64,000 bases of DNA from Burkholderiales bacterium (GTDB taxonomy: Bacteria; Pseudomonadota; Gammaproteobacteria; Burkholderiales; JACQAP01): assembly GCA_035275265.1 (NCBI GenBank), contig DATENC010000004.1, positions 75,843 through 139,842 of the forward strand, written 5' to 3'. Below, piece after piece: positions 1 through 64,000 of the stretch. How positions within the stretch are numbered: the stretch's first letter is position 1; every line of letters starts with the position of its first letter. Under the pieces are notes generated by a model. The model was not told where the DNA came from. It ran no database searches and saw nothing but the letters and a program-made list of their open reading frames with translations. The position numbers were made by a program, and so were the translations under genes.

Positions 1-97
1 TACCCTTGTTTTACGCGTTCGAGAAAAGCGTGTATCAGGCGAGAGGTTGAAGAGAGGCCCGCGACCGGCGGATTGGCGAAAGCAAATCCGCCGCCGC

Positions 98-302
98 GGG
101 AGGGACGAGGGAACAAGTGCAGGGGCGAGGGGCGAGGGACGAGGAGCGAGGGAAGGACTGTCTGTAGTAGCGGTGATTGAGGGATCAAGGAATTGGGTGA
201 TTAGCACCCATCTCTCAATCACCGCACTACTTGGTAACGCCAGTGAATGGCGAATGGTTAGTCGTTAGACTAAATCGCCCAATCGCCCAATCGTCCAATC
301 GC
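98..302. repeat. mosaic word-repeat locus R1 (G-heptads 98-156; GATTG-word palindrome 172-224; AATCGCCC octads 272-302)
   Basis: Tandem GAGGGAC/GAGGGGC words. GGTGATTGAG pairs with CTCAATCACC. An 8-bp stem hairpin lies just upstream at 67-92. Confidence 0.85.
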
Positions 303-408
303 AGGCGTCCCTCGGGCGATGCGCGATTGAATAGAATGGGACGACAATCCACAGTGCTACGCTGACTGCCACCGATTCCATCCCATCAACAACCGAGCAT
401 AGTCGACC

Positions 409-864
409 ATGATCCAGACCCGCCCCTTGTTTACCCTAACGGTGCAGGTTCCGCGCGTCGTCGATCTCGGCGACACGCCGAACGGGCATCGTCGCATCGC
501 CACCGTCTCGGGCGGCACGTTCAAGGGCGAACGCCTGAACGGCACGGTGCAGGCGCCGCCCGGTGGCGACTGGATCCTGGTGCGCACGGATGGCACGATG
601 GTGCTCGATGTGCGACTCACGCTCGAAACCGATGACAAGCAACTCGTGTACATGTCGTATCGCGGCCTGCGGCACGGACCGAAGGACGTGATAGCGCGCC
701 TGAATGCCGGCGAAGCGGTCGATCCGTCGACCTACTATTTCCGTACGACGCCGGTATTCGAAACCGCTTCGAAAAAGTACGACTGGCTCAACCGCATCGT
801 CGCCGTGGCCACGGGCAGGCGCGAAGCGAGCGGGCCGATCTATGACGTGTTCGAGGTGCTCTAG
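409..864 (+). CDS. DUF3237 family protein (UPF0311-like beta-barrel)
   Basis: 151-aa ORF with the motif series GDTPNGxR, GGTFxG, GGDW, FET and YDWLN typical of DUF3237. The next gene starts immediately after its stop. Confidence 0.8.
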   Translation: MIQTRPLFTLTVQVPRVVDLGDTPNGHRRIATVSGGTFKGERLNGTVQAPPGGDWILVRTDGTMVLDVRLTLETDDKQLVYMSYRGLRHGPKDVIARLNAGEAVDPSTYYFRTTPVFETASKKYDWLNRIVAVATGRREASGPIYDVFEVL

Positions 865-1836
865 GTGCGCTTCGTGATTGTCGGCGCTGGTGCGCTAGGG
901 TCCATCTATGCGGCTTACCTTGCCCGCGCTGGGCATGAGGTTTCACTGATTGCGCGTGGGGAGCGAGCCGCGGCACTTGCCAGGCGCGGCATCGGAATCG
1001 TGGGACAGGATTCGTTTTCAATCCCCTGCAATGTTGTCACGCAACCGGAAATGTTACGGGAGGCCGACGTGGTCGTCGTGGCCACCAAAACCTACGACAC
1101 CAAACCGGCGCTGACGCCGCTTCGCGGTCTCCGCGTCAAAAGCGCCTTTTCCGTGCAGAACGGCGTGCTCAAGAACCAGCAGCTCAGCGACGTTTTCGGG
1201 CCGCAGGCGACGCTCGGTGCGATCAGCATGATGGGTGGCAACGTCCTGCCAGCCGAAGGAGACCTGCCTGGCGCGGTGCGTTACAGCGTGGCCGGTCCGA
1301 CAACGATCGGTGAACCTGCGGGCGGTGATTCTTCACGTGCAAGAGAGATTGTGGAGACGTTCGAGAGTGCAGGCCTGAAGGCGCGCGCTGCGGACGACAT
1401 TACGTCGATCGAGTGGTCGAAGTTCGTCGCCTGGTCGGGTTACAGCACGTTAGCGGTAATGACGCGTCTTAACACGTGGCGCTTTCTGCTTGACACCGAT
1501 ACGGCCCTGATCGCCGCCCGCGTCATGCGAGAAACCGCTGCCGTCGCGATACGCCACGGAGTCACCCTGCAGGACAGCGGCTTTACCAGCCGGGATTTTA
1601 TCAACGCCAGCGAGGAAGACGCGGTCAAGGCGATACAAGCCCACGGCGAAAAAATGAGGACAAACGCACCCGACTTTCGACAATCGATCCTGCAGGACGC
1701 GGACCGCAACCGGCGCCTCGAGGTTAACGAGACCCTGAATTACACGATGGCGCTGGCAGCGAAACTGGGCGTTGCAACACCGACACTCGACCTGTGCTGT
1801 CGAATCCTCCGGGTAGTGTCACGTGCTGCCGAATAA
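865..1836 (+). CDS. 2-dehydropantoate 2-reductase family (PanE/ApbA-like) oxidoreductase
   Basis: GTG start. N-terminal Rossmann motif VIVGAGALGSIYAAYLARAGHEV and a C-terminal ApbA-like helix region (GVATPTLDL). Confidence 0.8.
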   Translation: MRFVIVGAGALGSIYAAYLARAGHEVSLIARGERAAALARRGIGIVGQDSFSIPCNVVTQPEMLREADVVVVATKTYDTKPALTPLRGLRVKSAFSVQNGVLKNQQLSDVFGPQATLGAISMMGGNVLPAEGDLPGAVRYSVAGPTTIGEPAGGDSSRAREIVETFESAGLKARAADDITSIEWSKFVAWSGYSTLAVMTRLNTWRFLLDTDTALIAARVMRETAAVAIRHGVTLQDSGFTSRDFINASEEDAVKAIQAHGEKMRTNAPDFRQSILQDADRNRRLEVNETLNYTMALAAKLGVATPTLDLCCRILRVVSRAAE

Positions 1837-1840
1837 GCGC

Positions 1841-2031
1841 AGAACTGCAGGGGCGAGGGACGAGGGGCGGGGGCGAGGGACGAGGGAAGAGGAAATAGGT
1901 AAAGGTGGGTTCGTATTTACCCTTCACCCCCACATGCACCCGGAGGGGTGTCACTCTTTTACTCATTTATGGCCGAAGGCCGGTATCCCCTTGCGGGGCA
2001 CTCATTCACTTTTTCACCCTTCACCCCTCAC
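1841..2031. repeat. mosaic word-repeat locus R2 (A-D-E-C modules) between convergent genes
   Basis: AGAACTGCAGGGGCGAGGGACGAGGGGCGGGGGCGAGGGACGAGGG, then CACATGCACCCGGAGGGGTGTCAC (1931-1954), GGCCGAAGGCCGGTATCCCCTTGCGGGGCA, and CCCTTCACCCCTCACC. Confidence 0.9.
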
Positions 2032-2034
2032 CAT

Positions 2035-2745
2035 CTAGTTCAGCCCCGCTGCAATCTTCTTGATTTCGTCCGCGCTGCGCTCCCCAGCTAGCGGCGTCCC
2101 CGGCATCAGGTACTTGCCTTTTTCCAGCCCGCCGATCAGCACCGGTTCATAGCCGACATCGCGTATCAGGCGTGAAGCGATCTCGGCGGCCTTGGCGTCA
2201 TCGCTCGCGATCGGCATGCCGACTTTCCCGGGCTCCTGGTACGCCGCGCCCATCTTCGCTGCAGCGATCGCATTGAAGGCGCGTACCAGACGCGTGCCGG
2301 GCAGCAGCTCCGCCGACGCCAATCCTGCGCCTTTCTCGAGCGCCCATTTCCCGGTCTCGCCGTCGCGGTGAGTAAAGGGATTGTTGGTGTCGATGACGAT
2401 CTTGCCCTTGAGCACATCCGCCAGGTCTTTGCCGACGGAAGGCAACGCGTGATACGGAACCGAGATCATCACCACTTCGCCGAAGGTCACGGCCTCGCGT
2501 GGCGTCCCAGCCTTGGCGCCGCCACCGAGTCGCTTGGCGAGTTCCTTGTCGTGTTCGATGTTGCGCGAGGAGAACATGACTTCGTGGCCAGCCCGCACCC
2601 AGGTGGCGCCGATGGCGCCGCCGACGTTGCCCGAGCCGACGATACCGATCTTCATCTTGGATTGGGCGAATACAGGGAAGGGCAAGGCACTCACGACAAT
2701 GGCTGCCCCGACGAAAGCGACGAATTCACGACGGCTTTGTTTCAT
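2035..2745 (-). CDS. NADP oxidoreductase, coenzyme F420-dependent family (Npd-like), with a Tat-type signal peptide
   Basis: ATG at 2745 preceded by GGAGGAA. N-terminus MKQSRREFVAF...VFAQS (twin-arginine motif) followed by KIGIVGSGNVGGAIG Rossmann. ATGA overlap with the upstream gene at 2742-2745. Confidence 0.75.
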   Translation of the reverse strand: MKQSRREFVAFVGAAIVVSALPFPVFAQSKMKIGIVGSGNVGGAIGATWVRAGHEVMFSSRNIEHDKELAKRLGGGAKAGTPREAVTFGEVVMISVPYHALPSVGKDLADVLKGKIVIDTNNPFTHRDGETGKWALEKGAGLASAELLPGTRLVRAFNAIAAAKMGAAYQEPGKVGMPIASDDAKAAEIASRLIRDVGYEPVLIGGLEKGKYLMPGTPLAGERSADEIKKIAAGLN

Positions 2746-3680
2746 GGCAATTCCTCCATTAGTTGGATCATTCGTTTTCTCATGGCCGCATCCGGCAGCC
2801 GGCCCACGGCGCCGCCCATGTTGTCCGCCATGTTCGAAGGCCGGCTGGTGGCTGGCGTGATGGCCGTGACGGATGGGTGGCTCGCAATGTATTTGAGGAA
2901 GAACTGGGCCCAGGAGTTCGCATCGAATTCGCGCGCCCAGTCGGGGACCTCGTGCCCCTTCACCCGCTGCCATAGCCGCGTGCGACCGAAAGGCATATAG
3001 ACCAAAACGCCGATGCCCTTGTCGCGCGCGAGCGGCAGGATGGTCTCCTCGACTTGACGATTGTCGACGGCGTAGTCGATGCCGATGAAGTCGATGCGTT
3101 CCTTGCGCATCAGCTGCACCAGGTCGGCGTACTGTTCAAAGGTGGTGGTGACTCCGATGTAGCGGATGCGACCTTTCTCCTTGTAATCGCGCAGAATGGG
3201 AAGCTGGGTGGGAAGGTCGCCGAGGTTGTGCACCTGCACGAGATCGATCGCCGGTTTGCCGATGCGCCGGAAGGACGTTTCGAGCTGTTCGCGCGCCGCT
3301 TTGGGATCCGCGGACCCGCCGCCGCGCGATGCGACATTCAGTTTGGTCGCCCAGAAAAGTTTCTTCTCGATCTTGAGCTCCTGCGCCATGCGTCCGGCCA
3401 CCTCCTCGGAGGCGCCGTAGGAGGGCGCGGTATCGAAAACCCTGCCACCGAGGTCGACCATCTGCTTCAGGACCGCGCGCAATGCGTCGACGTCATCGCT
3501 GCGCGCGACCTGCGCGAAGGTGGCCGAGCTGCCCAGGCCTACGATCGGGAGCTGCTCGTTGGTCCCGGGTATGACGCGCGTGATGAGCCCGGCGGGGTTG
3601 GCAAGCACGGCTCGCGGATTGAGGGCCAGCAATCCACCGGCACCCATCGTCCGCTGCAACCATTCACGACGGGAAATCAT
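2742..3680 (-). CDS. aldo/keto reductase with a Tat-type signal peptide
   Basis: N-terminus MISRREWLQRTMGAGGLLAL, then AKR-like regions (FDTAPSYG, QVHNL, YIGVT). ATGA overlap with the upstream MFS gene at 3677-3680. Confidence 0.8.
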   Translation of the reverse strand: MISRREWLQRTMGAGGLLALNPRAVLANPAGLITRVIPGTNEQLPIVGLGSSATFAQVARSDDVDALRAVLKQMVDLGGRVFDTAPSYGASEEVAGRMAQELKIEKKLFWATKLNVASRGGGSADPKAAREQLETSFRRIGKPAIDLVQVHNLGDLPTQLPILRDYKEKGRIRYIGVTTTFEQYADLVQLMRKERIDFIGIDYAVDNRQVEETILPLARDKGIGVLVYMPFGRTRLWQRVKGHEVPDWAREFDANSWAQFFLKYIASHPSVTAITPATSRPSNMADNMGGAVGRLPDAAMRKRMIQLMEELP

Positions 3681-4972
3681 GCAGGAGTTCCTTGCGGTTG
3701 TGCTTCGGTACCATTCGCCTGCGCGCGCTGGGCACGGCCCAGCCAGAGGCCAAGCGCGATCCACGCCGCTGCGAGCGGAAAAGCCACGGCGGCAAGCGCG
3801 CCCAATCCCATGCCCAGCCGCCCGAGAAGTCCCTCGCTTTGCGCGCCGACCAGATCTCCCGTGCGATACACGAACGTGTCGATGAACGCCTTTGCCTTGT
3901 AGCGGTCAGCGCGCGGCACCACAGTGAAAAGAGTCTCGCGCGCCGGCCGCATAATGCCACGCTGCACGGCGCGGAAGGTGGCCTCGAAAGCGATCAGTGC
4001 CGCGAGTGATCCTGCGATCGCCAGACCCAGAAAGCCCAGCACGGCGGTCAGCGGCAACAGGGCCAGCGTCAATGGCACCCCCAGGCGCTTCATCAGGTGT
4101 CCCGTGACGATCAGTTGCAGGACCAAGGTCGTCACTTGTGTGATGAGGTCGATGTGCGCGAACATCGTCGTGCGCGTGTCGACGTCGGTTCCCAGCGCGG
4201 CGACCATCTGCAGGCGCGTGAAATACAGGAAAGTGACCATGATCGCAAGGATTAGCACGTAGCCGCAGATGCCCAGGAGGTAGGGCGAACGGGCCACCGA
4301 CTGCAACCCCTGCCAGGCGCTGCCGCCGATCACCGCATGCTCCTCGCGCACGACGCCGGGCTGGGCAACTTCGGGCCGCAGCCGCGTGACCCACCAGGCC
4401 GCACCGAGCGCGAGCACGAGGAACGCCGCCGCGACGAGCAGTAACGCTGGCGTGCCGAGCGGTTTGGCCAGTTGGCCCGCGAGCCACGGTCCAAAGATTG
4501 CTCCCAGGGTTCCGCCCACCGCAATGGCGCCGAAGAATCGCTTGCCCTGGTCGAGCGTGAAACGGTCCGCCATCAGCGCCCAGAACAACATCGTGGCGAA
4601 CAGGTTGAACACGCTGAACCACACGTAGAACACCTGGCCGGTTCGCTGTCCGACGCTTTCGGGTGTAAGGACCAATAGCAAATAGAACGCCACCAGCCCG
4701 AAGGCGAAGAAAAGGTAGGTCGCGTTGACGAAGACGAGGCGCCGGAACCGGCTCACCAGCCAACCGAACACCGGGTTCACCAGCAGCGTCACTAGCACCG
4801 TGCCCACGAACAGCCAGCGCAGTGCTTCGATGCCGCGCTGCATGCCGAGGGCCTCGCGCGCGGGCCGTATCACCATCAGCGCGGTGAGCACGCAGAAAAA
4901 GAACAAGCCGGCGACAAGCGCCGGTCCGACTTCCTCGCGGCGGATGTTGGTGAAGCGCTGCAGGAAGGTCAT
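3677..4972 (-). CDS. MFS-type membrane transporter, Npt1/Npt2 (ATP/ADP-translocase-like) subgroup
   Basis: 431 aa with about 12 hydrophobic segments. The N-terminus (IRREEVGPALVAGLFFFCVLTALMVIRPAREALG) resembles nucleotide-transporter-like MFS proteins. First gene of a three-gene overlapping operon. Confidence 0.65.
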   Translation of the reverse strand: MTFLQRFTNIRREEVGPALVAGLFFFCVLTALMVIRPAREALGMQRGIEALRWLFVGTVLVTLLVNPVFGWLVSRFRRLVFVNATYLFFAFGLVAFYLLLVLTPESVGQRTGQVFYVWFSVFNLFATMLFWALMADRFTLDQGKRFFGAIAVGGTLGAIFGPWLAGQLAKPLGTPALLLVAAAFLVLALGAAWWVTRLRPEVAQPGVVREEHAVIGGSAWQGLQSVARSPYLLGICGYVLILAIMVTFLYFTRLQMVAALGTDVDTRTTMFAHIDLITQVTTLVLQLIVTGHLMKRLGVPLTLALLPLTAVLGFLGLAIAGSLAALIAFEATFRAVQRGIMRPARETLFTVVPRADRYKAKAFIDTFVYRTGDLVGAQSEGLLGRLGMGLGALAAVAFPLAAAWIALGLWLGRAQRAQANGTEAQPQGTPA

Positions 4973-4975
4973 GAC

Positions 4976-5240
4976 AGGGACGAGGGAAGAGGGACGAGGG
5001 GCGAGAGCCGAGAGGGACTAAGGGAGATCACAGCCGGAGGGTCAATGAGTGAAGGGTAAGAGAACCGGATACGAGTGACAAGTGACAAGTGACGGCGAAT
5101 GGCAGTGAAGGGTGTGACACCTCTCCGGGTGCATGTGAGGGTGCCCCGCAAGGGGATTCCCACAAGGGGATACCGGCCTTCGACCATAACCGGCCTTCGA
5201 CCATAACCAGCCTTTGGCCATAAATGAGTGAAGAATGAAC
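4976..5240. repeat. mosaic word-repeat locus R3, the largest, containing all module types
   Basis: G-heptads, GTGACAA words (5075-5092), reverse D motif 5113-5136, and reverse E block with a 17-nt unit CCGGCCTTCGACCATAA in 2 copies plus 1 degenerate copy. 5141-5201 is identical to the reverse complement of 18932-18992. Confidence 0.95.
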
Positions 5241-5383
5241 ATCAACTGCTTTTCACCTTTTACAAACGCCAGAGATTTCGTATGCTTTGAGCGTAGCCTA
5301 TGAACACATGGACTATGCCGTGCGGTTGCGACTGCGGCGCTCGGCCCACATCTTCAGACCTTATAACTCAGGAGAAGAACATC

Positions 5384-5815
5384 ATGACGAGGAAGTCACT
5401 ATTGCTTGGTCTTTCGCTATTTGCCGCCGCTGCGTTCACCTACCCCGCTGCGGGTGCAGGGGTCGGAACGATGACCGCTGCCGATGAATTGCAATGGCAG
5501 GAGATGGCGCCCGGTTCGCCGCTAAAACTCGTGGTGCTCTGGGGTGATCGCAGTAAGGGTGAATACGCGATGCTTCTGAAGATGCCCGCCGGGTTTGTCG
5601 CGCCGATTCACGCTCACACCGGGGACTACTACGGTATGAACTTGACGGGAACCTGGCGCCACTCCTTTGACGGTGTCGCGGAAAAGACCATGCCACCGGG
5701 CTCCTATGTGTTTCAACCCGGGATGGGAATGCACGGTGATTCCTGCGTGGGACCCGAAGACTGCATTTTGTTCGTTCATCAACACGTGAAGGGCGATTTC
5801 ATTCCAAAGCAATAG
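5384..5815 (+). CDS. secreted cupin domain protein
   Basis: ATG at 5384 after AGGAGAAG. Signal peptide MTRKSLLLGLSLFAAAAF, then a cupin-like HAHTGDYYG...GxxxH core. Confidence 0.65.
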   Translation: MTRKSLLLGLSLFAAAAFTYPAAGAGVGTMTAADELQWQEMAPGSPLKLVVLWGDRSKGEYAMLLKMPAGFVAPIHAHTGDYYGMNLTGTWRHSFDGVAEKTMPPGSYVFQPGMGMHGDSCVGPEDCILFVHQHVKGDFIPKQ

Positions 5816-5926
5816 ACGCTGCCTTTAGGCTTCCGTTTCCGGTTTCGCTGAAACCATCGATCGCTTCTCGGCGCCGCGCGCTGGTTGCACACAAATGTAG
5901 CCGGGCGGCAAATGAGGGAGAAAGTC

Positions 5927-6976
5927 ATGCCACGAAAGCTGGGTCACAAGGAGCCGCAGCAATTCACCCGTCGCCGATTCCTGGGAGCAGCGGCAGCAGG
6001 TGCGCTGGCTTCCGGTTCGCTGGGTAGCGCTGAAGCACTGGGCGCAGCTCCAGAGGGCTGGCCGATGACCGAAAAGTGGTTTCCGTCACGTTGGGGCGCA
6101 GGCGATCAGGCAGGCGCTTCCAATCTGATGACCTCACAGAAAGTGCTTGAGGCCACGAGCCTGATCAAGGTCGGGAAAGTCCACAGCTTGGGACGTGTAT
6201 ACGAAGCAGGTATGCCCTTTTTCGGAACACGCGGCTGGAACCTTAAGATTCCGAGCGCGCCTTTTTACGGACCGGCCGGTCGGAACAAACTTATTGCCAA
6301 TGAAGAATACCTTTGCGCGGAGATCGGACAAGTTGGGACACAGTTCGATGGCTTGTCTCACATCGGTGTAGAGACCAAAGGTCCGCACGACAGCTCCGGC
6401 AAGCTTTACTACAACGGGTTCAATGGCACCGATGTCCATGGCGCGTTTGGCATGAAGAAGCTCGGTATCGAGCATGTCAAGCCGCTTGTGACACGAGCGG
6501 TGATCTTCGACGTGAAAGGATTGAAAGGTCGAAACCTGGAGAAGGGGGAAGAAATTAGCGCGCAGGACCTCCGGGACGCACTTGCCCGTCAACGGCTAAG
6601 CGAATCCGACTTCAAGGAGGGCGACGTCGCGCTCGTGCGTTGCGGCTGGGGTGATCAGTGGATGGTGGTCGACAACAAGAAATACTACGACGGCGAGCCA
6701 GGGGTGGGCCTCGATGCGTCCCAGTGGCTGGTGGATAAAGGGGCTTGCCTGGTCGGGGCCGACAATTGGGGCGTGGAGGTGATTCCGAACCCGGATCGCG
6801 ACCTGAACTTTCCGTGTCACCATTTGCTGCTGACGATGAACGGGGTATTCATGTTCGAGAACCTGAATCTGGAAGGCCCCGTGCGGGACGGCACCTGGAT
6901 CGGTGCATTTTTCTTTAGTCCCGTTCCCGTGAAGGGCGCAACAGGATCCCCAGGAAATCCGCTTTTTATTGTTTAG
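5927..6976 (+). CDS. cyclase family protein (kynurenine-formamidase-like fold) with a Tat signal
   Basis: ATG at 5927 after GAGGGAGAAAG. TRRRFLGAAAAGALASG twin-arginine signal. Cyclase-family core, but the usual HxGTHxDxPxH motif reads QVGTQFDGLSH. Confidence 0.65.
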   Translation: MPRKLGHKEPQQFTRRRFLGAAAAGALASGSLGSAEALGAAPEGWPMTEKWFPSRWGAGDQAGASNLMTSQKVLEATSLIKVGKVHSLGRVYEAGMPFFGTRGWNLKIPSAPFYGPAGRNKLIANEEYLCAEIGQVGTQFDGLSHIGVETKGPHDSSGKLYYNGFNGTDVHGAFGMKKLGIEHVKPLVTRAVIFDVKGLKGRNLEKGEEISAQDLRDALARQRLSESDFKEGDVALVRCGWGDQWMVVDNKKYYDGEPGVGLDASQWLVDKGACLVGADNWGVEVIPNPDRDLNFPCHHLLLTMNGVFMFENLNLEGPVRDGTWIGAFFFSPVPVKGATGSPGNPLFIV

Positions 6977-7118
6977 TCAACCTTTACTTGCTCACCCTCA
7001 CAGGCTTGCAGGTGTTCTCTTGGCGTCTTCGGGCCTAGAATAATTGCGCGCTGCGTAACCGTATCGTTCTGTCCGGGGCGCCGCCTGAACGGATTTATAC
7101 AGCCGGGAGAGCGTACAG

Positions 7119-8732
7119 ATGCTGGACTGGATCAAGAAGGACAACGGCCGTCCGGACCATCCGCTGCGCAATCCAGCGGCGGCCGCAAAGCTGCTTGCCG
7201 AAGTACGCGACTTCGATCCACTCACGGCGCTGAACGAGCTGAGCGCGTGGCTTGATGCGGTCAAGGGCGCCCCCAACAACGACGAAACAGTCCGCGGCGA
7301 GATTCTGTCTCTGATCCAGGAAGCGAGCAGCGCGCACGTATCCGCGCTATTGGCGCAATTTCTCGTGCCGCACAAAGATCATCGGGCGCCACGCGGGTCG
7401 GACTGGAACACCCTTCACCGTTACGTTGTGGGGCTGACGGGCGCGCTCACCGTGTCGGCCAGAATTCTGCTGACACAATCGGCGACGACCCCTTCGCTCC
7501 AGCTTCCCGGAGCAGCAGGCGCCGCGCGGGGAATTCACGCCTCTCGCACACTGGCGAAAATCTATCTCGTTCGCTACTTCAGCGTCCCGCCCAAGCTGTG
7601 GCGGCTTGCGTATGCAGTTCATGCCGACGCGGAGAAGGCTGGTTGCGCAACAACGCCCGTTCGCATGCACGCCACACAGAAAACGTCAACGAGCGTGACA
7701 CAGGAGTTGCTGCGGATGCTGATGCTGCAGTCAAGTTCGCCGGAGATGATGTCGCCCGAACATATCGAGGTTGCCGATCATGTGATCGAGCAACTGGGCG
7801 GAGATTTTACGCTGCGCCCGCGCGGCGTCGCCGACAACCCTTTCTGTTTCGATCCGGCGAGCGACCTGGCACCGCACCGCGCGCCCGCACAGCCGCCCAA
7901 TCCGGATACCGGAATTCGCTACTTCGGGGCAGGAACGGGATACGATGCCCTGGATCGACTGCACAAGCAGTTGGTGTCGACAGGGATCGCGGATGGCAAG
8001 CTCTCGGGCAAGGACATTCCTGTCCACACGCAAATCTCGGTCATCAAGCAATTGCTCGCGTTCTGGGGTCAAGCGTCTCCGTACTTCCCACCTGCCCGCA
8101 CGCCTGCTACGGGCCCGCTGCAGGTCGTTCAGGGCTATGCACAGATCTGGCAGCACCTGTCGCACGTTGGATCCGCTGCCACCGAGCTCGCGCTGGTGGA
8201 AGACGGCGACGTCGCAACGCAGCCCCCGGAAACGTGGGCTCTCCACGACACTGGCGGCAACGAACTCGGCGCGGAGATTCCGCAGCGATCGAGCGACTGG
8301 GTGCGATGCGGCGACCTTGTCGGCATCACGATGCCTGGCAGTGACGAGTGCTGGCTCGGCGTGATCCGCTCCATGCATGCTGAGCCCGATCGCAAGCGGC
8401 ACGCCAACATCTACGTCATGAGCCACCTTCCGCAGGCGGTGGAGATGCGCCCGGTCATCGCGAAGGGCGAAGTGAACATCCTCTCGGAGGCTGCGGCGCG
8501 GCAGTTCGGCTTCAAGAGCGTGCACGCGATCATCGTGTCAGACGGTGCCGGAGCGCCGCAAAATGCGAACTTTCTGTTGCCACCCGGCAGCTGGGAGGAG
8601 GGCCGCGTTTACGAAGCGACGATTGGGGGAGCTCCGCATTTCCTCCGCAGCCTTCTCCTACTGCGGCACGGCGACGATTTTGTGCGGGCGACGTTCGAGT
8701 GGGTGCAGAAAAGCAGTGAAGGACAGGTGTGA
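7119..8732 (+). CDS. hypothetical protein (537 aa), no confident domain
   Basis: Long ORF with coding-like composition. Its stop TGA lies in the first word of repeat locus R4. The C-terminal part (WALHDTGGNELGAEI...CWLGVIRSM) is faintly PilZ-like, which is very tentative. Confidence 0.6.
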   Translation: MLDWIKKDNGRPDHPLRNPAAAAKLLAEVRDFDPLTALNELSAWLDAVKGAPNNDETVRGEILSLIQEASSAHVSALLAQFLVPHKDHRAPRGSDWNTLHRYVVGLTGALTVSARILLTQSATTPSLQLPGAAGAARGIHASRTLAKIYLVRYFSVPPKLWRLAYAVHADAEKAGCATTPVRMHATQKTSTSVTQELLRMLMLQSSSPEMMSPEHIEVADHVIEQLGGDFTLRPRGVADNPFCFDPASDLAPHRAPAQPPNPDTGIRYFGAGTGYDALDRLHKQLVSTGIADGKLSGKDIPVHTQISVIKQLLAFWGQASPYFPPARTPATGPLQVVQGYAQIWQHLSHVGSAATELALVEDGDVATQPPETWALHDTGGNELGAEIPQRSSDWVRCGDLVGITMPGSDECWLGVIRSMHAEPDRKRHANIYVMSHLPQAVEMRPVIAKGEVNILSEAAARQFGFKSVHAIIVSDGAGAPQNANFLLPPGSWEEGRVYEATIGGAPHFLRSLLLLRHGDDFVRATFEWVQKSSEGQV

Positions 8733-8826
8733 GGGACGAGGGGCGAGGGACGAGGGTAGTGACAAGTGACGAGTGACAAGTGATGGGCCTAGCGGCAGTA
8801 AGGGAAAAACGGGAAGAACTGCAGGC
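8714..8826. repeat. mosaic word-repeat locus R4 (G-heptads + GTGAC heptads)
   Basis: GAGGGACGAGGGGCGAGGGACGAGGG followed by AGTGACAAGTGACGAGTGACAAGTGA, then CTAGCGGCAGTAAGGGAAAA and GAACTGCAGG. Confidence 0.9.
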
Positions 8827-8853
8827 GAAAGCATTATTGCTAGCGCACCGGCA

Positions 8854-9765
8854 TCACGGTCTGTCTGGCGTCGGCGTGGGGCTGGGTGGTGCAGGCACAG
8901 GCTGCGGACGGGGGTCGGACCCGCCTCTATTGATATCCTTTAGACACTCCTTGTGCGCCTTTTCACACTTGTCAACGGCAGCACTATGAGTGCCTAAGCA
9001 ATCCGGGCGCAAAGGAGAGAGCTTCCTCCTGTCCAGACATTTCTGATAGTTGCTCTCAGCCCGCCGTTTGCAACTGGCGTAGGGGCCTTGACACTTCAGG
9101 GCTGGACAGGTCTTTCTCAAGGTCTTGATGTATTCGACGCCCCGGCGCTGTATGAGATGTTCAGTGTTGTATCCGTATTCGCCGCTGCCAAACACCCAGT
9201 CTTCGCACCTCGCCTTGAATGCCCGTGGGAAGCTGCTTGGCAAGCCGCACGACTCGAATGACTTCGTTGTTTCGTCCTGCCCATCGGCGTTACAGTCGCA
9301 TGTAATCTCGCCGGAGTAGAAAACAGAACCCGGCGCTGCTGCCGGGTCTTTCTTGCAGTGATCCTCGGCACTGGAACGATCGGCAGCGGAATAAGGGGAT
9401 GACCATCCGCAGCTCGCGATGGATTGGCCGCTTCCGGCCGCCGCTTTTGCCTCGTGGTCCTCCACCTGTGCCGCGAGCGCGATTGACACCTCGGCTGGAA
9501 ACCCGGCGAGCACGTCCGCGATCTGGACCATACCCCCGCGGCACAAGCCGGCGCACCTGATGATGCTTCCCGCCCCCTGATTCTTCAGAACATGCGAAAG
9601 TACGACGACCGCGGCCGGTGATTTATCGCAGAACACATTGACTTGGTATATCTGATCGGCCCGTGCAGCGGAGGCGACGAAAACGCTTGCGGCGAGAAAG
9701 CCCAGTGCCGTTAGCCGGGAAAGCAGCAAATGGGTCAGGCACATACTTTCGGTTGGTCTGTCCAT
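8854..9765 (-). CDS. secreted cysteine-rich hypothetical protein with a Pro-rich C-terminal tail
   Basis: ATG at 9765 after GGAGAAG. Signal peptide ...LGFLAASVFVASAARA-DQ, about 19 Cys in the mature part, C-terminal RPQPVPAPPSPTPTPDRP. Confidence 0.65.
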   Translation of the reverse strand: MDRPTESMCLTHLLLSRLTALGFLAASVFVASAARADQIYQVNVFCDKSPAAVVVLSHVLKNQGAGSIIRCAGLCRGGMVQIADVLAGFPAEVSIALAAQVEDHEAKAAAGSGQSIASCGWSSPYSAADRSSAEDHCKKDPAAAPGSVFYSGEITCDCNADGQDETTKSFESCGLPSSFPRAFKARCEDWVFGSGEYGYNTEHLIQRRGVEYIKTLRKTCPALKCQGPYASCKRRAESNYQKCLDRRKLSPLRPDCLGTHSAAVDKCEKAHKECLKDINRGGSDPRPQPVPAPPSPTPTPDRP

Positions 9766-9856
9766 AATCTTCTCCGCATCGGACGTTAGGATGAAGGCCT
9801 TAAGTGCTGCTGAGAGAGTGAGCGTACTACGGGATCTCGTCCGTGCAACCGTACGA

Positions 9857-10429
9857 TCATTTCTTGGGGGTGTAAGTGAATTTCTGCCCGCCGATGCTTG
9901 CTTCGTACATCAGCCCACCCTTGGCAACAGTGAACGTCGCCATGCCTTTGTTGTAAGAGCCGGCAGTGGTGGCGTCATGTTTGCCTCCGCTGGCGCTGGT
10001 GGAGGTGCCGGCTGTGTTCGCGGCGGCCGATGCGCCGGCCGTGATGGCGACCGCGGTCGCCTGGACGCCGAACTCGAACTTGCCGGAGGTGAATTCGTCG
10101 AAGGCGCGCTGGTCCTGAAAGAACACGATCTGGCTGTAGCCCTGGCCGCCGAACTGCCAACCAACCGTTAGCTGTTTCATCGACGTGTTACCGACGTATG
10201 CTCCGTTCTTATAGACCCGGCCTTTGCCGTAGGCACCGCCGATGCCCACGCCGCCTTTGCCGATCGTCGGGAAAACTGCGTAACCGTAGCTGTGGTCGAA
10301 AAAACCCGAACTCGCTCCGGCCTCCTTGAATATCTTGATGGTATCCGTGTAATCGTCCGCCCAGACGCTAGTCGAGGAGCTGATCAACAACAGCAGTGCT
10401 GCGAAAAGGCCATATCCAAGTCGTTTCAT
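9857..10429 (-). CDS. SYLF (DUF500/Ysc84-like) lipid-binding domain protein, secreted
   Basis: Start at MKRLGYGLFAALLLLISS (signal peptide). Gly-rich SYLF-like core (GKGGVGIGGAYGKG, VGWQFGGQGY). The longer ORF upstream runs into repeat R5. Confidence 0.75.
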   Translation of the reverse strand: MKRLGYGLFAALLLLISSSTSVWADDYTDTIKIFKEAGASSGFFDHSYGYAVFPTIGKGGVGIGGAYGKGRVYKNGAYVGNTSMKQLTVGWQFGGQGYSQIVFFQDQRAFDEFTSGKFEFGVQATAVAITAGASAAANTAGTSTSASGGKHDATTAGSYNKGMATFTVAKGGLMYEASIGGQKFTYTPKK

Positions 10430-10438
10430 GTTAGAGAC

Positions 10439-10496
10439 CGTGAATGAGTGAATGAGTGAAGGGTAAGAGCGAAAACGGAGACTAGGGGCGAGGAAG
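10439..10496. repeat. mosaic word-repeat locus R5 (GTGAATGA octads)
   Basis: GTGAATGAGTGAATGAGTGAAGGGTAAGAG...ACTAGGGGCGAGGAAG. Confidence 0.8.
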
Positions 10497-10636
10497 CTCC
10501 ATAAGCGCCTCACTGAACATCCCGCTTTTCAAAAGTCATCTGCCGGTCTTGTGGTTGCATCAAGGAACTGAACTTCGACGTGCCATTTATCACCACGTCT
10601 GCGTCAGGATTCTACTTCGATCTTGATGAGAAAAAC

Positions 10637-10737
10637 AGGGACGAGGGGAGAGGGAAGAACTGCAGGGCTAGAAGTTAGGAAAGGCTCTAGTGATGTTACC
10701 CTTCACCCTCACATGCACCCGGAGGGGTGTCACTTCT
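10637..10737. repeat. mosaic word-repeat locus R6 (A + D modules)
   Basis: AGGGACGAGGGGAGAGGGAAGAACTGCAGG, then ACCCTTCACCCTCACATGCACCCGGAGGGGTGTCAC (D motif at 10710-10733). Confidence 0.9.
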
Positions 10738-10769
10738 TCACGCCACCACCACGGCGCAAGGGGATGTCA

Positions 10770-11588
10770 ATGAAATCGATCAAGCGCGAGCAATACGAGG
10801 AAGCCCTCGAAGCACTGCACACCGAGCTGATCAACCTGCAGCACTGGATCATTGCCAATAACCAGCGCGTGGCCGTTATTTTCGAGGGGCGCGATGCCGC
10901 CGGCAAGGGCGGTGTGATCAAGGCCATCGAGGCACCGCTCAACGATCGCTACGTGCGCACCGTCGCGCTTTCGAAACCCAATGAACTTGAGCGCAGCCAG
11001 TGGTACTTCGAGCGCTACGCGGCCCAGTTGCCGAGTGCTGGTGAACTTGTCCTCTTCGATCGCAGCTGGTACAACCGCGCCGGTGTCGAACTGGTCATGG
11101 GCTTCTGCACACCCGCCCAACACAAGCAGTTCCTGAAGGACTGCCCGGCGTTCGAACGCCTGATCACCAACGACGGCCTGATCCTGCTCAAGTACTGGCT
11201 CTGCGTCGACCAGGAAGAACAGGAAGAACGCTTCGCCGAACGGGCGAAGGATCCCGCCAAGCGCTGGAAACTGTCTCCAATCGACATCAAGGCGCGCGAG
11301 AAATACGCCGCATACGGCAAAGTGCGCGACAGGATGCTGCGTGCGACCCACACCGATTACGCACCCTGGTACGTGGTCAACTTCAACGACCAGAAACGCG
11401 GTCGATTGAACCTGATCGATCACCTGCTCAAGCGGCTGCCTAAGCGCGAATCTCCGGCCCCGGAACTGTCTCTACCCAAACTCTCCGGCAAGCCTCTCAA
11501 GGAACACATCCCTCGCGGTTTTCTCATTGAAGAGGGTGTGTGGAGAGGGGTGAGGGGTGAGGGGAGGGCAGGGAACAGTGACAAGTGA
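10770..11588 (+). CDS. ppk2: polyphosphate kinase 2
   Basis: PPK2 motifs VIFEGRDAAGKGG (Walker A), FDRSWYNR and a lid region. Start at 10764 or 10770 (AAGGGG upstream). The last ~20 aa and the TGA stop are encoded by repeat R7. Confidence 0.85.
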   Translation: MKSIKREQYEEALEALHTELINLQHWIIANNQRVAVIFEGRDAAGKGGVIKAIEAPLNDRYVRTVALSKPNELERSQWYFERYAAQLPSAGELVLFDRSWYNRAGVELVMGFCTPAQHKQFLKDCPAFERLITNDGLILLKYWLCVDQEEQEERFAERAKDPAKRWKLSPIDIKAREKYAAYGKVRDRMLRATHTDYAPWYVVNFNDQKRGRLNLIDHLLKRLPKRESPAPELSLPKLSGKPLKEHIPRGFLIEEGVWRGVRGEGRAGNSDK

Positions 11589-11594
11589 CGAGTG
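11531..11594. repeat. mosaic word-repeat locus R7, inside the 3' end of ppk2
   Basis: GAGGGGTGAGGGGTGAGGGGAGGGCAGGGAACAGTGACAAGTGACGAGTGG. It provides the ppk2 C-terminal tail and TGA stop. Confidence 0.85.
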
Positions 11595-11603
11595 GAATCG
11601 TGC

Positions 11604-12389
11604 ATGATGATGTGCATGCACAACATCTTTATCGCATTGGTGCTGTTTGCCGCCTTGCCGTTGCCGGCGTTGTCGGCGGATCTAACGGTCGATCAGGTAG
11701 GGAAGATCCTTTCCAATCCGGGGCATGAGGGCACCGATGCGCTTGCTGGAAAAGATCTATCCCGTCTGGATTTGAGCGGCCGGGATTTCCGGCGGGCAAA
11801 CCTGACCCGGAGCAGTTTGTTCGCCAGCAAGCTCGTACAAAGCAATTTCTCCGGTGCCAAGCTCTCCGGCGTCAATCTGAACGGCGCCTGGCTGATGGGG
11901 ACGGACTTTTCGGATGCCGATCTTTCTCGTGCAACGTTGATGTCTGTCGTGATCCTCGGCGGGGAAATTACGGTCCGGCCGAACTTCAGGAACGCCAACC
12001 TCTCCGATGCCCGCATCATCGCAGAACTGGACGGTGCCGATCTTTCGCACGCGGACTTGTCCCGGGCGCGCCTGGGCGTTGACATCAAGAATCAGGGAAT
12101 GGGCCAGATGCGCACCAACCTCACCAAGGCGAATCTCGAGGGCGCGGATCTTACCGAAGCCGATCTGAACAGGACGCTGTTGGCGTTTGCCAACCTGAAA
12201 GGTGCAAGCCTGCGCGGGGCCAATCTGTTTCGAGCGGACCTTTCCGGTGCGGACTTGAGCGGGGCGGATGTGACCGGAGTGAATCTGGATGAGGCCAATA
12301 TCAACGGAACGATCTTCAAGGGCGTGCGCGGATTGGATTCGGTAAAGGGTCTCGACCGGACCGAACATCGGGACCGTGCGAAGTTTTAG
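11604..12389 (+). CDS. pentapeptide repeat protein with signal peptide
   Basis: N-terminal hydrophobic signal (IFIALVLFAALPLPALSA), then long runs of A(D/N)LxG-type pentapeptides. Start ambiguous between 11592 and 11616. Confidence 0.8.
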   Translation: MMMCMHNIFIALVLFAALPLPALSADLTVDQVGKILSNPGHEGTDALAGKDLSRLDLSGRDFRRANLTRSSLFASKLVQSNFSGAKLSGVNLNGAWLMGTDFSDADLSRATLMSVVILGGEITVRPNFRNANLSDARIIAELDGADLSHADLSRARLGVDIKNQGMGQMRTNLTKANLEGADLTEADLNRTLLAFANLKGASLRGANLFRADLSGADLSGADVTGVNLDEANINGTIFKGVRGLDSVKGLDRTEHRDRAKF

Positions 12390-12505
12390 AAGGGACGAGG
12401 GGCGCCCCGCAAGGGGATTCCCACAAGGGGATACCGGCCTTCGACCATAAATGAGGGAAGTGTGGCCCCCTCGTCCCTCTCCACTCGTCCCTCGCCCCTC
12501 GTGGC
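12390..12505. repeat. mosaic word-repeat locus R8 (G arm, reverse E block, C arm)
   Basis: AGGGACGAGGGGCG, then GCCCCGCAAGGGGATTCCCACAAGGGGATACCGGCCTTCGACCATAAATGAG (12403-12455, a 47-nt match to R3), then CCCTCGTCCCTCTCCACTCGTCCCTCGCCCCTCG. Confidence 0.9.
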
Positions 12506-12573
12506 CTAAGGTATTTACCTGATATCGCTGTAAGGAATGCACTACACGCGTTATGCGAATTGGGTAAACCGGA

Positions 12574-12602
12574 TTGACTTGCGACGAAAATTAGGGATCA
12601 AT
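12574..12602 (+). promoter_or_regulatory. putative sigma70-type promoter for WYCV paralog 1
   Basis: TTGACT, 17 nt, ATCAAT, located 33 nt upstream of the GTG start. Confidence 0.35.
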
Positions 12603-12634
12603 GTGGGCATCAACTTTCGTAGCGAGCGCGACAA

Positions 12635-12928
12635 GTGTCCTGGTACTGCGTGCAGATTCCTCCCCGGGCATCGTCGAACGCTTCGGCATGGAGTCTCATC
12701 TCAATGGTTCGCGACACGCATAGGAAAGCTGGCGCGCCCGAGGACGTGGCGGTGTACCACGAATTTACGAAGGACAGGCACAACCTTTTTTACTTCTCGC
12801 CAGGATGTGCAGCAGTCTTTCGGGATCTGTTGAAGTTCTTCAAAGCATCCCCAAGTGAGCAACCGCCATTGTATGAAAGCCTCACGCGCGTCCTGGGACC
12901 CACTACGCCGCCGGCAGAGCATTGGTAG
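12635..12928 (+). CDS. small hypothetical protein, 'WYCV' paralog 1
   Basis: GTG start. 97 aa. Aligns with the 13855-14118 product: M(S/G)WYCV, G.PED..VY, (Y/F)FSP..A, KF. The paralogy supports this frame over the overlapping 12537-12833 ORF. Confidence 0.55.
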   Translation: MSWYCVQIPPRASSNASAWSLISMVRDTHRKAGAPEDVAVYHEFTKDRHNLFYFSPGCAAVFRDLLKFFKASPSEQPPLYESLTRVLGPTTPPAEHW

Positions 12929-12937
12929 AAACAAAGA

Positions 12938-12962
12938 GGCCGCGGTGCGGCCCCTTCGTTTG
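12938..12962 (+). terminator. possible weak terminator after WYCV paralog 1
   Basis: GGCCGC / GCGGCC stem with a GGT loop, followed by CCTTCGTTT. Confidence 0.35.
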
Positions 12963-13030
12963 CAGTGTCTGAGTCATACGGCGGCCATGCGCGCAGCGAT
13001 CTCCCCGCACGTCATCCCGCCCTCGTAGTC

Positions 13031-13426
13031 CTAGTGTCCGACCTTTCCTTTTCTGCCCCACATAGGCAGCGGCGGATTCTCGTCCACGACTTCGTAGGTA
13101 TACACGGCACTAATAGGGAGGTAATCGCCGTTCTCATCCACGATCATTGTGACGCGGTCGTCGGGCCCCGACAGCACCTGATAACCGAAGCTGCCGGTTC
13201 TCTCGTGCTCGTTCGCCCCACGCGCCGCAGCTTCGACCGTAGCCTCTTTGGCGGCAACCAGCAGCGCGCGCTCGCCTTCGATCTCCTCAATATCAGCGGC
13301 AATGCCGACGAGTGCGTCTTGCTCGGCTTCGATTTTTCCATGGGCCTGCTCTTCCCTGATGTGCGCAGCCTCAGCGGACAGTGCGGTTATTCGCGCGGTC
13401 AAGGCTTCGATCTGTTGCTGAAACAC
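13031..13426 (-). CDS. hypothetical protein with an N-terminal coiled coil (131 aa)
   Basis: GTG start without a clear SD. Acidic heptad-like N-terminal half and a distinct C-terminal domain. Preferred over the antisense ORF 12965-13432, which looks like a GC artefact. Confidence 0.45.
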   Translation of the reverse strand: MFQQQIEALTARITALSAEAAHIREEQAHGKIEAEQDALVGIAADIEEIEGERALLVAAKEATVEAAARGANEHERTGSFGYQVLSGPDDRVTMIVDENGDYLPISAVYTYEVVDENPPLPMWGRKGKVGH

Positions 13427-13485
13427 CAGTGAGCGGGGTGCGACGCTCTCGTCACGCCAAGAGGTGAATCGGATCTTGATGAGCT

Positions 13486-13698
13486 TCAGGCAGCGCCTCC
13501 CAAGGAAGTCTGGCGGTCCTTCTCGTGCTGCTCATCGAGCAACGCGGCCAGATCGATACCCATGAAGGTCGTGCCCCGCAGAAAACGCGAACCCGGCGTG
13601 ACCTGTATGCGCCCGCCCGGAAGTAACAACTCGGCGGGCTCGACGCAGGTCCAAGCACCGCTGGGTTCCTTCTTGAAGTGTGTTATGAAGTTCTGCAA
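13486..13698 (-). CDS. small hypothetical protein (70 aa)
   Basis: TTG start preceded by TGGAGAA 5 nt upstream. Lies 59 nt upstream of the 131-aa ORF on the same strand. Confidence 0.45.
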   Translation of the reverse strand: MQNFITHFKKEPSGAWTCVEPAELLLPGGRIQVTPGSRFLRGTTFMGIDLAALLDEQHEKDRQTSLGGAA

Positions 13699-13805
13699 TC
13701 GTTCTCCAGGTAATGAATCGGCTAATGACGCATGCCTAGTTCCAAGAACAACTCAGACCATATCCGGCGGCATCGGTTTAACTGGTGCGTGAGTAATTGG
13801 GACTA

Positions 13806-13834
13806 TTGCCGAGTTGCCAGCCCCTCGAATAATG
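13806..13834 (+). promoter_or_regulatory. putative sigma70-type promoter for WYCV paralog 2
   Basis: TTGCCG, 17 nt, ATAATG, located 21 nt upstream of the ATG. Confidence 0.35.
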
Positions 13835-13854
13835 TGCACGAAAGGGAAAAGTAC

Positions 13855-14118
13855 ATGGGCTGGTATTGCGTACACGTTGACAACATGCGGCTTACGGCTG
13901 CGGTAAACACTACCTTTCGCAAAATGCTCCTGGACGCGTATCGGGAGCACGGCGAACCCGAGGACTGCCGCGTTTACCTCAGAACCGATCCCGACGGCGC
14001 CTTTTCCTACTTCTTTTCCCCTGCTGCCGCCAAGACTCTAGAAAGGTTTATCAAGTTCTGGGAAGGTTTTGGTTGCCCCGACCCTACGAATTTGAAGCAG
14101 ATGGAAGTCGTGCTCTGA
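13855..14118 (+). CDS. small hypothetical protein, 'WYCV' paralog 2
   Basis: ATG at 13855 after AAAGGGAAAAG. 87 aa. Paralogous to the 12635-12928 product. Confidence 0.6.
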   Translation: MGWYCVHVDNMRLTAAVNTTFRKMLLDAYREHGEPEDCRVYLRTDPDGAFSYFFSPAAAKTLERFIKFWEGFGCPDPTNLKQMEVVL

Positions 14119-14494
14119 GCGAGGCATGAGCCGACTGGATCACCGCTTTTGCCAGGCAAGTAGCTGAATACGGTCATTTCAGGACGTTACTGTCGCAGTT
14201 AAGGCCGCGTGCTCGGATGCCCCTCCGTGCAACTCGAGACTCAACTCTCGACGCGCGAACGTTGCGGCCTACTTACTTCCGGTCCTGGGTACCCACCGCA
14301 CGCCCAAGGTGGGACGGACCAGACAACATTCCGCAAGAAGGAAATCTCTACGCGGTCGCATTTTCGCCGACGGTGCTGTCGGCATCCGCTCATTGCGAGG
14401 TTGCAATCCAAAGATCCGCTTGCTCGCCCGTCGATCGCAGGTTGATTCGCTAGCAGCAGGTGAAAGGGCGGGGGTCATAACCAAGGTGTGCCAG

Positions 14495-15271
14495 ATGTGC
14501 GGAAAATCAGATGCTGGTGGCGTGCGCGCACCGGCCGTAATAGTTATCGCAGCCATTTCCGGCGTGCTCGCAATGTCCCAGCCGCGATACGCCGACTGCG
14601 CCCCGATCAAGATTCACTCGCCCAGCGTGACCAAAGGGAAGAATGAAATCGAGTATCTTGGGTTTCGCGACATCGACAAAGATGATGAACGGGACGGCGC
14701 GGAGATGCATTCCATCGCGATAGGACGCGGCTTCACGGACTATTGGCTTAGTGAACTTTCCCTGGTATACGCGAAAGAACCGGGTGCTTCGCTCGAGTAT
14801 GACTCGCTCGAATGGGAAAATCTGTTTCGGCTGTCGAAGAAGGATCAATACTGGGCCGAATTCGGACTGTTCACACAGTACGAAGCGACTGAAGACGGTG
14901 CGGACGAGATCCTTATCGCCCCAATCGTCGAGAAGACCGTGGATCGATGGGTGGGAACGATGAACCTGTTCTTCGGGCGCAAGGTCGGCAGCGAAGCGGA
15001 ATCGGGCACTAGTTTCAGCTATGCCGCAAGACTGAGATACTCAATGCACAAGCAATTCGCACCCGCAATCGAGATCTTTGGAGACCTCGGGCGAATTGGA
15101 GAATTCGACTCCTTCAACGAGCAGGAGCACTGGGCAGGGCCCGCCTTCTACGGACAGATAGGCATGGGCGGTTCCAACAAAGTGGTTTACAGCGCGGCAT
15201 ACTTGTTCGGCGTGACATCGGTTTCAAGCGACAACCGCGCGATTCTGCGCATCGAATACGAATTCTTCTAA
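14495..15271 (+). CDS. putative outer-membrane beta-barrel protein
   Basis: Signal peptide, alternating amphipathic beta-strand pattern, and a C-terminal aromatic residue (RIEYEFF). Start chosen at MCGKSD. Confidence 0.55.
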   Translation: MCGKSDAGGVRAPAVIVIAAISGVLAMSQPRYADCAPIKIHSPSVTKGKNEIEYLGFRDIDKDDERDGAEMHSIAIGRGFTDYWLSELSLVYAKEPGASLEYDSLEWENLFRLSKKDQYWAEFGLFTQYEATEDGADEILIAPIVEKTVDRWVGTMNLFFGRKVGSEAESGTSFSYAARLRYSMHKQFAPAIEIFGDLGRIGEFDSFNEQEHWAGPAFYGQIGMGGSNKVVYSAAYLFGVTSVSSDNRAILRIEYEFF

Positions 15272-15305
15272 AGGGAGGTCTTACCTAGGCGAGACGGCAT
15301 ACGGC

Positions 15306-15392
15306 GGTGAAGGTGTGACACCCCTCCGGGTGCATGTGAGGGGGAAAGACCGGTGACGAGTGACAAGTGACGGGTGACAAGTGACCGGTGAC
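15306..15392. repeat. mosaic word-repeat locus R9 (reverse D + GTGAC heptads)
   Basis: GTGACACCCCTCCGGGTGCATGTG (15315-15338), then GGTGACGAGTGACAAGTGACGGGTGACAAGTGACCGGTGAC. Confidence 0.9.
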
Positions 15393-15468
15393 TCCCGCGG
15401 ATATACTGGTGGCGTCAATCGTGCCGGCCGTGACCGGCATCTTTTTTCATTCGCTGCCGGGAATTGTC

Positions 15469-16239
15469 ATGACTCAGGATCGTCTCGCCATCTACCCCAG
15501 CCTGAAGCACAAGGTCGTTTTCATTACCGGAGGTGGATCGGGGATCGGTGCCTCCATCGTCGAAGGATTTGTGCGCCAGAGCGCGAAGGTCGGGTTCGTT
15601 GACATCGACGCCGCCGCCAGCAACAAACTTGTGCAGAAACTCAAGGGCACCGGACAGGCGCCGCGATTCATCCGCTGCGATATCCGCGACATCGGGCAAC
15701 TGCGCGCGGCCATCGATAGGGTGCAGTCCGAATTGGGTGACATCGGCATCCTGGTCAACAACGCCGCACGGGACGATCGCCATTCGATCGAAAGCGTCAC
15801 GCCCGAATTCTGGGACGAGCGCGTTGCCGTGAACCTTCGCCACCAGTTCTTCGCTTCGCAGGCCGTCGCCGATCAGATGAAGCGCCTGGGCGGCGGCTCG
15901 ATCATCAATTTCGGTTCCATTTCCTGGATGACCGCAACCGGCGGCATGCCGGCATACACCACCAGCAAAGCCGCGGTCCACGGCCTGACGCGCGGGCTGG
16001 CGCGCGACCTCGGGCCGTTCAACATCCGCGCAAACACAGTGTCCCCCGGCTGGGTCATGACCGAGCGGCAGAAAAAACTCTGGGTGACACCGGAGGGCGA
16101 GAAACAGATGGACCAATTGCAGTGCCTGAAAGGCCGGCTACAGCCCGAAGATCTTGCCAACATGGTGCTGTTCCTCGCGTCGGATGACGCGAAGATGATC
16201 ACGTCGCAGAATTTCGTCGTGGATGCGGGATGGGTGTAG
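15469..16239 (+). CDS. SDR family oxidoreductase
   Basis: TGGGSGIG cofactor motif, NNAA, and the YxxxK catalytic motif (YTTSKAAV). Confidence 0.85.
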   Translation: MTQDRLAIYPSLKHKVVFITGGGSGIGASIVEGFVRQSAKVGFVDIDAAASNKLVQKLKGTGQAPRFIRCDIRDIGQLRAAIDRVQSELGDIGILVNNAARDDRHSIESVTPEFWDERVAVNLRHQFFASQAVADQMKRLGGGSIINFGSISWMTATGGMPAYTTSKAAVHGLTRGLARDLGPFNIRANTVSPGWVMTERQKKLWVTPEGEKQMDQLQCLKGRLQPEDLANMVLFLASDDAKMITSQNFVVDAGWV

Positions 16240-16240
16240 T

Positions 16241-16410
16241 ACGAGGGAAGAGGGAAGAGGGAAGAGGGACGAGGGAAGAGGGAAGGGGAAAACCAATTCT
16301 CTTCACGAGGCGCCTTCACTGCTTTCCCCCGTCACTTGTCACCTGTCACCCGTCACTCCTTTTCCCTACTACCTTTCCCTCGCCCCTCTTCCCTCGTCCC
16401 TCGCCCCTAG
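16241..16410. repeat. mosaic word-repeat locus R10 (long G arm, reversed GTGAC words, complementary C arm)
   Basis: (GAGGGAA)n GAGGGACGAGGGAAGAGGG on the left. GTCACTTGTCACCTGTCACCCGTCAC in the centre. CCCTCGCCCCTCTTCCCTCGTCCCTCGCCCC on the right, whose reverse complement shares a ~19-nt match with the left arm. Confidence 0.9.
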
Positions 16411-16456
16411 CCAGTGCCCGCTATACTTGTGACATCCGCCTCGCTCTCCGTTCTCC

Positions 16457-18097
16457 ATGTATCAACATTACTTTGGCCTTGCCGGAGCGCCGTTCTCCAT
16501 CGCCCCGGACCCGCGCTATCTTTACCTGAGCCAGCGTCACCAGGAGGCCCTGGCGCATTTGCGCTATGGCGTGCAAGGGGATGGCGGGTTCGTGCTACTC
16601 ACGGGCGAGGTCGGAGCGGGCAAGACCACGGTATGCCGCTGCCTTCTGCAGCAGATTCCAGCGAACTGCGATGTGGCCTATATCTTCAATCCCAAGCTCA
16701 CGGTCGGAGAGTTGCTCACGAGCATCTGCGTCGAATTCGACATCGCGGTCCCACCCGGCAATGTCAGCGTCAAGGTGTTCGTGGATTGCATCAACGCTTT
16801 TCTGCTCGACGCCCATGCCAGGGACAGGCATACGGTGCTGATCATCGACGAGGCACAGCACCTTTCGCCCGTCGTGCTGGAGCAGATGCGCCTGCTTACC
16901 AATCTGGAAACGAACGAACGCAAGCTGCTGCAAATTATCCTGCTCGGCCAGCCCGAACTGGCGCTGATGCTGGAGCGCCCGGAGCTGCGGCAGGTCAGCC
17001 AGCGCATCGTCGCACGCTATCACCTGGGGCCGCTGACCAGGCGGGAAGTCGCAGCCTATGTCCGGCATCGGCTCGAGATATCGGGCGCTCAGCGGCAGCT
17101 GTTTCCCTCGGCCTTGATGGACCGCGTGCACCGCTTGAGCGGCGGCGTTCCCCGGGTCATCAACATGCTGTGCGACCGCGCGCTGCTAGGTACCTTTGTG
17201 CAAGGCAAGGAGCGGGTGGATCGCGCGACACTCGCGCAAGCAGCGCGCGAGGTATTTCACCAGGCCCCGCGCCGCAGCCTGATGGCACCTTTGCTGATCA
17301 TTCTGATCCTTGCGCTTGCCGGCGCGCTGGCGGCGGCGATTTATCGACTCGAACTGCGTGAATCTGCGATAACCACGGCGCCCTTGCCCGTGGCAAAACC
17401 CGCTGTCCAGACAGTTGTCGCGGTACCAGCCAAAGAGCCTCAGGTCAAAGAAGTCGAACCGGCAACGCCGTTGGCGGATAAGGTGGAATGGCCGGCGGAT
17501 CAACCGCGCGCGCGTAGTGAGGAGCTGGCTTACGCCGCGTTGTTCCGGGCATGGGGTGCGGTGTACGAAGGGGTGGACGCCTGCAAGCAGGGTGAACCCC
17601 TGGGACTACGCTGTCGCAGCGCCCGCGGCGGATTGGATGAATTGCGTCAATTGAACCGGCCCGCGGCACTCGTGATGCGAGACGAACATGGTCGGAATTT
17701 CCACGCCGCTCTGATCGCGCTTGACGACAAGTCCGCCACATTCGTTGTCGGGAGCGAAACCAGGACAGTCGCGCTTGGCGCCCTGGCAACGCAATGGGCC
17801 GGGCAGTACATGTTGCTGTGGCGCATGCCGCCGGATGCGCACGAGAATATCCGCTTAGGCGAGCGCGGACCGGCCGTGCAATGGTTGATCAAGCAGCTCG
17901 CGCAGGCGCACGGACAGGTTGCAGATACCGGCAAGGCGCCACTTTTCGATGATGCTGTGGAGCGTCAGGTGAAACAGTTTCAACTCGCCCAGGGATTGAT
18001 TCCGGACGGTCTCGTCGGCCTCCAGACTTTGATCCGTCTCGCCGCGGTGGGGGATCGATTGGCGCCGGAACTTCAGCCTCGGCAAGGATGGCAATAG
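16457..18097 (+). CDS. gspA: ExeA/GspA-like AAA ATPase with a C-terminal peptidoglycan-binding domain
   Basis: MYQHYFGL..PF N-terminus, Walker A GEVGAGKT, IIDEAQ Walker B, a TM segment, and a C-terminal PG_binding_1-like VKQFQLAQGLIPDGLVG. Confidence 0.8.
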   Translation: MYQHYFGLAGAPFSIAPDPRYLYLSQRHQEALAHLRYGVQGDGGFVLLTGEVGAGKTTVCRCLLQQIPANCDVAYIFNPKLTVGELLTSICVEFDIAVPPGNVSVKVFVDCINAFLLDAHARDRHTVLIIDEAQHLSPVVLEQMRLLTNLETNERKLLQIILLGQPELALMLERPELRQVSQRIVARYHLGPLTRREVAAYVRHRLEISGAQRQLFPSALMDRVHRLSGGVPRVINMLCDRALLGTFVQGKERVDRATLAQAAREVFHQAPRRSLMAPLLIILILALAGALAAAIYRLELRESAITTAPLPVAKPAVQTVVAVPAKEPQVKEVEPATPLADKVEWPADQPRARSEELAYAALFRAWGAVYEGVDACKQGEPLGLRCRSARGGLDELRQLNRPAALVMRDEHGRNFHAALIALDDKSATFVVGSETRTVALGALATQWAGQYMLLWRMPPDAHENIRLGERGPAVQWLIKQLAQAHGQVADTGKAPLFDDAVERQVKQFQLAQGLIPDGLVGLQTLIRLAAVGDRLAPELQPRQGWQ

Positions 18098-18099
18098 AC

Positions 18100-18885
18100 A
18101 TGTCCTATATCCTCGACGCTTTGCGGAAATCCGACCAACAGCGCCAGCGCGGTGCGGCACCGACCTTGCTTGCGGTGCAGACTGCGGCGATAGCGCCCAA
18201 ACAGCCCGCGTTGCTAACTTACGGCTTGCTCGCGGTTGTCCTGGTCGGTGCTGGCGTGGTGATCGGCTGGCTGCGCCCGTGGCAAACCCAGCAAGCGGTT
18301 CCTCATACTCCGGTAGCAGTTATCGTGAAGCCGCTCGAATCGATCCCGCGCGTACAGGGGCCCGCGCCATCTGTAGTCGCGCCGCGGCCGCCGTCCCCGG
18401 AGTTGCAGGCAGCGCAAACAGAGTCCGCACCTTCTGAAACGGCGCCGCAGTCCAAGGACACGACGCAGCCCGCAGAAACGGCCGCCGCCGGATCTGGAAA
18501 AGCGCCGCCGGCGAAGGCGAAACCGCTCGCGCGCGCTAAACCGGAAATGGATGGTCCACCGCGCGAAACTGCTGCGACCGCGCCTGAGAAAGCGGCGGCA
18601 CCTGCGCCACAGCGGTCTGCTGACATTGCGGCGTCCGATGCCACCAGCGGACCACCGGTGATATCGATGGCAGAACTGCCACCCCAGGTCCGCGAGGCGC
18701 TTCCCGTAATGACGATTTCGGTTCATGGTTATTCCGACAACCCCGAAGGGCGTCTGGTCGGAATCAACTACCGGATACTTCGTGAAGGTGATTCCGTGGT
18801 CCCCGGTCTCGAGCTGCAGCAGATCACGCCCGATGGCATGATTTTCAGCTTCAAGGGATTTAGATTCCGTCGCGGAGTGAAGTGA
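18100..18885 (+). CDS. gspB: GspB/ExeB-like general secretion pathway protein B
   Basis: MSYILDALRKSDQQRQ N-terminus typical of GspB, one TM segment, and a Pro/Ala-rich linker. Starts 3 nt after the exeA-like stop. Confidence 0.6.
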   Translation: MSYILDALRKSDQQRQRGAAPTLLAVQTAAIAPKQPALLTYGLLAVVLVGAGVVIGWLRPWQTQQAVPHTPVAVIVKPLESIPRVQGPAPSVVAPRPPSPELQAAQTESAPSETAPQSKDTTQPAETAAAGSGKAPPAKAKPLARAKPEMDGPPRETAATAPEKAAAPAPQRSADIAASDATSGPPVISMAELPPQVREALPVMTISVHGYSDNPEGRLVGINYRILREGDSVVPGLELQQITPDGMIFSFKGFRFRRGVK

Positions 18886-19030
18886 AAAGGACAGGGGAGA
18901 GGGACGAGGGGTCACCCTTCACTCATTTATAGTCGAAGGCCGGTTATGGTCGAAGGCCGGTATCCCCTTGTGGGAATCCCCTTGCGGGGCACCCGCACAT
19001 GCACCCGGAGGGTGTCACGCCTTCACTTCT
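18876..19030. repeat. mosaic word-repeat locus R11 (forward E block x2 units + D motif)
   Basis: 18932-18992 is a perfect 61-nt reverse complement of 5141-5201. D motif at 18996-19018. Starts at the gspB-like TGA stop. Confidence 0.95.
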
Positions 19031-19039
19031 TGTGGTTCG

Positions 19040-20170
19040 CTAGATGATGCTGGCGGTTGCGATGGAGAGAGCCAAGCTGCTCCGCGCCACTGGCGTGCCG
19101 ACCGGGGTCAATGCGCCGGTTGCCGGATCCACACTATAGGTCTGGATGCTGCCTGCACCGATGTACGCGAACTTGCCGCTCGGGTCGAAGACGAACGGTC
19201 CGAGGTCGGACGGTGGCGCGGATGCACCGGCCGGGACCAAGGCGCCGCTGGCAGCATCGACGCGGTAAATCGAGACGGCCGCAGAACTCGCCACATAGAC
19301 GAAATTGCCACCGGGATGAACGGCTACCACGCCGGATGGAACAGGAGTGCCGACTGGGGTCAACGTTCCCGATGCGGGATCGAGCCCGTAGGCGATAACC
19401 TCGCTCGTCGTTTCGACATACGCAAACATGCCGCTCGGATGTGCTTGGACCCTGAACATGTTCACTTGAACTTCCGCGACCCGGCTCAGAGAACCGGTGA
19501 CCGCATCGATGGCGTACGCCGAGAGCGAAGCGGGACTCGCCACGTAGGCGACATTGCCCGCGGGAGGTACGATGATGGAGGTGATGTGCCTCCCAATCAC
19601 GAGCGTGCTCGTCAGGGTCAACTCGCCGGTATCGGGATCAATGCGATAAGTAGCAATCTCCTGCGGTACCTGCGGCGGAGGAAAGGGGACGCTGTCGTGA
19701 GCGTAGTTGATCGCCATATAGAGGAATCTACCGCTCGCGTCCACTGCGATTTTGGCCGCGATGTTGGCGCCCAAGTGCTCGGTCACGCCAAGTAGGGCCA
19801 GGGCGCCGGTGGCCGGATTGATGCGGTAGGCTGAGACGCCGTTCTCGAAGACATTCGTCACATAGGCGAACTTGCCGTCCGGATGAATGTTGACAGTGAC
19901 GGGCCGACTTCTCGCCTCCACGGTCCCCAGTGGGGTCAATTGGCCAGTAGTCATGCTGATGCTGTAGCCCGAGACGGTGGAGGCAAAGTCATCCGCAACA
20001 TAGGCGTAAGCGTGCGCAATGCCCGCCGCAGGCGCCGAAGCCGGTGTTGCGAGTGTCCCGGTATTGTTGCCATTTCCATCTTCGCTGCCACTCCCCCCTC
20101 CGCACCCGGTGAAGACTAGCGGGGCGAACAGCAGCACGGCACGGATGGCTTTCCCGTTGGTGAGGCGCAT
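19040..20170 (-). CDS. lipoprotein, lactonase-like 7-bladed beta-propeller family
   Basis: Lipobox LVFTGC. About 7 repeats of the pattern P.G.F(A/L)YV...S.(V/I)S.Y.ID..TG.L. Confidence 0.6.
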   Translation of the reverse strand: MRLTNGKAIRAVLLFAPLVFTGCGGGSGSEDGNGNNTGTLATPASAPAAGIAHAYAYVADDFASTVSGYSISMTTGQLTPLGTVEARSRPVTVNIHPDGKFAYVTNVFENGVSAYRINPATGALALLGVTEHLGANIAAKIAVDASGRFLYMAINYAHDSVPFPPPQVPQEIATYRIDPDTGELTLTSTLVIGRHITSIIVPPAGNVAYVASPASLSAYAIDAVTGSLSRVAEVQVNMFRVQAHPSGMFAYVETTSEVIAYGLDPASGTLTPVGTPVPSGVVAVHPGGNFVYVASSAAVSIYRVDAASGALVPAGASAPPSDLGPFVFDPSGKFAYIGAGSIQTYSVDPATGALTPVGTPVARSSLALSIATASII

Positions 20171-20499
20171 TTTGGGTTCCTTGTTTCCTGGGGACTAGTG
20201 TGAAGAACCAATAGTTGCGCTCAGCACACTGGGCATAGGTCGTTGGAACTAGGGTGGACGTACTCACGCCCCCCGATGCGGGCCCAGGTGTTCTCTTGAT
20301 CTTTTCCGCTTCTGCAACGGTGCGCTATCGCACCAAGTTCAGGTAGGGGTCGCGTTAAGCGGGATACGGCGCAATTAAAGGCAATGCTTCGGGAAGCGAG
20401 TGCTGATGCGCTTGGGCGATGACGAGTTCGAAGTGCTTTTGCGGGAATTGCTCGGTGCCGACGAGACGAATACCCGGTAGTGACCCGGTGCACTACGAC

Positions 20500-22152
20500 T
20501 CAGGCACTGAGGGTGAAGCCCTCATAGTTCCGGGCGGCGATATCGGTGCAGATCTGCCGGTAATGTGCCATTCCGCCGGCGTAGGGCATGAAGACCCGCG
20601 GCTTGCCAGGTATGTTGGCGCCGAGATACCAGGAGTGTTTGGCCTGAGGCAGCACGGTTGCGTTGGCCGCTGCGTTCACCTTCGTCACCCACTCCTCCAC
20701 GGATTCTTCCGTAGCTTCGATGCGAGTCAATCCTTTCCTTCGCATGTGCGCGATGCAGTCGGTGATCCACTCTACGTGCTGCTCGATGGCAACCGGCATG
20801 TTGCAAAGAACCGATGGACTGCCGGGTCCGGTCACGGTGAACAGATTCGGAAATCCAGCGACCTGCAAACCCAGATAATTGCGCGGCCCCGCCGCCCACG
20901 CTTTCGCCAGCGGCAGGCCCTTGCGCCCGCGAATGTCCATGCGCAGAAGCGAGCCCGTCATGCCGTCGAAGCCGGTGGCGAAGACGATGATGTCCAGCGG
21001 ATGCTCGGCCCCGCTTTTCGTTCGGATTCCGTTCCTGGTGATGCGCTCGATGGGGTCAGCGCGGACATCCACCAGCATCACGTTGTCGCGATTGAACGTC
21101 TCGAAGTAGTCCGTGTCGATCGGCGGCCGCTTCGCGGCGTAGGGATGGTCGATATCGGCAAGTTTCTCCGCGGTCGCCGGATCCTTCACGATCCTGCGGA
21201 TCTTGTCTTTGAGGAATGCGACCGCGGTGGCGTTCGCCTCGTTGCTGGTCACCAGGTCGCGGAAGGTCCCGCGAAATCGAAGTCCGCCGGTCTCCCAGGC
21301 CTTCTCATACAGTGCGAGGCGTTCTTCTGGCGAGACAGCCAGCGCAGATATTTCAGAAATCAGGAAGGGATGACCGTTGACGGCCTTATGCATGGTCGTC
21401 CGGATCTCGCCAGAATTTTCCCTGATCCAGCGCTTGAACTCGGGAGTCAGCGGACCGTTCCGCGCAGGCACGCTGTAGTTCGCGGTGCGCTGGAAGACCG
21501 TCAGGTGCGCGGCGGTCTCTGCGATTACCGGAGCAGACTGGATGCCGGTGGAACCGGTGCCGATCTGTCCGACGCGTTTGCCGCGGAAGTCCACGCCTTC
21601 GTGCGGCCATTGCCCCGTGTGATACCACTTCCCCTGGAATCCATCGAGACCAGGAAAGTCCGGCACATTGGCAGTCGACAGGCAGCCGACAGCCGTGACC
21701 AGGAACTGCGCGGTATACACATCGCCGGCGTCGGTACTCACGCGCCAGCGGTTCGCGCCTTCATCGTAGTGCGCGGAAGTTACGCGTGTATTGAGCCGGA
21801 TATCGCGCTTCAGGTCGAACTTGTCCGCGACATGGTTGAGATAGCGCCGGATTTCCGGCGGACCTGGGTATTTTTCCGACCACTCCCATTCCTGCCAGAG
21901 CTGTTCTGAAAAGGAATAGCAGTACGAGTGGCTTTCCGAATCGCAGCGCGCACCCGGGTATCGGTTCCAGTACCAGGTCCCTCCGATTTCTGCCGCCGCC
22001 TCCAGCACCTGCACCGAGAGTCCAAGCCGATCGCGCAGGCAGAGCAATTGATAGAGGCCGGAAAACCCGGCGCCGACGACCAGTGCGTCGAAGCTGCGTT
22101 CCTGACGGGGACCGCCTTGCCGACCAATTGGGATGTCGCTCATCATTGCCAT
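20500..22152 (-). CDS. Baeyer-Villiger (flavin-containing) monooxygenase
   Basis: GAGFSG FAD motif, GGTWYWNRYPGARCD, BVMO fingerprint FQGKWYHTGQWP, and a second GTGSTG NADP motif. Confidence 0.9.
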   Translation of the reverse strand: MAMMSDIPIGRQGGPRQERSFDALVVGAGFSGLYQLLCLRDRLGLSVQVLEAAAEIGGTWYWNRYPGARCDSESHSYCYSFSEQLWQEWEWSEKYPGPPEIRRYLNHVADKFDLKRDIRLNTRVTSAHYDEGANRWRVSTDAGDVYTAQFLVTAVGCLSTANVPDFPGLDGFQGKWYHTGQWPHEGVDFRGKRVGQIGTGSTGIQSAPVIAETAAHLTVFQRTANYSVPARNGPLTPEFKRWIRENSGEIRTTMHKAVNGHPFLISEISALAVSPEERLALYEKAWETGGLRFRGTFRDLVTSNEANATAVAFLKDKIRRIVKDPATAEKLADIDHPYAAKRPPIDTDYFETFNRDNVMLVDVRADPIERITRNGIRTKSGAEHPLDIIVFATGFDGMTGSLLRMDIRGRKGLPLAKAWAAGPRNYLGLQVAGFPNLFTVTGPGSPSVLCNMPVAIEQHVEWITDCIAHMRRKGLTRIEATEESVEEWVTKVNAAANATVLPQAKHSWYLGANIPGKPRVFMPYAGGMAHYRQICTDIAARNYEGFTLSA

Positions 22153-22376
22153 CCAGGTCCTTTGTTCCACCGCATGCAAATCGAACACATTATCCCGCAA
22201 GCGCATGGCGGCTCAGGCCGCCATGATTGCATACTGCCCGGGTACGGAATTCCCGCACAGGGGGTTGTGACTGGTGAATCCCGGGGCGTTGTCCTTCTTG
22301 CCATACTGGCTCTCCCGTCGGATCATCGCGTATCGGAGCGTGCGGCCGGAGCAAGCTACCCGAGAGACTGAAGCCA

Positions 22377-23855
22377 ATGAAGCGGAAAAGGGATCCCCGT
22401 TCGGACCCGAAAAGGGCCGTTGCCTCGCGTCGGTCCCGCGGCCGAACGCCCGCAATGCGACCCAATGAACGCGCCCAATCCACCATTGAACGGGCCCCGA
22501 TCGGCATCGCGCAAGTGGGCACAGACGACCGGTTCATTTTTGCCAACCGGTGGCTTTGCGATCTTCTCGGCTATGCCGAAGCGGAGCTGCAAGGTCTGCA
22601 TATCGGACAGATTTCGCATCCCGATGACCGCAATGTAGTGAACGCAGAACGCGTGCATCTGTGGTCGGGAAAGATCAATTCATTGCAGGTGGAAAAGCGC
22701 TATCTGCACAAGGACGGATCCACGGTATGGGCTAGAGCGACGATCGCAGTGAAGCGCGCGCCGTCGGGTAAGCCCGAGTACGAGATTGCGGTGTTCGACG
22801 ACATCACCGCTCGCAAGCACGCCGACCAGTTACTGCGGCTCGAGCACGGCGTGACGCGCTGTCTGGCTGACGCCGACAGCGAGGCCGTCGCCTTGCAAAG
22901 CGTGATGGGCGTCCTTTGCGAGAACCAGGGCTGGCCGTTCGCAGAGTACTGGGGGGTGGACGAACAGGCCGGTGTGCTGCGCTTTGGAGGGTTCTGGGCG
23001 AACCTCGGTCCGGAACTGCGCCACCACTTCGAACAGGCCCAGGAGCACGTGTTCGCACCGGGAGTCGGGCTCGCAGGCCGCGTGTGGCAGAGCGGCGAGC
23101 CGATGTGGATCGCCGACATCAGCACCGATTCGCGTATGTTGCGCAAGGAATTGGCGCGGGAAGCCGGACTTCGCGGTGCATTGCTGTTCCCGGTGGTTGC
23201 GGCGGGCAAGACGATGGGTGTGTTCTCGTTCTGGAGCCGGGCCATCCGCGAGCCTGACGAACGGATGCTGCAGGCGCTGCGCGTGGTCGGCAGCCAGATC
23301 GGCCAGTTCCTGCGGCGCAAGCAGGCCGAGGACTACATGCAGTACCTCGCCACGCACGACGGACTTACCCGCCTGCCGAACCGGGTGATGTTCAGCGAGT
23401 TGCTCAATATGGCGATCGAGTCGGCGCGACGCCACAAGCGTACGTTCGCGGTACTGTTCATCGATCTGGACAACTTCAAGACAGTCAACGACACCCTCGG
23501 CCACGGAGCCGGCGATCAGTTGCTGCGCGTGATCGCGGCACGTTTGAAGGCAACGGTGCGCGCGAGCGACGTGGTGGCGCGCTTGGGTGGCGACGAGTTC
23601 GTGGTGCTGCTCCAGGAGCTGTCCCACTCCGAAGAGAGCGGGGAGGTGGCGCGCAAAATTCTTCTCGCCATCACCAAGCCGGTTGAATTGGCGGGACAGG
23701 AAAGGCGGGTTAGCGCCAGCATCGGCATCTCTACTTATCCAGCGGATGCCCAGGACGAGCAGGCCTTGATGAAGATGGCCGACACGGCCATGTATTCAGC
23801 CAAGGAGGAAGGGCGGAACAACTTCCGGTTCTATTCCAGGAACAACCAGCCGTAG
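22377..23855 (+). CDS. PAS-GAF-GGDEF diguanylate cyclase
   Basis: A PAS-like segment, a GAF-like segment, and a GGDEF domain with intact RLGGDEF. The start could instead be 22455. Confidence 0.85.
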   Translation: MKRKRDPRSDPKRAVASRRSRGRTPAMRPNERAQSTIERAPIGIAQVGTDDRFIFANRWLCDLLGYAEAELQGLHIGQISHPDDRNVVNAERVHLWSGKINSLQVEKRYLHKDGSTVWARATIAVKRAPSGKPEYEIAVFDDITARKHADQLLRLEHGVTRCLADADSEAVALQSVMGVLCENQGWPFAEYWGVDEQAGVLRFGGFWANLGPELRHHFEQAQEHVFAPGVGLAGRVWQSGEPMWIADISTDSRMLRKELAREAGLRGALLFPVVAAGKTMGVFSFWSRAIREPDERMLQALRVVGSQIGQFLRRKQAEDYMQYLATHDGLTRLPNRVMFSELLNMAIESARRHKRTFAVLFIDLDNFKTVNDTLGHGAGDQLLRVIAARLKATVRASDVVARLGGDEFVVLLQELSHSEESGEVARKILLAITKPVELAGQERRVSASIGISTYPADAQDEQALMKMADTAMYSAKEEGRNNFRFYSRNNQP

Positions 23856-23924
23856 CCGATCCGTTGTGCTACCCCTTGAAGGGCACGCCGCATCGAGCGT
23901 CAGTACGCGACAGTCGCCTTTGTT

Positions 23925-23980
23925 TTCCCCTCGCCCCTTATGGTCGAAGACCGGTATCCCCTTGCGGGGCATCCCCGCAC
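23925..23980. repeat. mosaic word-repeat locus R12 (C-heptads + forward E block)
   Basis: TTTTCCCCTCGCCCCTTATGGTCGAAGACCGGTATCCCCTTGCGGGGCATCCCCGC. Confidence 0.8.
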
Positions 23981-23985
23981 TTCGC

Positions 23986-25260
23986 CTATTTCATCAATCG
24001 CGGCAGCCACAGGACCAGCTCCGGAACGTAGGCGACCAGCAGGATCACGGCCATCCACGCCGCGATAAAGGGCGCCAGCATGCCCAGCGCCGCGTTGTAG
24101 CTGATCCCCGCAATGCGACTCGCGACCATGGCCAGCACTCCGACCGGCGGCGTCACGGACCCAACTACCAGCAGCATGATGGTGATGATGCCGAAATGCA
24201 CCGGGTCGTATCCGAGGTGGGCGATGAGCGGTCCCATGATCGGCACGACGATGATCAGTGCGGGCACCGGTTCGAGGAAAGTTCCGAGCAGGAAGAAGAA
24301 GGCGATCAGCACGAGCATAGCCAACTTTGGATCGGTTGTGATCGACAGCATGAACTGAAGAGCGGCCTGACCAACGCCGGCACGGCTCAATACCCAACTG
24401 AACAGCGCTGCTCCACCGAGCGTGATCAGCGCGGCTGCCGTCGTCTCCGCTGCCGCGGAGAAATTGCGATACAGCGACACCCGATTGTGTCTGCGGCCGA
24501 TGAGGCCGAACAGCAGCGCATACAGCGCCGCGACCGCGCCGGCTTCGGTCGGCGTGAAAGCGCCGGACAGGATGCCGCCGATGATGATGGCGGGCATGAC
24601 CAACGCAGGCATCGCCCGGCCCGTAGCTGATGCCACCTCGGCGCCGGAAGCACGCGGCGACGGGCCTGCACCGACCCGGGGTGCCATGAACCAGATCAGG
24701 AGCATCATCGACAATCCGGCCAGCACACCCGGAATGACACCGCCGAGAAACAGCGCGCCGATCGACACGCCGGTGACGGAGCCGTAGATCACCGCGATGA
24801 TGCTGGGCGGAATGATGGGAGCCATCATCGCCGCACAGGCGGTCACCGCAACCGCGAAGGCCGGCTTGTAACCCTCTCGTTTCATCGCAGGGATCATTAT
24901 CGAGCCGATAGCGGCGAGGTCGGCCAGAGCGGAACCCGAGATCGCCGCCATAAACATGTTGGTCAGGATGTTGGCCTGGGCAAGCCCGCCGCGCAGATGG
25001 CCGATCAACGCGCGCGACAAACCGACAAGGCGATCGGTGATGCCGGCCACGCTCATCAGCTCGCCGGCGAGAATGAACAGCGGCACCGCAAGCAGCGAGA
25101 AATTGTCGAGGGAATCGTAGAATTGCTGGGCCAGAAGCAGCACGGGAAGTTGACCGTCCACGAGAATGGTCACGATCGCCGCGAGGCCCATGCAATACGC
25201 GATGGGCATGCCCAGCACCATGAACACAAAAAACAGCACCAGCATCAAGCCGATGCTCAC
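23986..25260 (-). CDS. dctM: TRAP transporter large permease subunit
   Basis: 424-aa polytopic protein with the typical DctM N-terminus and length. GTGA overlap with the dctQ stop. Confidence 0.9.
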   Translation of the reverse strand: MSIGLMLVLFFVFMVLGMPIAYCMGLAAIVTILVDGQLPVLLLAQQFYDSLDNFSLLAVPLFILAGELMSVAGITDRLVGLSRALIGHLRGGLAQANILTNMFMAAISGSALADLAAIGSIMIPAMKREGYKPAFAVAVTACAAMMAPIIPPSIIAVIYGSVTGVSIGALFLGGVIPGVLAGLSMMLLIWFMAPRVGAGPSPRASGAEVASATGRAMPALVMPAIIIGGILSGAFTPTEAGAVAALYALLFGLIGRRHNRVSLYRNFSAAAETTAAALITLGGAALFSWVLSRAGVGQAALQFMLSITTDPKLAMLVLIAFFFLLGTFLEPVPALIIVVPIMGPLIAHLGYDPVHFGIITIMLLVVGSVTPPVGVLAMVASRIAGISYNAALGMLAPFIAAWMAVILLVAYVPELVLWLPRLMK

Positions 25261-25802
25261 AGCGTGCGGTCCGTCATTTCATCGGCAGCGGACTGCTCAT
25301 GATTCCAGGTCAGGATCATCAGCAGCGACTCGAGCGCCGCGCCGACGGGAATTGCCAGGTAGACGGTCCATTTCGGCACGTCCAGCACCGGTGACTGCTG
25401 CATCCAAGTACGATCGATGAACTGGATGCCGGCCCAGAGCAAGATCAGGCTGAAGGCGAGCGTGAGCGTGTTGGCCGCCCACACGACAATGCGGCGCCCG
25501 GTCGGCGGCAGCATCAACTCGAGCACTTCGACGCGGATGTGGCCGCGCGAGGCCGCCACCAACGCGGAGCTGAGCATGATCCCCCAGAACATCGCGCCAC
25601 GCACGAGTTCCTCGGCCCAGAACAGGGACTCGTTCAACACGTAACGGAAGAACACTTGCAGCAGGACAAGTACGAAGTAGCTGGCAAGCAGCGCGACCGA
25701 AACCGCGGTCAGCGCTGCTCGAACCCCTCTCCCCCTCTCCCCGACCCTCTCCCGCGAGGGGAGAGGGAGTAACTTCAGAAACGAAAACAAAGTCTGCCCC
25801 AC
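25257..25802 (-). CDS. dctQ: TRAP transporter small permease subunit
   Basis: Four hydrophobic segments and operon position. The only canonical in-frame start is GTG at 25802 without an SD. The first ~27 codons are encoded by an arm of the inverted repeat (LLPLPSRERVGERGRG). Confidence 0.75.
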   Translation of the reverse strand: MGQTLFSFLKLLPLPSRERVGERGRGVRAALTAVSVALLASYFVLVLLQVFFRYVLNESLFWAEELVRGAMFWGIMLSSALVAASRGHIRVEVLELMLPPTGRRIVVWAANTLTLAFSLILLWAGIQFIDRTWMQQSPVLDVPKWTVYLAIPVGAALESLLMILTWNHEQSAADEMTDRTL

Positions 25803-25863
25803 ATGTTCTGGTTTAAGGGCTCCCTCTCCCCTCGCGGGAGAGGGTCGGGGAGAGGGGGAGGGG
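25724..25863. repeat. inverted pair of a different REP-like element flanking the dctQ start
   Basis: Left arm 25724-25769 is CCCCTCTCCCCCTCTCCCCGACCCTCTCCCGCGAGGGGAGAGGGAG. Right arm 25820-25863 is its near-perfect reverse complement. Each arm also holds its own hairpin (CCCTCTCCCGCGAGGGGAGAGGG). Confidence 0.9.
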
Positions 25864-25866
25864 AAC

Positions 25867-26874
25867 TCATGCCTTGCCGGCGGCCTGCACGGCCTCGACC
25901 AGTGCCTTGCCCTTCGGTCCGGCCCTGCCGACGAAGGTATTGATGACCGGCCCCATCTTCGAGCGGAAGCTTGGGATGTCGGGGTTCGGATTTGCCTTGA
26001 TCAGTTTGGCGAGTTCATTCCAGGCGGTCTGCTGCGCCTTGAGGTTTATTTCCCACATGTCCTTCTGCACGGCTTCGACGGCCGCGTCGCGAATTACCTT
26101 CTGCACGTCCGGCGGAAGCGACGCCATCTTCCTGGCGCTCGCCATCATCGACGCCTCGGTGAATATGTGGTGGGTGCGGGTAACGAAGCCGGCTACCTCG
26201 TAAGTCTTGGTTGAGACCATGAAATCAGCCGGCCCCTCGAATGCGTCGATCACGCCGGTCTGCAGCGCCGTGTAGATTTCCCCCGCTGGTATCGGTGTTG
26301 GATTGGCACCGAGCGCCTTGGCCATTTCGACCCAGGTTGGAATCTCGGGCACACGCAGGCGCAGCCCGCGAACGTCGTCGGCCGTCTGGATCGGCTTCCT
26401 GGACAGGAAGACACGAAAGCCCGAAGCACCCAGCGAGAGCACTTCCACACCGAGGGAGTCTTTTGCGTCCTTGCAGACTTGCTGGCCGATTGGCCCGTAC
26501 AAGACCTTCTTCACGTGATCGTAGTCGTGGAACAGGAACGGCAGCGAGACAAACCCGAAATGCGGTTGCCAGTTGCCCAAAGTGCCCAGGTCGGTCCAGC
26601 ACATGTCGAGCGTGCCGAGTTGCAGCGCCTCGGCCGAGGTGCGCAGGTTGAAAAGCTGGGAGGCTGGACGGATGCTGATGGTGACCGCGCCGTTCGTGCG
26701 CTGTTTGACCATCTCTGCGAATTTCTCCGCCACCCCGTGGATCAGATGGGTTGTCGGAACGTGGTGCGAGAACACCAGATTGATCGGCGCTTGACCCCAG
26801 CTCCGCCGCGGTAGAACCGCCACGCCGGCGGCCGCGGCGCCTGCCTTCAACAGATCGCGTCTGGAAATCGCCAT
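25867..26874 (-). CDS. dctP: TRAP transporter substrate-binding protein
   Basis: Tat-like signal MAISRRDLLKAGAAAAG, DctP-family length, and operon context. Confidence 0.9.
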   Translation of the reverse strand: MAISRRDLLKAGAAAAGVAVLPRRSWGQAPINLVFSHHVPTTHLIHGVAEKFAEMVKQRTNGAVTISIRPASQLFNLRTSAEALQLGTLDMCWTDLGTLGNWQPHFGFVSLPFLFHDYDHVKKVLYGPIGQQVCKDAKDSLGVEVLSLGASGFRVFLSRKPIQTADDVRGLRLRVPEIPTWVEMAKALGANPTPIPAGEIYTALQTGVIDAFEGPADFMVSTKTYEVAGFVTRTHHIFTEASMMASARKMASLPPDVQKVIRDAAVEAVQKDMWEINLKAQQTAWNELAKLIKANPNPDIPSFRSKMGPVINTFVGRAGPKGKALVEAVQAAGKA

Positions 26875-26983
26875 TGTTTACTTCCTCCTTTGCGCGTCAA
26901 CGCGACGCGGTGTCATTTTTGTGGGTCAGACGCAACAGAAGCCAGTCTAACGGCTCCAGTTCGCTGATGGCAATCGACGTAAC

Positions 26984-27040
26984 GGCGGTGACAAGTGACA
27001 AGTGACGAGGGGCGACGGCGAGGGCGAGGGGCAAAGGACG
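26984..27040. repeat. mosaic word-repeat locus R14 (GTGAC heptads + G words)
   Basis: GGCGGTGACAAGTGACAAGTGACGAGGGGCGACGGCGAGGGCGAGGGGCAAAGG, in the dctP/SLT divergent region. Confidence 0.85.
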
Positions 27041-27165
27041 GGTAGAATCAGAGCAGCAGTACTGCAGTAAGAAGAGGATTTCGCTTTCTGCTCCGTCAAT
27101 CTGCTGCTCCAATAGGCACTCGCAAGCGCCGGAGAAGGCGCAGGCGCCGCTTCGGCATCTCCAGG

Positions 27166-27948
27166 TTGTGGCCGAGCGCTCGTGTGCGCCGGCGTTGGGT
27201 TCGAACGTTCCGGAGCCTGCCGCTCACGACGCAGGCGATCATTGGGTTGGCTGTGATTTTCATTTTCTGGCTTGTGCTCAATCTGGCCTACCAGGTCATC
27301 CGCAAGCCATCGGAACTGTTCTTTCCGGTCAGCGGTGCGCTCTACAAAATGCCTTCCGAAACATGGGAGGAATACGGTCCAATCTTCAAGAAGCATTCGA
27401 CAAGCATCGTTACGCCCGAACTTCTCGCCGCACTCGCGCAAGTGGAGGGATCGGGAAATCCAGTGGTACGCACGTACTGGCGTTGGTCTATGACGCTCGA
27501 GCCGTTCGACGTGTATCGGCCGGCGTCCAGCGCGGTCGGGATGTATCAAATCACGAACGGGACGTTTGTCGAGGCGAAGCGCTACTGCATTCATGACCAC
27601 GTAGTCGTCGAGGACGGTCCCTGGAACGATTTTCGGTCATGCTGGTTCAACGGTCTGTATTCGCGGGTCGTACCGACGCATGCTGTCGAACTCACCTCCG
27701 CTTACCTGGACCGCAGCGTTGCGAACATATTGAACCGGCTGCGCATCACGAACGCCTCGCTTCAGCAGAAGCAGGACCTGGTCGCCGTTATTCACGTATG
27801 CGGCGCGGGGGCAGGCGAGGTTTACGCGAGACGCCGTTTTCGACTGACTTCCGGTCAGCGGTGCGGAGATCACCCTGTCCAGCCGTATGTCGAGCGCGTG
27901 AATCTGATGAAACGGGTGTTTCAGGGGTTGGAGAGAAGCGAGGGGTGA
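27166..27948 (+). CDS. membrane-anchored lytic transglycosylase (SLT domain) protein
   Basis: One N-terminal TM segment. SLT motifs QVEGSGNP and SAVGMYQIT. Confidence 0.65.
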   Translation: MWPSARVRRRWVRTFRSLPLTTQAIIGLAVIFIFWLVLNLAYQVIRKPSELFFPVSGALYKMPSETWEEYGPIFKKHSTSIVTPELLAALAQVEGSGNPVVRTYWRWSMTLEPFDVYRPASSAVGMYQITNGTFVEAKRYCIHDHVVVEDGPWNDFRSCWFNGLYSRVVPTHAVELTSAYLDRSVANILNRLRITNASLQQKQDLVAVIHVCGAGAGEVYARRRFRLTSGQRCGDHPVQPYVERVNLMKRVFQGLERSEG

Positions 27949-28032
27949 GGGGCGAGGGACGAGGGAACAGGCAGTGACGACGGACAGGTGACGAGGCTAG
28001 CGGCAGTGAAGGGTAAATGGGGAATGGGGAAG
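27930..28032. repeat. mosaic word-repeat locus R15
   Basis: GAGGGGTGAGGGGCGAGGGACGAGGGAACAGGCAGTGACGACGGACAGGTGACGAGGCTAGCGGCAGTGAAGGGTAAATGGGGAATGGGG. Shares CTAGCGGCAGT(A/G)AAGGG with R4. Confidence 0.9.
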
Positions 28033-28123
28033 GCAAACCGCGCACCTGACGGCGCGCGAGCCGGATGCTAACATCGGCGCCGTAGCCAATGTTCTGCGTG
28101 AGAACCTCTATGCAGGAAATTCA

Positions 28124-28795
28124 TTGAAGAAAGTCATCGCGGCGCGACGGGCACATGTCTTCCGGTACGGTTGGCGCATTCTGGCCATGGCCGCGACGGC
28201 GTTCGTGGCTTGGCCGACCCATGCGCAAACCGAGGTACTGCCGGACAAGGAGAGCAGCATCACGGTCTACGGTGGGTATCGCGGGGGCGGCACGCTCACC
28301 GATGAGAACACCGGGATGTCCATGAGCGTGCACAGCGACGCGAGCTACGCACTCGCCGTGGACATCGGCGTTGACCACCAGACGCAGATTCAACTGTTCT
28401 ACGGCCACCAGGACACAGTGCTCAGTTCAGCAATCTTCGCGCCGACGGTTAATAACTTCGAGCTCTCCCTGGACTACTTCCATGTGGGGGGCAGCTACTT
28501 CTTCGAGCAAGTGGGCACGGGCGTCTACGTGGTTGCCGGAATAGGCGCCACATACGCGCGCCCCGATCGTGACGACCTCAATTCGGAGACGTTCCTGTCC
28601 GCCAACATTGGCATGGGCTATATGCTTCCACTCGGCAAGCATGTCGGATTGCGCTTCGAGGCGCGGGGCTACGGCACACTCATCAACAACGAAAGCACGC
28701 TTTTCTGCGGTAACAACACCGGCTGCATCGCGACGTTCAAGGGCGACGCGCTATACCAGGGCGAGGCGCTGGCGGGTCTGTCGATCCGGTTCTGA
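28124..28795 (+). CDS. outer-membrane beta-barrel protein
   Basis: TTG start, signal peptide ending AWPTHAQ, alternating beta-strand pattern, and a C-terminal GLSIRF. Confidence 0.6.
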   Translation: MKKVIAARRAHVFRYGWRILAMAATAFVAWPTHAQTEVLPDKESSITVYGGYRGGGTLTDENTGMSMSVHSDASYALAVDIGVDHQTQIQLFYGHQDTVLSSAIFAPTVNNFELSLDYFHVGGSYFFEQVGTGVYVVAGIGATYARPDRDDLNSETFLSANIGMGYMLPLGKHVGLRFEARGYGTLINNESTLFCGNNTGCIATFKGDALYQGEALAGLSIRF

Positions 28796-28851
28796 GCCGA
28801 AAAACACACACGCGATTTTTCCGTGAATTTTCCAATGGTCCGATACACAAC

Positions 28852-29787
28852 ATGAAACTCGAATTCAAAGGTGTGTTTCCTGCTCCCCCTACGCCTATTG
28901 CCGAGGATGGGCGAATCCACGAGAAGGCTTTGCGTGCGCTACTCGATGACAATATTTCGCACGGATGCGGCGGCTTCTGGATGGCAGGGAGCACCGGCGA
29001 GGGGCCGATCCTCACGGATGAGCAACGGGATGCCGTCGCAAGAATTTCCGCGGAAGTGTGCAAAGGACGCGCACTCTGCATCATGCAGGTAGGCGCCATG
29101 AGTACGTCCAGCGCCGTGAAGGCGGCGAGGACCGCGCGGGCGGCGGGTTGTGCCGCGGTATGCTGCCTGCCACCGCTGTTCTTCCGGAGCAGCGAGCGTT
29201 CCATCATCGACTACTACAAGGCGGTGGCCGACGCGGCGGCCGACCTTCCGTTTTTCGTCTACAACCTCCCGCAACTCACGCAGGTGGAGTTCATCCCGGC
29301 GATGATGGAAAAGCTGGCGCGCGAGATTCCCACTCTGAAGGGCCTCAAACACTCCGCGCCGGATTTTTCCCAGATCCGCGTTTTCACGGATATGGGGCTT
29401 ACCTGCTTTTCCGGCAATGGGGCGTTTCCGCTGCCGGCAATCACTATGGGCGCGGTGGGCACGATCGATGCACCGCTCTCGATTGCGCCGTGGCACTACG
29501 TCGAGCTCTTCTCCGCCTGGGAAGCGGGCCACATGACCGTGGCTCAGTCTCTGCAGGACGGGGTGCGCAAGTATGTGGATCTGGTATGGATGTACGGTGC
29601 GCCTGCCGATGTCTGCAAGACGGTGCTCTCGGCTAGACTCGGTGTCGATTGCGGACGCTCCATCCCGCCGGTGAATCGCCTGACCGACGAACAACGGCGT
29701 GAAGTGCTCCGCGCAGCGGAGGCGTTGGGTGTGACCACAAGACAAGGACGAGCGGCGCGGGTCGAAGGACGAAGGGCGAATGGGTGA
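28852..29787 (+). CDS. dihydrodipicolinate synthase/N-acetylneuraminate lyase family protein
   Basis: DapA-family N-terminus (GVFPAPPTP...GSTGEG). The last ~17 aa and the TGA stop lie in repeat R16. Confidence 0.8.
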   Translation: MKLEFKGVFPAPPTPIAEDGRIHEKALRALLDDNISHGCGGFWMAGSTGEGPILTDEQRDAVARISAEVCKGRALCIMQVGAMSTSSAVKAARTARAAGCAAVCCLPPLFFRSSERSIIDYYKAVADAAADLPFFVYNLPQLTQVEFIPAMMEKLAREIPTLKGLKHSAPDFSQIRVFTDMGLTCFSGNGAFPLPAITMGAVGTIDAPLSIAPWHYVELFSAWEAGHMTVAQSLQDGVRKYVDLVWMYGAPADVCKTVLSARLGVDCGRSIPPVNRLTDEQRREVLRAAEALGVTTRQGRAARVEGRRANG

Positions 29788-29905
29788 AGCAGTGAAGGAG
29801 TGAATGAGTGAATGTGTGAAGGGTGAACGCGTTGAATTCCTCTAGCTCTTAGCCCCGAAACCCTGCAGTTGACCCTCGTCCCTCTCCCCTCTTCCCTCGC
29901 CCCTG
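29743..29905. repeat. mosaic word-repeat locus R16 between convergent genes
   Basis: GTGAAGCAGTGAAGGAGTGAATGAGTGAATGTGTGAAGGGTGAAC on the left. CCCTGCAGTTGACCCTCGTCCCTCTCCCCTCTTCCCTCGCCCCTG on the right. It overlaps both gene 3' ends. Confidence 0.9.
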
Positions 29906-31249
29906 TTCTTCCGTCAGTGTTCCCCCGCCCAGGCGATTCCGCACCCCGCCGATATGTTCACGCAGTACGTAAAGCTGGTCTGCAAACGCAAGTGGCGTAC
30001 GTAGATTGGTCACCGACTCCTGAATGTCGTCAAGCCGTTTAAGGATTTCCTGTTTGCGCTCCGGGCTCGGGTTGGCGAGCATGTCGCGCTCGAGCGCCAT
30101 CAGCGCGCCGTACCATTTGTAGATGCGTGATCGTACCCGCCAGCGGTATAGCGGCGGCACTATGCGTATCGCCGGGATCACGATCACTACCAGCGGCACC
30201 AGCACCACCAGCATGCGATCCACCAGGCTTGCCAGCCAGAACGGCAATTTCTTGTAAAGGAACGGCGTACCCGAACGGTAGAAGCGTTGCGCGTCTTCGC
30301 TGATCGGAAAATCACGTTCCAGCGGCGCCGGGAATTCCCCGGCCTTGCGGTACATGCCCGCGGAGCCGTGAATCTCCCGCGCAGCGCTGATCAGCAGGTC
30401 CGATAGCGCGGGATGCAGGTTGTCGCGGGCGACCAGTTCAACGGTCGGACCTACGAGTTCGACTGCGTCGTGCGGTATGTCCTGCCCCAGGTCAAAGGCG
30501 CCTTTCGGGAGCGTGAGCCGCGAAAGAAACTTCAGGCGGCGCATGTAACCGTCGGCCTGGGTGAAGTTCATCAATTTGATCCCCGGGACCTTCAGCAAAT
30601 CGCGCAGCACCTGTCCGCGCACCAGCTCGCCCATGAGGAAAGCGGCATCGATCTTCCCCTGCTTGAGTGCCTCGACCGCATCGTCCCCGTCAAAATCCAA
30701 CAGGCGCGTCGGGCCCTTGTCCATGCCGTTTGCAACCAGGAACTTCATCGCGATCACGTGGGTCCCGCTGCCTTCCGGCCCGATAGCGACGCGTTTGCCT
30801 TCCAGTTGGGTGAGCCGCTCTACCAGTTCATTGCCGCGATAAAAGACTAGAACCGGCTGTACGAACACGCTGCCCAGAGACATCAGGCCGCCGGTTTCGA
30901 TGCCTTCGCTCACGCCGCCCAGCACGAATCCCACATCGGCGTAGACCGTGCGATCCGCCAAGCGCCGCAGGTTGTCCTGCGCGCCCTCGGTTTCGACCAC
31001 CCGCACGTTCACTCCGCTGCGCGCGATGATCTTTGCGTAGCGCTCGGCGGTTCGGTTGTAGCTGCTTTCCTTCGGGCCGGCGAGCATGACGATCGAATCC
31101 GGGGGCGCCGGGCCGATGAATTTGACCGCCAGCCAGGCGCCGAGCGCGGTGATCAGGACCACAGGTACGCCGATAGCAAGCAGGTCGTGCCAGGATACTT
31201 TCACCAGCTTGACCGGCATTTGCAGGCGTTTGATTCCTTGGGGGCTCAT
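29849..31249 (-). CDS. TAXI-family (COG2358-like) solute-binding domain protein with an N-terminal and a C-terminal TM anchor
   Basis: TM1 (LLAIGVPVVLITALGAWLAV), a PBP-like core, TM2 (LVVLVPLVVIVIPAI) and a helical tail. Paralog of the 62922-64000 product. Start ambiguous (31219, 31249, 31261 or 31276). The C-terminal tail is encoded by R16. Confidence 0.7.
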   Translation of the reverse strand: MSPQGIKRLQMPVKLVKVSWHDLLAIGVPVVLITALGAWLAVKFIGPAPPDSIVMLAGPKESSYNRTAERYAKIIARSGVNVRVVETEGAQDNLRRLADRTVYADVGFVLGGVSEGIETGGLMSLGSVFVQPVLVFYRGNELVERLTQLEGKRVAIGPEGSGTHVIAMKFLVANGMDKGPTRLLDFDGDDAVEALKQGKIDAAFLMGELVRGQVLRDLLKVPGIKLMNFTQADGYMRRLKFLSRLTLPKGAFDLGQDIPHDAVELVGPTVELVARDNLHPALSDLLISAAREIHGSAGMYRKAGEFPAPLERDFPISEDAQRFYRSGTPFLYKKLPFWLASLVDRMLVVLVPLVVIVIPAIRIVPPLYRWRVRSRIYKWYGALMALERDMLANPSPERKQEILKRLDDIQESVTNLRTPLAFADQLYVLREHIGGVRNRLGGGTLTEEQGRGKRGEGRGSTAGFRG

Positions 31250-31547
31250 TATTGCCTTCATGGTACAGGTATCCAACTCACACTCAGCAGCGGAACAGTT
31301 TGACCGCTGTGGTACACGTCCTGTTGTTGATCACGCCGAGTCCAACACAATCTTTTCCAACGCCCTGGGGACCCTTCGGTCTGCGCCGACTGAATTGGCG
31401 TTATGCTGGCGCGGCGAGCGTGGGAGGTGCCCCCAAGCAAGAAACACGGCCTGACTACTTGGTCCAATCGGCTCAGAAACGAACCGAGGGTGAGATGGTC
31501 TAGAAAAAACCCAAGGTCCGGAAGACCAAGTGTTCTGGAGAATAGAA

Positions 31548-31706
31548 ATGTTGGATCAATATATTAGGAATGCCATCTCTTTCGTTGGCGCGTTCGTGGT
31601 TGTGTTCGGGGGGCTTTACCTGGTGGATTACTACTCGGGATGGCGTCCGTTCGCCGACTTGCGTCCGTTCGAAAGCCAAGTAGTGACTCAAATGAAAGTC
31701 AGGTAA
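31548..31706 (+). CDS. possible small membrane protein (52 aa)
   Basis: ATG after GGAGAATAGAA. One hydrophobic helix (AISFVGAFVVVFGGLYLV). Sits in an AT-richer pocket and is below the ORF-track cutoff. Confidence 0.3.
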   Translation: MLDQYIRNAISFVGAFVVVFGGLYLVDYYSGWRPFADLRPFESQVVTQMKVR

Positions 31707-31882
31707 CGACCGCTGAAGGATCGCGCGGCCTCAGTATTTCCCATGGGCGGAGCGCTTCCTCGACCCATCGCGGGTTGCCAGCGCAAATTGCGGTAGCCGC
31801 GACGGTTCCCGTTGCGGCACCGGCGACAACGTGTGTGGCCGACTCGAGGAATTGTTTGCTGCGTCAGCAGGCGTGCGTCGTG

Positions 31883-32146
31883 CTACGCCTTACTCCTGAT
31901 TGCTTCCGCCGCTCGCGTTGCGAACCGCTTAAGTGCCTCACCCCCGCTCTGCCACGCGCGGGTCACCATCGGGTTAGATGCTATCCGTGTGGGACACGGT
32001 TCGTCGTCCACATGCCCGCATCGCTGGCACCGCCCGATGTGGAATATGGCCCTGGTTTCGTAGATCCGGATCCCTTCAGACTGGCAGTCCGTACAGAGAG
32101 ACGTGAAGGCAGACTGCCCGCAATGAGGGCAATGAAAGTCTTTCAT
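31883..32146 (-). CDS. small zinc-ribbon protein (87 aa)
   Basis: ATG at 32146 directly preceded by AAGGGAGGAATC. CPHC..x..CxxC and CQRC cysteine pairs. Confidence 0.55.
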   Translation of the reverse strand: MKDFHCPHCGQSAFTSLCTDCQSEGIRIYETRAIFHIGRCQRCGHVDDEPCPTRIASNPMVTRAWQSGGEALKRFATRAAEAIRSKA

Positions 32147-32507
32147 GATTCCTCCCTTGAAAAGCATGAGTGCGACAGAGCCTAACTATTTGGTTTTTTA
32201 ACAACGAATCTTGAGTTCAGAGAGAGCGTACCGCCGTCTGTGTAGAACAGTCAACGCCCCAAACAACGCACCGTGGTACGTTTGTGCCGGCGCAAAAGTC
32301 CGCAGGTCACCAAAAAACGCGAGGACTCAATGGACTGGCCAAATTTGTTCGACTTGAATCTAAAGTGCGTGCCTCCGCCCGAGCACGCGATGCTGGATGT
32401 TCCAAGGGGCGACCGCGGAAACCGCCGAACCACACCCGCACAAAGTGCGGTCCCGGCCAAAGGGTTATGCTTTGCATGCTTTCTCCACCAGCAAGGACAC
32501 CCTCAAT

Positions 32508-32888
32508 ATGATTGAACGCCACCTTTTGCCCGGTCAGCCGAAGCCTTATAGCCACTACTGTCATGTTGTGCGCGCCGACAGGCACGTCTGGGTTTCGGGC
32601 GCGGTCGGCATGAAGCAGGACGGGACCGTCCCGGATGGCACCGTCGAGCAATTCCGTATTGCGCTCGCCAGTGTGGATGCGTGCCTGCGTCACGCCGGCG
32701 CCAAGGCCGCACATGTCGTCAAAGTCACGATTTTCATGACCGACATCTCCGAGCGCCCGCTGATCAACCCGCTGCGAATAGAGTATTTCGGCGAGAATCG
32801 GCCGGCCTCCACGTTGGTGGAAGTGAGTGCGCTGGTCGATCGGCGCCTGAAAGTGGAGATCGAAGCGGTTGCGTACATGGACGACTAA
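32508..32888 (+). CDS. RidA/YjgF family reactive-intermediate deaminase
   Basis: 126 aa. YSH...V.GQ, a PARST-like ASTLV, and a C-terminal VEIEAVA pattern typical of RidA. Confidence 0.8.
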
Positions 32889-32908
32889 CACCGAGCGGAC
32901 CTGACCCA

Positions 32909-33535
32909 ATGCCCACCATAAGGATTTCTCCCCGTGTCAGCTTGCTTGTTGCAATGTCCGCACTGCTTGTCGGTGACGGCCTCACCGCGGAAACCACGGC
33001 ACCGCCTGCGCAAGCGGCAACTGCCATCTTTGCCGGCGGCTGCTTCTGGTGCGTGGAAGCGGACTTCGACAAACTTCCTGGCGTAACGAACACCGAATCG
33101 GGTTACGCCGGAGGCAAGCTGCAAAATCCGACTTACGAGCAGGTGAGCGCCGGCGGCACCGGCCATACCGAGGCGGTACGCGTGACCTATGATCCGAAGA
33201 AGGTGACTTACGAGCAACTGCTGGAATATTTCTGGCACCACGTCGATCCCACAGTGAAGGACCAGCAGTTCTGCGACATCGGCAACCAGTACCGCACCGC
33301 GATCCTTTACCTGGATGAGGCGCAGCGGCGTGCGGCGACAGCCAGCAAGGCGTTGCTCGACAAGAGCGGTCGACTTGCGCACATCTACACTGAAATCGTG
33401 CCGGCCGGCAACTTCTATCCGGCCGAGGAATATCACCAGGACTACTACAAGAAGAACCCGATCCGTTACAAATACTACCGTGCAAGCTGCGGCCGTGATG
33501 CGCGGCTAAAGGAGGTCTGGGGAAAGAAGGGTTGA
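32909..33535 (+). CDS. msrA: peptide-methionine (S)-S-oxide reductase, secreted form
   Basis: Signal peptide followed by the GGCFWC active-site motif and a YHQ(D)Y C-terminal motif. Confidence 0.9.
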
Positions 33536-33621
33536 GGGGAGAGGGACGGAGGGGGATTGAGGATTGGGGATTGGGTCGTAGCCTTCACCCTTCAGCCTCA
33601 CATGCACCGGAGGGGTGTCAC
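33531..33621. repeat. mosaic word-repeat locus R17 (G words, GATTG heptads, D motif)
   Basis: GTTGAGGGGAGAGGGACGGAGGGGGATTGAGGATTGGGGATTGGG, then CCTTCACCCTTCAGCCTCACATGCACCGGAGGGGTGTCAC (D motif at 33599-33621). Confidence 0.9.
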
Positions 33622-33714
33622 TGTCGTTCGACCACATCCAATTCAGCACGGTGCACGCGAATTCGCCGCGACGGAGACTACGGCGTTTCGCCAATCGTGA
33701 TTGCGGACGAGGGA

Positions 33715-34533
33715 ATGATGGGGCCGCTGGTGACGCTTAAAGTCCACAAGACACTGCGAGCTGCTGCGTACGCCGGTACGCACACTGTCGAGTGCTCGCT
33801 GGACCTGGATCGTTCGACGACGACGGTCGAGACGGGCGCTGCGGGATGGATATGGAATGGCCAACGATTCCCCTGGCTGGAACCCTGTAAGGACAGAACC
33901 ATTTACCACTGGAATGGGGAGACGTTTCAGCCTGTGTCGCGTTTTACGACGTCACTTATCAAGTTGGTGCCGACGCAGTGGGGGGCCCCAACGTTCGAAA
34001 TCGATGGCATAAAGATGTTGCCCACGGCGAAAGTTTCACCTTATGCGGATGCCGAACGCAAAGTCGGCTTGATTCAACCGCGTGGCAAGGTGATTCTGGA
34101 TACTTGTGGCGGCCTTGGCTATTTCGCAGCGTGGTGTCTGCTGGGTCAGGCCACGCAGGTGCTTTCTTACGAGAAGAACCCCGACGTGATCTGGCTGCGC
34201 AGCCTGAATCCCTGGTCGCCCGTGACCAGGATTCAATTGACGCTTACCGAGGGAGACATTGCGGAGAAAATCGCAACGCTCCCCAGCGGGTCGGTCGACG
34301 CGATTTTGCACGACCCGCCGCGTTTCGGGATCGCAGGAGAACTCTACTCGCAGGTTTTTTATGACCACTTGGGCAGGGTACTCAAGCGCAAGGGCAGGCT
34401 GTTTCATTACACCGGCACGCCGAACAAACTCACCAGCGGACGTGATGTGCCTAACGAAGTGGCGAAACGTTTGCGGCATGCCGGATTTGCCGCTGAGTTG
34501 AATGGCGACGGAGTGTTGGCGGTGAAGAAGTGA
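33715..34533 (+). CDS. class I SAM-dependent methyltransferase
   Basis: ILDTCGGLGY (motif I) and HDPPRF (DPPY-like motif IV). Upstream ORF extension is repeat R17. Confidence 0.6.
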   Translation: MMGPLVTLKVHKTLRAAAYAGTHTVECSLDLDRSTTTVETGAAGWIWNGQRFPWLEPCKDRTIYHWNGETFQPVSRFTTSLIKLVPTQWGAPTFEIDGIKMLPTAKVSPYADAERKVGLIQPRGKVILDTCGGLGYFAAWCLLGQATQVLSYEKNPDVIWLRSLNPWSPVTRIQLTLTEGDIAEKIATLPSGSVDAILHDPPRFGIAGELYSQVFYDHLGRVLKRKGRLFHYTGTPNKLTSGRDVPNEVAKRLRHAGFAAELNGDGVLAVKK

Positions 34534-34622
34534 AGAGTGAGGTGCGAGGGACGAGGGGCGGACCGAAAGGCAGTGAAGTAAGACCCCTCTTCCCCCGCCC
34601 CTCGTCCGTCTTCCCTCTCCTC
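34521..34622. repeat. mosaic word-repeat locus R18 between convergent genes (G arm / C arm)
   Basis: GTGAAGAAGTGAAGAGTGAGGTGCGAGGGACGAGGGGCGG, then CCCCTCTTCCCCCGCCCCTCGTCCGTCTTCCCTCTCC. The arms share a complementary GACGAGGGGCGG core. Confidence 0.9.
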
Positions 34623-35065
34623 TATCGGTACGACACAATTCGATCCAGTCCGGCCTTCCCAAAACTTCCAATGCGTTGCCATTGCAGGAGTGCGCTCTCG
34701 CCGTGCATGTGACTATCGAGTGAGCGTTTAATGCGCCGGATGTCATCCGGCGTCCAATCGTGTGTTTCAGCGTTGGCAATGAGCCGGTCTTTTACCGCGC
34801 GGAAAGCGTCGTCAACGGAATCAGGGTTGTGCTCCCCGTTGTTCATCCGAATCTTCTCCAGAGAAAGCATCGGTAACTTTGTCCAGTAACATGCGGAGTC
34901 GATAAGACTGCAGACTTGGCTGATGTGGCGGGAAACCTTGCCGGGTTTCTGGCCGAGATGTTCCGCAATTCCCCCATAAGTGAGGTGCTGTCCACGCGAC
35001 AGGACTTCGCGTTCGATGATATCCAATGCTTTTTTCGCATCGACGTACTGTTTTTGCGCGGACAT
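34622..35065 (-). CDS. hypothetical protein with a winged-helix-like N-terminal region
   Basis: ATG after GGAG. The LTYGGIAEHLG...SQVCSLIDSAC...LPMLS pattern resembles self-reporting wHTH modules. Lower GC than its surroundings. Confidence 0.5.
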   Translation of the reverse strand: MSAQKQYVDAKKALDIIEREVLSRGQHLTYGGIAEHLGQKPGKVSRHISQVCSLIDSACYWTKLPMLSLEKIRMNNGEHNPDSVDDAFRAVKDRLIANAETHDWTPDDIRRIKRSLDSHMHGESALLQWQRIGSFGKAGLDRIVSYR

Positions 35066-35180
35066 AATCAACTCCATATGCGATGAAAAGAAAATGCTGA
35101 GGACGTTGTATGGATCTTCTGGGAGGATGTCTGTGCCATATGGACAGATCCCATTGTACGTTGCGAGCGGGACACCAGAT

Positions 35181-35573
35181 TCATTTCGGGTTCTGCTGCG
35201 AAAGGATGCGAAGCTGCTCGAGTAGTTGCGCCGCTTCGGTCGCCAGATCGCGGTGGCGCGCAAAAAGCTGCTGAAGTTCATACTCGTAGCTCCTGAGGCG
35301 ATCCTGTTGCTCCTGCCGGGCACGCGCCACATCGTCAAAGTTCGGTATCTGGCCTTGGGGAGCGTACGCGGGAGTCGGATTTTGCAGGTTTTGCAATTCG
35401 ATTTGCTGCAATGCCTGGATCATCTGGAACTGCTGATAGACCGCTTGCTGTTCGTCACGCACGGCGAAAAGCGCGGCTTCCGCGCGCCTCAATGGTGTAT
35501 CGGCATCCGCGGATGATTGCGCCGGTGCAGCCGCGGACAAGAGCAACAGCAAAACGAATGTGATCAGTCGCAT
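35181..35573 (-). CDS. secreted coiled-coil Gln-rich hypothetical protein
   Basis: ATG after GGAG. Signal peptide MRLITFVLLLLLSAAAPAQS, then Q/E-rich heptads. Confidence 0.5.
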   Translation of the reverse strand: MRLITFVLLLLLSAAAPAQSSADADTPLRRAEAALFAVRDEQQAVYQQFQMIQALQQIELQNLQNPTPAYAPQGQIPNFDDVARARQEQQDRLRSYEYELQQLFARHRDLATEAAQLLEQLRILSQQNPK

Positions 35574-35880
35574 CGCGGTCTCCGTAGGGTGGTTCCAAGA
35601 CCAAACAAGACCAATTGACGAGAAGCACCCCTGTTCGTAGGACAGCGTAGGAGCGGGGGAGTGCGGGGAAAAACTGGTAATAGGTAAAAGACCGAGTGGA
35701 TTCAAGGCACTAGTCGCGGCCGCGCTGCCCCCCCGAGGGTTGTTATACATATGTCTCCTCCTCGTGATTTGGGTTTGCGATCATCGGTCCTTGTCGCACG
35801 ACCGCGAATAGTCATTGCGTGGCCACCAAAGGAAGAATAAACCTGTTGCTGCAAGCGGGACAAAAAAGAACGAAGGCCGG

Positions 35881-36870
35881 ATGCAGAATACGACCGTACC
35901 TTCGTGTTCGCGGCTGAACCTACCCATCGACCGAACAATGCCTCTCATCGATCCCCCGGCTGCCCAGGTGCTCAAGCACCCGGGTGCGTTTGCGCTGCAG
36001 GTCATCAGGGCATTTCGCGCCAACCAGGGTTTGCTTCTAGCCGGCGCGGTGGCGTACTACACACTGCTTTCCATCGTGCCACTGCTGATCCTGGTGGTGA
36101 TCGCGCTGTCGCACGTGATCGACCAGGCTGTGCTGCTTGAGACGTTGAGCCGCGCGCTGGAGTGGGTGGTACCGGGCCAGTCGAATGCGGTAGTACAAGA
36201 GCTCGCGGCCTTTCTTGCACACCGCAGCGTACTCGGGTGGGTGTTGCTGGGGACCATGCTCGTATTCAGTTCGCTCGCTTTCACGGTCCTTGAGAACGCT
36301 ATGTCGGTGATATTCCTGCATCGCGTCGTGGTGCGCAGACGGCATTTCATCGTCTCGGCGCTATTGCCGCTCGGCTATGTCGTGTTTATCGGGCTGGGGC
36401 TTCTGGGAGGGACGGTAGTGCTCGCGGTTTTGTCAGCGGTCGGCGAGGAGAATGTTGTCATTCTCGGACGAGATTGGTCGCTCGGTCTTTTTTCGCGCGT
36501 GACTCTGTTTGTCGGTGGAGTGGCGGCCGAAATCGTCTTCCTCAGCTCACTTTATTTCTTTTTGCCGGTAGGCCGGCTTCCTGTGCGCCACGCGCTGATC
36601 GGCGGTACTACGGCGGCCTTGTTGTGGGAAATTATCCGTCACGGACTGACGTGGTATTTCGGCACGCTTTCGCAAGTGAGCGTGGTGTACGGATCGCTCA
36701 CCACGGCCATCGTGGTGCTGCTCAGTTTGGAGATCGTGGCCACGCTGCTATTGCTGGGTGCGCAGGTGATCGCCGAATATGAGCGTATCGGGATGGCTGA
36801 TGTGGCACCGGCGGCGGCGATGCGCACCGAGGAGGTTGTAAGCGAGTCGGCGAGACGGGTCTTGCGATGA
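35881..36870 (+). CDS. YihY/BrkB family membrane protein
   Basis: LAGAVAYYTLLSIVPLL signature and about 6 TM segments. Confidence 0.8.
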   Translation: MQNTTVPSCSRLNLPIDRTMPLIDPPAAQVLKHPGAFALQVIRAFRANQGLLLAGAVAYYTLLSIVPLLILVVIALSHVIDQAVLLETLSRALEWVVPGQSNAVVQELAAFLAHRSVLGWVLLGTMLVFSSLAFTVLENAMSVIFLHRVVVRRRHFIVSALLPLGYVVFIGLGLLGGTVVLAVLSAVGEENVVILGRDWSLGLFSRVTLFVGGVAAEIVFLSSLYFFLPVGRLPVRHALIGGTTAALLWEIIRHGLTWYFGTLSQVSVVYGSLTTAIVVLLSLEIVATLLLLGAQVIAEYERIGMADVAPAAAMRTEEVVSESARRVLR

Positions 36871-36874
36871 TCCA

Positions 36875-36912
36875 GGAGCGAGGGAAGGGGGAATGGGAAG
36901 GGCGAAAGGGGA
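36875..36912. repeat. short word-repeat locus R19
   Basis: GAGCGAGGGAAGGGGGAATGGGAAGGGCGAAAGGGGAG, just after the yihY-like stop. Confidence 0.6.
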
Positions 36913-36980
36913 GTGCGGAGAACTCCCGTGCCTGAAACAGGTCACGAGAAGATCACCTGAATTTGGCGGAGGATATTGTC

Positions 36981-37163
36981 GTGATTTCTTTGCAAACACC
37001 TGAGCCCCCGAGGCACGATCCAGCCCACGACCGGCCGCCTCCGATGCCGCCGCCTTCAATCGACGACGTTCCACTGATCATTCCACCGCAAGAGGAACCC
37101 CCCATCCTGCCGCCGGACGACGAGCCGGGACCGGTGCACGAGCCGCCAGCACGCAAACACTAG
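36981..37163 (+). CDS. small proline-rich hypothetical protein
   Basis: GTG 7 nt after GGAGGA. 60 aa rich in PPP; PPPSIDDVP resembles the PPPIDRPPP repeats of the 45555-45845 product. Confidence 0.35.
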   Translation: MISLQTPEPPRHDPAHDRPPPMPPPSIDDVPLIIPPQEEPPILPPDDEPGPVHEPPARKH

Positions 37164-37289
37164 GGACGAGGGGAGAGGGGCGAGGGGCGAGAAAGAGGGA
37201 AGAGGGACGAGGGACGAGGAAAGACGGAATGGGGATTGAGGATTTGGGAATGAGCTTTTCACCCCTCGCCCCTCGCCCCTCTTCCCTCA
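37161..37289. repeat. mosaic word-repeat locus R20 between convergent genes (G arm, GATTG words, C arm)
   Basis: AGGGACGAGGGGAGAGGGGCGAGGGGCGAG...GAGGGACGAGGGACGAGG on the left, GGGGATTGAGGATTTGGGAATG in the centre, CACCCCTCGCCCCTCGCCCCTCTTCCCTCAC on the right. The arms are complementary over GAGGGGCGAGGGGCGAG. Confidence 0.9.
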
Positions 37290-38866
37290 CGCCTAACGCG
37301 TTTCGCGCGCAGGCGATCGGGCGAAAGATAGATTTGGCGGTAAACCTCGAACGGCATGGTGTCCGCCGCTTCGATGCGCCGCTGTTCCTGCAGCGATTCT
37401 GTGGCCATGCTTTCGAAGCGGTTCTGCACGCGCGTTGCCAGCGGAAGTTCCAATAGCTCCTTTTTGTATTGCAGCGACCGGCTCAGCGCGAAACGAGGAA
37501 ACGAATTTGCGTAGCTTTGCGCCATCTCCTGCAGGACCCGCGCGGAGGGTGTGATCGACGACATCCCCAACGCGACCGCCGCTGTGGCCAGCGCATCGCC
37601 ATAGGCGCTGCCGCGGTGCGCGGCATCCAGCGCATCGGCGATCGGTACGTACTCGCGCAACAACTCGCCCCCCCAGTCGGCAGGGGACAGCGAATCATTG
37701 CCCCTGGTCAGGCGCACTTCCGGATCACGGCCTTGGCGCGCGACCAGAAGCTGGTTGCGCGCAAGCACGACGATCTCCGCCGGCGTGTCCGCCGGACCAT
37801 CGCTGAGCAGACAGTGCAGCAGGAAAATATCCAGGAACCGGATAGTCGTGGCGGTGATGCCGATCGGACAGAACGGATCCAGGTCCATCAAACGCACTTC
37901 CACGTATTCGACGCCGCGCTCGCGCAAAGCGTGCAGCGGCCGTTCGCCGGGACGGATCGGCCGCTTCGGCCGGATGGTGCCGTAGAACTCGTTCTCGATC
38001 TGCAACAGGGTAGTAGCGAGCTGACGATAGTCGTCGCCATCGCGGACGCCGATCTTTTCGTAATCGGGATAAGGGTGCGTCAGCGCGTCGGATAGCGAGT
38101 GCGCATAGGTATCCAGGTCGTTGTAGCTTACCGCCAGCGAGCCCTGCGCCGCGCTTTGGTAGCCGAGCGGACTCATGCGCAGCGATGTCGCCCACGGCAG
38201 ATACATGGTGCCCGGAACCAAGTGCTGCAGGCCGTGATCGCGGCCCGCAACGAAGCTGTTGCACACCGCCGGGGAGGCGCCGAACAGATACAGCAACAGC
38301 CAGGAGTGCCGGCGGAAGTTGCGGATCAGGGAAAAGTACGCGGCGTCCTGGAAACTCTGCACCGGGCCTGAAATGCCAGCGGCTTGCTGGAGGAGCGGCC
38401 AGGCCCGCTCCGGCATCGAGAAGTTGTAGTGGATCCCGGAAATGGTCTGCATCCGGGAGCCGTAGCGGTGCGACAGGCCGCTGCGATACACGGTCTTGGC
38501 CCGGCCGACGTTGGAGTTCCCAAAGCGGCCGAGCGGGATGTCCTTATCCGCGGGCAGGGTGCAGGGCATGCTGGCACACCAGAGCGTCTCGTCGCCGACA
38601 TGCCGATGGACAAACTGGTGTATCTGCTTCAACTCCTCGAGACAGCTTTCGACGTCCGCATGGACGCCGGTTATCAGCTCGAGCTGCGACTCGCTGAAGT
38701 CCGTGGTGATATGCGGATGGGTTAGCGGCGAGCCGAGTGCCCTCGGATGCGGGGTGCTGGCCAGCGTTCCATCCGGCCTGACGCGCAGGCTTTCTTTCTC
38801 AATGCCGCGCCGCAGGCCCCTGAGCACGTCGGGCGTGAGTGTATGGAGTCGGTTTCGTAGCGACAA
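37259..38866 (-). CDS. gshA: glutamate--cysteine ligase (E. coli type)
   Basis: N-terminal RGIEKESLRV and TDFSESQLELIT motifs with GshA length. The C-terminal RREGRGARGEG tail and the TGA stop are encoded by repeat R20. Confidence 0.9.
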   Translation of the reverse strand: MSLRNRLHTLTPDVLRGLRRGIEKESLRVRPDGTLASTPHPRALGSPLTHPHITTDFSESQLELITGVHADVESCLEELKQIHQFVHRHVGDETLWCASMPCTLPADKDIPLGRFGNSNVGRAKTVYRSGLSHRYGSRMQTISGIHYNFSMPERAWPLLQQAAGISGPVQSFQDAAYFSLIRNFRRHSWLLLYLFGASPAVCNSFVAGRDHGLQHLVPGTMYLPWATSLRMSPLGYQSAAQGSLAVSYNDLDTYAHSLSDALTHPYPDYEKIGVRDGDDYRQLATTLLQIENEFYGTIRPKRPIRPGERPLHALRERGVEYVEVRLMDLDPFCPIGITATTIRFLDIFLLHCLLSDGPADTPAEIVVLARNQLLVARQGRDPEVRLTRGNDSLSPADWGGELLREYVPIADALDAAHRGSAYGDALATAAVALGMSSITPSARVLQEMAQSYANSFPRFALSRSLQYKKELLELPLATRVQNRFESMATESLQEQRRIEAADTMPFEVYRQIYLSPDRLRAKRVRREGRGARGEG

Positions 38867-38908
38867 ACGGGTTCTCCGAATAGGTCTGTGGCAGAATTTC
38901 GCAAGGAT

Positions 38909-39020
38909 AAATGATTCGGTGATTGAATGATCGGGCGATTGGCGATCAGGCGGTTTGGAGATCAGGTAATTGAAAAACCACTTTCAATTGCTCAATCCCT
39001 CAATAACTCAATCGCCCACT
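38909..39020. repeat. GATTG-word imperfect palindrome (R21) in the gshA/helicase divergent region
   Basis: Central hairpin AATTGAAA/TTTCAATT (38968-38989). The outer GGGCGATTG (near 38933) pairs with CAATCGCCC (near 39010). Same word family as 172-302. Confidence 0.8.
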
Positions 39021-39077
39021 CGATGGCGGCATCCCATGGGACTGGATGGATGACCAGTAATCCCCTATAGTGGTGAC

Positions 39078-41213
39078 GTGCCGACCGCAACAGCCTTCGC
39101 ACGACTCAATTCCGCGCAGCGTGCGGCGGCGCGCTTTGGCGCTCGCGACCAGAGTGGCGGATTCCGCGCGGGGCCATTGCTCATCATCGCAGGGGCAGGC
39201 ACCGGCAAGACCAACACGCTGGCGCACCGGGTTGCGCACCTGATTCTGGAGGGGGTGAGCCCGGAACGCATCCTGCTGCTCACTTTCACACGGCGCGCGG
39301 CGCAGGAGATGACGCGGCGGGCGCAACGGATCGTGGCTACGGTGCTGGCAGAGACGGCCGGCAAAGGGGGCACGGGTGCCGAGATCGCAGTGAAGCTACC
39401 CTGGTCGGGAACCTTTCACTCCATCGCCAACCGGCTGATCCGGTGCCATGCGGCCCGTGTTGGACTCGATGCGAACTTCAGCGTACTGGATCGTGGCGAT
39501 GCGGCCGACCTGATGGACGTGGTGCGCCATGAATTGGGCCTGTCAAGGACCGAGAAGCGCTTTCCGCGCAAGGACACCTGCCTCGCCATCTATTCACACC
39601 GGGTCAATACCCAGGGGCTGCTCGCCGAAACGCTGGCCACGGTATTTCCGTGGTGTGCGGACTGGGAGAAAGAACTCACCGGACTGTATCGCGCCTATGT
39701 GGAGCGCAAGCTCGCCAACCAGGCGCTCGATTACGACGATCTGCTGCTGTACTGGCACACGATGGCTTCCGACCCATCGCTCGCCGAAGAGATGGCCGCG
39801 CAGTTCGACCATATCCTGGTGGATGAGTACCAGGATACGAATGCACTTCAGGCAGAAATCCTCAAGGCGCTGCGACCCACCGGCGCGGACGTGACCGTGG
39901 TGGGCGACGACGCACAATCGATCTACTCGTTTCGCGCTGCCACGGTCGAGAACATTCTGGACTTTCCGGGCCAGTACACGCCGCCGGCAACCGTAGTGAC
40001 CCTGGAAGAAAACTTTCGCTCTACGCAAGGTGTGCTGGATGCGGCGAACGCGCTGACCGCCGAAGGCAGCCGCCAATACCGCAAAGTGCTGCGCGGCGTG
40101 CGCGGGGCCGGAGAGCGGCCACACTACGTAACGGTGTCGGACGATCAGGCGCAGGCGGACTACGTTGTGGCTCGGGTGTTGCAGACGCGCGAGCGGGGGG
40201 TGGCTCTCAAACGCCAGGCGGTGCTGTTCCGCAGCTCGCACCACAGCGACGTGCTTGAACTCGAGCTGGTCCGGCGCAACATCCCTTATGTGAAATACGG
40301 TGGGCTGAAATTCCTCGAAGCCGCTCACGTCAAGGACATGCTGGCAGTGCTGCGCTGGGCGGACAATCCGAAGAACCGTGTCAGCGCCTTTCGCGCCCTG
40401 CAACTGTTGCCGGGCATGGGGCCGGCGAACGCGGCGCGACTCTTCACGCACTTCGAAGCCGCTGGCCACGACTGGCGTGCGCTCGCGGCCTTCAATGCTC
40501 CGCCGCTCGCGGCCGAGGGATGGCCACCCTTCGCGGAACTCATGGCAACGCTGGGAGCGCCCGAAGGGCCATGGCAGGGGCAGGTCGGTCGCGTGCGCGA
40601 ATGGTACGAGCCGCACCTGGAGCGTCTCTACGAAGCGGCACAGGTGCGCGCGGGTGACCTGCTGCAGCTCGAACGCATTGCGCCGCAATTCCCGACCAGG
40701 GAGCAATTCCTGAGCGACCTCGCGCTCGACCCGCCGCAGGCGAGTAGCGACTTGGCCGGCGCGCCGTTGCTGGACGAGGACTACCTGGTGCTCTCAACCA
40801 TCCATTCGGCCAAGGGCCAGGAGTGGGACGCTGTGCACGTGCTCAATGTGGCGGACGGCAATTTCCCGTCGGAATTCACCACCGGCGACGCCGGGCAGAT
40901 CGAGGAAGAACGTCGTCTGTTGTACGTGGCGATGACTCGGGCGAAGACCGACCTTCACGTCATTGCGCCGCTGCGCTATTACATTTCTCAGCAGCCGCGA
41001 CGGGGAGATGCGCATGTGTACGGCGCGAAGAGCCGCTTCATGACCCGCGCAGTGCTCGCGCAGTTCCAGGAGGATACCTGGCCCCAGCCCGAGGCGGGCG
41101 TCACGCCATCTCGCGCCGCGCCCCCGGTGGATGTTGCCGGGAGACTGCGCGGGATGTGGGTTAACGGCGGTGAAGGGGGAAGGGTGAAGAGTGAAGGGGA
41201 AATGAGTGAGTGA
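39078..41213 (+). CDS. UvrD/Rep/PcrA family ATP-dependent DNA helicase
   Basis: GTG start. AGAGTGKT Walker A, LLLTFTRRAAQEM, DEYQDTN, and C-terminal helicase motifs (SIHSAKGQEW, YVAMTRA). The tail is encoded by R22. Confidence 0.9.
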   Translation: MPTATAFARLNSAQRAAARFGARDQSGGFRAGPLLIIAGAGTGKTNTLAHRVAHLILEGVSPERILLLTFTRRAAQEMTRRAQRIVATVLAETAGKGGTGAEIAVKLPWSGTFHSIANRLIRCHAARVGLDANFSVLDRGDAADLMDVVRHELGLSRTEKRFPRKDTCLAIYSHRVNTQGLLAETLATVFPWCADWEKELTGLYRAYVERKLANQALDYDDLLLYWHTMASDPSLAEEMAAQFDHILVDEYQDTNALQAEILKALRPTGADVTVVGDDAQSIYSFRAATVENILDFPGQYTPPATVVTLEENFRSTQGVLDAANALTAEGSRQYRKVLRGVRGAGERPHYVTVSDDQAQADYVVARVLQTRERGVALKRQAVLFRSSHHSDVLELELVRRNIPYVKYGGLKFLEAAHVKDMLAVLRWADNPKNRVSAFRALQLLPGMGPANAARLFTHFEAAGHDWRALAAFNAPPLAAEGWPPFAELMATLGAPEGPWQGQVGRVREWYEPHLERLYEAAQVRAGDLLQLERIAPQFPTREQFLSDLALDPPQASSDLAGAPLLDEDYLVLSTIHSAKGQEWDAVHVLNVADGNFPSEFTTGDAGQIEEERRLLYVAMTRAKTDLHVIAPLRYYISQQPRRGDAHVYGAKSRFMTRAVLAQFQEDTWPQPEAGVTPSRAAPPVDVAGRLRGMWVNGGEGGRVKSEGEMSE

Positions 41214-41214
41214 C
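41164..41214. repeat. word-repeat locus R22 (GTGAAGGG words) inside the helicase 3' end and trxC start
   Basis: ACGGCGGTGAAGGGGGAAGGGTGAAGAGTGAAGGGGAAATGAGTGAGTGACC. Confidence 0.75.
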
Positions 41215-41640
41215 CGTATTCACATTGTCTGCCCGCATTGCACGGCCACGAACCGTGTTACGCCGGAGCGGGTCGGCGACAAACCGAAGTGCGGTAAATG
41301 CCATAAACCCCTCTTCGATGGCCACCCCATCGAATTGGACGAAGCCGGCTTCGAACGCCATATCTCTAGCAATGATGTTCCGGTGGTGGTGGATTTCTGG
41401 GCGCCCTGGTGCGGGCCATGCCTGGTGATGGCGCCTGAATACGAGAAGGCGGCAGCGATGTTGGAACCGAATGCGCGCTTCGCCAAGGTCAACACCGAAG
41501 AAGCGCAAGGTCTTGCGCAGCGTTTCAGTATTCGCAGCATTCCGACCATGGCCCTGTTTCGCGGCGGCCGTGAGATAGCGCGTCAATCTGGCGCGATGGG
41601 TGCAGCGGCGATCGCCGACTGGGTGCGTGCCAACGCCTGA
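41206..41640 (+). CDS. trxC: thioredoxin 2 (zinc-finger N-terminal extension)
   Basis: CPHC..x..CGKC zinc motif followed by the WAPWCGPC active site. The GTG start overlaps the helicase stop. Confidence 0.9.
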   Translation: MSDRIHIVCPHCTATNRVTPERVGDKPKCGKCHKPLFDGHPIELDEAGFERHISSNDVPVVVDFWAPWCGPCLVMAPEYEKAAAMLEPNARFAKVNTEEAQGLAQRFSIRSIPTMALFRGGREIARQSGAMGAAAIADWVRANA

Positions 41641-41746
41641 ATCCGCCGCCACCGGCCATGGTTCTCGGCCTACTCTCCAGGACTCGCACATCGAAGGCGG
41701 CGGCCAGAGACGAAACGGTCCATCCGCTGGCCTCGCCGAAGATGGC

Positions 41747-42349
41747 TTATGACTTGCCGTAGCGCCTTTTCGCTTTGTCTACGCAAACGTCCTTACTGTT
41801 ACCTGCAAGGGCGTCGCACTTTTCGATTGCCACCGCGTAGTCGGCGTCACGCTTGTCAACCGCTGCATCCTGATGCGCTGCGTTGATTTCCTTGTTTGCT
41901 TCCCCGCGCGCTTTTGCGGCGTCCTTTTTCGCATCCGCGGTCTTCATTGACGCCTTGGCATCCGCCTTGGCGGCCGTCAGGTCGGCCTTGGCCTTTTTCA
42001 CGCAAACGTCCTTCTTGTTGCCGGCCAGGTCGTCGCACTTTTCATTGGCCACCGAGTAGGTCGCCTCTGCCTTTGCAATGCGTACGTTGTAGGTGGCTTT
42101 GCTGCTGGGTTGATACGCGGCCTCCAGTTCGGCCAGCGCAACGTTCTCCGTGCCCTTGGCCTCAGCCATGCAGATATCGTTCTCATTTGCTGTAAAACGG
42201 TCGCAACCAGCTTTGGCGGACTTGTATTCTGCTTCGATTTTTTCTTTGGCGGCCTTGTGTTCTGCCTTCGACATGGTGTTGGCCATCGCGGCGGCGCTGA
42301 ACGACAGGCTGATTGCGGTTGCGATAGCGGTAATGGTCGATTTTTTCAT
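41747..42349 (-). CDS. secreted protein with three Cys-pair repeats (Y..A..KCD.L.GN.KD.C...AK)
   Basis: Signal peptide MKKSTITAIATAISLSFSAAAMA. Three copies of a C-x10-C motif in a Lys/Ala-rich helical context. Confidence 0.7.
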   Translation of the reverse strand: MKKSTITAIATAISLSFSAAAMANTMSKAEHKAAKEKIEAEYKSAKAGCDRFTANENDICMAEAKGTENVALAELEAAYQPSSKATYNVRIAKAEATYSVANEKCDDLAGNKKDVCVKKAKADLTAAKADAKASMKTADAKKDAAKARGEANKEINAAHQDAAVDKRDADYAVAIEKCDALAGNSKDVCVDKAKRRYGKS

Positions 42350-42412
42350 GGTGGTTCCTTCACATTGATAGTGGGTATTGCCGGGCGCGAAGATGCAGCG
42401 GTCGCGGCTGCG

Positions 42413-42631
42413 CTACTTGGGGCGATTCACTTCGTCCTGACGGTTCTGCCAGTCCGAGATCTGTTTCTCCGCTGCTTCCTTGCTGATTCCGTACGTTTCC
42501 TGGATTTTCCCCGCCAGCTTGTCGCGCTTGCCGGCGATTACGTCGAATTGATCATCGGTCAGCTTGCCCCATTGTTGCCTCGCGTTGCCCTTGAATTGTT
42601 TCCAGTTGCCTTCGATGCGATCCCAGTTCAT
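42413..42631 (-). CDS. CsbD family stress protein
   Basis: MNWDRIEGNWKQFKG...WGKLTDD...GKIQE.YG is the typical CsbD pattern. Confidence 0.85.
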   Translation of the reverse strand: MNWDRIEGNWKQFKGNARQQWGKLTDDQFDVIAGKRDKLAGKIQETYGISKEAAEKQISDWQNRQDEVNRPK

Positions 42632-42962
42632 GGTCTTGTTCTCCCGCGTTGGTTGAATATCGATGCCGGCAAAAACCGGCTATTGCGGATCTCCGTGCGC
42701 CTTCATTGCGCTTGGTAAACGGTGAGGAGCGACCTGGAGGACGATCGCTCTAATAATCGAAGGTTATAGTCATTTGTTTTTTTCGTCCGTGTGCCAGCGC
42801 ACAGACCTTGGGACTCCGCGGGGCGATGTTCGCGATCTCCCCCGCGGCCCTAGATCAGCCTAGTTGCGGAACGTGCCGCCATATCGACGTGCGGGGATAG
42901 CCAGCACTTCATGGCGCCCGAAACGCCTGGTGCGAGTCAAGAAAAGAAATCCGCGCCGGTTC

Positions 42963-43547
42963 TCAAAGCAACTTTCTCCGGATGTACGGTACGGACGCTG
43001 CCGCTGCGATGACGATTGCGAGGCCAATGGCGCCAGCGGTGACCGGTCGATCGCGTGCCATGCTCTGGACGCCACTGCTTGCGCGGCTCAATTGTTTGCG
43101 TGCTTTGCCGGCGATCTCGCTGGCGCGGTCCATTCCGCTGTAGGTCGCACCGGATAATTTTCCCCGCGCTGTGCCTGCACTGTCGGACAGCGCTTGCTTC
43201 GTTTCGAGCAATTTCTCCTTGGCAGCTTCCAGGACTTGCAGGACACGTCCTGCCGATTTTCCTTCCGCAGGCAATTGTGGTGGCGAACGCCGCCGCCCCG
43301 CGAGGAACAATCCGGCGAGACTGGAGCCGGCGAGTGCCATCGGTATCGGATATCGCTGCGCCAAGCTCGCCAATCCGACGATATATCTGCTTGCGTCGAT
43401 GCCGCTAACGGAATCGATTCCATCCCGGATCAATTCACGCGGCGTCAGGCGATGCTCGATTTCATCCAGGGTTGCATCCATCCTCTCCCGGACACGATCG
43501 AGTTCGGCTTCGATTTCTTCGGGCTTTCTCACGTGGTCGATGCTCAT
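42963..43547 (-). CDS. DUF3618 domain protein
   Basis: N-terminal PEEIEAELDRVRERMDATLDEIEHRLTP pattern and a C-terminal TM anchor. Confidence 0.7.
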   Translation of the reverse strand: MSIDHVRKPEEIEAELDRVRERMDATLDEIEHRLTPRELIRDGIDSVSGIDASRYIVGLASLAQRYPIPMALAGSSLAGLFLAGRRRSPPQLPAEGKSAGRVLQVLEAAKEKLLETKQALSDSAGTARGKLSGATYSGMDRASEIAGKARKQLSRASSGVQSMARDRPVTAGAIGLAIVIAAAASVPYIRRKLL

Positions 43548-43966
43548 TTGATGTGCTCCTTCACGACTTCCGCGTCGCGGCGAACGGACCGGGCGATGCG
43601 AGATGGTTTCAGACTCTCAGTCTTGAGCTTATCGCGACCCGATCCCAACAGAAGCCAACCCACAAAAAGCACGATGGCGCCGACGATTAGCGGTGCAAGC
43701 CAGGGAGCCTGTTGCTCGGGCAATACTTGCGCGAGACCCGCGACAATGGCGAACAACACCAGCAGAAAGCCTGCGAACAGGACCGCGCCACCCGCGGCAA
43801 GCGAGGCCATGCCCGTGCCTATTGCTGAAACCTTTTCCGAGATCTCAGCCTTGGCGAGTTCAGCCTCGTTCCGAATCAATGTCGCGGACTCGCGCCACAG
43901 ATCGGAGAATAGCCGGACCAGCGGGCGCCTCTGGTAACTCGTGTCCATCGAATCCAATGCGTCCAT
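43544..43966 (-). CDS. YqjE-like (DUF1469, holin-X family) membrane protein
   Basis: N-terminal amphipathic segment (LIRNEAELAKAE) followed by two TM helices. ATGA overlap with the DUF3618 gene. Confidence 0.65.
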   Translation of the reverse strand: MDALDSMDTSYQRRPLVRLFSDLWRESATLIRNEAELAKAEISEKVSAIGTGMASLAAGGAVLFAGFLLVLFAIVAGLAQVLPEQQAPWLAPLIVGAIVLFVGWLLLGSGRDKLKTESLKPSRIARSVRRDAEVVKEHIK

Positions 43967-44366
43967 AGCACACTCCTTCCTTCGCAATTAGCGGGCAAAT
44001 CGATTGCCCGGGTGGCTCAGTCAAGGCCGCTTGATTTCCTGCGACCGCAAAACCAGATTGCACAGACGCCCGTTCCGGCTCGGAGCAGGATTGTGCAAGG
44101 GGCATGAAAGCTCAGATTGCGGAACACCGAACTGGTTCAGACCATGTCCGGCCGGGCGCAAAACAGTTAGGGCCAAAATCCTACAGCGGCAGGCGGTCTG
44201 TCGATATGGGCTGTTCGCCGCATAGGGTCAATGAACTCAGACGCAAAGGGTTGTCCAATAAAATCCGGCAAATTTTTCAAACCATCGCATGAGCAGAGGC
44301 TGGCCGGAGCGCCCGTGAGTCGTCAGATACTTCAGCGCAACGCAAGAATTGGAATGATTGCCGGAT

Positions 44367-45302
44367 ATGGAAACAAAGAAAACACAGCATTCCGCAAGAA
44401 AAAGGACCAGGCCTCGCCACAACGGTGTCGACGTAAAGGAGCCGCGGCCCCCGTTTCCCAAACAGCACCAGGAGAGTCCGGGCCTGGAGTCCAAACTCAA
44501 ACCGGCGCCGCGCTATGAGGCCGAAGAATACAGGGCGGCCAGAAAGCTGCAGGGGAAGGTTGCGTTGATCACCGGTGGAGATTCCGGGATCGGACGCGCC
44601 GTGGCGGTGTTGTTCGCGCGCGAGGGTGCGGCGATTGCGATCAACTATCTTGCAGAGGAACAGTCCGACGCGGAGATGACGCAGGCGGCCGTCGAGGCCC
44701 GCGGTGGAGAATGTCTGCTGATTCCCGGGGATCTCGCGGTGCGGGGATTCTGCCGCCGCCTGGCGGAAAAAACCGTACGTCAATTCGGGCGCATCGATAT
44801 CCTGGTTTCCAACGCAGCCCACCAGCGCCGCAAGGACGACCTCGGTGAGTTGACCGACGAGGAACTCGAATACACGTTCAACACCAATATCCTTGCGTAT
44901 ATTCGCCTTGCGCGGGCTTGCCTTCCTCATATGACGGCGGGCGGCGTGATCATTGCGACGAGCTCGAAAACCGGAATACTGGGATCAGAAAAACTTCCGG
45001 ACTACTCGGCCACCAAGGGGGCGATCAACGCGTTCACCAAAGCACTTGCACAATCGCTCATTTCCCGTGGGATCCGTGTCAACGCGGTCGCACCGGGTCC
45101 CGTATGGACTCCTCTCAACCCGTCCGACGGCGGACTGTCAGCCGAAGAAGTCGCAAAATTCGGGGAGAAGAATCCGATGGGACGGCCGGCGCAACCCGAG
45201 GAACTTGCTCCCGCTTATGTCTTCCTCGCGTCGAACGCCGATTCTTCCTACATCACGGGAACGATACTGCAGGTGATGGGAGGAGAGACGAGCGGCGGTT
45301 AG
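44367..45302 (+). CDS. SDR family oxidoreductase (YdaD/YghA general-stress type)
   Basis: N-terminal extension, then GKVALITGGDSGIGRA, NNAA-like NAAHQ, and YSATKGA. Start is ATG 44367 or TTG 44358. Confidence 0.85.
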   Translation: METKKTQHSARKRTRPRHNGVDVKEPRPPFPKQHQESPGLESKLKPAPRYEAEEYRAARKLQGKVALITGGDSGIGRAVAVLFAREGAAIAINYLAEEQSDAEMTQAAVEARGGECLLIPGDLAVRGFCRRLAEKTVRQFGRIDILVSNAAHQRRKDDLGELTDEELEYTFNTNILAYIRLARACLPHMTAGGVIIATSSKTGILGSEKLPDYSATKGAINAFTKALAQSLISRGIRVNAVAPGPVWTPLNPSDGGLSAEEVAKFGEKNPMGRPAQPEELAPAYVFLASNADSSYITGTILQVMGGETSGG

Positions 45303-45353
45303 AACTCACGTCGCTTCGATAAATTGAACTCCAACACAGCTAGGATTCCGATC

Positions 45354-45539
45354 ATGGCCAAATACGGACCGAAAGCAGCTAGTAAGGTCAGAAAAGCGAT
45401 GCATGAGCGCAAGAAAGGAACATTGAAAAGCGGAATATCCGGAAAAAAAGTAACGAGTCGCAAGCAGGCGATTGCAATAGGCCTGTCCCAGGCAAGAAAA
45501 GCCGGAGCGAAAGTGCCGCGTCCGAAAAAGAAAAAATAA
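45354..45539 (+). CDS. small basic conserved protein (DUF6496-like)
   Basis: MAKYGPKAASKVRKAMHERKKGTLKSG.SGKKVTSRKQAIAIGLSQARKAGAKVP pattern. The family name is recalled from memory and was not searched. Confidence 0.6.
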   Translation: MAKYGPKAASKVRKAMHERKKGTLKSGISGKKVTSRKQAIAIGLSQARKAGAKVPRPKKKK

Positions 45540-45554
45540 CAGAAGGTATTCGCG

Positions 45555-45845
45555 ATGAGGCTCCACAGACCCGAACCGCCGGTCGACTACCCGGGTAATC
45601 AGCCCCCCAAACCGCCCCCTATCGACCGGCCGCCGCCGGTCAAGGAACCGCCACCGATAGATCCGGGCACTCGGCCCCCTGTCAACCCGCCCCCTATCGA
45701 TCGGCCGAGGCCCGTCAAAGAACCGCCGCCGGCAGACCCCGCCGGTCAGCCGCCCGTCCAGCCGCCTCCCATCGATCGGCCGCCGCCGGTCAGAGACCCA
45801 CCGCAGAGACCGCCACGGAAGGATCCGCCGGTGAGAAAGCGCTGA
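45555..45845 (+). CDS. proline-rich tandem-repeat protein ([14 protein letters not shown] x3)
   Basis: ATG after AGAAGG. Three copies of a roughly 23-26-aa Pro-rich unit. Directly upstream of folE. Confidence 0.45.
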
Positions 45846-45889
45846 GCAGAATCGAGTACTGTGTGCTCTTCACGAACGAGCGCGAAAGG

Positions 45890-46468
45890 ATGGCGATGGT
45901 TCCGAATACCGAAAAAATCAGCAGTCTGGTGCGTCAGTTGTTGATCGAATTGGGTGAAGACCCCGCGCGGGAAGGATTGCTCAAGACCCCCACGCGGGTC
46001 GCAGCCGCACTGGAATACCTCACATCAGGCACTCGGACCGACCCGAAGAGGGTCATCAACGACGCCATTTTCACGCAAGAGACCAACAGCATGGTCATCG
46101 TAAAAAACATCGAGGTCTACAGTCTGTGCGAGCACCACATGCTGCCGTTCTTCGGCCGCTGCCATATCGGCTACATCCCGAGCGGCAAGGTCTTCGGCGT
46201 CAGCAAACTGGCGCGCCTGGTCGACATGTACGGGCGCCGGCTGCAACTCCAAGAACGCCTCACCGAGCAGATCTCGAGAGCCGTGATGGATGCGATCGGC
46301 GCGCAAGGCGTCGGCGTGATGATTGAAGCGCGGCATCTTTGCATGATGATGCGGGGTGTCGAAAAACAGAACTCGGTAATGATCACTTCGTCCGTGGTCG
46401 GAACTTTCCGCGATTCGGTCGCGACCCGCGAGGAGTTTCTGGCGCTGATCGGCAATCGAAATGACTAA
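45890..46468 (+). CDS. folE: GTP cyclohydrolase I
   Basis: [18 protein letters not shown] and QLQERLT motifs. Confidence 0.9.
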
Positions 46469-46502
46469 CGGGTGCAAGGGCAGCTCCCTAAAAAAAGAAA
46501 AA

Positions 46503-46535
46503 GGCCCGACAACGAAGCCGTCGGGCCATTTTTAC
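46503..46535 (+). terminator. intrinsic terminator after folE
   Basis: GGCCCGAC / GTCGGGCC 8-bp stem followed by ATTTTT. An A-run upstream allows some bidirectional action. Confidence 0.8.
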
Positions 46536-46561
46536 TGCTAACCTCAAGACGAAGAGACTGA

Positions 46562-46699
46562 CTAGAGATAGAGACTGAACATCCAGGCAGCGAACAGAAT
46601 CACGCAAAAGATCTGCGCGATAGCCAAAAGGGCCGTGTAGCGCATGATGGTCGGCGTCTCCAACGACACTCTCCATCCTCGCAACAGGTTCGAGTTCAT
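46562..46699 (-). CDS. possible small hydrophobic membrane peptide (45 aa)
   Basis: ATG 7 nt after a perfect AAGGAG. C-terminal TM helix YTALLAIAQIFCVILFAAWMF. Bracketed by two intrinsic terminators. Confidence 0.45.
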   Translation of the reverse strand: MNSNLLRGWRVSLETPTIMRYTALLAIAQIFCVILFAAWMFSLYL

Positions 46700-46810
46700 G
46701 ATCCAGCTCCTTGCTTGCCCATGGACAGCGAAAGTTTGAAGTATTCGCCATCCTGCGGTCTGTTCTGTAGCGCACATTGGAGGGCAGGTGAAGGAGGGAG
46801 GAAGCCGGGA

Positions 46811-46839
46811 TAAAAAAACGGGCACCCGAAGGTGCCCGT
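46811..46839 (-). terminator. intrinsic terminator after the 46879-47151 gene
   Basis: ACGGGCACC / GGTGCCCGT 9-bp stem with a CGAA loop. On the minus strand it is followed by a U7 run. Confidence 0.85.
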
Positions 46840-46878
46840 TAGTCCGTGAAGCGCCGCTGACGCGCTTCACCGGCCACT

Positions 46879-47151
46879 TCACATCTGGCCGTGTTTCTTC
46901 TTGGCCGCATCAACACATTTCTGGCGATCGCCAGTGTTGTTGATGGCCTCGCACTTCTTCAGGGCAGCGAGATACTCCGCTGACTTCTGTTCGGTGCCGG
47001 GCGTGGTTTGGCTCGGTTGGTTGCCGGGTGTGGTTTGGTTCTGGCTCTGGCCGCTCTGCGTGTTTGGATACGGTTCGTCGGCCGCACTGACGAAACCGCT
47101 TGCGGCCAACGCGAGTGTGCCGGCGGTAAGCAGGGAAAGTAATTTGCTCAT
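46879..47151 (-). CDS. small secreted protein with one Cys-pair motif (KCE...D.QKC..AAKKK)
   Basis: Signal peptide MSKLLSLLTAGTLALAASGFVSA, a Q/T/P-rich linker, and the same C-x10-C motif as the 41747-42349 product. Confidence 0.7.
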   Translation of the reverse strand: MSKLLSLLTAGTLALAASGFVSAADEPYPNTQSGQSQNQTTPGNQPSQTTPGTEQKSAEYLAALKKCEAINNTGDRQKCVDAAKKKHGQM

Positions 47152-47187
47152 GTCACATCTCCTTCCTTTTTGAGTGATCCTTCCAAG

Positions 47188-47335
47188 GATTCACGTCGTT
47201 GTAAAAGAATCACGACGATAAAAAAGATTCACGACCATTGCCTCGCAAGCTACCGCAAGGCAACTTCAGGCGTCGTACGTCGTGCTGCTTTGGCGCGACC
47301 AATGCGGGCCGCGTCGTGAAGTTAGTCACGCGTCG
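47188..47335. promoter_or_regulatory. array of TCACG(A/T)CG boxes upstream of the 46879-47151 gene
   Basis: Three direct copies at 19-bp spacing: GATTCACGTCG 47188, GAATCACGACG 47207 and GATTCACGACC 47226. Inverted copy CGTCGTGAA at 47312-47320 and a related AGTCACGCGTCG at 47324-47335. Confidence 0.5.
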
Positions 47336-47487
47336 CGGCATTCAGTTCGGAAAAAAAAGTTGTTCCGATCGGCGTGTCGCTGATCGGCGACGGAAGTGAG
47401 ATGAATGTTAACGTGCCGACGCTGGTGCGCGGGCTTGCGGGCAATTCAAACGAAATTTCTTGCCGGGACGCACCCCGCGATTGCTAC

Positions 47488-48777
47488 TCAGCTCTCAACG
47501 AGATTGCGGAGACGGCGGAGGATCTCGACCGCGCGATCGAACTGGCAATCAACTTCCGCCGGAGCGACATTCGCTGGAGGCTCCGTCAGAACTTTCGCCG
47601 CCGGCGCGCCGACCGCCGCAGCCTCGCTACAGGCGCCACCGATGGATGACTGTTCGACGGCAATGTCAGGCATGAGACCGGTGCCCTGGATCTTGCGTCC
47701 ATCTGGAGTGCTGTAATAGGCCGTAGTGAGTTTCAACGCGGAGCCGGCGCTCAGCGGCAGCACGACCTGCACCGAACCTTTTCCGAAAGTTCTCGTTCCG
47801 ACAATCGTGGCGCGGCCATGACCTTGCAACGCTCCGGCGACGACTTCAGCGGCGGACGCCGAGCTGCCGTTGACCAGCACTACCAACGGCACAATCTTAA
47901 GGGCGGTGCGCAGCGTCGAATAGTCCTCACCGCCCGGGACGTATGCCGGTTTTGCGAGCAAGCGCATGCGCGATTGTTCCGAGGCGCTTTCGGTGTACAC
48001 CACCAGAGCGTCTTCGGGCAGGAAGGTGGCGGAAACACCGACCGCCGACTTGAGCACTCCGCCGGGATTGTCCCGCAAGTCGAGGATGACGCCTTTCAAT
48101 CCACCGGTCTGCTGATAACCGCCAGCCAGCGCGGCGATCATGCTTTCGGCGGTATGCTTGTGGAAATGCGTAATCTTCAAATAGAAGTAGGCGCTGTCGA
48201 TCGTTTTGGACTTCACGCTGCGGGCCTGGACGATCGCCCGTTTGACGGTGACTACGCGGGGATCAGCAATGCCCTTGCTTAAAACGGTTAGCGCGATGCT
48301 GCTGTCGGGTTCGCCTCGTGCGTGCTGGATCGCTTGTTCGAGCGTCAGCCCGGCAACGTCGGTTTCGCCGAACCTGGTGATGAGGTCCCCGGACTGCAGG
48401 CCGGCACGGTGCGCAGGAGAATCCTCGAACGCTGTGATGACCTTGACGGCACCCTTCTCCAGGCTGACCTCCATGCCGAGGCCGCCAAAGACGCCGCCGG
48501 TCTCCAGGCGCAATTCGTTGTAGGCATCGGGTTCAAGGTAATAGGAGAATGGGTCAAGGGCGGCAACCATGCCCTTGATGGCGTTGGAGACAAGTAACTT
48601 TTCGTCCAGACGATCGGCGTAGCGGGATTTGATCTGATCGTAGGCTTCGGAAAATTCGCGGACTGCGTCAAATTTCTCCGCCTGGTCCGCAATTGCTAGC
48701 GGGGCAGCCTGCACAAAAATGGCCAGTGCAAAGCCGAGTCGGAACCCCTTTGCCGCCGTCGGGCCGATGCATCCCAT
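47488..48777 (-). CDS. S41 family C-terminal processing peptidase
   Basis: PDZ-like segment (SPAHRAGLQSGDLI), then DLRDNPGG and SASA(A)E...GTRTFGKG catalytic-region motifs. Confidence 0.85.
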   Translation of the reverse strand: MGCIGPTAAKGFRLGFALAIFVQAAPLAIADQAEKFDAVREFSEAYDQIKSRYADRLDEKLLVSNAIKGMVAALDPFSYYLEPDAYNELRLETGGVFGGLGMEVSLEKGAVKVITAFEDSPAHRAGLQSGDLITRFGETDVAGLTLEQAIQHARGEPDSSIALTVLSKGIADPRVVTVKRAIVQARSVKSKTIDSAYFYLKITHFHKHTAESMIAALAGGYQQTGGLKGVILDLRDNPGGVLKSAVGVSATFLPEDALVVYTESASEQSRMRLLAKPAYVPGGEDYSTLRTALKIVPLVVLVNGSSASAAEVVAGALQGHGRATIVGTRTFGKGSVQVVLPLSAGSALKLTTAYYSTPDGRKIQGTGLMPDIAVEQSSIGGACSEAAAVGAPAAKVLTEPPANVAPAEVDCQFDRAVEILRRLRNLVES

Positions 48778-48796
48778 GATCCCTCTTCACAGCCAA

Positions 48797-48884
48797 AAAG
48801 ATGTAGTTATAGTACGACAAAAATGTAGTCTTTTCTTGGCAATATGTAGTTCTTTTGTTTTCAAACGTGTAGCTATCACGGGAT
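48797..48884. promoter_or_regulatory. four phased direct repeats (about 22 bp, core ATGTAGT) in an AT-rich divergent promoter region
   Basis: TGTAG cores at 48802, 48824, 48845 and 48868, with spacings of 22, 21 and 23 bp. Each is preceded by an A-run. Confidence 0.55.
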
Positions 48885-49035
48885 ATTTCGTGTGGACTTC
48901 TGAAGCCCCGTTTTGCCCCAATACACCTGCGCCGGTCTCCGGTGCAGACACCTTGGCCCCTAGCGCGGCGGCCACCATGTTCACGCGATTTGGTCATACG
49001 CGAGCCCGCCACGAGAGCCACAGGATATTCAAACG

Positions 49036-49749
49036 ATGAACAAGGACATGAAAACGCTAGAGGGCAAGGTTGTAGTCGTCACCGGCGGCTTCGGACAACT
49101 TGGTCTCGCGGTTGCGCGCGCAGCAAGCGACGCAGGTGCGCGGGTGGCAGTACTGGACCGCGCCCGGCCGCCGGCTGAGGGCGCTCTGCCTGCCGGCGCT
49201 TTGGCGCTGGGCGAGCTCGACCTCGCCGAGCCGGACGCTGCGGCGCGGGCCCTCGATCAGGTGGTCTCCCGGTTCGGCGGATTGGACGCCCTGGTTAACG
49301 TCGCGGGCACCTTCCGTTGGGAAACGCTCGAAAAAGGCAGCCTGGCAACGTGGGATCTGCTTTATCGGGTGAATCTGCGCAGCGCGGTGAGTACCTCGCG
49401 GGCGGCACTACCGCACCTGATGCGACGGGGCGGAGGACGCATCGTCAATATCGGCGCCGGCGCCGCCGCAGCCAAGGCCGGAGCCGGCATGGGTGCATAT
49501 TCCGCTTCGAAGGCCGGAGTGGCCAAGTTCACCGAAGCGCTGGCCGATGAACTGAAGGACCACGACATCACGGTCAACGCCGTGCTGCCCAGCATCATCG
49601 ATACGCCGGCGAATCGCGCGGATATGCCGGACGCGGACTTCAGTCGCTGGGTTACGCCCCGCGCCATTGCCGACGTCATCGTGTTCCTGTTGTCGGAGCA
49701 GGCACGTCCAATGACCGGTGCGCTGATTCCGGTTTCGGGGCGGGTTTAG
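49036..49749 (+). CDS. SDR family oxidoreductase
   Basis: VTGGFGQLG, and the catalytic motif YSASKAG. Confidence 0.8.
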   Translation: MNKDMKTLEGKVVVVTGGFGQLGLAVARAASDAGARVAVLDRARPPAEGALPAGALALGELDLAEPDAAARALDQVVSRFGGLDALVNVAGTFRWETLEKGSLATWDLLYRVNLRSAVSTSRAALPHLMRRGGGRIVNIGAGAAAAKAGAGMGAYSASKAGVAKFTEALADELKDHDITVNAVLPSIIDTPANRADMPDADFSRWVTPRAIADVIVFLLSEQARPMTGALIPVSGRV

Positions 49750-49780
49750 GGTCTAGTATCGCGAAAATCTTGCGCAGACC

Positions 49781-50740
49781 TCACTCCGCCGTCAATTGCA
49801 GTTTGCGGACCAGATTGCCGTAGGTCTCCCATTCCTGGCGCACGAATGCGGCGAAACCGGCAGGAGAAGAAACAGCGGCTTCCGCACCTGTAACGGCAAG
49901 ATGCGTCTGCACCGCCGGCGCGGCAAGGGCGGCAGCCACCTCTCGGTTCAGTTTCTCGGTCAATTCAGCAGACGTTCCTGCCGGCGCGAAGAAACCGGCC
50001 CAGGTATCGAGCGCGTAAGTCGGGTACCCGGATTCCACTATGGTCGGGACCTCCGGCAGGATCGCAGCACGCTGACGGCTCGTCACCGCCAGCGCGCGCA
50101 GTTTGCCCGCCCGGATATGCGGGAGCACCACAACGTAGCCGCTCATCATCAGCGGCACGCGTCCGGCAAGCACATCAGTCAGTGCCTGGCCATCGCCGCG
50201 GTAGGGGACGTGCAACAGGTCGATACCGGCGACCTGCTTGAACAACTCTGTCGCCAAATGCGGCAGCCCACCGGTGCCGCTTGACGCATACCCCAGCGGT
50301 TGCGGCTGGATGCGTGCCAGCGTGACGAGTTCCTTGATGGAAACGACCTGAAGGTCGGGATGCGCAACCAGCACCATCCCGGATACATAAGCCTGCGCCA
50401 CTGGCACGAAATCCTTGATCGGGTGGTAGCCCGCGCTAGTGTAAATGTGCGGGCTGACCACATGGCTATTGTTGGTAAAAAGCAGGGTTGATCCATCCGG
50501 TTTTGATCTGGCCACGGCAAGGGCGCAGATGGTTCCGCCTGCGCCCGGCTTATTCTCGACGATGACGCGCTGCCTGAGCCGCTGACCGATTGCGTCGGCA
50601 ATCACGCGGGCGCGCGCATCGAGACTGCTGCCGGCGGTGACGGGAACGAGGATGCGAATCTCGCTCGGCAGGTTCTCGGCCAGCAGCGAAGTCGCTGCCA
50701 GCACCAACACAAGAGCTGCGCACGTTGGCGCCAGTCGCAT
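49781..50740 (-). CDS. Bug family tripartite tricarboxylate transporter substrate-binding protein
   Basis: Signal peptide, then ENKPGAGG and ASSGTGG.PHL motifs typical of Bug/TctC. No tctAB genes are adjacent. Confidence 0.85.
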   Translation of the reverse strand: MRLAPTCAALVLVLAATSLLAENLPSEIRILVPVTAGSSLDARARVIADAIGQRLRQRVIVENKPGAGGTICALAVARSKPDGSTLLFTNNSHVVSPHIYTSAGYHPIKDFVPVAQAYVSGMVLVAHPDLQVVSIKELVTLARIQPQPLGYASSGTGGLPHLATELFKQVAGIDLLHVPYRGDGQALTDVLAGRVPLMMSGYVVVLPHIRAGKLRALAVTSRQRAAILPEVPTIVESGYPTYALDTWAGFFAPAGTSAELTEKLNREVAAALAAPAVQTHLAVTGAEAAVSSPAGFAAFVRQEWETYGNLVRKLQLTAE

Positions 50741-50963
50741 GGCCACACCTCCCTGGTATTCTCCAACTTTCAATCGTTTCGCGAAAACCCGGTGGATTTG
50801 GCCTGATTCTCACATGCTCCGGACGTCCGGGAAGCACGGTCACAACGCGTCTGAAATCAAGGGATCTGCCACAAGGCTGCTCAGAATGAAACTTGCCGGA
50901 GGAACCGCAGTAGCCTACACTGCGCACCCGCTAACTCGAAGTATGCTTCAGAGGGCTACCTGA

Positions 50964-51239
50964 ATGAAAACGACGATTCTTCAATATCTTAGAACCAATG
51001 GCGAGCAATTGGACGCCGAGATTGCCAAGGCGCTCCACATGCCTAAGGCCGTGGTTCTAGATCACATTTCACAACTTTCATCGGCGGGAGAGGTGATCTG
51101 CTGCCAGGTGACGCGCTATTTCGGCGGCAAACAGATCGAGGGCGTGAGTTGCCGGCTCTCCGCCTACGTGCCGCCGCGAGCCACCGGGCCCAAACCCGGC
51201 GCGAAACGAGGCGCCGACGTCGATTTGAATGCCGCATGA
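50964..51239 (+). CDS. small putative winged-helix protein (91 aa)
   Basis: ILQYLRTNGEQLDAEIAKALHMPKAVVLDHISQLSSAGEV resembles a wHTH. Followed by a strong bidirectional terminator. Confidence 0.45.
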   Translation: MKTTILQYLRTNGEQLDAEIAKALHMPKAVVLDHISQLSSAGEVICCQVTRYFGGKQIEGVSCRLSAYVPPRATGPKPGAKRGADVDLNAA

Positions 51240-51295
51240 GGCACTAAACCGGCGTAGGCGACGATAGAAGCGCTACGCCGCTTCCATTGACAGAA

Positions 51296-51336
51296 AGAAA
51301 AACCCCCGCCATTTTTTTGGGCGGGGGTTTTTCTTT
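51296..51336. terminator. bidirectional intrinsic terminator between convergent genes
   Basis: AACCCCCGCC / GGCGGGGGTT 10-bp stem, flanked by an A-rich run upstream and a T-run downstream. Confidence 0.85.
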
Positions 51337-51357
51337 CAAGGTTAGTACCGCCAAAAT

Positions 51358-52878
51358 CTAGATCGCGCGCAGCTCCAGTTGCCGCTCGAACTGCAGGCTC
51401 TCCTGATCGCGGTAGATCGTCGCCAGCGCACGCGTCTTTTGGCCGGCTATGAAGCGCACCGCCGCGTTGTGCTCGTCGAAGCTGCCCTCGATCTCGATTC
51501 GATCCCACGCGCTCGCGTGACCGACGTAATTGATGCCCACGTCGTAGTGCGCGCTCCAGAAAAACGGCACCGCGTCGAACTTCTCCCGCGCGCCGAGCAT
51601 GTTGCGCGCCGCCGTTTGTCCCTGCCGCTCGGCCACCACCCAATGTTCGACGCGGATCCGCTCGCCCGAGTGGTGATCCGGCCAGCGCGCGATATCCCCG
51701 GCGGCGAACACGCCCGCCACGCTGGTCTGCAGGTATTCGTCGACGAGTACGCCGCGGTCAACAGCCAGGCCGGCCTTCTCGGCCAATGACAACGCCGGTC
51801 GCACGCCGACGCCGATAACGACCAGTTCGGCAGGCACGCGCTCGCCGTTGTCGAGCGTCACCGACTTCTCGTCAATCGCCTGCGGCCGCATACCCAAATG
51901 GAACGACACGCCATGCTCTTCGTGAACCTTGCGGATAAAAGCGCCAAGCTCCGGGCCCATGACCTTTGCGAGCGGTACGGCGTCCAGACCGACCACGTGG
52001 ACGTCAACTTTGCGGGCGCGAAGCGAGGCGGCGACCTCCAGGCCGATGAAGCTGGAGCCGACAACGACTGCATGCTGGGCCTTCCCGGCCGCGGCGATGA
52101 TGGCGCGGCTGTGACCGAGGGTGCGGAGATAATGCACGTGCGGCAAATCGGCCCCGGGCAGTTCCAGCTTGACCGGATCGGCGCCGGTAGCAAGCAGCAG
52201 CTTGTCGTATTGGAAGGCGCGACCGCCATCGAGAATGACTTGTTTGCGCGCGGTGTCGATAGAGTTTGCCCGCGCGCCTAGCACCAGTTCAATCGCTTGC
52301 TCATCGAAGAACTCGCGCGGACGAAGCGGCATCCATTCTTCGGGCGCGGTGCCGGCCAGGTAGTCCTTGGATAAATTGGGACGATCAACAGGCAAGTCCG
52401 TGTCCGCGCCGATCAACACCAACTGCCCTCGGTAACCCTCGCGACGCAAAGTCTCGGCAGCGGAGTGGCCGGCGGCTCCGGCACCGACAATGACGATCCG
52501 CGCCGGCGCATCATCGGGACTGGCGGGCACTTCACGCTCGGGCAAGCGTTTGCCCACCCGCACGCGCTCACTCTGCTGAATCACCTGGTAGCACGGAATC
52601 GGGTTTAGCGCCGGCGCGCGCAACGGTGCGCCGGTGCGCAAATCGAAACACGCGTGGTGCCACGGACAACGCACCGTTCCCTCCACGAGCAGACCTTCGT
52701 TGAGCGGTCCGGAGTAGTGAGTGCAGGTGGCACCGACCGCGAATATCTCCTCGCCACGGCGCGCCAACAGGACGGCCTCACCGGCTGCGTGGCCAAGCAT
52801 CATCTTGCCGTCGGCCAGTTCCGATAGCGCAACACCTTTGGACAGGTCCGGCCCGCTCAGTTTCTGTTTTTCGCCCAT
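51358..52878 (-). CDS. Rieske [2Fe-2S] domain fused to an FAD-dependent pyridine nucleotide-disulfide oxidoreductase
   Basis: CTHYSGPL...CPWHHACF Rieske motif, then IVGAGAAG and VVGSSFIG dinucleotide motifs. Confidence 0.85.
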   Translation of the reverse strand: MGEKQKLSGPDLSKGVALSELADGKMMLGHAAGEAVLLARRGEEIFAVGATCTHYSGPLNEGLLVEGTVRCPWHHACFDLRTGAPLRAPALNPIPCYQVIQQSERVRVGKRLPEREVPASPDDAPARIVIVGAGAAGHSAAETLRREGYRGQLVLIGADTDLPVDRPNLSKDYLAGTAPEEWMPLRPREFFDEQAIELVLGARANSIDTARKQVILDGGRAFQYDKLLLATGADPVKLELPGADLPHVHYLRTLGHSRAIIAAAGKAQHAVVVGSSFIGLEVAASLRARKVDVHVVGLDAVPLAKVMGPELGAFIRKVHEEHGVSFHLGMRPQAIDEKSVTLDNGERVPAELVVIGVGVRPALSLAEKAGLAVDRGVLVDEYLQTSVAGVFAAGDIARWPDHHSGERIRVEHWVVAERQGQTAARNMLGAREKFDAVPFFWSAHYDVGINYVGHASAWDRIEIEGSFDEHNAAVRFIAGQKTRALATIYRDQESLQFERQLELRAI

Positions 52879-52957
52879 CACGTCCTCCACGAAAGGGGGA
52901 TGGACAACATACCGCATCGTCCGAAAAAGTGCGTCTGACTGCCGTTTAAGCCTGGAG

Positions 52958-53854
52958 CTATGCCGCTACCGGCACGGGGATTCCTTCCTGTTCGCACGTC
53001 GGCGCAACGTCGGACACGGTGGCGCGCTGCATGTCACGCGGCCAGCGCAAGTCGTCGTAGCCCTTGCCACGATGCATGGTGCAGCGGTTGTCCCACATCA
53101 CGAGGTCGTACAGGCGCCACCGGTGGGTGTAGACGAACTGCGGCTGGGTGGCGTGCTCGACGAGTTGGCGCAACAGTGCCGTGCCGTCCTCATCCTTCAT
53201 GCCGAATATACGTCCGGCGTGGGAAGCCAGATAGAGCCCCATGCGTCCGGACCCGGCGTGCCGGCGCACCAGGGCCTGCGGCACGGGCGGCAGCATCTGA
53301 TTTTCTTCATCTGAAAAGTCGGTGAAACCGAGTTTTCTGCGCGAATACATTATTGCGTGTTCGGCAACCAACCCGCGCAGGCGCTGCTTCGTTTCATCCG
53401 CAAGGGCGTCGTAAGCGGCGCGCATGTCGGCGAATTCGGTCTGGCCGCCGACCGGCGGAATGCTGCGTGCGTAAAGCAGCGAGGCTTTCGCAGGCACGCG
53501 GCGGAAGGAGCTATCCGTATGCCACATGCGGTTGGCCATTTCGAACATGCGTTTGCGGCTCTCCTTGCCCCAGATCGACTCGCCTGCATCCAGGTTGGAA
53601 ACGTCCGAAATTTCGGCGCGAACACGCAGCTTGGCGTCGTTGCGCACGGCATGGATGCTCGTTTCCAGGGGACCGAAGTTGCACGCGAAATCGAGGTGCT
53701 GATCGGTCGACAGATGCTGGTCGGGAAATATCAGCACAGAGTAACGATTGAAAGCCGTTTCGATTTGCGCGCAGTCTTCGCGCAACAGGGGTATAGCGAG
53801 GTCGATATCTCCGATCTCAGCGGCGAAACTTTCGTTGACGGGGTAGACAGTCAT
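52958..53854 (-). CDS. TauD/TfdA family Fe(II)/2-oxoglutarate dioxygenase
   Basis: WHTDSSF (HxD), GGQTEFADM, and a C-terminal WDNRCTMHRG pattern. Confidence 0.85.
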   Translation of the reverse strand: MTVYPVNESFAAEIGDIDLAIPLLREDCAQIETAFNRYSVLIFPDQHLSTDQHLDFACNFGPLETSIHAVRNDAKLRVRAEISDVSNLDAGESIWGKESRKRMFEMANRMWHTDSSFRRVPAKASLLYARSIPPVGGQTEFADMRAAYDALADETKQRLRGLVAEHAIMYSRRKLGFTDFSDEENQMLPPVPQALVRRHAGSGRMGLYLASHAGRIFGMKDEDGTALLRQLVEHATQPQFVYTHRWRLYDLVMWDNRCTMHRGKGYDDLRWPRDMQRATVSDVAPTCEQEGIPVPVAA

Positions 53855-53914
53855 TGCCTTCTCCCATTTTTATCGTCAGGGTGTCTGCGAACTATAGCCG
53901 GGACGTGCACCATG

Positions 53915-54280
53915 TCAATCCAAGCTGGAGAAGTGTGCGGCGAGGCGTTCGATCTCCCGATCGGATAACGTCATCGCAAAAGGCATCATCAGCCCAGCAT
54001 TCATCCCGCGGCGGCCGTTGCCACGGTAGAGCTTGAGCGCGTAGACTAGGTACCCCCGGTTCTGGCCGCCGATCCGTCCCCAATCCGGTACCAGGCGCGA
54101 GCTTCCATCCTCGCCGTGGCACGAAGCGCACACGGCGAGCAGCGTCTCGAACGGCAAGCCGCTTTCTGCCTGAACGGGGGGCGCACACAGCGCAAGAGTC
54201 AGCGCTACCGCGAGCGCCAGCACGATGCGGTTACCAGGACATAGAGCCGAAGTGGCGCGCAATGTCTTTGAGATCGTCAT
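53915..54280 (-). CDS. c-type cytochrome (class I)
   Basis: Signal peptide, CASCHG heme motif, and a distal Met region. The start is uncertain: 54280 overlaps the upstream gene by 50 nt, and GTG 54223 is an alternative. Confidence 0.65.
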   Translation of the reverse strand: MTISKTLRATSALCPGNRIVLALAVALTLALCAPPVQAESGLPFETLLAVCASCHGEDGSSRLVPDWGRIGGQNRGYLVYALKLYRGNGRRGMNAGLMMPFAMTLSDREIERLAAHFSSLD

Positions 54281-54620
54281 CCGAAAAACCCTTGACTGCA
54301 TCGATCATCATTGCCGGGGCCCAACCCATGCGTCGCTGTCCGTCGCGATACTCGCGCAGGGACCGGTAAAGGTAGTCGAAGTTCTGTCCCCCTATGCGTG
54401 GGAACAGCGACGTTCCGGTCGAGCGACCATGGCTTTCATGACAGGAAACGCACGCCGCGGATTTGGCCAATCCCTTCACCGGATCGCCCGCGTAACCGGG
54501 AGTTTCGCCGGCATGGGAAAAATCAGTCGTACCTTCAATCAACAGAGCACAGAACAGGAGTGCGGCTGCGCTTCGGAGCGGCTGCAGTGTTTGGCGATCG
54601 AGGTCGAGGGTTGTGCGCAT
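54231..54620 (-). CDS. c-type cytochrome (class I)
   Basis: Signal peptide, CVSCHE heme motif. Paralogous layout to the downstream cytochrome (IGGQN..YL...L..YR). Confidence 0.7.
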   Translation of the reverse strand: MRTTLDLDRQTLQPLRSAAALLFCALLIEGTTDFSHAGETPGYAGDPVKGLAKSAACVSCHESHGRSTGTSLFPRIGGQNFDYLYRSLREYRDGQRRMGWAPAMMIDAVKGFSDDDLKDIARHFGSMSW

Positions 54621-54633
54621 GACATTCGAGTGA

Positions 54634-55707
54634 CTAATTACTTCCGCCTTCCACAGCGTGACCGTCGGCACGCCAGCGCAGCATGCCTCCAGCGAGGTTC
54701 GCTGCATCCCTGAGCCCGGCTTGTTGCAGGATCACGGTTGCCTGCGCCGAGCGGGCACCCGATCTGCAGACCGCAACGACCGGGCGCTCACGGTCGATTT
54801 CACCGGTCCTTTTGACCAGTTCACCAAGCGGGATCGATATCGCGCCGCGGATATGTCCCAACGGGCCGTAGTATTCCGAAGGCTCCCGCACGTCGATGAT
54901 CTGGATCTTGTCAGCGGCTTCTTCCAGTGATTGCGGATGGATTTCCCAGATGCCGGCAAAGGTGTAGGTTAATGTTGCCCAGGCCGGCGCCGTCAGCGAC
55001 ACGTCCCCGTCCGCCTGCTGTCCGCACTTGAGGTTGGCCGGCACAGCGGCATCGATTTGCTTCGGATGCGGCAAGCCCAGGTTTTCCATATAGCCCGCGA
55101 AGTCGGCTTCGCCGATCTCACCTCCCAGGCGCGGATTGAAGCGCCGCTCCTCCGCCACACTCGTCACCGTGAGACCGCGATAGTCATGCGCGGGGTAGAG
55201 CAAACAATTTTGCGGCAACGTCAGAATCTGGGTGTGCACCGAACGGTACAGCGCGCGCGGGTCACCTTGCTGGAAGTCCGTGCGTCCGCTCCCGCGGATC
55301 AGCAAACAGTCACCGGTAAATGCCATGCTTTCATCGTCAAGCACGTAGGTCAGGCATCCGTTGGTGTGACCCGGTGTGGCGCGGACCTGGAGATGGCGTC
55401 CGCCGAATTCAATTTCGTCGCCATGCTCAAGATAGCAATCTGCACCCTCGGCGCTGCTGCTTCGTGCCAACCCAATCCGGCTCCCGCATCGCCGCTTCAG
55501 GATCCATGCGCCCGTAACATGGTCGGCGTGGATATGGGTTTCCAGCGTGTACAGCAGGCGCAGTTCGAGTTCGCTTATCAGCGCCGTGTCCCGGCGCGCC
55601 TGCTCGAAGACCGTATCTATGAGCACCGCCTCGCGACTGCGGCTATCACCGAGAAGGTAGGTATAAGTGGAGGACTGGAGGTCGAATAACTGCCTGAATA
55701 CCAGCAT
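54634..55707 (-). CDS. persulfide dioxygenase (ETHE1-like MBL fold) fused to a rhodanese domain
   Basis: N-terminal FRQLFD..SSTYTYLL, THIHADH metal motif, and a C-terminal rhodanese with the CRSGARS active-site loop. Confidence 0.85.
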   Translation of the reverse strand: MLVFRQLFDLQSSTYTYLLGDSRSREAVLIDTVFEQARRDTALISELELRLLYTLETHIHADHVTGAWILKRRCGSRIGLARSSSAEGADCYLEHGDEIEFGGRHLQVRATPGHTNGCLTYVLDDESMAFTGDCLLIRGSGRTDFQQGDPRALYRSVHTQILTLPQNCLLYPAHDYRGLTVTSVAEERRFNPRLGGEIGEADFAGYMENLGLPHPKQIDAAVPANLKCGQQADGDVSLTAPAWATLTYTFAGIWEIHPQSLEEAADKIQIIDVREPSEYYGPLGHIRGAISIPLGELVKRTGEIDRERPVVAVCRSGARSAQATVILQQAGLRDAANLAGGMLRWRADGHAVEGGSN

Positions 55708-55890
55708 TGATGATCACGAAATATGCTGTCTATAAGTCCGTTACCTGCGGATTCCTCATTCCGAATATAGTTTACCCGCTGAGCCGCAAACGCGGTGGTC
55801 CTTGCCGGCGATATGCGGACATCCTTATGCGAACGTTCCGCACGCTCTGCGGCACTGGCGTAAGATTTTCCTTTCCTTGGAGAAGCCAGT

Positions 55891-56865
55891 ATGAAGGTGT
55901 TCATCACCGGAGGCGGGGGGTTCCTCGGGTACCGCCTCGCGCAGCGCCTGCTGGAGCGAAAGACGTTGGCCGGCGCTGACGGCAAGCCTGCATCCATTTC
56001 GCAGATCAAGCTGTTCGACGCGGCATTCCCGCCGGATGTTGATTCCAGGCTAGAGTGCGTGAAAGGCGACATCGCGGAGCCTGCCGCCATTGCGGCCACG
56101 ATGGATGCCGATACCGGTTCGGTTTTCCATCTTGCGGCGGTAGTCAGTGCGGGCGCCGAAGCCGATTTCGATCTCGGCTACCGCGTCAATCTCGACGGCA
56201 CGCGCAATCTGCTCGAAGCATGCCGGAAACTCAAATCCCCGCCGCGGCTGGTGTACGCCAGTTCGCTGGCCGTGTTCGGCGGAAAATTGCCGGCGGTCGT
56301 TGACGATTCGATCACGACCAACCCTCAGACCTCCTACGGTACGCAGAAAGTGATCGGTGAATACCTGGTCAATGATTACTCGCGCAAGGGCTTTCTCGAC
56401 GGCCGCAGCCTGCGTTTGCCGACCATCGTCGTGCGACCTGGCAAGCCCAATCTCGCCTCGACTTCGTTTGCGAGCGGCATGTTCAGGGAACCGCTGAACG
56501 GCGTGGTGTGCGAAGTCCCCGTGGAGGATTCGACAGAACTCTGGATTCTGTCGCCCCGGCAGGTCATCGAGTCGTTTGTGCATGCCCACGACCTGCCGGC
56601 GTCCGCATGGGGTACGAATCGTTCGATCAACGTCCCGGGCATCACGATGTCGGTAAAGCAGGGCGTGGAAGCATTGCGCCGCATCGCCGGGGACAAAGTT
56701 GCCGCGCGTGTGGTGTTCAAACCCGTCGAGCGGATTCAGAAAATGATCGTGACGTTCCCCGCGCGCTTCAAGACATCGAGGGCGATGGAATTGGGCTTCA
56801 AATCCGATCCGGATATCGATAGCGTGATCAAGGCTTACATCGCAAGCGAAGGCATCAAGCTTTGA
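55891..56865 (+). CDS. NAD-dependent epimerase/dehydratase family protein
   Basis: MKVFITGGGGFLG Rossmann motif and the catalytic motif YGTQK. Confidence 0.8.
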   Translation: MKVFITGGGGFLGYRLAQRLLERKTLAGADGKPASISQIKLFDAAFPPDVDSRLECVKGDIAEPAAIAATMDADTGSVFHLAAVVSAGAEADFDLGYRVNLDGTRNLLEACRKLKSPPRLVYASSLAVFGGKLPAVVDDSITTNPQTSYGTQKVIGEYLVNDYSRKGFLDGRSLRLPTIVVRPGKPNLASTSFASGMFREPLNGVVCEVPVEDSTELWILSPRQVIESFVHAHDLPASAWGTNRSINVPGITMSVKQGVEALRRIAGDKVAARVVFKPVERIQKMIVTFPARFKTSRAMELGFKSDPDIDSVIKAYIASEGIKL

Positions 56866-56954
56866 CAATCATGGTGCTATCTTAGAGAAATCCAGCTCCT
56901 TGAAATTTGGTTCCCTCCCCTTGCTGGTGCGGACGGGATAAAGTCGGAGGATTC

Positions 56955-58217
56955 ATGGCCAGTTCGGCGGATGCCGGGGAAAGCCCCGACTTTCGAGTCC
57001 TGTTCGAGTCTGTACCTGGCCTGTACCTTGTTCTGACGCCAGACTTCACCATCGTGGCGGCGAGCGATGCCTATCTGCGCGCGACCTTGATGACGCGGGA
57101 CGACCTCCTCGGCCGGGGGTTTTTCGACGTATTCCCCGATAGCCCTGACGATCCCGACGCCGACGGAAGAATGAATCTGCGCGCCTCACTGAAACGAGTC
57201 GTCAGCCAACAGACCCCCGATGCATTGCCGGTGCAAAAATACGATATCCGGCGATCGGAATCCCAGCGCGGCTTTGAGGAAAGATACTGGAGCCCGGTCA
57301 ATTCGCCCGTGTTCAGCAAGGACGGGACACTCGCCTACATCATCCACCGCGTGGAGGACGTCACCGAATTCGTTCGGCTTACACAGCAGAGCGGCGCGCA
57401 AGCCAGGCAGTCCGAAGCGCTGCGTTCGCGAGTTGAAAAGATGGAGGCGGAGACACTTTCGCGCACCAGCGAACTGGCCGAGGCAAACCAGGACCTGAGG
57501 AAGACGCACGAGGAACTGAAATCGGCGCTTCGGGAACTGGAAGGATTCAGTTATTCGGTTTCTCATGATCTGCGCTCGCCGCTGCGCGCCATCGAAGGTT
57601 TTGCCAGGATACTCGAGGAGGAACATGTTGCCTCCCTGGATGAGGAAGGCAGGCGTCTGCTGAGGATCATTCGCGACGGCGGCGCCAAAATGGGTCGGCT
57701 CATCGATGGACTCCTGGGCTTTTCGCGCCTGGGAAAGCAACCGTTGGCACTGGCTGCGGTAGATATGGATCTGTTGGTATCCGAGGTCGTGGCAGAGTTG
57801 CGTCTGAATGACCAACAGTCGCCGAAGCGAGTAGTCGTGCAAGTTCTGCCCGCCGCATACGGAGATCTAGCGCTGCTGCGTCTGGTCTGGATCAATCTGC
57901 TGTCGAATGCAGCCAAGTACACCGGCACGCGAAAACAGCCGCGGATCCAGGTTACCGGAATGAAAAAAGGTACCGAGATCGTCTATTCGGTCGCGGACAA
58001 CGGTGTCGGATTCGACATGCAGTACGCGGGCAAATTGTTTGGCGTATTCCAGCGATTGCATGCCGATGAGGAATTTCCGGGCATTGGCGTCGGCCTTTCC
58101 TTCGTGCAACGAATCGTGAACCGTCACGGCGGGCGGGTGTGGGCCGAAGGTGCCGTCGACAAGGGCGCCACGTTCTTTTTTGCGCTGCCCATCGAAAATT
58201 TGCCTCGGACCCGATAG
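56955..58217 (+). CDS. PAS domain sensor histidine kinase (cytoplasmic, orphan)
   Basis: PAS-like N-terminus, coiled coil, H-box SYSVSHDLRSPL, N box NAAKYT, and G boxes DNGVGF/GIGVGL. Confidence 0.85.
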   Translation: MASSADAGESPDFRVLFESVPGLYLVLTPDFTIVAASDAYLRATLMTRDDLLGRGFFDVFPDSPDDPDADGRMNLRASLKRVVSQQTPDALPVQKYDIRRSESQRGFEERYWSPVNSPVFSKDGTLAYIIHRVEDVTEFVRLTQQSGAQARQSEALRSRVEKMEAETLSRTSELAEANQDLRKTHEELKSALRELEGFSYSVSHDLRSPLRAIEGFARILEEEHVASLDEEGRRLLRIIRDGGAKMGRLIDGLLGFSRLGKQPLALAAVDMDLLVSEVVAELRLNDQQSPKRVVVQVLPAAYGDLALLRLVWINLLSNAAKYTGTRKQPRIQVTGMKKGTEIVYSVADNGVGFDMQYAGKLFGVFQRLHADEEFPGIGVGLSFVQRIVNRHGGRVWAEGAVDKGATFFFALPIENLPRTR

Positions 58218-58246
58218 GAACAACGCCGCGGACAACTCGCCGTACG

Positions 58247-59377
58247 CTACTCGATGTCGATATCGAAAGTGCGCGGTGCCTCGGAGGCGGAGGCCAGACT
58301 GAAGTAGACGCGCCCGATCTCGCGTCCGTCGGTGGTTTCGACCTGCACCTTCCAGTCCCCGGGCTGATAGTTGGATTTCACGCCGTAGCCTCGAAACCCC
58401 AGCTCACGCCCGCCCACGATGTTGATGGGAATAGAGTCGTGCAGCACCCAGCCGCGCGGGTTGTTTTTCCAGTACCAACGCATCGTCACCTGATCGGAAA
58501 ATCGCGTGGGCGAGAAGATGCGGAAGAACACGTAGACCTTGTCGCCGGGCTGGGCGAGGAAGTTCTGGTCGCCGTTGTCCCAGAAACGCCAAAAAGGCCG
58601 TTCGTGACTGAGCCGGTATTCGTCTGCTGTCCTTTCGACGGCGTGGTATACGCCGATATAAGGAATGGAGAGCGGCACCGGAGGGATCAGCCTGAGCAGA
58701 TACAGGCAGAGAAAGGCGACAAGCACCAGGCCAAACGGAACGACCATCTGTTTTCTGGCATGCAGTTCGTGGTCCGGCGAGTGAATCAGAATCCGGCGGT
58801 AGATGACCGCCACAGGCAGACATCCGAGCAGCATCGAGAGCATGAACACAATTGTTCCAATCGAGCCGACAAATACCGGAACGACGCTGGCAGAGAACGA
58901 CAGGAAGCAAAGACTGAGCAGGGCGAACTTGAACGACACCCCGAGCGCCCTGAAGCGACTGAGCTCGTTGGCTACGAGAAGGAATGCCAGAATGACCAGG
59001 ACGTAAAACGACACGAGCAGCGACGAGCTCTTGAAGAAGAAAATGGTGTACAGGCTGATCAGGGATCCCAGCAGGAAGTGCACGATGACCGTGCGAAACT
59101 CGAAATACCAGCGTTTGACGACGAACATGTTTTCGGACGCCGGCGGCGGCTTACCTTCCTCGAAGAGCATCTGCAGCAGGGCTGCCGTCACTATGAGCAG
59201 ATAGAGTGCCTGCTGCCCGATGAGAAGCCAGGAGTCGATCCGCCCCGTGGTCAGGATGTCGAAAAGAAACCCGCCCACGAAGGATGCGATGGCGACATTG
59301 CGCTCGTGCTTTTCGTAGTAGAGCTTGAGTCGGTGAAACCTTCCGGGTGAGGCGGGGATCGTTTCTGGTTGGGCCAT
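58247..59377 (-). CDS. DUF2914 domain membrane protein
   Basis: About 8 TM segments, then a C-terminal soluble beta-rich domain (WYW.N...GW...I...V). The family name is recalled from memory. Confidence 0.65.
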   Translation of the reverse strand: MAQPETIPASPGRFHRLKLYYEKHERNVAIASFVGGFLFDILTTGRIDSWLLIGQQALYLLIVTAALLQMLFEEGKPPPASENMFVVKRWYFEFRTVIVHFLLGSLISLYTIFFFKSSSLLVSFYVLVILAFLLVANELSRFRALGVSFKFALLSLCFLSFSASVVPVFVGSIGTIVFMLSMLLGCLPVAVIYRRILIHSPDHELHARKQMVVPFGLVLVAFLCLYLLRLIPPVPLSIPYIGVYHAVERTADEYRLSHERPFWRFWDNGDQNFLAQPGDKVYVFFRIFSPTRFSDQVTMRWYWKNNPRGWVLHDSIPINIVGGRELGFRGYGVKSNYQPGDWKVQVETTDGREIGRVYFSLASASEAPRTFDIDIE

Positions 59378-59609
59378 TTTCGGAATACGAGGGATTGAAA
59401 TATCGATCCGGCCGGCGCGGGCAAGCGGTGCCGCAACGGGCGTTACCGCAGATCATGTTCTCGTGAGGCAACGCAGGTCAAGGAGGACGAGGCGCAGTCT
59501 CGGGTTATGGCGTTAGAATTGGCGCGAAGCACGCAAACGCATGACGGGAAGGCCAGCGCTACCTGGTAACGTCCGGCGGACGTGAATCCAAACGCGCGCG
59601 CCGCAAACC

Positions 59610-59996
59610 ATGGAGGCCAGATTCATGCAAACCGATATCGCTGCGAACGACGTCGATACCCTGCGGAAACTCAATCAGGGTTACATCAGATCGGTCCAGA
59701 TGTCGGATGTCCGCTGGTTCGACGAAAACCTGGCGGACGATTTTCTGAACAGCAATCCAGACGGATCGCTGGTTGATCGCGCCGGTTTCCTGGCCCAGAT
59801 CGCGCGACCGGTGACGATCAGGAATCTCGGGACCGAGGACGTACGCATCCGGCTCATCGGGGAGGTCGCGATCATCCACGCACGCACGACCTACACGAAG
59901 CCGGACGGCCAAACAGCAGCGGGTCGATACACGGACATATGGGCGCGGCGGCAGGGACGGTGGCTATGCGTAGCCGCCCATGTCACGCGCGGTTGA
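59610..59996 (+). CDS. NTF2-like (DUF4440/SnoaL-like) protein
   Basis: 128 aa with the pattern L..L...Y......D...F...L.DDF and a C-terminal W.RR.G.W. Confidence 0.65.
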   Translation: MEARFMQTDIAANDVDTLRKLNQGYIRSVQMSDVRWFDENLADDFLNSNPDGSLVDRAGFLAQIARPVTIRNLGTEDVRIRLIGEVAIIHARTTYTKPDGQTAAGRYTDIWARRQGRWLCVAAHVTRG

Positions 59997-60002
59997 TCAA
60001 GA

Positions 60003-60031
60003 ACAGTGGAGAGGGGTGAGGGGCGAGGGGA
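60003..60031. repeat. short G-heptad locus R23
   Basis: ACAGTGGAGAGGGGTGAGGGGCGAGGGGA, directly after the 59996 stop. Confidence 0.7.
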
Positions 60032-60114
60032 AAATCCGATTGCGCCTTACGACAATGAACGGTAAGGGAAAACCCCGGCGCTGGGAAAGACGGGCAACAG
60101 GGGTAAAGTAACGC

Positions 60115-61206
60115 ATGGCGAGCCCATTACTCGACGTGTCCTGGGACCAATGTCTGCTCGAGCCGGCGCCCGACCGGCAGGCCGAGGCCGCGTTGCGCCG
60201 TGAAACCGGTTCCGCGCCGGGCTGGATACGCTATTTCCTGAGCTGTCCGTGGCTACCCAGGGCTGCAATTCGCCTCGCCATAGACAACAAACTGCTGGTG
60301 GACCTCGATTTCCCGACTGTGGATCTGATCGGTCTGGTAGTGAGCCAGGAGAACGCTTGTCGCTATTGCTACGCGGTCACGCGTATGACGTTGCGCGTCC
60401 TCGGCATGAGCGAGGAACGCATGCAACAACTCGAGCAACGCCTTGCCAGCGGCGATCTTGAGCCCAAGGCTGTTGCTGCAATACGCTTCGCGCGCCGTAT
60501 GACGCGCGCCAGTCCGCTGGTCACTTCTCAGGACCTCGAGTCCCTGCGCGGGACCGGCTACAGCGACGCGCAGATACGCGAAATCGCGTTCTGTGTCGCC
60601 TTCATAGCATTCTTCAACCGGATCTCCACCATTCCCGCGCTGCCGCCACATTCGTGGGAGCAACTCGCCGACCGGTGGTTCATGCGCGCGTTCCGACCGT
60701 TGTTCGCGCGCTCGGTACGCGGCTGGCGCAAGAGAGGGCAACCGGCGTCTTTCCCGCAACCGCCGACGGGACCGTTCGCCGGACTGCTGCTACAGTTCGA
60801 GAGCTCGCCCATCGGTCCCGTGCTCGAATCTGTGCTCAAGGACTTGTGGGCATCCCCTATCCTGAGCCGCCGCGCCAAGGCGCTGATGTTCGCGGTCATC
60901 GGCCGCGGCCTCGACTGCCAAAACTCCAGTGAGGAGATAGCCGGCGTTCTTGAAGCCGAGGGCCTGACGCCAGCCGACGCGGAGCAGATCCTCGCGCACC
61001 TCGGTGGCCCGGGCCTGGACGCCAGGGAGACCGCGCTGCTCGCGTTTGCGCGCGACACCATCCGCTACGAACCGATCCAGATCCAACGCCGTGCACGCGA
61101 TCTGCGCGAGCAGCTGTCAGCGCCGCAGTTCGTAGAGGCGGTCGGTGTGGCGGCTCTGGCGAATTCCATGTGCCGGCTGTGCGCAGTGCTTCCGCGCCGG
61201 CCGTGA
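60115..61206 (+). CDS. AhpD-like/carboxymuconolactone decarboxylase family protein (two-domain)
   Basis: SQENACRYCY motif (CxxC-like) and a second CMD-like half. Confidence 0.6.
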   Translation: MASPLLDVSWDQCLLEPAPDRQAEAALRRETGSAPGWIRYFLSCPWLPRAAIRLAIDNKLLVDLDFPTVDLIGLVVSQENACRYCYAVTRMTLRVLGMSEERMQQLEQRLASGDLEPKAVAAIRFARRMTRASPLVTSQDLESLRGTGYSDAQIREIAFCVAFIAFFNRISTIPALPPHSWEQLADRWFMRAFRPLFARSVRGWRKRGQPASFPQPPTGPFAGLLLQFESSPIGPVLESVLKDLWASPILSRRAKALMFAVIGRGLDCQNSSEEIAGVLEAEGLTPADAEQILAHLGGPGLDARETALLAFARDTIRYEPIQIQRRARDLREQLSAPQFVEAVGVAALANSMCRLCAVLPRRP

Positions 61207-62036
61207 GTTACGCCTTCGCGCTCGTTCTGATCGTGTTAGCCGCTGCGGCGGCGGTGTTCGCCTGGCAGCAGCATCGGCTGCGCGAACTCCGCGCGCGCGT
61301 CGAGTCGTCCGCAGTCGAGCTGCAGCGCTTGCAGCAGTCGTGCGCGCTGCTCGCGCCTGCCGGCGTGGTCGAACGCCTGTTCTCCGACGGCGCAGAAAGC
61401 ATCGCCGAGCACAAGGTGTTTACCGCCATGTTCACCGACCTGGTGGGCTACACTGCGCTCGCTGAAAGGCTCGATCCGAAAACGCTGGCGGGCGTGCTGA
61501 ACGGCTACTTCCAACTCGTAAGCGACAGCGTCGTCGATCACCGTGGTCGCGTGGGCACGTTCCTCGGCGACGGCATCCTCATCTTCTTCGGCGCGCTCGA
61601 CCCGAACCCCTGGCAGTGCGACGATGCGGTACAGGCGGCGCTCGCCATCCGTGCCGGGCTCGAGCGTTACAACCGCGAACTCGAAAACGATGGGCTGCCG
61701 CGTATCGCCATCGGTGTCGGTATCCACCGCGGGCCGGGGCTCGCCGGACTCATCGGCAGCCGCGACCGGCGCGAGTACACGGCGGTCGGCCCTACGCTGA
61801 ACCTCGCCGCGCGCGTGCAGGCGCTCACGCGTGAGCATGGCCACGATATCCTGCTTACCGAATCTGTTCGCGAGCAACTCGATCCGCGCTTCGAACTGGC
61901 GCCCATGCGCGCTGTGCCGGTCAAGGGCATCGGCGAACCGGTCGTCACCTATGCCGTGATCGCCGGAAGGGAAGAGAAGGCCAGGATGAAAGTTGCCGAG
62001 ACGAGGGAGGAGGTGCGAACTACGAGGGTCGAGTGA
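61170..62036 (+). CDS. class III adenylate/guanylate cyclase with an N-terminal TM anchor
   Basis: TM (AFALVLIVLAAAAAVFAW), a coiled linker, and the cyclase core FTAMFTDLVGYT...GDGILIFFG...GIHRG. Start is GTG 61170 or GTG 61203, the latter in a GTGA overlap with the upstream stop. Confidence 0.85.
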   Translation: MPAVRSASAPAVSYAFALVLIVLAAAAAVFAWQQHRLRELRARVESSAVELQRLQQSCALLAPAGVVERLFSDGAESIAEHKVFTAMFTDLVGYTALAERLDPKTLAGVLNGYFQLVSDSVVDHRGRVGTFLGDGILIFFGALDPNPWQCDDAVQAALAIRAGLERYNRELENDGLPRIAIGVGIHRGPGLAGLIGSRDRREYTAVGPTLNLAARVQALTREHGHDILLTESVREQLDPRFELAPMRAVPVKGIGEPVVTYAVIAGREEKARMKVAETREEVRTTRVE

Positions 62037-62073
62037 ATTTCTAGTGCATTTGGAGATTTTGTGGTTTTATACA

Positions 62074-62120
62074 ACCCTCGCCCTTCGCCCCTCGTTCCTC
62101 TCTTCTCGCCCCTTACCCCT
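62074..62120. repeat. C-strand heptad locus R24
   Basis: CCCTCGCCCTTCGCCCCTCGTTCCTCTCTTCTCGCCCCTTACCCCT, between the cyclase and DUF2652 genes. Confidence 0.8.
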
Positions 62121-62129
62121 GAATAAACC

Positions 62130-62840
62130 ATGTCCATCCGTCCCGCCCTGTTAGTCATTGCAGACATAGGGGGCTATACATCTTTCATGAAAGCCCACAA
62201 AACGAGCCTCGCGCACGCGCAGGACGTGGTGGCACGCCTGCTCGAGGCGGTGATCGACGCGGCGCCGAACCTGACGCTGCTGGAGATAGAAGGCGATGCC
62301 GCCTTCTTCTACGCCTGGCCGCCGGAAGGCCAGGATGGGGCCTCCGCACAGATGGTGGCGGACCAGATCGTCGCCATGCATCGGGCCTTCCATACGGTCA
62401 GGCAAAACATTGCGACGCTGAATACGTGCCCATGCGAGGGATGCACGGGGTCGCGGAGTCTGAAAGTGAAGTTCGTGGCGCATCTCGGGGAAGTTGCCAT
62501 CCAGCGGGTGAAGCACGTCAGCAAGCTCGCCGGGTTGGATGTAATCCTTGTCCACCGCATGCTCAAGAATACGGTGCCATTGCCGGAATACATGCTGCTG
62601 ACCGAGCCGCTGTTCAACCTCAGCGATGAAAAGATTCGCACGCACACCCAGTCGCTGCCCCAGGAATTCGAAGGCCTGGGGGCGGTGCAGACCTACTTCG
62701 TCGACATCCAGGACGTCGCGGCCGACCTTCCCCCCAAGCCCGAGGTCACCTGGCTTGCCCAGTTGCGCGAAACCTGGGGTGTCGTGTTTCGGAGTCTGCC
62801 TTACCGGATCGGCCTCAAGAAGCCTCGATTTGCAGTTTGA
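62130..62840 (+). CDS. DUF2652 domain protein
   Basis: N-terminal LLVIADIGGYTSFM...EIEGDAAFFY pattern, cyclase-homology-like. The family name is recalled from memory. Confidence 0.65.
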   Translation: MSIRPALLVIADIGGYTSFMKAHKTSLAHAQDVVARLLEAVIDAAPNLTLLEIEGDAAFFYAWPPEGQDGASAQMVADQIVAMHRAFHTVRQNIATLNTCPCEGCTGSRSLKVKFVAHLGEVAIQRVKHVSKLAGLDVILVHRMLKNTVPLPEYMLLTEPLFNLSDEKIRTHTQSLPQEFEGLGAVQTYFVDIQDVAADLPPKPEVTWLAQLRETWGVVFRSLPYRIGLKKPRFAV

Positions 62841-62921
62841 ATCACCGAATTGGACGGCGCGTGGAGCGCCGCCACATTCGGCCACCTCACCTGTCCAACG
62901 GTGTCCGGCTACAATCGCCGC

Positions 62922-64000
62922 ATGATCCGAAAAAGGCTACGGGAGATCAGTCCGCGCGATCTGTGGATGGTGGTTGCGCCGGTGGTAGTTGTCGTCCTGC
63001 TGGCTTTGTTCTTCGCATTTCAATTTGTCGAGCCGGGGCCGCCGGACAGAGTGGCGATGGCGACCGGCGCGGTGGACGGCGGCGAACACATGTTCGCCCA
63101 GCGCTACAAGGAGATCCTGGCGCGCGATGGTGTCACGCTCGAACTGCAAATCTCGGCCGGTTCACAGGAAAACGTAAGCCGCCTTCTGGACGAAGAATCC
63201 GACGTGGAAGTGGGTTTCTTCCAGGGCGGCTCGGCTTTTGCCGCCAATGCGCCGAATCTGCGCTCGCTGGGCAGCATCTACTATGAACCGCTCTGGGTGT
63301 TCTACCGCGGCGCCGAGATTCGCGACTTCGGCGGCCTGAAAGGCAAGCGGCTGGCCATCGGGCCTGAGGAAAGCGGCACGCGGGCGCTTGCACTGCAACT
63401 GCTGGCGGTCAATGCCACCGTAATGCCACCGACGGCGCTCCTCCCCGAGAGCGGCATGAAGGCCAACGAGATGCTGCTGCAAGGCAAGGTCGATGCGGTG
63501 TTCATGGTGGGTCCGCCGGAATCGCCACTGGTTGAACAATTGGTTTTTGCCCGCGGCATCCGGCTGCTCAGCCTCGAGCGCGCGGAAGCTTATACACGCC
63601 GCTTCCCCTACCTGACCAAGCTGACCTTGCCGCGAGGCGTGTTTGATTTCGTCAGCAACAACCCGACGCAGGATGTGACGCTGGTGTCACCAACCGCCAA
63701 CTTGCTGATCCGTGACACGCTGCATCCGGCGCTGGCATTCCTGCTGATGAGAGCCGCGAAAGAAATACACGGCAACGCGGGATTGCTGAACAAGATCGGC
63801 GAGTTTCCGGCGCCGCTCAATTCCGAGTTCCCGCTAACCAGCGAAGCGGAGCGCTACTACACGGTCGGGCCGCCGTTCCTGCAGCGCTACCTGCCTTATT
63901 GGATCGCGGTCATGGTAGACCGGCTGTGGATCATCCTCCTGCCGGCACTGGCGCTGCTGGTGCCGATCACAAGGCTCATTCCACCGCTGTATCGCTGGCG
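62922..64000 (+). CDS. TAXI-family solute-binding domain protein with TM anchors (3' partial, runs off the window)
   Basis: ATG at 62922 and no stop before the window end, so it is absent from the ORF track. Clear paralog of the 29849-31249 product, with shared TM1, PBP core, and LPYWIAVMVDRL...PPLYRW. Confidence 0.75.
   Translation, partial: MIRKRLREISPRDLWMVVAPVVVVVLLALFFAFQFVEPGPPDRVAMATGAVDGGEHMFAQRYKEILARDGVTLELQISAGSQENVSRLLDEESDVEVGFFQGGSAFAANAPNLRSLGSIYYEPLWVFYRGAEIRDFGGLKGKRLAIGPEESGTRALALQLLAVNATVMPPTALLPESGMKANEMLLQGKVDAVFMVGPPESPLVEQLVFARGIRLLSLERAEAYTRRFPYLTKLTLPRGVFDFVSNNPTQDVTLVSPTANLLIRDTLHPALAFLLMRAAKEIHGNAGLLNKIGEFPAPLNSEFPLTSEAERYYTVGPPFLQRYLPYWIAVMVDRLWIILLPALALLVPITRLIPPLYRW

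What the first reader, a model, noticed from the sequence alone, without database searches (positions are those of the whole stretch)
98..62120. Very dense family of mosaic intergenic repeats built from 7-8 nt tandem words
The same small vocabulary recurs at 23 intergenic sites, in shuffled order and in both orientations.
(A) GAGGGAC/GAGGGGC/GAGGGAA heptads.
(B) GTGACAA/GTGACGA heptads.
(C) GTGAATGA/GTGAAGGG octads.
(D) A 23-24 nt motif CACATGCACCCGGAGGGGTGTCAC. Forward copies are at 1931-1954, 10710-10733, 18996-19018 and 33599-33621. Reverse copies are at 5113-5136 and 15315-15338.
(E) A hairpin block GGCCGAAGGCCGGTATCCCCTTGCGGGGCA.
(F) GATTGGG/GATTGAG heptads.
A linker containing CTGCAGG also recurs. 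In the first 41 kb there is roughly one locus every 2 kb. No transposase or REP-associated tyrosine transposase lies in the window. The modular shuffling resembles enterobacterial BIME/REP mosaics, but the words and the strict 7-8 nt periodicity are different, and I do not recognise the family.
Basis: seen in the sequence. Interest (0 to 1): 0.85.

Follow-up and report, generated by a model that had tools for sequence, protein, structure and literature searches.

The report
Polar heptamer-repeat mosaics between genes
The spaces between genes of this uncultured soil betaproteobacterium are packed with fast-changing arrays of 7-8-letter DNA words plus two small hairpin modules, a lineage-specific example of a repeat type already known from Xanthomonas, Burkholderia and cyanobacteria, whose function is still unsolved.

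Summary
About 25 intergenic sites in the window carry tandem 7-8 nt words, with two non-tandem hairpin modules embedded in them: D (24 nt) and E (a 17-nt unit plus a 14-nt unit). 84% of array bases lie in the 18% of the window that is non-coding. The same vocabulary occurs in at least 5 soil betaproteobacterial MAGs and about 95 soil metagenome contigs. It is absent from Rfam, PLSDB plasmids and IMG/VR.

It is not a REP/BIME member. No RAYT or transposase was found, and D and E lack the REP architecture. It belongs to the known but unexplained class of intergenic heptameric simple-sequence repeats: Xanthomonas/Nostoc G-rich heptamers, Burkholderia long SSRs, cyanobacterial STRR, and TAACTGA repeats.

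It follows the polarity rule published for that class. The G-rich strand reads outward from the adjacent ORF end in 91 of 118 arrays, and G-rich-then-C-rich pairs outnumber the reverse 20 to 1.

- Close strains differ by whole units (7, 14, 17 or 21 nt).
- Orthologous spacers carry different words.
- Module D is conserved letter-perfect across species.

Most likely the arrays grow by slippage, spread by copy-choice between arrays, and are filtered by orientation-dependent selection. Paired arrays form long hairpins in 3' flanks that lack canonical terminators. I rate it a new member of a known kind, of moderate interest.

The parts
98..313 (.). Locus 1. A words GAGGGAC/GAGGGGC on + (98-155). 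F-word hairpin (165-232). C-like words (243-257). F words reversed, AATCGCCC x3.8 (273-302). Short A word reversed (306-313).
   Evidence: TRF; sequence. The F hairpin folds at -40.5 kcal/mol, z = -7.0.
1841..2034 (.). Locus 2, between convergent genes. Linker AGAACTGCAGG. A+ array (1849-1892). C words reversed (1916-1930). D+ (1931-1954). E+ (1968-2000). C words reversed (2001-2032), abutting the stop of the minus-strand gene.
4973..5240 (.). Locus 3, between divergent genes. A+ array starts 4 nt from the start codon of the minus-strand MFS gene (4976-5005). Then C+, B+ (5074-5093), C+, and D reversed (5114-5137, 1 mismatch). E reversed has its 14-nt unit x2 (5145-5171) and its 17-nt unit x3 (5172-5223). 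C+ follows.
8716..8826 (+). Locus 4. GTGAGGG/ACGAGGG array overlapping the stop of ORF 7119-8732. B+ array (8758-8783). CTAGCGGCAG module. Linker AGAACTGCAGG (8815-8825).
10440..10463 (+). Locus 5. GTGAATGA/GTGAAGGG octads, 10 nt from the start of minus-strand gene 9857-10429.
10636..10745 (.). Locus 6. A+ words. Linker AGAACTGCAGG (10656-10666). C words reversed. D+ (10710-10733), 36 nt upstream of the PPK2 start codon.
11534..11592 (+). Locus 7. GGGTGAG x4.4 followed by B words. It forms the last codons of the PPK2 ORF; the Pfam domain ends at residue 227 of 272.
12390..12505 (.). Locus 8. A+ arm directly after the stop codon. E reversed (12405-12450). A-reversed arm (12462-12505). The arms pair.
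   Evidence: Fold -56.4 kcal/mol, z = -2.0.
15307..15392 (.). Locus 9. C+ word. D reversed (15315-15338). B+ array GTGACAA/GTGACGA x4.7 (15348-15392), abutting the start of the SDR gene.
16243..16412 (.). Locus 10. GAGGGAA x7, 3 nt after the stop codon (16243-16293). C words reversed. B words reversed (16331-16356). A words reversed x5 (16376-16412). Forms a long imperfect hairpin.
   Evidence: Fold -78.5 kcal/mol, z = -3.7. Only sub-threshold miRNA-like Rfam hits.
18890..19030 (.). Locus 11, between convergent genes. A+ words. C words reversed. E+ with the 17-nt unit x2 and the 14-nt unit x2 (18927-18990). D+ deletion variant (18996-19018). C words reversed.
23915..23975 (.). Locus 12. A words reversed, then E+ in its GGTC...GACC version (23942-23971), just downstream of the dctM stop.
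25724..25866 (.). Locus 13. CCCCTCTC words and their complement, forming a G/C-polar inverted repeat between dctQ and dctP.
26988..27033 (+). Locus 14. B+ array (GTGACAA x2.7), then GGGCGA/GAGGGGC words.
27938..28031 (+). Locus 15. A+ array overlapping the stop codon (27938-27965). B-like words. CTAGCGGCAG module. C+ word. GGGGAAT x2.3.
29771..29908 (.). Locus 16, between convergent genes. GTGAAGGA/GTGAATGA octads x5.6 from the stop of the + gene (29771-29837). A words reversed (29873-29908), forming the last codons of minus-strand ORF 29849-31261.
33538..33621 (.). Locus 17. A+ words. GGGGATT x3.4 (33552-33575). C words reversed. D+ deletion variant (33599-33621).
34539..34621 (.). Locus 18, between convergent genes. 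A+ arm and A-reversed arm, forming a 13-bp perfect core stem.
   Evidence: Fold -48.1 kcal/mol, z = -4.7.
36881..36911 (+). Locus 19. Degenerate G-rich words (AGGGAAGGGCGAA x2.3), 11 nt after the stop codon.
37162..37291 (.). Locus 20. A+ array x9.9 (37162-37229). F+ words (37231-37250). A-reversed arm (37262-37291), which supplies the last codons of gshA. Forms a 24-bp stem.
   Evidence: Fold -64.9 kcal/mol, z = -5.3.
38910..39013 (.). Locus 21, between divergent gshA and uvrD/rep. F-type octads on + (38910-38941) and reversed (38991-39013).
41169..41217 (+). Locus 22. GGTGAAG/GAAGGGG words and a B word, inside the last codons of uvrD/rep and the first codons of trxC.
60011..60030 (+). Locus 23. 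GAGGGGC x2.9, 14 nt after a stop codon.
62075..62113 (-). Locus 24. [quoted passage not shown]

Best explanation
This is a lineage-specific family of intergenic simple-sequence-repeat mosaics. It is the same kind as the G-rich heptamer repeats of Xanthomonas and Nostoc, the long SSRs of Burkholderia, and cyanobacterial STRRs.

**Proposed mechanism (inferred steps marked)**
- Arrays of 7-8 nt words grow and shrink by whole units. I infer replication slippage.
- The short hairpin modules D (21-24 nt) and E (a 17-nt unit plus a 14-nt unit) are always embedded in words. I infer that they spread from spacer to spacer by copy-choice or gene conversion between dispersed arrays, not by a locally encoded transposase.
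- I infer that selection then filters orientation. Reading outward from any ORF end, the strand is G-rich. A transcript heading into a gene therefore reads C-rich, G-poor words.
- Where both arms are present they form 13-30 bp hairpins. I infer that these, with the C-rich arms, act as orientation-dependent transcription barriers or 3'-end structures, in flanks where I found no canonical terminators.
- D is held constant across species. I infer that its sequence is recognised by something, either a protein or an RNA-level interaction.
For: **Shown**
- Period 7 dominates: 172 of about 390 arrays in 416 kb, with period 8 next at 54.
- Arrays are intergenic: 84% of array bases in the window and 92% in the loci.
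- Polarity is 24/30 in the window and 64:18 within 50 nt of ORF ends in independent loci. It is 91:27 overall, p = 3e-9.
- Adjacent opposite arrays run G-rich then C-rich 20 times, and the reverse once.
- D+ lies a median 62 nt from the gene on its 3' side, whichever strand that gene is on.
- Contig pairs 90-99.9% identical, including several above 99%, differ by indels of 7 (x5), 14 (x5), 21 and 17 nt (x2, the E unit). These are exactly whole words.
- Orthologous spacers carry different words or modules while keeping the polarity.
- D and its flanking words are identical in four species, although the rest of the spacer is unalignable.
- E's first stem exists as GGCC/GGCC (15 copies) and GGTC/GACC (10 copies). 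There are 5 copies of the G.T intermediate and only 1 with a C.A mismatch.
- Paired arrays fold with z-scores from -3.7 to -7.
- 0 of 18 array-bearing 3' flanks have a canonical intrinsic terminator, against 7 of 34 array-free flanks.
- No transposase or RAYT was found in the window or in about 350 kb of related loci.
- The same polarity rule and the same intergenic bias are published for GGGAATC and GGGGAYT repeats (PMC4692102).
Against: - Slippage alone does not explain how 24-34 nt modules reach new spacers. Copy-choice is inferred and was not observed.
- The exact conservation of D across species argues for a specific recognition function that I could not identify.
- The terminator exclusion rests on small numbers (about p = 0.04). 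Only about a third of loci have both arms.
- The cause of the polarity is unknown. It holds for words without SD-like motifs (35:13) and without G runs (41:12), so neither SD avoidance nor G-quadruplexes alone explains it.
- My gene calls are home-made, so distances to starts are approximate.
- The related loci were selected because they contain D.
Confidence: 0.6

Rival explanations
1. REP/BIME-like system. D and/or E are the recognition hairpins of a single-strand HUH transposase (a RAYT or an IS200/IS605-type TnpA) encoded elsewhere in the genome. This enzyme disseminates them. The heptad arrays are secondary.
For: - D and E are small hairpin-bearing units that are near-identical in all copies.
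- They are extragenic and are conserved across species.
- They are gained and lost at orthologous sites.
- E shows one compensatory stem change.
- RAYTs are typically single-copy, so absence from 64 kb is expected.
Against: - The stems are only 4-5 bp.
- There is no GTAG-type 5' tetranucleotide.
- There are no inverted doublets (REPIN) and no alternating BIME arrangement.
- D and E are always co-oriented with the flanking words and obey the same ORF-boundary polarity. A transposase would not impose this.
- No RayT homologue occurs in the window plus about 350 kb of related DNA.
Confidence: 0.15
2. Adaptive polar insulators. The arrays are selected because, read towards a gene, they give C-rich, G-poor, unstructured RNA. 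Such RNA loads termination factor Rho or otherwise stops RNA polymerase. Every gene boundary is thus protected from incoming read-through or antisense transcription.
For: - Polarity is independent of the neighbouring gene's strand.
- The asymmetry is 20:1.
- In their C orientation all the main words have 0-1 G and 2-5 C.
- The inward C-G skew is +0.22 to +0.28 in array segments, against about 0 elsewhere.
- Array-bearing flanks lack intrinsic terminators.
- Polarity does not depend on G runs or SD-like motifs.
Against: - The same polarity is reported for Nostoc (PMC4692102). Cyanobacteria lack Rho (my own knowledge), so Rho cannot be the general cause.
- C-rich arrays directly upstream of start codons would attenuate the gene's own mRNA.
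- There are no expression data.
- The geometric length distribution looks neutral.
Confidence: 0.15
3. G-quadruplex regulatory elements. The G-rich arrays are kept because four G-tracts fold into G4 DNA or RNA that modulates transcription or translation.
For: - There are 16 canonical G4 motifs in the window against 2.3 expected, and at least 11 of them lie in the arrays.
- In-vitro G4 formation was shown for the analogous Xanthomonas and Nostoc repeats (PMC4692102).
Against: - There is no preference for four tracts. Run lengths fall geometrically: 3 tracts 70, 4 tracts 17, 5 tracts 10.
- Words with no G3 run (GTGACAA, GTGAATGA, GATGAAG) show the same polarity, 41:12.
Confidence: 0.07
4. Arrays of binding sites for a single-strand nucleic-acid-binding protein with a 6-8 nt footprint. 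Candidates are a cold-shock-domain protein, or CsrA on the ANGGA motif inside GAGGGAC.
For: - The 7-8 nt periodicity matches the heptamer footprint of CspB discussed in PMC4679880.
- The A words contain AGGGA.
Against: - Many unrelated words share the behaviour.
- No specific protein is implicated.
- Words turn over at a fixed site.
Confidence: 0.03

Closest known systems
G-rich heptameric repeats GGGAATC (Xanthomonas) and GGGGA(C/T)T (Nostoc), Rehm et al. 2015, PMC4692102
   Same: - Tandem 7-nt G-rich units with a strong intergenic bias.
- The G-rich strand is the sense strand just after stop codons and the antisense strand just upstream of ORFs.
- Inverted copies can form stem-loops.
- Length and sequence vary between close relatives at the same gene pair.
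- There is no link to particular gene functions.
- One word here (GGGGATT, 33552-33575) is essentially the Nostoc unit.
   Different: - Here many different words are mixed in one locus.
- Octads occur as well as heptads.
- No four-unit preference is seen.
- Non-G-run words behave the same.
- Non-tandem hairpin modules D and E are embedded in the arrays.
- The host is a betaproteobacterium.
Long simple sequence repeats with 5-11 nt units, heptanucleotides predominant, richest genomes including four Burkholderia (2007 survey as summarised in PMC4679880)
   Same: - Heptamer periodicity predominates.
- Hosts have high G+C content and are free-living.
- The hosts include Betaproteobacteria.
- Polymerase slippage is the proposed origin.
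   Different: That survey treats arrays as independent SSRs. Here a shared vocabulary, hairpin modules and a boundary grammar recur at many sites and across species.
TAACTGA heptamer direct repeats of marine Beggiatoaceae, Microcystis and some Bacteroidetes (MacGregor 2015, PMC4679880)
   Same: - Intergenic tandem heptamers placed close to ORF ends.
- In Microcystis and Bacteroidetes they are mixed with other heptamers.
- The word carries stop codons in all frames in one orientation, as do the GTGA-type words here.
   Different: - One AT-rich word dominates.
- It lies mostly directly upstream of start codons, in forward orientation.
- No hairpin modules are described.
Cyanobacterial STRR heptamers and the 21-27 nt small dispersed repeats (SDR) found within them (Mazel 1990; Elhai 2008; from my own knowledge, the SDR paper was not available)
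   Same: - A small set of heptamer words is reused genome-wide.
- Very short, near-identical, hairpin-capable dispersed units sit inside heptamer arrays.
- No associated transposase is known.
   Different: - The sequences are unrelated and the phylum is different.
- I could not check the SDR definitions against D and E.
REP / BIME / REPIN elements with RAYT transposases (E. coli, Pseudomonas; PMC3116915)
   Same: - Extragenic location and high copy number.
- A mosaic of a few motifs.
- Hairpin-forming.
- Frequent at 3' ends of genes.
   Different: - There is no 20-40 nt palindrome and no GTAG-type head.
- There are no inverted doublets and no RAYT was found.
- The bulk of each locus is tandem 7-8 nt words, which REP/BIME elements lack.

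Membership tests
Intergenic heptameric SSRs (Rehm 2015 / long-SSR class) | Head-to-tail tandem units of 7 nt (5-11 nt in the long-SSR definition), several copies | tested here: met
   24 period-7 and 6 period-8 arrays in the window. 172 and 54 in 416 kb of window plus loci.
Intergenic heptameric SSRs (Rehm 2015 / long-SSR class) | Over-representation in non-coding DNA | tested here: met
   84% of array bases lie in the 18% non-coding part of the window. 92% in related loci.
Intergenic heptameric SSRs (Rehm 2015 / long-SSR class) | G-rich strand is sense within about 50 nt after stop codons and antisense within about 50 nt upstream of ORFs | tested here: met
   Window: 15+9 arrays obey the rule against 3+3 that do not. 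Loci: 41+23 against 15+3. Overall 91:27, p = 3e-9.
Intergenic heptameric SSRs (Rehm 2015 / long-SSR class) | Unit-number and sequence variation between close relatives at the same gene pair | tested here: met
   Indels of 7, 14 and 21 nt in arrays between contigs 90-99.9% identical, several above 99%. Different words at orthologous spacers.
Intergenic heptameric SSRs (Rehm 2015 / long-SSR class) | Preference for four units (the G4 minimum) | tested here: not met
   Runs of G-tracts: 3 tracts 70, 4 tracts 17, 5 tracts 10, 6 tracts 3. The decline is monotonic. This feature belongs to the G4 interpretation, not to the SSR class as such.
Intergenic heptameric SSRs (Rehm 2015 / long-SSR class) | G-quadruplex formation of the repeat in vitro | not testable with these tools
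   Only sequence motifs could be counted: 16 G4 motifs against 2.3 expected.
REP / BIME / REPIN | Unit is a 20-40 nt imperfect palindrome with a conserved GTAG-type 5' tetranucleotide | tested here: not met
   D has a 5-bp stem (CACCC/GGGTG) with a GGAG loop. E has two 4-bp stems. There is no GTAG head.
REP / BIME / REPIN | Units occur as inverted doublets or alternating orientations with defined linkers | tested here: not met
   Most loci have a single D. Tandem D-D occurs in direct orientation, and only one inverted pair was seen (L057).
REP / BIME / REPIN | A cognate RAYT (Y1 HUH transposase) gene in the genome, often flanked by the units | tested here: inconclusive
   None in the window by Pfam. 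None in the window plus related loci by phmmer with E. coli RayT. No complete genome was available.
MITE | Defined element of about 100-400 bp with terminal inverted repeats, target-site duplication and a conserved interior | tested here: not met
   The inverted arms are variable-length word arrays. The interiors differ from locus to locus and between orthologues. No target-site duplication was seen.
Known RNA families (Rfam 15) | Match at or above a family's gathering score | tested here: not met
   0 hits at gathering threshold over the whole window. There are only sub-threshold miRNA-like matches to the 16240-16410 hairpin.
Cyanobacterial STRR / SDR | The specific STRR heptamers and SDR consensus sequences | not tested
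   The defining paper was not available. The sequences I recall are unrelated, so the resemblance is in organisation only.

The most novel reading that the evidence does not exclude
The mosaics may not be passive slippage products. They could be the visible output of an active, boundary-directed process. In this reading:
- A conserved factor recognises module D, which is letter-perfect across species and sits at a fixed position next to the gene it faces.
- The C-rich, inward-reading words together form a genome-wide polar insulation grammar that stops transcription entering any gene.
- The words are continually rewritten while the grammar is kept.

Equivalently, D and E could be very small mobile elements moved by an enzyme not yet known.
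Probability: 0.15. Interest if true: 0.75.

Novelty: new member of a known kind. Interest (0 to 1): 0.45.

Why it matters
Intergenic heptamer repeats have been known since 1990 (STRR). They have been re-described in Burkholderia, Xanthomonas, Nostoc and Beggiatoaceae without any accepted function or mechanism.

This lineage offers an unusually clean case:
- The density is very high, about one locus per 2 kb.
- There is a 20:1 structural polarity that is independent of gene strand.
- Whole-unit polymorphism is visible between strains.
- Words are replaced at fixed positions.
- An embedded 24-nt module is conserved across species.

Together these separate what is variable (the words) from what is kept (polarity, position, module D). 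That narrows the hypotheses to orientation-dependent effects on transcription or strand-specific structure. G-quadruplex folding or Shine-Dalgarno mimicry alone cannot account for the polarity.

Practically, these repeats break short-read assemblies of soil MAGs. One orthologous spacer is an N-run. They also add variable C-terminal tails to annotated proteins.

Tried and rejected
- **Rfam.** I ran it at gathering score on the whole window and at E <= 1 on 1-20000. Nothing real came back.
- **tRNA/tmRNA scan.** None found.
- **Other collections.** BLAST of the D/E core against PLSDB plasmids and an exact scan of IMG/VR gave no match.
- **Literature search for the words themselves.** Only unrelated primer hits came back.
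- **RAYT/transposase.** Pfam on about 60 ORFs and phmmer with E. coli RayT found none. This is not decisive without a complete genome.
- **Four-unit (G4) preference.** Absent.
- **Word network.** I asked whether all heptads form one mutational network. The largest component held 40 of 48 words, but random words of the same composition give 33 on average and up to 44. The test is uninformative.
- **Replication-strand explanation for the excess of G-rich-on-plus arrays in the window.** I dropped it once the ORF-boundary rule explained the orientations.
- **Horizontally acquired island as the reason for the array-free stretch 41.7-59.9 kb.** The gene content is ordinary, so this is unsupported.
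- **CRISPR, DNA-uptake sequences, attC and CRP-type operators.** I considered these for D and rejected them on architecture.
- **Source contig of the window.** It is not in the exact-protein index.
- **The Elhai 2008 SDR paper.** It could not be read.

Full report
**1.

Module D (CACATGCACCCGGAGGGGTGTCAC) has three exact copies and one one-mismatch copy in the window, with none expected by chance.

Module E lies at 1971-2000 and 23942-23971. Reverse and internally duplicated copies lie at 5145-5223, 12405-12450 and 18927-18990.

Tandem Repeats Finder lists 24 period-7 and 6 period-8 arrays in the window. No other period comes close.

I built a codon-usage gene map and checked it with Pfam on about 60 ORFs. 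Against this map, 845 of 1009 array bases (84%) fall in the 18% of the window that is non-coding. The rest are the last codons of ORFs that run into an array. Examples are the tails of PPK2, gshA, uvrD/rep and ORF 29849-31261.

The density is about one locus per 2 kb from 98 to 41217, with two more loci at 60011 and 62075.

- CTGCAGG alone is common inside genes (25 hits). Only AGAACTGCAGG is repeat-specific (3 hits).
- Several words (GATTGGG, GATTGAG, GTGACGA) are unremarkable as single heptamers. They stand out only as tandem runs.

**2. Where it comes from and how widespread it is**

The window is ordinary chromosomal DNA of about 60% G+C. Its genes include gshA, uvrD/rep, trxC, a TRAP transporter, PPK2, GGDEF and histidine-kinase genes. 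There is no transposase, integrase or RAYT.

An exact scan for D in one genome per GTDB species found eight loci in five soil MAGs. They are labelled Betaproteobacteria, Alcaligenaceae or Pseudomonadota.

A 20-mer of D found 98 stretches in JGI soil metagenomes. Three of these are unrelated chance matches, and one of them is the 5' end of a tRNA.

Around D the same words recur in all these contigs. One subgroup uses a different dialect, with CATCCTT heptads and D ending in ...GTCAT.

The closest public relatives share 94% (gshA protein, GCA_964453015.1) and 88% (GCA_031406075.1) identity with the window. Many fetched loci are 84-94% identical in the genes they share with the window.

Nothing matches in Rfam, in PLSDB plasmids or in IMG/VR. 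A full-text search for the words returns only unrelated primers.

**3. Anatomy and grammar**

Across 416 kb (window plus loci) there are 172 period-7 and 54 period-8 arrays. The commonest words are GTGAAGG, GATGAAG, GAGGGGC, GAGGGAC, GGGGAAT and GTGACAA.

The key regularity is polarity with respect to the nearest ORF end:
- The G-rich strand is the sense strand just downstream of stop codons.
- The G-rich strand is the antisense strand just upstream of start codons.

Put another way, reading 5'->3' outward from any ORF end gives the G-rich strand. The counts are:
- 24 of 30 in the window.
- 64 against 18 within 50 nt of ORF ends in the independent loci.
- 91 against 27 overall, p = 3e-9.

When two arrays of opposite orientation share a spacer, the order on either strand is G-rich then C-rich 20 times, and the reverse once.

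D is always co-oriented with the C-rich version of the C and B words. It lies a median 62 nt from the gene on its 3' side and 160 nt from the other gene. The neighbouring gene is on the same strand in 43 cases and on the opposite strand in 53. Orientation is therefore set by geometry relative to the coding boundary, not by the direction of the neighbouring gene.

Where both arms are present they form long imperfect hairpins:

| Region | Free energy (kcal/mol) | z-score |
|---|---|---|
| 16236-16420 | -78.5 | -3.7 |
| 37160-37290 | -64.9 | -5.3 |
| 34530-34625 | -48.1 | -4.7 |
| 160-235 | -40.5 | -7.0 |

Regions holding only D and E fold no better than shuffles.

**4. Dynamics**

Contig pairs 90-99.9% identical differ by indels of 7 nt (x5), 14 nt (x5) and 21 nt. 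Several of these pairs are above 99% identical. These indels are exact words inside arrays. Two indels of 17 nt equal one unit of E. This is whole-unit gain and loss on a strain time scale.

At greater distance the content of a spacer is replaced while its polarity is kept:
- **3' end of gshA.**
  - In the 94% relative it is followed by GTGAAGG-type words.
  - In the window it is followed by a GAGGGAC array, F words and the complementary arm.
  - In the 88% relative it is followed by a short C-word hairpin plus B words.
  - In the 80% relative it is followed by GATTGGT-type arms.
- **Protein tails.** The gshA homologues accordingly have different C-terminal tails after ...DRLRAKRV.
- **dctM 3' flank.** It carries D in three relatives, but only A words plus E in the window.
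- **SDR gene 3' flank.** It has an A+/A- hairpin in the window and C words plus E plus a D-like unit in a 94%-identical relative. A third genome has an unrelated 9-mer inverted array there.

D behaves differently from the words. In an orthologous spacer of four species, D and the adjacent words are identical, while the remaining spacer cannot be aligned and the flanking gene is only partly conserved. Secondary D copies deviate by at most 1-3 changes.

The first stem of E exists as GGCC/GGCC (15 copies) and GGTC/GACC (10 copies). There are five G.T intermediates and one C.A mismatch. The two versions sit in different word contexts, so this is probably one compensatory event. It does indicate a strand-specific stem.

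**5. What it is**

The features match a described, still unexplained class.

[quoted passage not shown] Four Burkholderia genomes were among the richest, and polymerase slippage over a 7-nt contact was the proposed cause.

PMC4692102 describes GGGAATC (Xanthomonas) and GGGGAYT (Nostoc) repeats with these properties:
- Intergenic bias.
- Location within 50 nt downstream of stop codons on the sense strand, or upstream of ORFs on the antisense strand.
- Inverted copies able to form stem-loops.
- Extensive variation between close relatives at the same gene pair.
- No identified function.

All of these are met here. Their four-unit preference is not. Runs of G-tracts fall geometrically: 3 tracts 70, 4 tracts 17, 5 tracts 10.

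The embedding of short, near-identical hairpin units inside heptamer arrays recalls the small dispersed repeats reported in Nostoc. I state this from memory, because the paper was unavailable.

The REP/BIME comparison fails on architecture:
- The stems are only 4-5 bp.
- There is no GTAG head.
- There are no inverted doublets.

No RAYT was found either, though without a complete genome this last point is inconclusive.

**6. How it most likely works**

Shown:
- Units are gained and lost whole.
- Words and modules turn over at fixed sites.
- Polarity is maintained.
- D is conserved.
- Paired arms fold.
- None of the 18 array-bearing 3' flanks in the window has a canonical hairpin-plus-T-run terminator, against 7 of 34 array-free flanks.

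Inferred:
- Arrays arise and change by replication slippage.
- Hundreds of dispersed arrays share words, so stalled synthesis can switch template between loci. That would carry embedded modules (D, E, linkers) along, which explains the shuffled mosaics without a transposase.
- Selection removes arrays in the wrong orientation.

The selective agent is not G-quadruplex folding or Shine-Dalgarno mimicry alone. Polarity is as strong for words without G runs (41:12) and without SD-like motifs (35:13).

The common denominator is strand composition. Transcripts leaving a gene read G-rich words. Transcripts entering a gene read C-rich, G-poor words, with an inward C-G skew of +0.22 to +0.28 against about 0 in array-free flanks.

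I consider an orientation-dependent barrier to transcription the most plausible cellular effect. It could be a hairpin where both arms exist, or a Rho-loading C-rich tract otherwise. I hold this at low confidence. Nostoc shows the same rule, and cyanobacteria lack Rho (my own knowledge).

The cross-species invariance of D implies sequence-specific recognition by something I could not identify.

**7. Verdict**

The finding is a real and striking repeat family, and its specific vocabulary appears undescribed. Its kind and its main regularities are already in the literature.

What this case adds:
- The 20:1 arm-order asymmetry.
- The demonstration that polarity is independent of G-run and SD-like content.
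- Word replacement at fixed positions.
- A conserved 24-nt module inside the arrays.

I rate it a new member of a known kind, interest 0.45. There is a 15% chance that an active, boundary-directed mechanism or a very small mobile element underlies it. That would be considerably more interesting.

Noticed in passing
L029:231-503 and L037:452-721: Module D, with flanking C words, sits in the 23S-5S rRNA spacer of a related organism. It is antisense to the rRNA, so the module is certainly transcribed there and tolerated inside an rRNA operon.
   Followed up: partly
window 41700-59900: This 18-kb stretch has no word arrays at all. It contains all the window's strong canonical intrinsic terminators (about 46490-46530, 46810-46850, and the bidirectional one at 51290-51340) and a cluster of stress-type genes (CsbD, DUF3618, holin-X-like). 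The gene content is otherwise ordinary, and the reason for the contrast is unexplained.
   Followed up: partly
window 37259-37300; proteins P0001-P0013: gshA and its homologues have different C-terminal tails after the conserved ...DRLRAKRV (KV, MGNG, NGTTGKKVKGEG...). The ORF runs into whichever word array follows, so repeat turnover rewrites protein ends. The same happens to PPK2 (11534-11588), uvrD/rep (41169-41213) and ORF 29849-31261.
   Followed up: partly
L110:1860-1950 (approximate): In the closest public MAG, the gshA-uvrD spacer is a run of N. This is where the window has F-word arrays. The N-run may be an assembly gap or the collection's own masking; if a gap, short-read assemblies break at these repeats.
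   Followed up: no
L104 (around the D match): The 20-mer of D matches, apparently by chance, the junction of a promoter and the 5' end of a tRNA (GGAGGGGTGTCCGAGTGG...) in an unrelated AT-rich contig. The 3' half of D is identical to the first 11 nt of that tRNA.
   Followed up: no
window 45555-45862: A 75-nt tandem repeat (2.5 copies, 45608-45796) lies inside an uncalled proline-rich ORF. A small lysine-rich ORF at about 45354-45540 precedes it. Neither was in my gene map.
   Followed up: no
window 4973-5005, 10430-10463, 16413-16456, 62075-62129: Genes whose start codon abuts a C-rich (sense) array show no recognisable Shine-Dalgarno sequence. This concerns the starts at 4972(-), 10429(-), 16457(+) and 62130(+). 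The start calls are my own and unverified.
   Followed up: no
One is CACCGCCGTTAGGCGCTTTCCCC; the window carries reverse, diverged copies (GGCCTAGCGGCAGT...). Another is a module of about 35 nt, GGCAGAACTGAYCGATTGAAGRGGCCAAAGGCCC, in L038, L082, L093 and L097.
   Followed up: no
window 8854-9765 (-): This 303-aa ORF has no Pfam match and a poor codon-usage score. It sits in an otherwise empty 1.1-kb gap next to a repeat locus. It may be a foreign or spurious gene.
   Followed up: no

Follow-up and report, generated by a model that had tools for sequence, protein, structure and literature searches.

We report that an operon on the minus strand of a Burkholderiales genome (GTDB JACQAP01; contig DATENC010000004.1) joins an MFS transporter, which by sequence belongs to the NTT/TLC nucleotide-transporter lineage, to an aldo/keto reductase (AKR) and an FNO-like Rossmann protein, both predicted to be exported via Tat. 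The analysed stretch, referred to as the window, comprises 64,000 nucleotides. The recurrence of the module across phyla suggests that some bacteria may deliver nicotinamide cofactor to the periplasm, and to the more specific reading, in which periplasmic reductases have their NADP(H) supplied or exchanged by the transporter, we give a chance just short of even.

Results

Operon layout and flanking sequence

The three genes lie in a row in the order MFS, AKR and FNO-like (Table 1). Both ATGA overlaps by which the first-pass annotation had joined them were found on direct reading of the sequence, as was a GGAGG (2757-2753) near the FNO-like start, and the 4-nt overlap between MFS and AKR (-3 spacing) is repeated in approximately 20 orthologous loci.

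Repeat blocks flank the operon on both sides. The upstream block is one copy among others of a dispersed REP-like element rather than an operon-specific sequence; a mobile cassette bounded by inverted repeats was rejected since the element is also present at at least three other intergenic sites in the window. The downstream block with GGTATCCCCTTGCGGGGCAC may act as a terminator. Promoter and terminator scans gave results no better than those for shuffled sequences, and the Rfam scan of positions 1-9000 for a leader RNA returned only a sub-threshold CRISPR-DR match.

Table 1. Features of the operon and its flanks, and partner enzymes at related loci
Feature	Position in window, or loci	Strand	Remarks
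NTT/TLC-like MFS transporter gene, first of the operon	3677..4972	-	431 aa; ORF list, Pfam, family profile
Aldo/keto reductase (AKR) gene with predicted N-terminal twin-arginine signal	2742..3680	-	312 aa; PF00248 (Aldo_ket_red), 110.8 bits
FNO/NpdG-like NADP-binding Rossmann gene with N-terminal twin-arginine signal	2035..2745	-	236 aa; PF03807 (F420_oxidored), 73.2 bits
Predicted Tat signal peptide of AKR, MISRREWLQRTMGAGGLLALNPRAVLA	3600..3680	-	SRREWL; putative cleavage after VLA, then N
Predicted Tat signal peptide of FNO-like protein, MKQSRREFVAFVGAAIVVSALPFPVFA	2665..2745	-	SRREFV; putative cleavage after VFA, then Q
ATGA, MFS stop TGA shared with AKR ATG	3677..3680	-	direct sequence reading; translational coupling
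ATGA, AKR stop shared with FNO-like ATG	2742..2745	-	direct sequence reading
Upstream intergenic repeat block, 17-nt x3 tandem repeats	4983..5232	.	repeat analysis (I1-I6, D3)
Downstream intergenic repeat block, palindromic GGTATCCCCTTGCGGGGCAC	1849..2027	.	inverted relative to the upstream block
Sec or lipoprotein SDR partners	L043, L077, L080, L089, L090, L121		
Lipoprotein NAD_binding_10 partner	L043		
Sec MDR partners	8 loci		
Sec 2-hydroxyacid dehydrogenase partners	L068, L092, L097		
Tat extended SDR partners	L050, L134, L135		

Classification of the transporter

The window MFS scored 50.5 bits against Pfam MFS_1 (cut-off 33.4) and 15.9 bits (E = 0.0057), under the gathering score of 21, against Pfam TLC (PF03219), and the NCBIfam scan gave no Npt1/Npt2 match. 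Among 52 diverse relatives, 37 matched Pfam TLC (best 2.9e-15), and seven of ten further relatives reached 25-30 bits against it, family members having Sec-exported partner enzymes being among those above the gathering score. A profile of the family matched the solved ATP/ADP translocators 9j3n (E = 8.7e-24) and 9j3j (AtNTT1; E = 5.8e-17) over profile positions 11-436, i.e. full length, while the next MFS match, OxlT, reached only 7.8e-6. The TLC matches and the profile matches to 9j3n and 9j3j exclude an ordinary drug or sugar MFS and uphold the resemblance to the Npt1/Npt2 group that had been noted at first pass; judged by sequence, the family branches within the NTT/TLC lineage and is homologous to it across all 12 helices. 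This kinship rests on the profile-to-PDB sequence matches; the AlphaFold model of the window MFS, for which the input was close homologues only, has about 12 long helices at low confidence (pLDDT 47).

The NTT/TLC proteins (AAA family, TC 2.A.12; Chlamydiae, Rickettsiales, plastids and microsporidia) are homologous to the MFS family over the whole 12-helix fold and have several motifs in common with it, namely LR(P/D)x(R/K)D in TM1, SPY(L/I)L and (K/R)E...K(Y/V)K(A/G)K..ID. Many family members also score above the Pfam TLC threshold. The NTTs are, however, longer (approximately 500 versus 430 aa), and the hosts of the window family are free-living bacteria of soil and marine habitats. With an identity to the NTTs of only approximately 20% and a sub-threshold TLC score, the substrate of the window MFS could have diverged.

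Among characterised NTTs, PamNTT4 and C. trachomatis Npt1 transport NAD, and antiport of charged nucleotides is the known NTT mode (PMC5381601). Major, Embley and Williams (2017; PMC5381601) showed that free-living bacteria widely encode NTT-domain proteins, with roles unassigned, and suggested that some PamNTT4-like homologues may carry NAD; the treatment there of NTT phylogeny and of fusions to HEAT and cNBD domains makes no mention of linkage to exported NAD(P) enzymes (PMC5381601). A genetic tie to exported oxidoreductases is a feature of the window family that is undescribed for NTTs.

The two enzymes

For the second gene the Pfam match, the catalytic tetrad and the modelled fold all agree with its first-pass assignment as an aldo/keto reductase. 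The tetrad D83/Y88/K113/H151 aligns to that of perakine reductase and is conserved in 53 orthologues (identity range 36-85%), as is the C-terminal cofactor-loop motif TPATSR...DN, and the AF2 model is an AKR barrel with NAD(P)-AKRs as its closest PDB neighbours (identity at most 24%). The cytoplasmic AKR families 11-14 (YhdN, IolS, YghZ, perakine reductase, DepB), with which it has the (alpha/beta)8 fold and the D-Y-K-H tetrad in common, are its best sequence and structure neighbours. Since the structural-alignment identity to these is at most 24%, under the 40% convention, the window AKR clade represents a separate AKR family, and, in this comparison, the conserved Tat extension of 27 residues and the linkage to the MFS are peculiar to the window clade.

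The third gene had been described as an F420-dependent-type NADP oxidoreductase, of which the PF03807 domain stands; the score against the NpdG/FNO equivalog TIGR01915 (58.4 bits, cut-off 149.8) rules out a true F420 reductase, and the database name "NADPH-dependent F420 reductase" would over-state a domain-level match. Among solved structures it is closest to FNO 5n2i and the N-terminal domains of STEAP3/4, and its NADP motifs read GSGNVGG (GxGxxG) and FSSRN, the latter having the Ser-Arg after beta2 for the 2'-phosphate. Catalytic or NADP-binding motifs are intact in both enzymes; for the AKR, NAD(P)H-dependent carbonyl reduction is a putative activity, its sign in the sequence being the cofactor-loop motif.

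Export signals

Both enzymes begin with twin-arginine motifs, as the first reading had it, and these are predicted export signals. Out of 120 homologues examined for each enzyme, 115 (AKR) and 118 (FNO) keep the RR motif, such that the RR regions are conserved coding sequence and downstream starts find no support. For the FNO-like protein a start at the internal M31 (MKIGIVGSG) was rejected because the upstream 30 codons encode this conserved signal and because the orthologues carry Leu where the window protein has that Met. Signal peptides were called throughout using an in-house heuristic and reading by eye.

The RR segments might nevertheless be non-functional, with the enzymes cytoplasmic, or tethered facing the cytoplasm, in an ordinary importer-plus-reductase cassette. 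The N-terminus of the window AKR has no HMM match (TIGR01409/PF10518) and its h-region is weakly hydrophobic, as this would lead one to expect. However, at least 97% of the 53 AKR orthologues keep R4 and R5, whereas their h-regions vary, as in real signal peptides; two orthologues score 24.4 (Luteimonas) and 16.2 bits against TIGR01409, and the FNO-like N-terminus passes it (17.7 bits, cut-off 16.7). In the AKR model residues 1-26 (pLDDT <50) form a separate segment preceding the barrel hairpin. Luteimonas orthologues, moreover, combine the Tat signal with a lipobox (LAAC) and therefore give an independent pointer to an extracytoplasmic location. We regard non-functional signals as very improbable, and Tat export of both enzymes is predicted from their conserved N-termini.

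Gene neighbourhoods of the transporter family

The neighbour survey covered 161 loci of the MFS family in two independent samples (81 genome and 80 metagenome loci); related loci were sought with an alignment narrower than that of the 52 diverse relatives. An exported NAD(P) enzyme adjoins the MFS at 59 of the 81 genome loci and 35 of the 80 metagenome loci; at approximately one quarter of the genome loci no partner of this kind lies within 5 kb. The recurrent neighbours, AKR, FNO-like, SDR, MDR, 2-hydroxyacid dehydrogenase and NmrA-like proteins, belong to at least six unrelated families. An export signal is present on 101/105 adjacent NAD(P)-family ORFs versus 7/17 of those at >1.6 kb (Fisher p = 1e-7). 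The signals are of Tat, Sec or lipoprotein type, with several of the latter two (Table 1), and the AKR and FNO-like partners all carry Tat signals.

The proposed three-gene linkage holds in part: MFS and AKR form a core pair, adjacent in Proteobacteria, Gemmatimonadota and Acidobacteriota and in several gene orders, while the FNO-like gene is restricted to a subset of lineages. The linkage is seen in cultured bacteria as well, for instance in Azotobacter chroococcum, in Pantoea and in the genetically tractable Cupriavidus metallidurans CH34, which carries the pair. One locus (L003) that appeared to be an independent MFS-FNO pairing without AKR was discarded as an internal AKR deletion in which the AKR N-terminus remains.

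Some neighbours have no signal: the AKR on Pantoea pPAT9B03 (arranged as PQQ dehydrogenase, MFS, cytoplasmic-type AKR), a third SDR in L080, an SDR in L034, and nitroreductase and thiolase neighbours. In Sinorhizobium, an orthologue of the Tat-AKR (40% identity) is found on pSymB, a replicon without the MFS.

Other redox genes also recur, among them those for AhpC/TSA proteins with a signal, at 7 loci, and for cytochrome b561, at 3; frmA/frmB-like genes come after the pair in C. metallidurans CH34, and VOC-family proteins adjoin both the L020 MFS and the S. meliloti AKR. These neighbours are what would be expected if the MFS moved an unrelated solute (ATP/ADP, another nucleotide, or an envelope or stress metabolite) and the pairing came from joint control within a regulon for periplasmic detoxification or redox stress. 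Yet ATGA coupling and a pair that survives gene-order changes across phyla are typical of direct functional partners. Among the orthologous loci, no regulator or other gene was found conserved alongside the pair; Bug/TctC, LysR, histidine kinase, EamA and similar neighbours are lineage-specific. Co-regulation of the enzymes with a transporter of an unrelated solute is in our judgement improbable.

Discussion

NAD(P)(H) appears to be the sole ligand common to these varied partner enzymes, and those with Sec or lipoprotein signals cross the membrane unfolded and are therefore unable to bring the cofactor along. On both grounds the transporter would most likely move a nicotinamide dinucleotide over the inner membrane, and the operon would constitute a periplasmic NADP(H)-dependent reductase module. 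In its most economical form the transporter would be an antiporter that exchanges NADPH(4-) outward for NADP+(3-) inward, which the membrane potential would favour, as with ATP/ADP carriers; the proposed direction is outward to the periplasm, as opposed to scavenging from a host. The AKR and the FNO-like enzyme of the window would draw on the periplasmic pool for the reduction of carbonyls or other electrophiles. Cofactor supply had been labelled as speculation in the first-pass annotation; it is unproven, but is strengthened by the family-wide pattern, in which exported NAD(P) enzymes of several unrelated folds, some of them Sec-exported, make up the neighbours.

We know of no periplasmic NAD(P)H pool that has been described, and NADP(H), at approximately 745 Da, could leak via porins or be degraded by periplasmic nucleotidases. 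Our search of the literature found no relevant description of a periplasmic AKR, a periplasmic NAD(P)H transporter or such a gene module.

The main rival reads the same genes differently, with the AKR and FNO-like enzymes loading NADP(H) tightly in the cytoplasm as a prosthetic group, being exported folded by Tat and carrying out ping-pong or redox-neutral chemistry, while the MFS carries an organic substrate or product (a carbonyl compound, alcohol or acid) and no nucleotide. Zymomonas mobilis glucose-fructose oxidoreductase (GFOR) and the Caulobacter aldose-aldose oxidoreductase (AAOR) provide the precedent, both being periplasmic, NADP-containing and exported folded through Tat, and demonstrate that nicotinamide enzymes are able to function in the periplasm; the combination seen in the window, first described as unexplained, is to that extent not inexplicable in itself. 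GFOR and AAOR have the Gfo/Idh/MocA fold, for which profile scans gave no match in the window AKR or FNO-like protein, and the likeness is functional only. Their cofactor is non-dissociable and they have no transporter, while in the window a nucleotide-transporter homologue is translationally coupled to the enzymes and sister loci have Sec partners.

The predicted use of Tat by both window enzymes and by all AKR and FNO-like partners agrees with preloading, the signal-less reductases beside some MFS genes (Pantoea pPAT9B03 and the third SDR of L080) fit substrate import, and the Sinorhizobium Tat-AKR orthologues do without an adjoining MFS. Against it, one transporter family would need to track at least six unrelated enzyme families with differing usual substrates, preloading is impossible for the Sec or lipoprotein SDR, MDR, 2-hydroxyacid dehydrogenase and NmrA-like partners, and the sole characterised relatives of the transporter carry nucleotides. 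We consider a preloaded cofactor with a substrate transporter unlikely, though with an appreciable chance.

Several points speak against cofactor supply. Tat is the expected route for enzymes loaded in the cytoplasm, so that a cofactor transporter would be unnecessary for the window enzymes and for the other AKR and FNO-like partners; there are also the signal-less neighbours, the pSymB Tat-AKR without MFS and the partnerless genome loci, as well as the low similarity of the window MFS to NTTs and the possible loss of periplasmic NADP(H) described above.

Returning to cofactor supply by the transporter, the same physiological need, that of moving reducing equivalents over the inner membrane, is served by DsbD/CcdA-type systems, which pass the reducing power of cytoplasmic NADPH to the periplasm by a thiol-disulfide relay while the cofactor stays inside; they have no sequence relationship to the proposed module. 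As a tentative proposal, to which we give somewhat less than an even chance, the MFS family would form a class, hitherto unrecognised, of NTT-like exchangers of NADPH/NADP+ (or NAD(H)) that maintain a periplasmic pool in free-living Gram-negatives and power exported AKR, SDR, MDR, FNO-like and 2-hydroxyacid dehydrogenases.

In the textbook view the periplasm is without ATP and nicotinamide cofactors, and the redox enzymes known from it rely on bound prosthetic groups, quinones, cytochromes or thiol relays. If the proposal is true, the assumption of a nicotinamide-free periplasm would be overturned and the export signals on hundreds of database AKR, SDR and MDR enzymes would be explained. The many NTT homologues of free-living bacteria would also gain a function, a question raised by 2017 at the latest (PMC5381601). 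Should cofactor supply prove wrong, the TLC-like MFS together with the Tat-AKR would still represent a new conserved module, and the AKR a new AKR family of abundant soil Burkholderiales.

Organisation of the operon

The genes for the MFS transporter, the aldo/keto reductase (AKR) and an F420-oxidoreductase-like (FNO-like) Rossmann protein lie on the minus strand and, as claimed in the first-pass annotation and seen directly in the sequence, successive stop and start codons overlap as ATGA at 3680-3677 and 2745-2742; the FNO-like start is preceded by GGAGG, 8 nt upstream. Since the flanking ApbA-like and Cupin_7 genes are convergent and divergent, respectively, the operon consists of three genes. 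The source is a Burkholderiales MAG, and database proteins identical to all three products are encoded together on a single 207-kb contig. A composite REP-like intergenic repeat, with a palindromic GGTATCCCCTTGCGGGGCAC and 17-nt units TTATGG(T/C)CGAAGGCCGGT, is present as inverted copies on either side of the operon and at no fewer than three other sites in the window, which is far above chance.

Coordinates of features in the window and in related loci (L-numbers; positions are those of the respective locus)
Feature	Source	Coordinates	Orientation	Remark
MFS gene	window	4972-3677	minus	ORF listing, 431 aa
AKR gene	window	3680-2742	minus	ORF listing, 312 aa counted from the ATG of the first-pass annotation
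FNO-like gene	window	2745-2035	minus	ORF listing, 236 aa
ApbA-like gene	window	865-1836	convergent to operon	flanking gene
Cupin_7 gene	window	5387-5815	plus, divergent	ChrR-like, predicted exported, Sec-type signal
Cyclase-family (kynurenine-formamidase-like) gene	window	5924-6976	plus, divergent	predicted exported, Tat motif TRRRFLGAAAAGALA
Further ORF	window	25867-26877	minus	textbook Tat N-terminus MAISRRDLLKAGAAAAGVAVLP
REP-like repeat	window	1849-2027, 4983-5232		either side of operon
17-nt units	window	5172-5222		tandem, three copies
REP-like repeat, other sites	window	12402-12450, 18927-18992, 23938-23972
Decayed AKR	L003	6266-7093		internal deletion leaves only MISRREWLQQTM, fused ahead of FNO-like gene
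Decayed AKR	L006	1744-2007		fragment
Decayed AKR	L028	6230-7086		frameshift
MFS duplicates	L080	4986-6338, 9371-10810
Genes downstream of Tat-AKR/MFS	L083, C. metallidurans CH34, NC_007974.2	8430-10396		S-(hydroxymethyl)glutathione dehydrogenase- and S-formylglutathione hydrolase-like
Tat-AKR orthologue	L084, S. meliloti pSymB	5299-7610		40% identity, not adjoining MFS
Truncated RefSeq call	L085, Azotobacter, WP_040107453.1	2900-3787		Tat-type signal LLDRRKFLTASAGLG apparently cut off
PQQ dehydrogenase, MFS, AKR	L087, Pantoea At-9b pPAT9B03	2414-7122		dehydrogenase membrane-bound; AKR 279 aa, signal-less
Truncated RefSeq call	L088, Pantoea At-9b, WP_223300542.1	6251-6988		Tat-type signal MSLSRRQLIKLAAITG apparently cut off

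The MFS transporter and the ATP/ADP translocators

The window MFS scored 50.5 bits with Pfam MFS_1 and 15.9 bits with TLC (the ATP/ADP translocator, or NTT, family), the latter being under the gathering score of 21; no NCBIfam model named it and, as a single sequence, it had no match in the PDB. Its family is very large: clustering at 50% identity gives 8371 clusters for E ≤ 1e-3 and 1019 for E ≤ 1e-30. Of this family, 37 of 52 diverse members match TLC (best 2.9e-15), and the gathering score is passed by transporters whose partners are Sec-exported enzymes. The family profile matched two translocator structures over nearly the whole length, 9j3n (8.7e-24) and the plastid AtNTT1 9j3j (5.8e-17), followed by OxlT at 7.8e-6. 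In the alignment LRPxRD in TM1 corresponds to LRDTKD, SPYLL to SPYIL, and ARE..F....KYKAKxFID to TKE..Y....KVKGKAAID. The profile and motif matches thus place the MFS family in the NTT/TLC lineage, in keeping with the Npt-like character first ascribed to this transporter, and the JGI labels "AAA family ATP:ADP antiporter" mirror the relationship. NTT homologues are known to occur in free-living bacteria, where their function is not established, and the sole characterised relatives of the MFS family move nucleotides, NAD included (PMC5381601).

The AKR and FNO-like proteins and their predicted export signals

The AKR matches PF00248 (110.8 bits) with the tetrad D83/Y88/K113/H151 intact, and AF2 (pLDDT 71.5) models it as an AKR barrel, with residues 1-26 as a separate low-confidence segment. 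Structurally it comes closest to AKRs that depend on NAD(P), at no more than 24% identity, and it therefore represents a distinct AKR family. The FNO-like protein has an F420_oxidored domain (73.2 bits), scores under the NpdG equivalog cut-off (58.4 vs 149.8) and is related to FNO and to the NADPH-binding N-terminal domains of STEAP proteins; its GSGNVGG and SSRN motifs point to NADP binding.

Both enzymes had been proposed to begin with twin-arginine motifs, and this was upheld. The FNO-like N-terminus (MKQSRREFV...VFA/QS, with the slash at the predicted cleavage site) passes TIGR01409, and the Rossmann beta1 strand begins three residues past the cleavage site. No Tat HMM matched the AKR N-terminus (MISRREWLQ...VLA/N); R4 and R5 are kept in at least 97% of 53 orthologues (36-85% identity) while the h-region drifts, which is the pattern of real signal peptides, and orthologous N-termini from Luteimonas and Marinobacter reach 24.4 and 16.2 bits with the Tat HMM. 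The Luteimonas group carries an additional lipobox (LAAC). That translation of the FNO-like gene begins further downstream was ruled out because the internal Met is Leu in orthologues. Export of both proteins is a prediction from their N-termini.

Linkage of MFS and AKR across genomes

The genome sample (one genome per species) comprised 80 loci with MFS orthologues at 60-90% identity from Burkholderiales, Gammaproteobacteria, Gemmatimonadota, Acidobacteriota and one Rokubacterium. A Tat-AKR directly adjoins the MFS in about 51 of these and is no more than 4 kb away in a few others, with the MFS first (often with the same ATGA overlap), with the AKR first or divergently; no other conserved neighbours of the pair were found in the 80 loci. 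Downstream of the pair, the FNO-like gene is confined to a betaproteobacterial subset; it also occurs in two loci without an AKR (L025, L070). Hence, of the three-gene linkage the MFS-AKR pair is kept in varied orders but the FNO-like gene is present only in some lineages. The AKR has decayed in three close relatives (L003, L006, L028; see table), all of which retain undamaged MFS and FNO-like genes; the decay may be genuine or may have arisen in the assembly of the MAGs.

In the cultured C. metallidurans CH34 a Tat-AKR (MSIDRRTFLG...) precedes the MFS, the pair occupying NC_007974.2 1425906-1428300, and the genes directly downstream may connect the pair with aldehyde detoxification. The rhizobial Tat-AKR orthologue occurs on over 100 replicons of Sinorhizobium and 25 of Rhizobium. 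In S. meliloti it has a VOC-family protein on one side and, on the other, a DUF6064 membrane protein with multiple passes that might serve as an alternative partner.

Predicted exported NAD(P) enzymes beside the MFS family

Our main result is that predicted exported NAD(P) enzymes recur beside the MFS family. Plasmid-borne distant members of the family repeat this theme with other enzymes. On an Azotobacter chroococcum plasmid the MFS is followed by a Tat-FNO-like protein, and an SDR with the in-frame upstream extension DRRKFL lies two genes upstream, beyond an MBL-fold hydrolase gene; on Pantoea pPAT9B04 an FNO-like protein comes after the MFS and, read from its true start, begins with MSLSRRQLIK. 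In Catenovulum a Sec-signal SDR precedes the MFS. Among AKR-less loci of the genome sample, L043 has a lipoprotein NAD_binding_10 protein on one side and a Sec-SDR on the other; further loci carry lipoprotein or Sec SDRs (L077, L080), a Tat extended SDR (L050) or a Sec 2-hydroxyacid dehydrogenase (L068). Two RefSeq starts are apparently too far downstream (L085, L088), and such truncations would conceal exported NAD(P) enzymes in signal-peptide surveys.

A second, independent sample of 80 metagenome loci, many on short contigs, was seeded with the Catenovulum protein (29-64% identity). Among its 123 immediate neighbours the commonest Pfam families were Aldo_ket_red (18), ADH_N/ADH_zinc_N (MDR; 8), AhpC-TSA (7), tandem MFS_1 copies (6), 2-Hacid_dh (2), adh_short (2) and Epimerase (2). 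All the AKRs had an RR motif at the start (RK once), and classical Sec signal peptides were found in 8/8 MDRs, 2/2 2-hydroxyacid dehydrogenases and the SDR.

With a heuristic hydropathy and motif classifier, four obvious errors of which were corrected by eye, an export signal was assigned to 101 of the 105 ORFs of NAD(P) families that lie no further than 600 nt from the MFS, with the caveat that neighbour ORF calls in high-GC loci may contain spurious frames, compared with 7/17 at more than 1.6 kb (Fisher p = 1e-7), a small control set whose seed families were drawn from the MFS neighbours themselves. No export signal was assigned to ten SDRs at other positions of these loci. Overall, an exported NAD(P) enzyme adjoins the MFS in 59/81 genome and 35/80 metagenome loci.

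A marine MFS subgroup has a different periplasmic redox context with no obvious NAD(P) enzyme, with a signal-bearing AhpC/TSA-redoxin upstream (L091, L094, L101, L103, L113, L117, L124) and cytochrome b561 downstream (L104, L113, L124). MFS duplicates, tandem or nearby, occur in L080, L143, L146, L152 and L163; the L080 copies are each accompanied by a paralogous SDR, and the SDRs comprise one lipoprotein, one Sec and one signal-less protein.

Possible function of the transporter

From the observed homology, conserved adjacency and predicted export we tentatively infer, at somewhat less than even confidence, that the MFS carries a nicotinamide dinucleotide across the inner membrane, which would be the most economical explanation. 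The partners represent six or more unrelated enzyme families with NAD(P)(H) as sole common ligand, and proteins exported by Sec or as lipoproteins pass through the membrane unfolded, so that they cannot bring a cofactor along. Transport might be a single loading supply or, alternatively, an NADPH(4-)/NADP+(3-) antiport, which the membrane potential would favour.

For NADP enzymes exported by Tat there is a precedent in glucose-fructose oxidoreductase (GFOR), and on that model, the main rival and in our view somewhat less likely than cofactor transport, the cofactor would be loaded in the cytoplasm and the MFS would carry the organic substrate. Consistent with it, the AKR and FNO-like partners are strictly Tat, some neighbours are signal-less (the Pantoea pPAT9B03 AKR, the third SDR in L080, the SDR in L034), and Sinorhizobium Tat-AKR orthologues have no MFS nearby. 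The clearest counter-example to cofactor supply is the pPAT9B03 locus (L087), where the arrangement looks like periplasmic oxidation, import and then cytoplasmic reduction. Cofactor transport and the GFOR model need not be mutually exclusive across the MFS family.

In our literature search, which covered few subscription journals, neither an AKR in the periplasm nor an NAD(P)H pool there, nor a transporter for such a pool, was found to have been described. One of the readings, that of a nicotinamide dinucleotide carrier, would if true be conceptually new.

Follow-up and report, generated by a model that had tools for sequence, protein, structure and literature searches.

The hairpin-bearing block near 5.1 kb of the 64,000-nucleotide stretch of Burkholderiales DNA analyzed here (the window) is a copy from an undescribed, lineage-specific family of small modular repeats of uncultured soil Burkholderiales. 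As an explanation of the family we favor, at a probability of roughly 0.45, a mosaic repeat of the REP/BIME/BOX kind that would be recognized as a single-stranded hairpin and would have spread by copying or recombination together with replication slippage.

Modules and copies in the window

The strand of the repeat that reads TTATGG... is termed Y, and its complement P. The block is not a single element. It was found to be a mosaic of three independent modules, A (about 25 to 38 nt), B/B' (14-nt hairpin units), and C (a 17-nt unit), which recur separately and in varying order. Module A consists of CACATGCACCCGGAGGGGTGTCAC plus flanks, the B/B' units of ATCCCCTTGYGGGR, and module C of TTATGGYCGAAGRCCGG. 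C and B together form a constant 34-nt core, TTATGGYCGAAGRCCGGTATCCCCTTGYGGGRCA, which occurs five times in the window and is laid out as TTAT, a first hairpin (GGYC-GAA-GRCC), the linker GGTAT, and a second hairpin (CCCC-TTGY-GGGG). The module order is A-B-B'-C-C-C at 5.1 kb (P strand), A-C-B at 1.9 kb (Y strand), and B-B'-C-C-A in a relative (locus L029) downstream of an SDR gene; module A also stands alone at 10698, 15307, and 33587. Head to tail and in direct orientation, the C units repeat every 17 nt and the B' units every 14 nt, each in one to three tandem copies. The features are as follows:

1917-2011, + strand: block R2, with A at 1919-1954, C at 1967-1983, and B at 1984-2000; between convergent genes; 60.8 bits
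4976-5093, + strand: purine-rich heptamer arrays (AGGGACG, 4.3 copies; AGTGACA, 2.9 copies) leading into block R3
5104-5141, - strand: module A copy of block R3, AGTGAAGGGTGTGACACCTCTCCGGGTGCATGTGAGGG on the + strand; 31 nt are 97% identical to 15312-15342; A consensus with one mismatch
5142-5189, - strand: B (5144-5155), B', and the first C unit of R3; covered by the exact 63-nt inverted match to 18932-18994
5156-5189, - strand: 34-nt core of R3, the - strand reading TTATGGTCGAAGGCCGGTATCCCCTTGTGGGAAT; model R1, 56.3 bits, E=1.6e-18; partial B match at 5144-5155
5190-5223, - strand: an additional C unit (5190-5206) and a degenerate C unit (5207-5223, GGCC-AAA-GGCT stem); site of the 17-nt indel relative to the 18.9-kb copy
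10698-10741, + strand: lone module A; repeat search, A consensus
12400-12455, - strand: block R8, with B, B', and one C unit, bracketed by inverted heptamers, 28 nt 3' of the stop of a pentapeptide-repeat gene
15307-15346, - strand: lone module A followed by AGTGACA heptamers; right edge of a 10.4-kb segment missing from L029
18887-18911, + strand: purine-rich heptamer arm abutting block R11, directly 3' of the stop of the T2SSB-domain gene
18912-19027, + strand: block R11, between convergent T2SSB-domain and lactonase genes; heptamer, C'' (18927-18943), C (18944-18960), B' plus B (18961-18992), A (about 18993-19020), heptamer; 56.3 bits
23938-23971, + strand: block R12, one 34-nt core with the GGTC/GACC stem variant, 15 nt past the stop of a DctM gene; 61.4 bits
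33587-33615, + strand: lone module A, a 1-nt deletion variant; repeat search

The perfect reverse complementarity described over 61 nt (5141-5201 and 18932-18992) is exact and extends over 63 nt, from 5139 to 5201 and from 18932 to 18994. A repeat search joined 5123-5206 to 18927-19010 in inverted orientation (84 nt, 98% identity), and the similarity of these two copies, put at about 125 nt in the earlier note, was confirmed over about 130 nt: the local alignment of 5104-5233 contained three substitutions and three indels, two of 1 nt and one of 17 nt, the last being a single additional unit carried by the 5.1-kb copy. The further stretch claimed near 12403-12455 was recovered as 12400-12450, 98% identical to 5139-5189, and the diverged versions claimed near 1957-2000 and 23938-23972 proved to be real in both the repeat search and a covariance model of the core (1967-2011, 60.8 bits; 23938-23982, 61.4 bits). 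This model detected exactly five full copies in the window, all within 1967-23971. The 17-nt unit CCGGCCTTCGACCATAA had nine matches in the window at up to three mismatches, compared to 0.21 expected. Its numbers vary between copies just as had been claimed, with two units plus one degenerate unit at 5173-5223 (tandem period 17, 3.1 copies in the 5.1-kb block), two at 18927-18960, and one each at 12434, 1967, and 23938.

All five cores are intergenic and lie among ordinary chromosomal genes, the genes near the copies encoding ketopantoate reductase, an MFS transporter, cupin, pentapeptide-repeat, T2SSB-domain, lactonase, and GGDEF proteins, and a TRAP transporter. The window genes scanned included no member of a transposase Pfam family. 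Three cores point one way and two the other, and the window, with a GC content of about 60%, has a uniformly positive GC skew. An ENA assembly of the same organism (L041) was 99.98% identical across 16.7 kb holding three copies, and a Logan contig (L042) was 100% identical and ended within the 18.9-kb copy, as expected of a real repeat. The concern that the copies might be assembly artefacts was thus ruled out by these independent sequences and by the same composite in other MAGs and metagenomes.

Several other sequences were observed at or between the repeats. At 5259-5334 lies a module of 75 nt that contains a promoter-like site (TTTACA, 16 nt, TATGCT). It recurs, 79% conserved, at 1011-1084 of locus L081, where it adjoins module A and the surrounding genes are different, and it may represent a further mobile module or a small element that is transcribed. 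A motif, AGAACTGCAGGG, recurs on the reverse strand at the edges of heptamer arrays (1840, 8815, 10655, and 29860), and a related linker ending in CCCTGTTTTTCTTCACCC connects the core to module A in L039, L058, and L081. Elsewhere, a 44-nt inverted repeat (25726-25769 and 25820-25863, 98% complementary, 50-nt spacer) lies between the DctQ and DctP genes, and the ENA contig L041 ends inside it. A C-rich 75-nt tandem repeat at 45576-45807 (2.5 copies, 78% identity) is probably a proline-rich coding repeat. Seven sizeable open reading frames of coding-like composition gave no Pfam match at E<=1e-5 (7119-8732, 8854-9765, 27166-27948, 28124-28795, 33532-34533, 34622-35338, and 41747-42349).

Hairpin pairing and array polarity

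The block had been called hairpin-rich. Short hairpins do exist, and one of them has covariation support, but the block as a whole folds no better than shuffled sequence: RNAfold on whole blocks, both strands, gave z from -1.2 to +0.8 relative to dinucleotide shuffles. A single structured RNA was dropped as a candidate, since the whole-block minimum free energy was no better than that of shuffles. Terminator-like sites (a GC-rich stem of at least 5 bp plus a T tract) were absent from the block, where stems have 4 bp and no T run follows.

Hairpin 1 is real and is backed by compensatory changes. In a metagenome scan whose pattern left both stem halves free, it paired in 52 of 54 matches, with the stems GGCC/GGCC (21), GGTC/GACC (10), GGTC/GGCC (10), and GGTC/GATC (5), and more rarely GGTT/GACC (3), GGTT/AACC (2), and GTCC/GGAC (1); two cases only were mismatched. 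Across 36 distinct cores, 98.6% of the hairpin 1 cells pair and three of the four pairs are altered on both sides, pair 7-13 occurring in four types (UA, CG, UG, and GC). The covariation score was 0.176 compared to 0.080 for shuffled alignments, none of 500 of which reached it, and at most 0.068 when the partner was slid. Stems of the types GGGC/GCCC and GGCT/AGCC, with other loops, occur in diverged subfamilies. Within the window itself, GGCC/GGCC, GGTC/GACC, and GGTC/GGCC stand side by side, showing that pairing is kept rather than base identity. G.T wobbles favored the Y strand by copy count (18 versus 1), a preference that is weak by independent variant types and about even with secondary C units included.

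For hairpin 2, the C-run and the G-run lengthen and shorten together in diverged copies; both search patterns had prescribed its 5' half (a freed version being, for example, GGYCGAAGRCCGGTATNNNNTTGNNNNNCA), and this concerted change does not amount to a fair covariation test. The TTAT 5' of hairpin 1 was present in 20 of 21 cases in the genome scan, where it was left free; T1, A3, and T4 were invariant in the aligned cores. The GGTAT linker is also invariant, which is little informative as both search patterns fixed it. Read on the opposite strand, hairpin 2 is preceded by varying bases (GGTG, AGTG, GGCG, and GATG).

No Rfam family matched anywhere in the window at gathering thresholds, and relaxed thresholds gave only weak matches, at chance level, in 4960-5300. 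Degenerate or orphan CRISPR repeats were considered, given that 5128-5163 weakly resembles the Rfam family CRISPR-DR36 and that CCCCGCAAGGGGAT also occurs within a Thermus CRISPR repeat. The DR36 match, at 20.5 bits, is well short of the gathering score of 38, and the part in common is a simple 14-nt hairpin. The units follow one another directly, every 14 or 17 nt, spacers and a regular 60 to 70 nt periodicity are absent, and no cas genes were found among the window genes scanned. A CRISPR remnant is effectively refuted by the missing spacer-repeat structure, and we assign it a practically negligible probability.

The blocks are embedded in a wider landscape of arrays. About half of the intergenic regions of the window hold tandem heptamers (GAGGGAC, GAGGGAA, AGTGACA, GGGTGAG, and GGGGATT) or an 8-mer, GTGAATGA; examples lie at 1849-1892, 8716-8783, 16243-16290, 27928-27965, 34526-34560, 37162-37229, and 60006-60031. 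The interval 42-59 kb is without heptamer arrays and has classical terminators instead. The arrays have a fixed polarity. Directly 3' of stop codons, the purine-rich strand was the sense strand in all 19 window cases judged by eye, and in 15 of 18 cases in an automated scan of the window and the other loci, the three exceptions being distal arms. The flanks of the cores are pyrimidine-rich on the TTATGG strand (34 versus 0 on the left, 36 versus 1 on the right), and cores within 60 nt of a stop codon stood in the P (purine) orientation in 15 cases versus 1. In many cases a pyrimidine arm comes after the purine arm, and such a pair folds as a long imperfect hairpin. Pairs of arms without a core (16240-16420, 37160-37300, 34520-34630, and 61985-62125) had z from -3.3 to -6.8 relative to shuffles, and these long hairpins may be 3'-end structures. 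GTGA-type heptamers put TGA in all three frames, and G3N4 arrays match the G-quadruplex motif.

This polarity is the ground of the main rival explanation, a cis-acting RNA of the 3' UTR, in which the cassette and its arms would fold in read-through transcripts and serve as a terminator or stabilizer, or provide RNase III or an RNA-binding protein with a platform. The sense-strand purine arrays after stops, the orientation of stop-proximal cores, and the stability of the core-less arm pairs all speak for such a role, and the covariation of hairpin 1 is compatible with RNA. Other observations speak against it. The common GGTC/GGCC variant would produce a C.A mismatch in the strand transcribed from the nearest gene, and the wobble-tolerant strand is the one opposite to that transcript. 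Cores occur in proximal as well as distal arms and, at 5.1 kb, in a divergent promoter region, so that no single RNA strand is consistently made; between co-directional genes their orientation relative to transcription was split 13 versus 10 (crude gene calls), from which no rule is claimed. Regions that bear a core are not unusually stable, with z from -0.1 to -2.1, and Rfam family, longer stems, and U tracts are all lacking from the 4-bp hairpins. We therefore consider a 3'-UTR RNA somewhat unlikely as the explanation of the repeat.

Distribution, identity, and turnover

Cores were also found in other MAGs and in metagenome contigs. Among 185,579 species genomes, a 23-mer, GGYCGAAGRCCGGTATCCCCTTG, was present in eight Betaproteobacteria/Burkholderiales MAG species and in no isolate genome except for an unrelated Streptomyces coding gene; the roughly 20 Streptomyces matches belong to one conserved coding gene with dissimilar flanks and were discarded as coincidence. 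Exact-pattern matches numbered only one to seven per MAG. The 54 matches of the metagenome scan lay on 51 soil or sediment contigs; in all, with duplicates removed, there were 72 distinct sequence contexts. The covariance model additionally detected diverged subfamilies. In one locus (L017, CAWJWT010000002.1, 100-4400), about ten diverged cores of a separate subfamily, with GGGC/GCCC stems and a second hairpin CCC-TTTA-GGG, lie within 8 kb, a local density far above that of the window. A blastn search against plasmids gave no match, and a literature search for the module sequences returned no relevant paper from the library covered. Homologues of the lactonase were at most 67% identical, with an exact look-up returning the same genome only, and an exact look-up of the T2SSB-domain protein returned no record; no close strains were obtained in this way.

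Three window copies and seven other loci (L005, L014, L065, L073, L076, L077, and L086) share a 51-nt composite, TTATGGTCGAAGGCCGGTATCCCCTTGTGGGAATCCCCTTGCGGGGC, without a single difference. In the MAG that contains L012 and L014, the T2SSB gene is only 77% identical to that of the window. Perfect identity is thus a property of the whole family, and it points to a family-wide constraint and not only to recent copying; as read from these sequences, it is no proof of a recent duplication. Two causes had been offered for the identity, recent copying or gene conversion on the one hand and strong selection on the other. Selection or constraint fits best.

Presence/absence polymorphism at orthologous intergenic sites, proposed as a check in the earlier note, was found when metagenome loci were taken for comparison. 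Orthologous spacers differ despite flanking genes that are 83-94% identical. At the 37.2-kb site, which has heptamers only in the window, L075 carries a core. The site at 60.0 kb, with heptamers and other sequence in the window, is occupied in L080 by B-B'-C-C plus A, and that at 27.0 kb, with heptamers in the window, is occupied in L081 by two cores and two A modules. In L048, module A takes the place of the 23.9-kb core of the window, and L012 carries an inverted core 3' of the T2SSB gene. Other sites are kept: L050 retains the A-C-B block of the 1.9-kb site between flanking genes 84% identical, and L057 retains the 12.4-kb site with a GGTT/AACC stem and two C units.

Larger differences accompany these. 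Gene order differs between the window and both L029 and L048 (genes 80-94% identical), and segments of 10.4, 6.4, and 1.8 kb (4973-15387, 14120-20500, and 22154-23972) are missing from relatives, every such breakpoint falling in a repeat-bearing intergenic region. Recombination between two direct A modules was considered for the 10.4-kb difference and is unsupported, the L029 junction being without module A.

Small size, intergenic position, and presence/absence at orthologous sites would also be expected of a classical MITE, which derives by deletion from an insertion sequence of the DDE-transposase type and has terminal inverted repeats and target-site duplications. The search for terminal inverted repeats, another check that had been proposed, found none: both block ends carry AGTGAAG in direct orientation, and the ends of the core, TTATGG... 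and ...GGGGCA, do not match each other in inverted orientation. No consistent duplication was seen at the core borders. In the filled and empty pairs (L075, L080, and L081 versus the window) no duplication could be called, as the number of flanking heptamers differs too, and the insertion borders cannot be fixed because the flanking arrays also vary in length. The internal units are direct tandem repeats, and no related insertion sequence was found in the window or the loci. An origin as a MITE is accordingly very improbable.

A different account of the turnover is that the blocks are a passive by-product of slippage and ectopic gene conversion among unstable heptamer arrays, with neither recognition nor function. 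Cores always lie in arrays of one polarity, as homology-driven exchange requires; tandem unit numbers vary, array length differs between relatives, and synteny breaks in repeat-bearing spacers. Such a process leaves three observations unexplained, namely the 51-nt identity across MAGs and metagenome contigs (one with the 77% identical flanking gene), the compensatory changes that keep hairpin 1, and the near-invariant TTAT. We regard it as quite unlikely.

Proposed recognition and comparison with known repeats

In the REP-like reading that we prefer, a trans-acting factor, presumably a protein, would recognize the core in single-stranded form, by the hairpin shape together with the unpaired TTAT and GGTAT, in a manner analogous to the recognition of REPs by the RAYT (Y1/HUH) enzyme. 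The substrate would be single-stranded DNA rather than RNA. The core would be copied into, or exchanged between, the strand-polarized heptamer arrays 3' of stop codons, and replication slippage would then alter the number of C and B' units. The host might benefit, for example, from hairpins at 3' ends. Recognition and spread of this kind would account for the covariation, the TTAT, the identity across genomes, the fixed polarity, and the turnover.

A RAYT-like open reading frame with the HUH...Y..NP motif was not found in 376 kb of window and loci, a motif regex being a weak test. The open reading frames between inverted core pairs (L045 and L052) are unrelated and include a BON-like protein. 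The mixed core orientation under a uniform GC skew does not fit a strictly replication-strand-specific Y1 mechanism. With insertion borders that cannot be fixed, homology-driven exchange without a dedicated enzyme would produce the same pattern. A bolder proposal is that the clade uses a two-part, hitherto undescribed intergenic "grammar", its cassette written and read by a putative dedicated, single-strand-specific protein that is not a RAYT. Its parts may be G-rich sense heptamer arrays after stops, often with an inverted C-rich arm, and the ultra-conserved TTAT-hairpin-GGTAT-hairpin cassette set within these arrays. We hold this to be unlikely; if true, it would be a new partnership of repeat and enzyme, not merely another REP family.

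Small intergenic repeats affect genome rearrangement, transcript ends, and assembly quality, and have been characterized in few cultured groups; in the present case, a soil lineage that is abundant and uncultured possesses a modular repeat system of its own. Its core is more conserved than the adjoining protein-coding genes, yet turns over fast at orthologous sites. Contigs break at the repeat: L042 ends inside a copy, and cores lie at contig ends in several loci. The 34-nt probe and the covariance model can be used to seek the partner protein and to trace the lineage in metagenomes. If the arms and the cassette set mRNA 3' ends, this would be an unusual solution for a high-GC bacterium.

Among known systems, the Correia elements (CREE/NEMIS) of Neisseria are small intergenic betaproteobacterial repeats that can form transcript hairpins. 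The repeat described here shows none of their features, which are a length of 100-155 bp, terminal inverted repeats of 26 bp, and duplication of TA.

The REP/BIME elements and RAYT of Enterobacteria and Pseudomonas offer a closer likeness. They too are short, lineage-specific, multi-copy extragenic hairpin repeats, often located 3' of genes and joined with other short motifs into mosaics (BIMEs). In REP/REPIN-RAYT systems, a RAYT gene in single copy has such repeats on its flanks. A REP is an imperfect palindrome of about 20-40 nt with many extragenic copies and a stem of about 10 bp with a bulge; the repeat described here is likewise extragenic and multi-copy, with 4-bp stems and the few exact-pattern matches per MAG given above. 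REPs have a conserved tetranucleotide, GTAG (or GTGG), 5' of the hairpin, and the shape of the hairpin matters (PMC3479197). In our repeat, TTAT precedes the covarying stem in a comparable position, and there is no GTAG. REPs occur as inverted REP/iREP pairs or REPINs (PMC3116915). Unlike REPINs, the units here are direct tandem repeats, and the few nearby inverted core pairs (L053, L054, and L056) are not the rule. Also unlike REP/BIME elements, the repeats are embedded in heptamer arrays.

The modular make-up resembles that of the BOX elements of Streptococcus pneumoniae, boxA-(boxB)n-boxC, which are intergenic, polymorphic between strains, and variable in the number of tandem internal modules (PMC3049150). 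The block shares with them the modular composite, the variable tandem internal units, the intergenic position, and the polymorphism. BOX differs in its modules of 45-59 nt, its terminal inverted repeats and target duplications, and its low-GC Gram-positive host, and has no sequence similarity to the block. Unlike BOX, the block has no fixed terminal modules; A lies on either side or is absent, and the order varies.

For the arrays, the nearest counterparts are the STRR of cyanobacteria and the TAACTGA repeats of Beggiatoaceae, abundant intergenic direct 7-nt repeats whose origin is unexplained and for which an action on transcripts has been proposed (PMC4679880). Those repeats are rich in AT and mostly occupy positions immediately upstream of start codons, whereas the heptamers described here are G-rich, stand on the sense strand after stop codons, are often accompanied by an inverted arm, and have a conserved hairpin cassette embedded in them.
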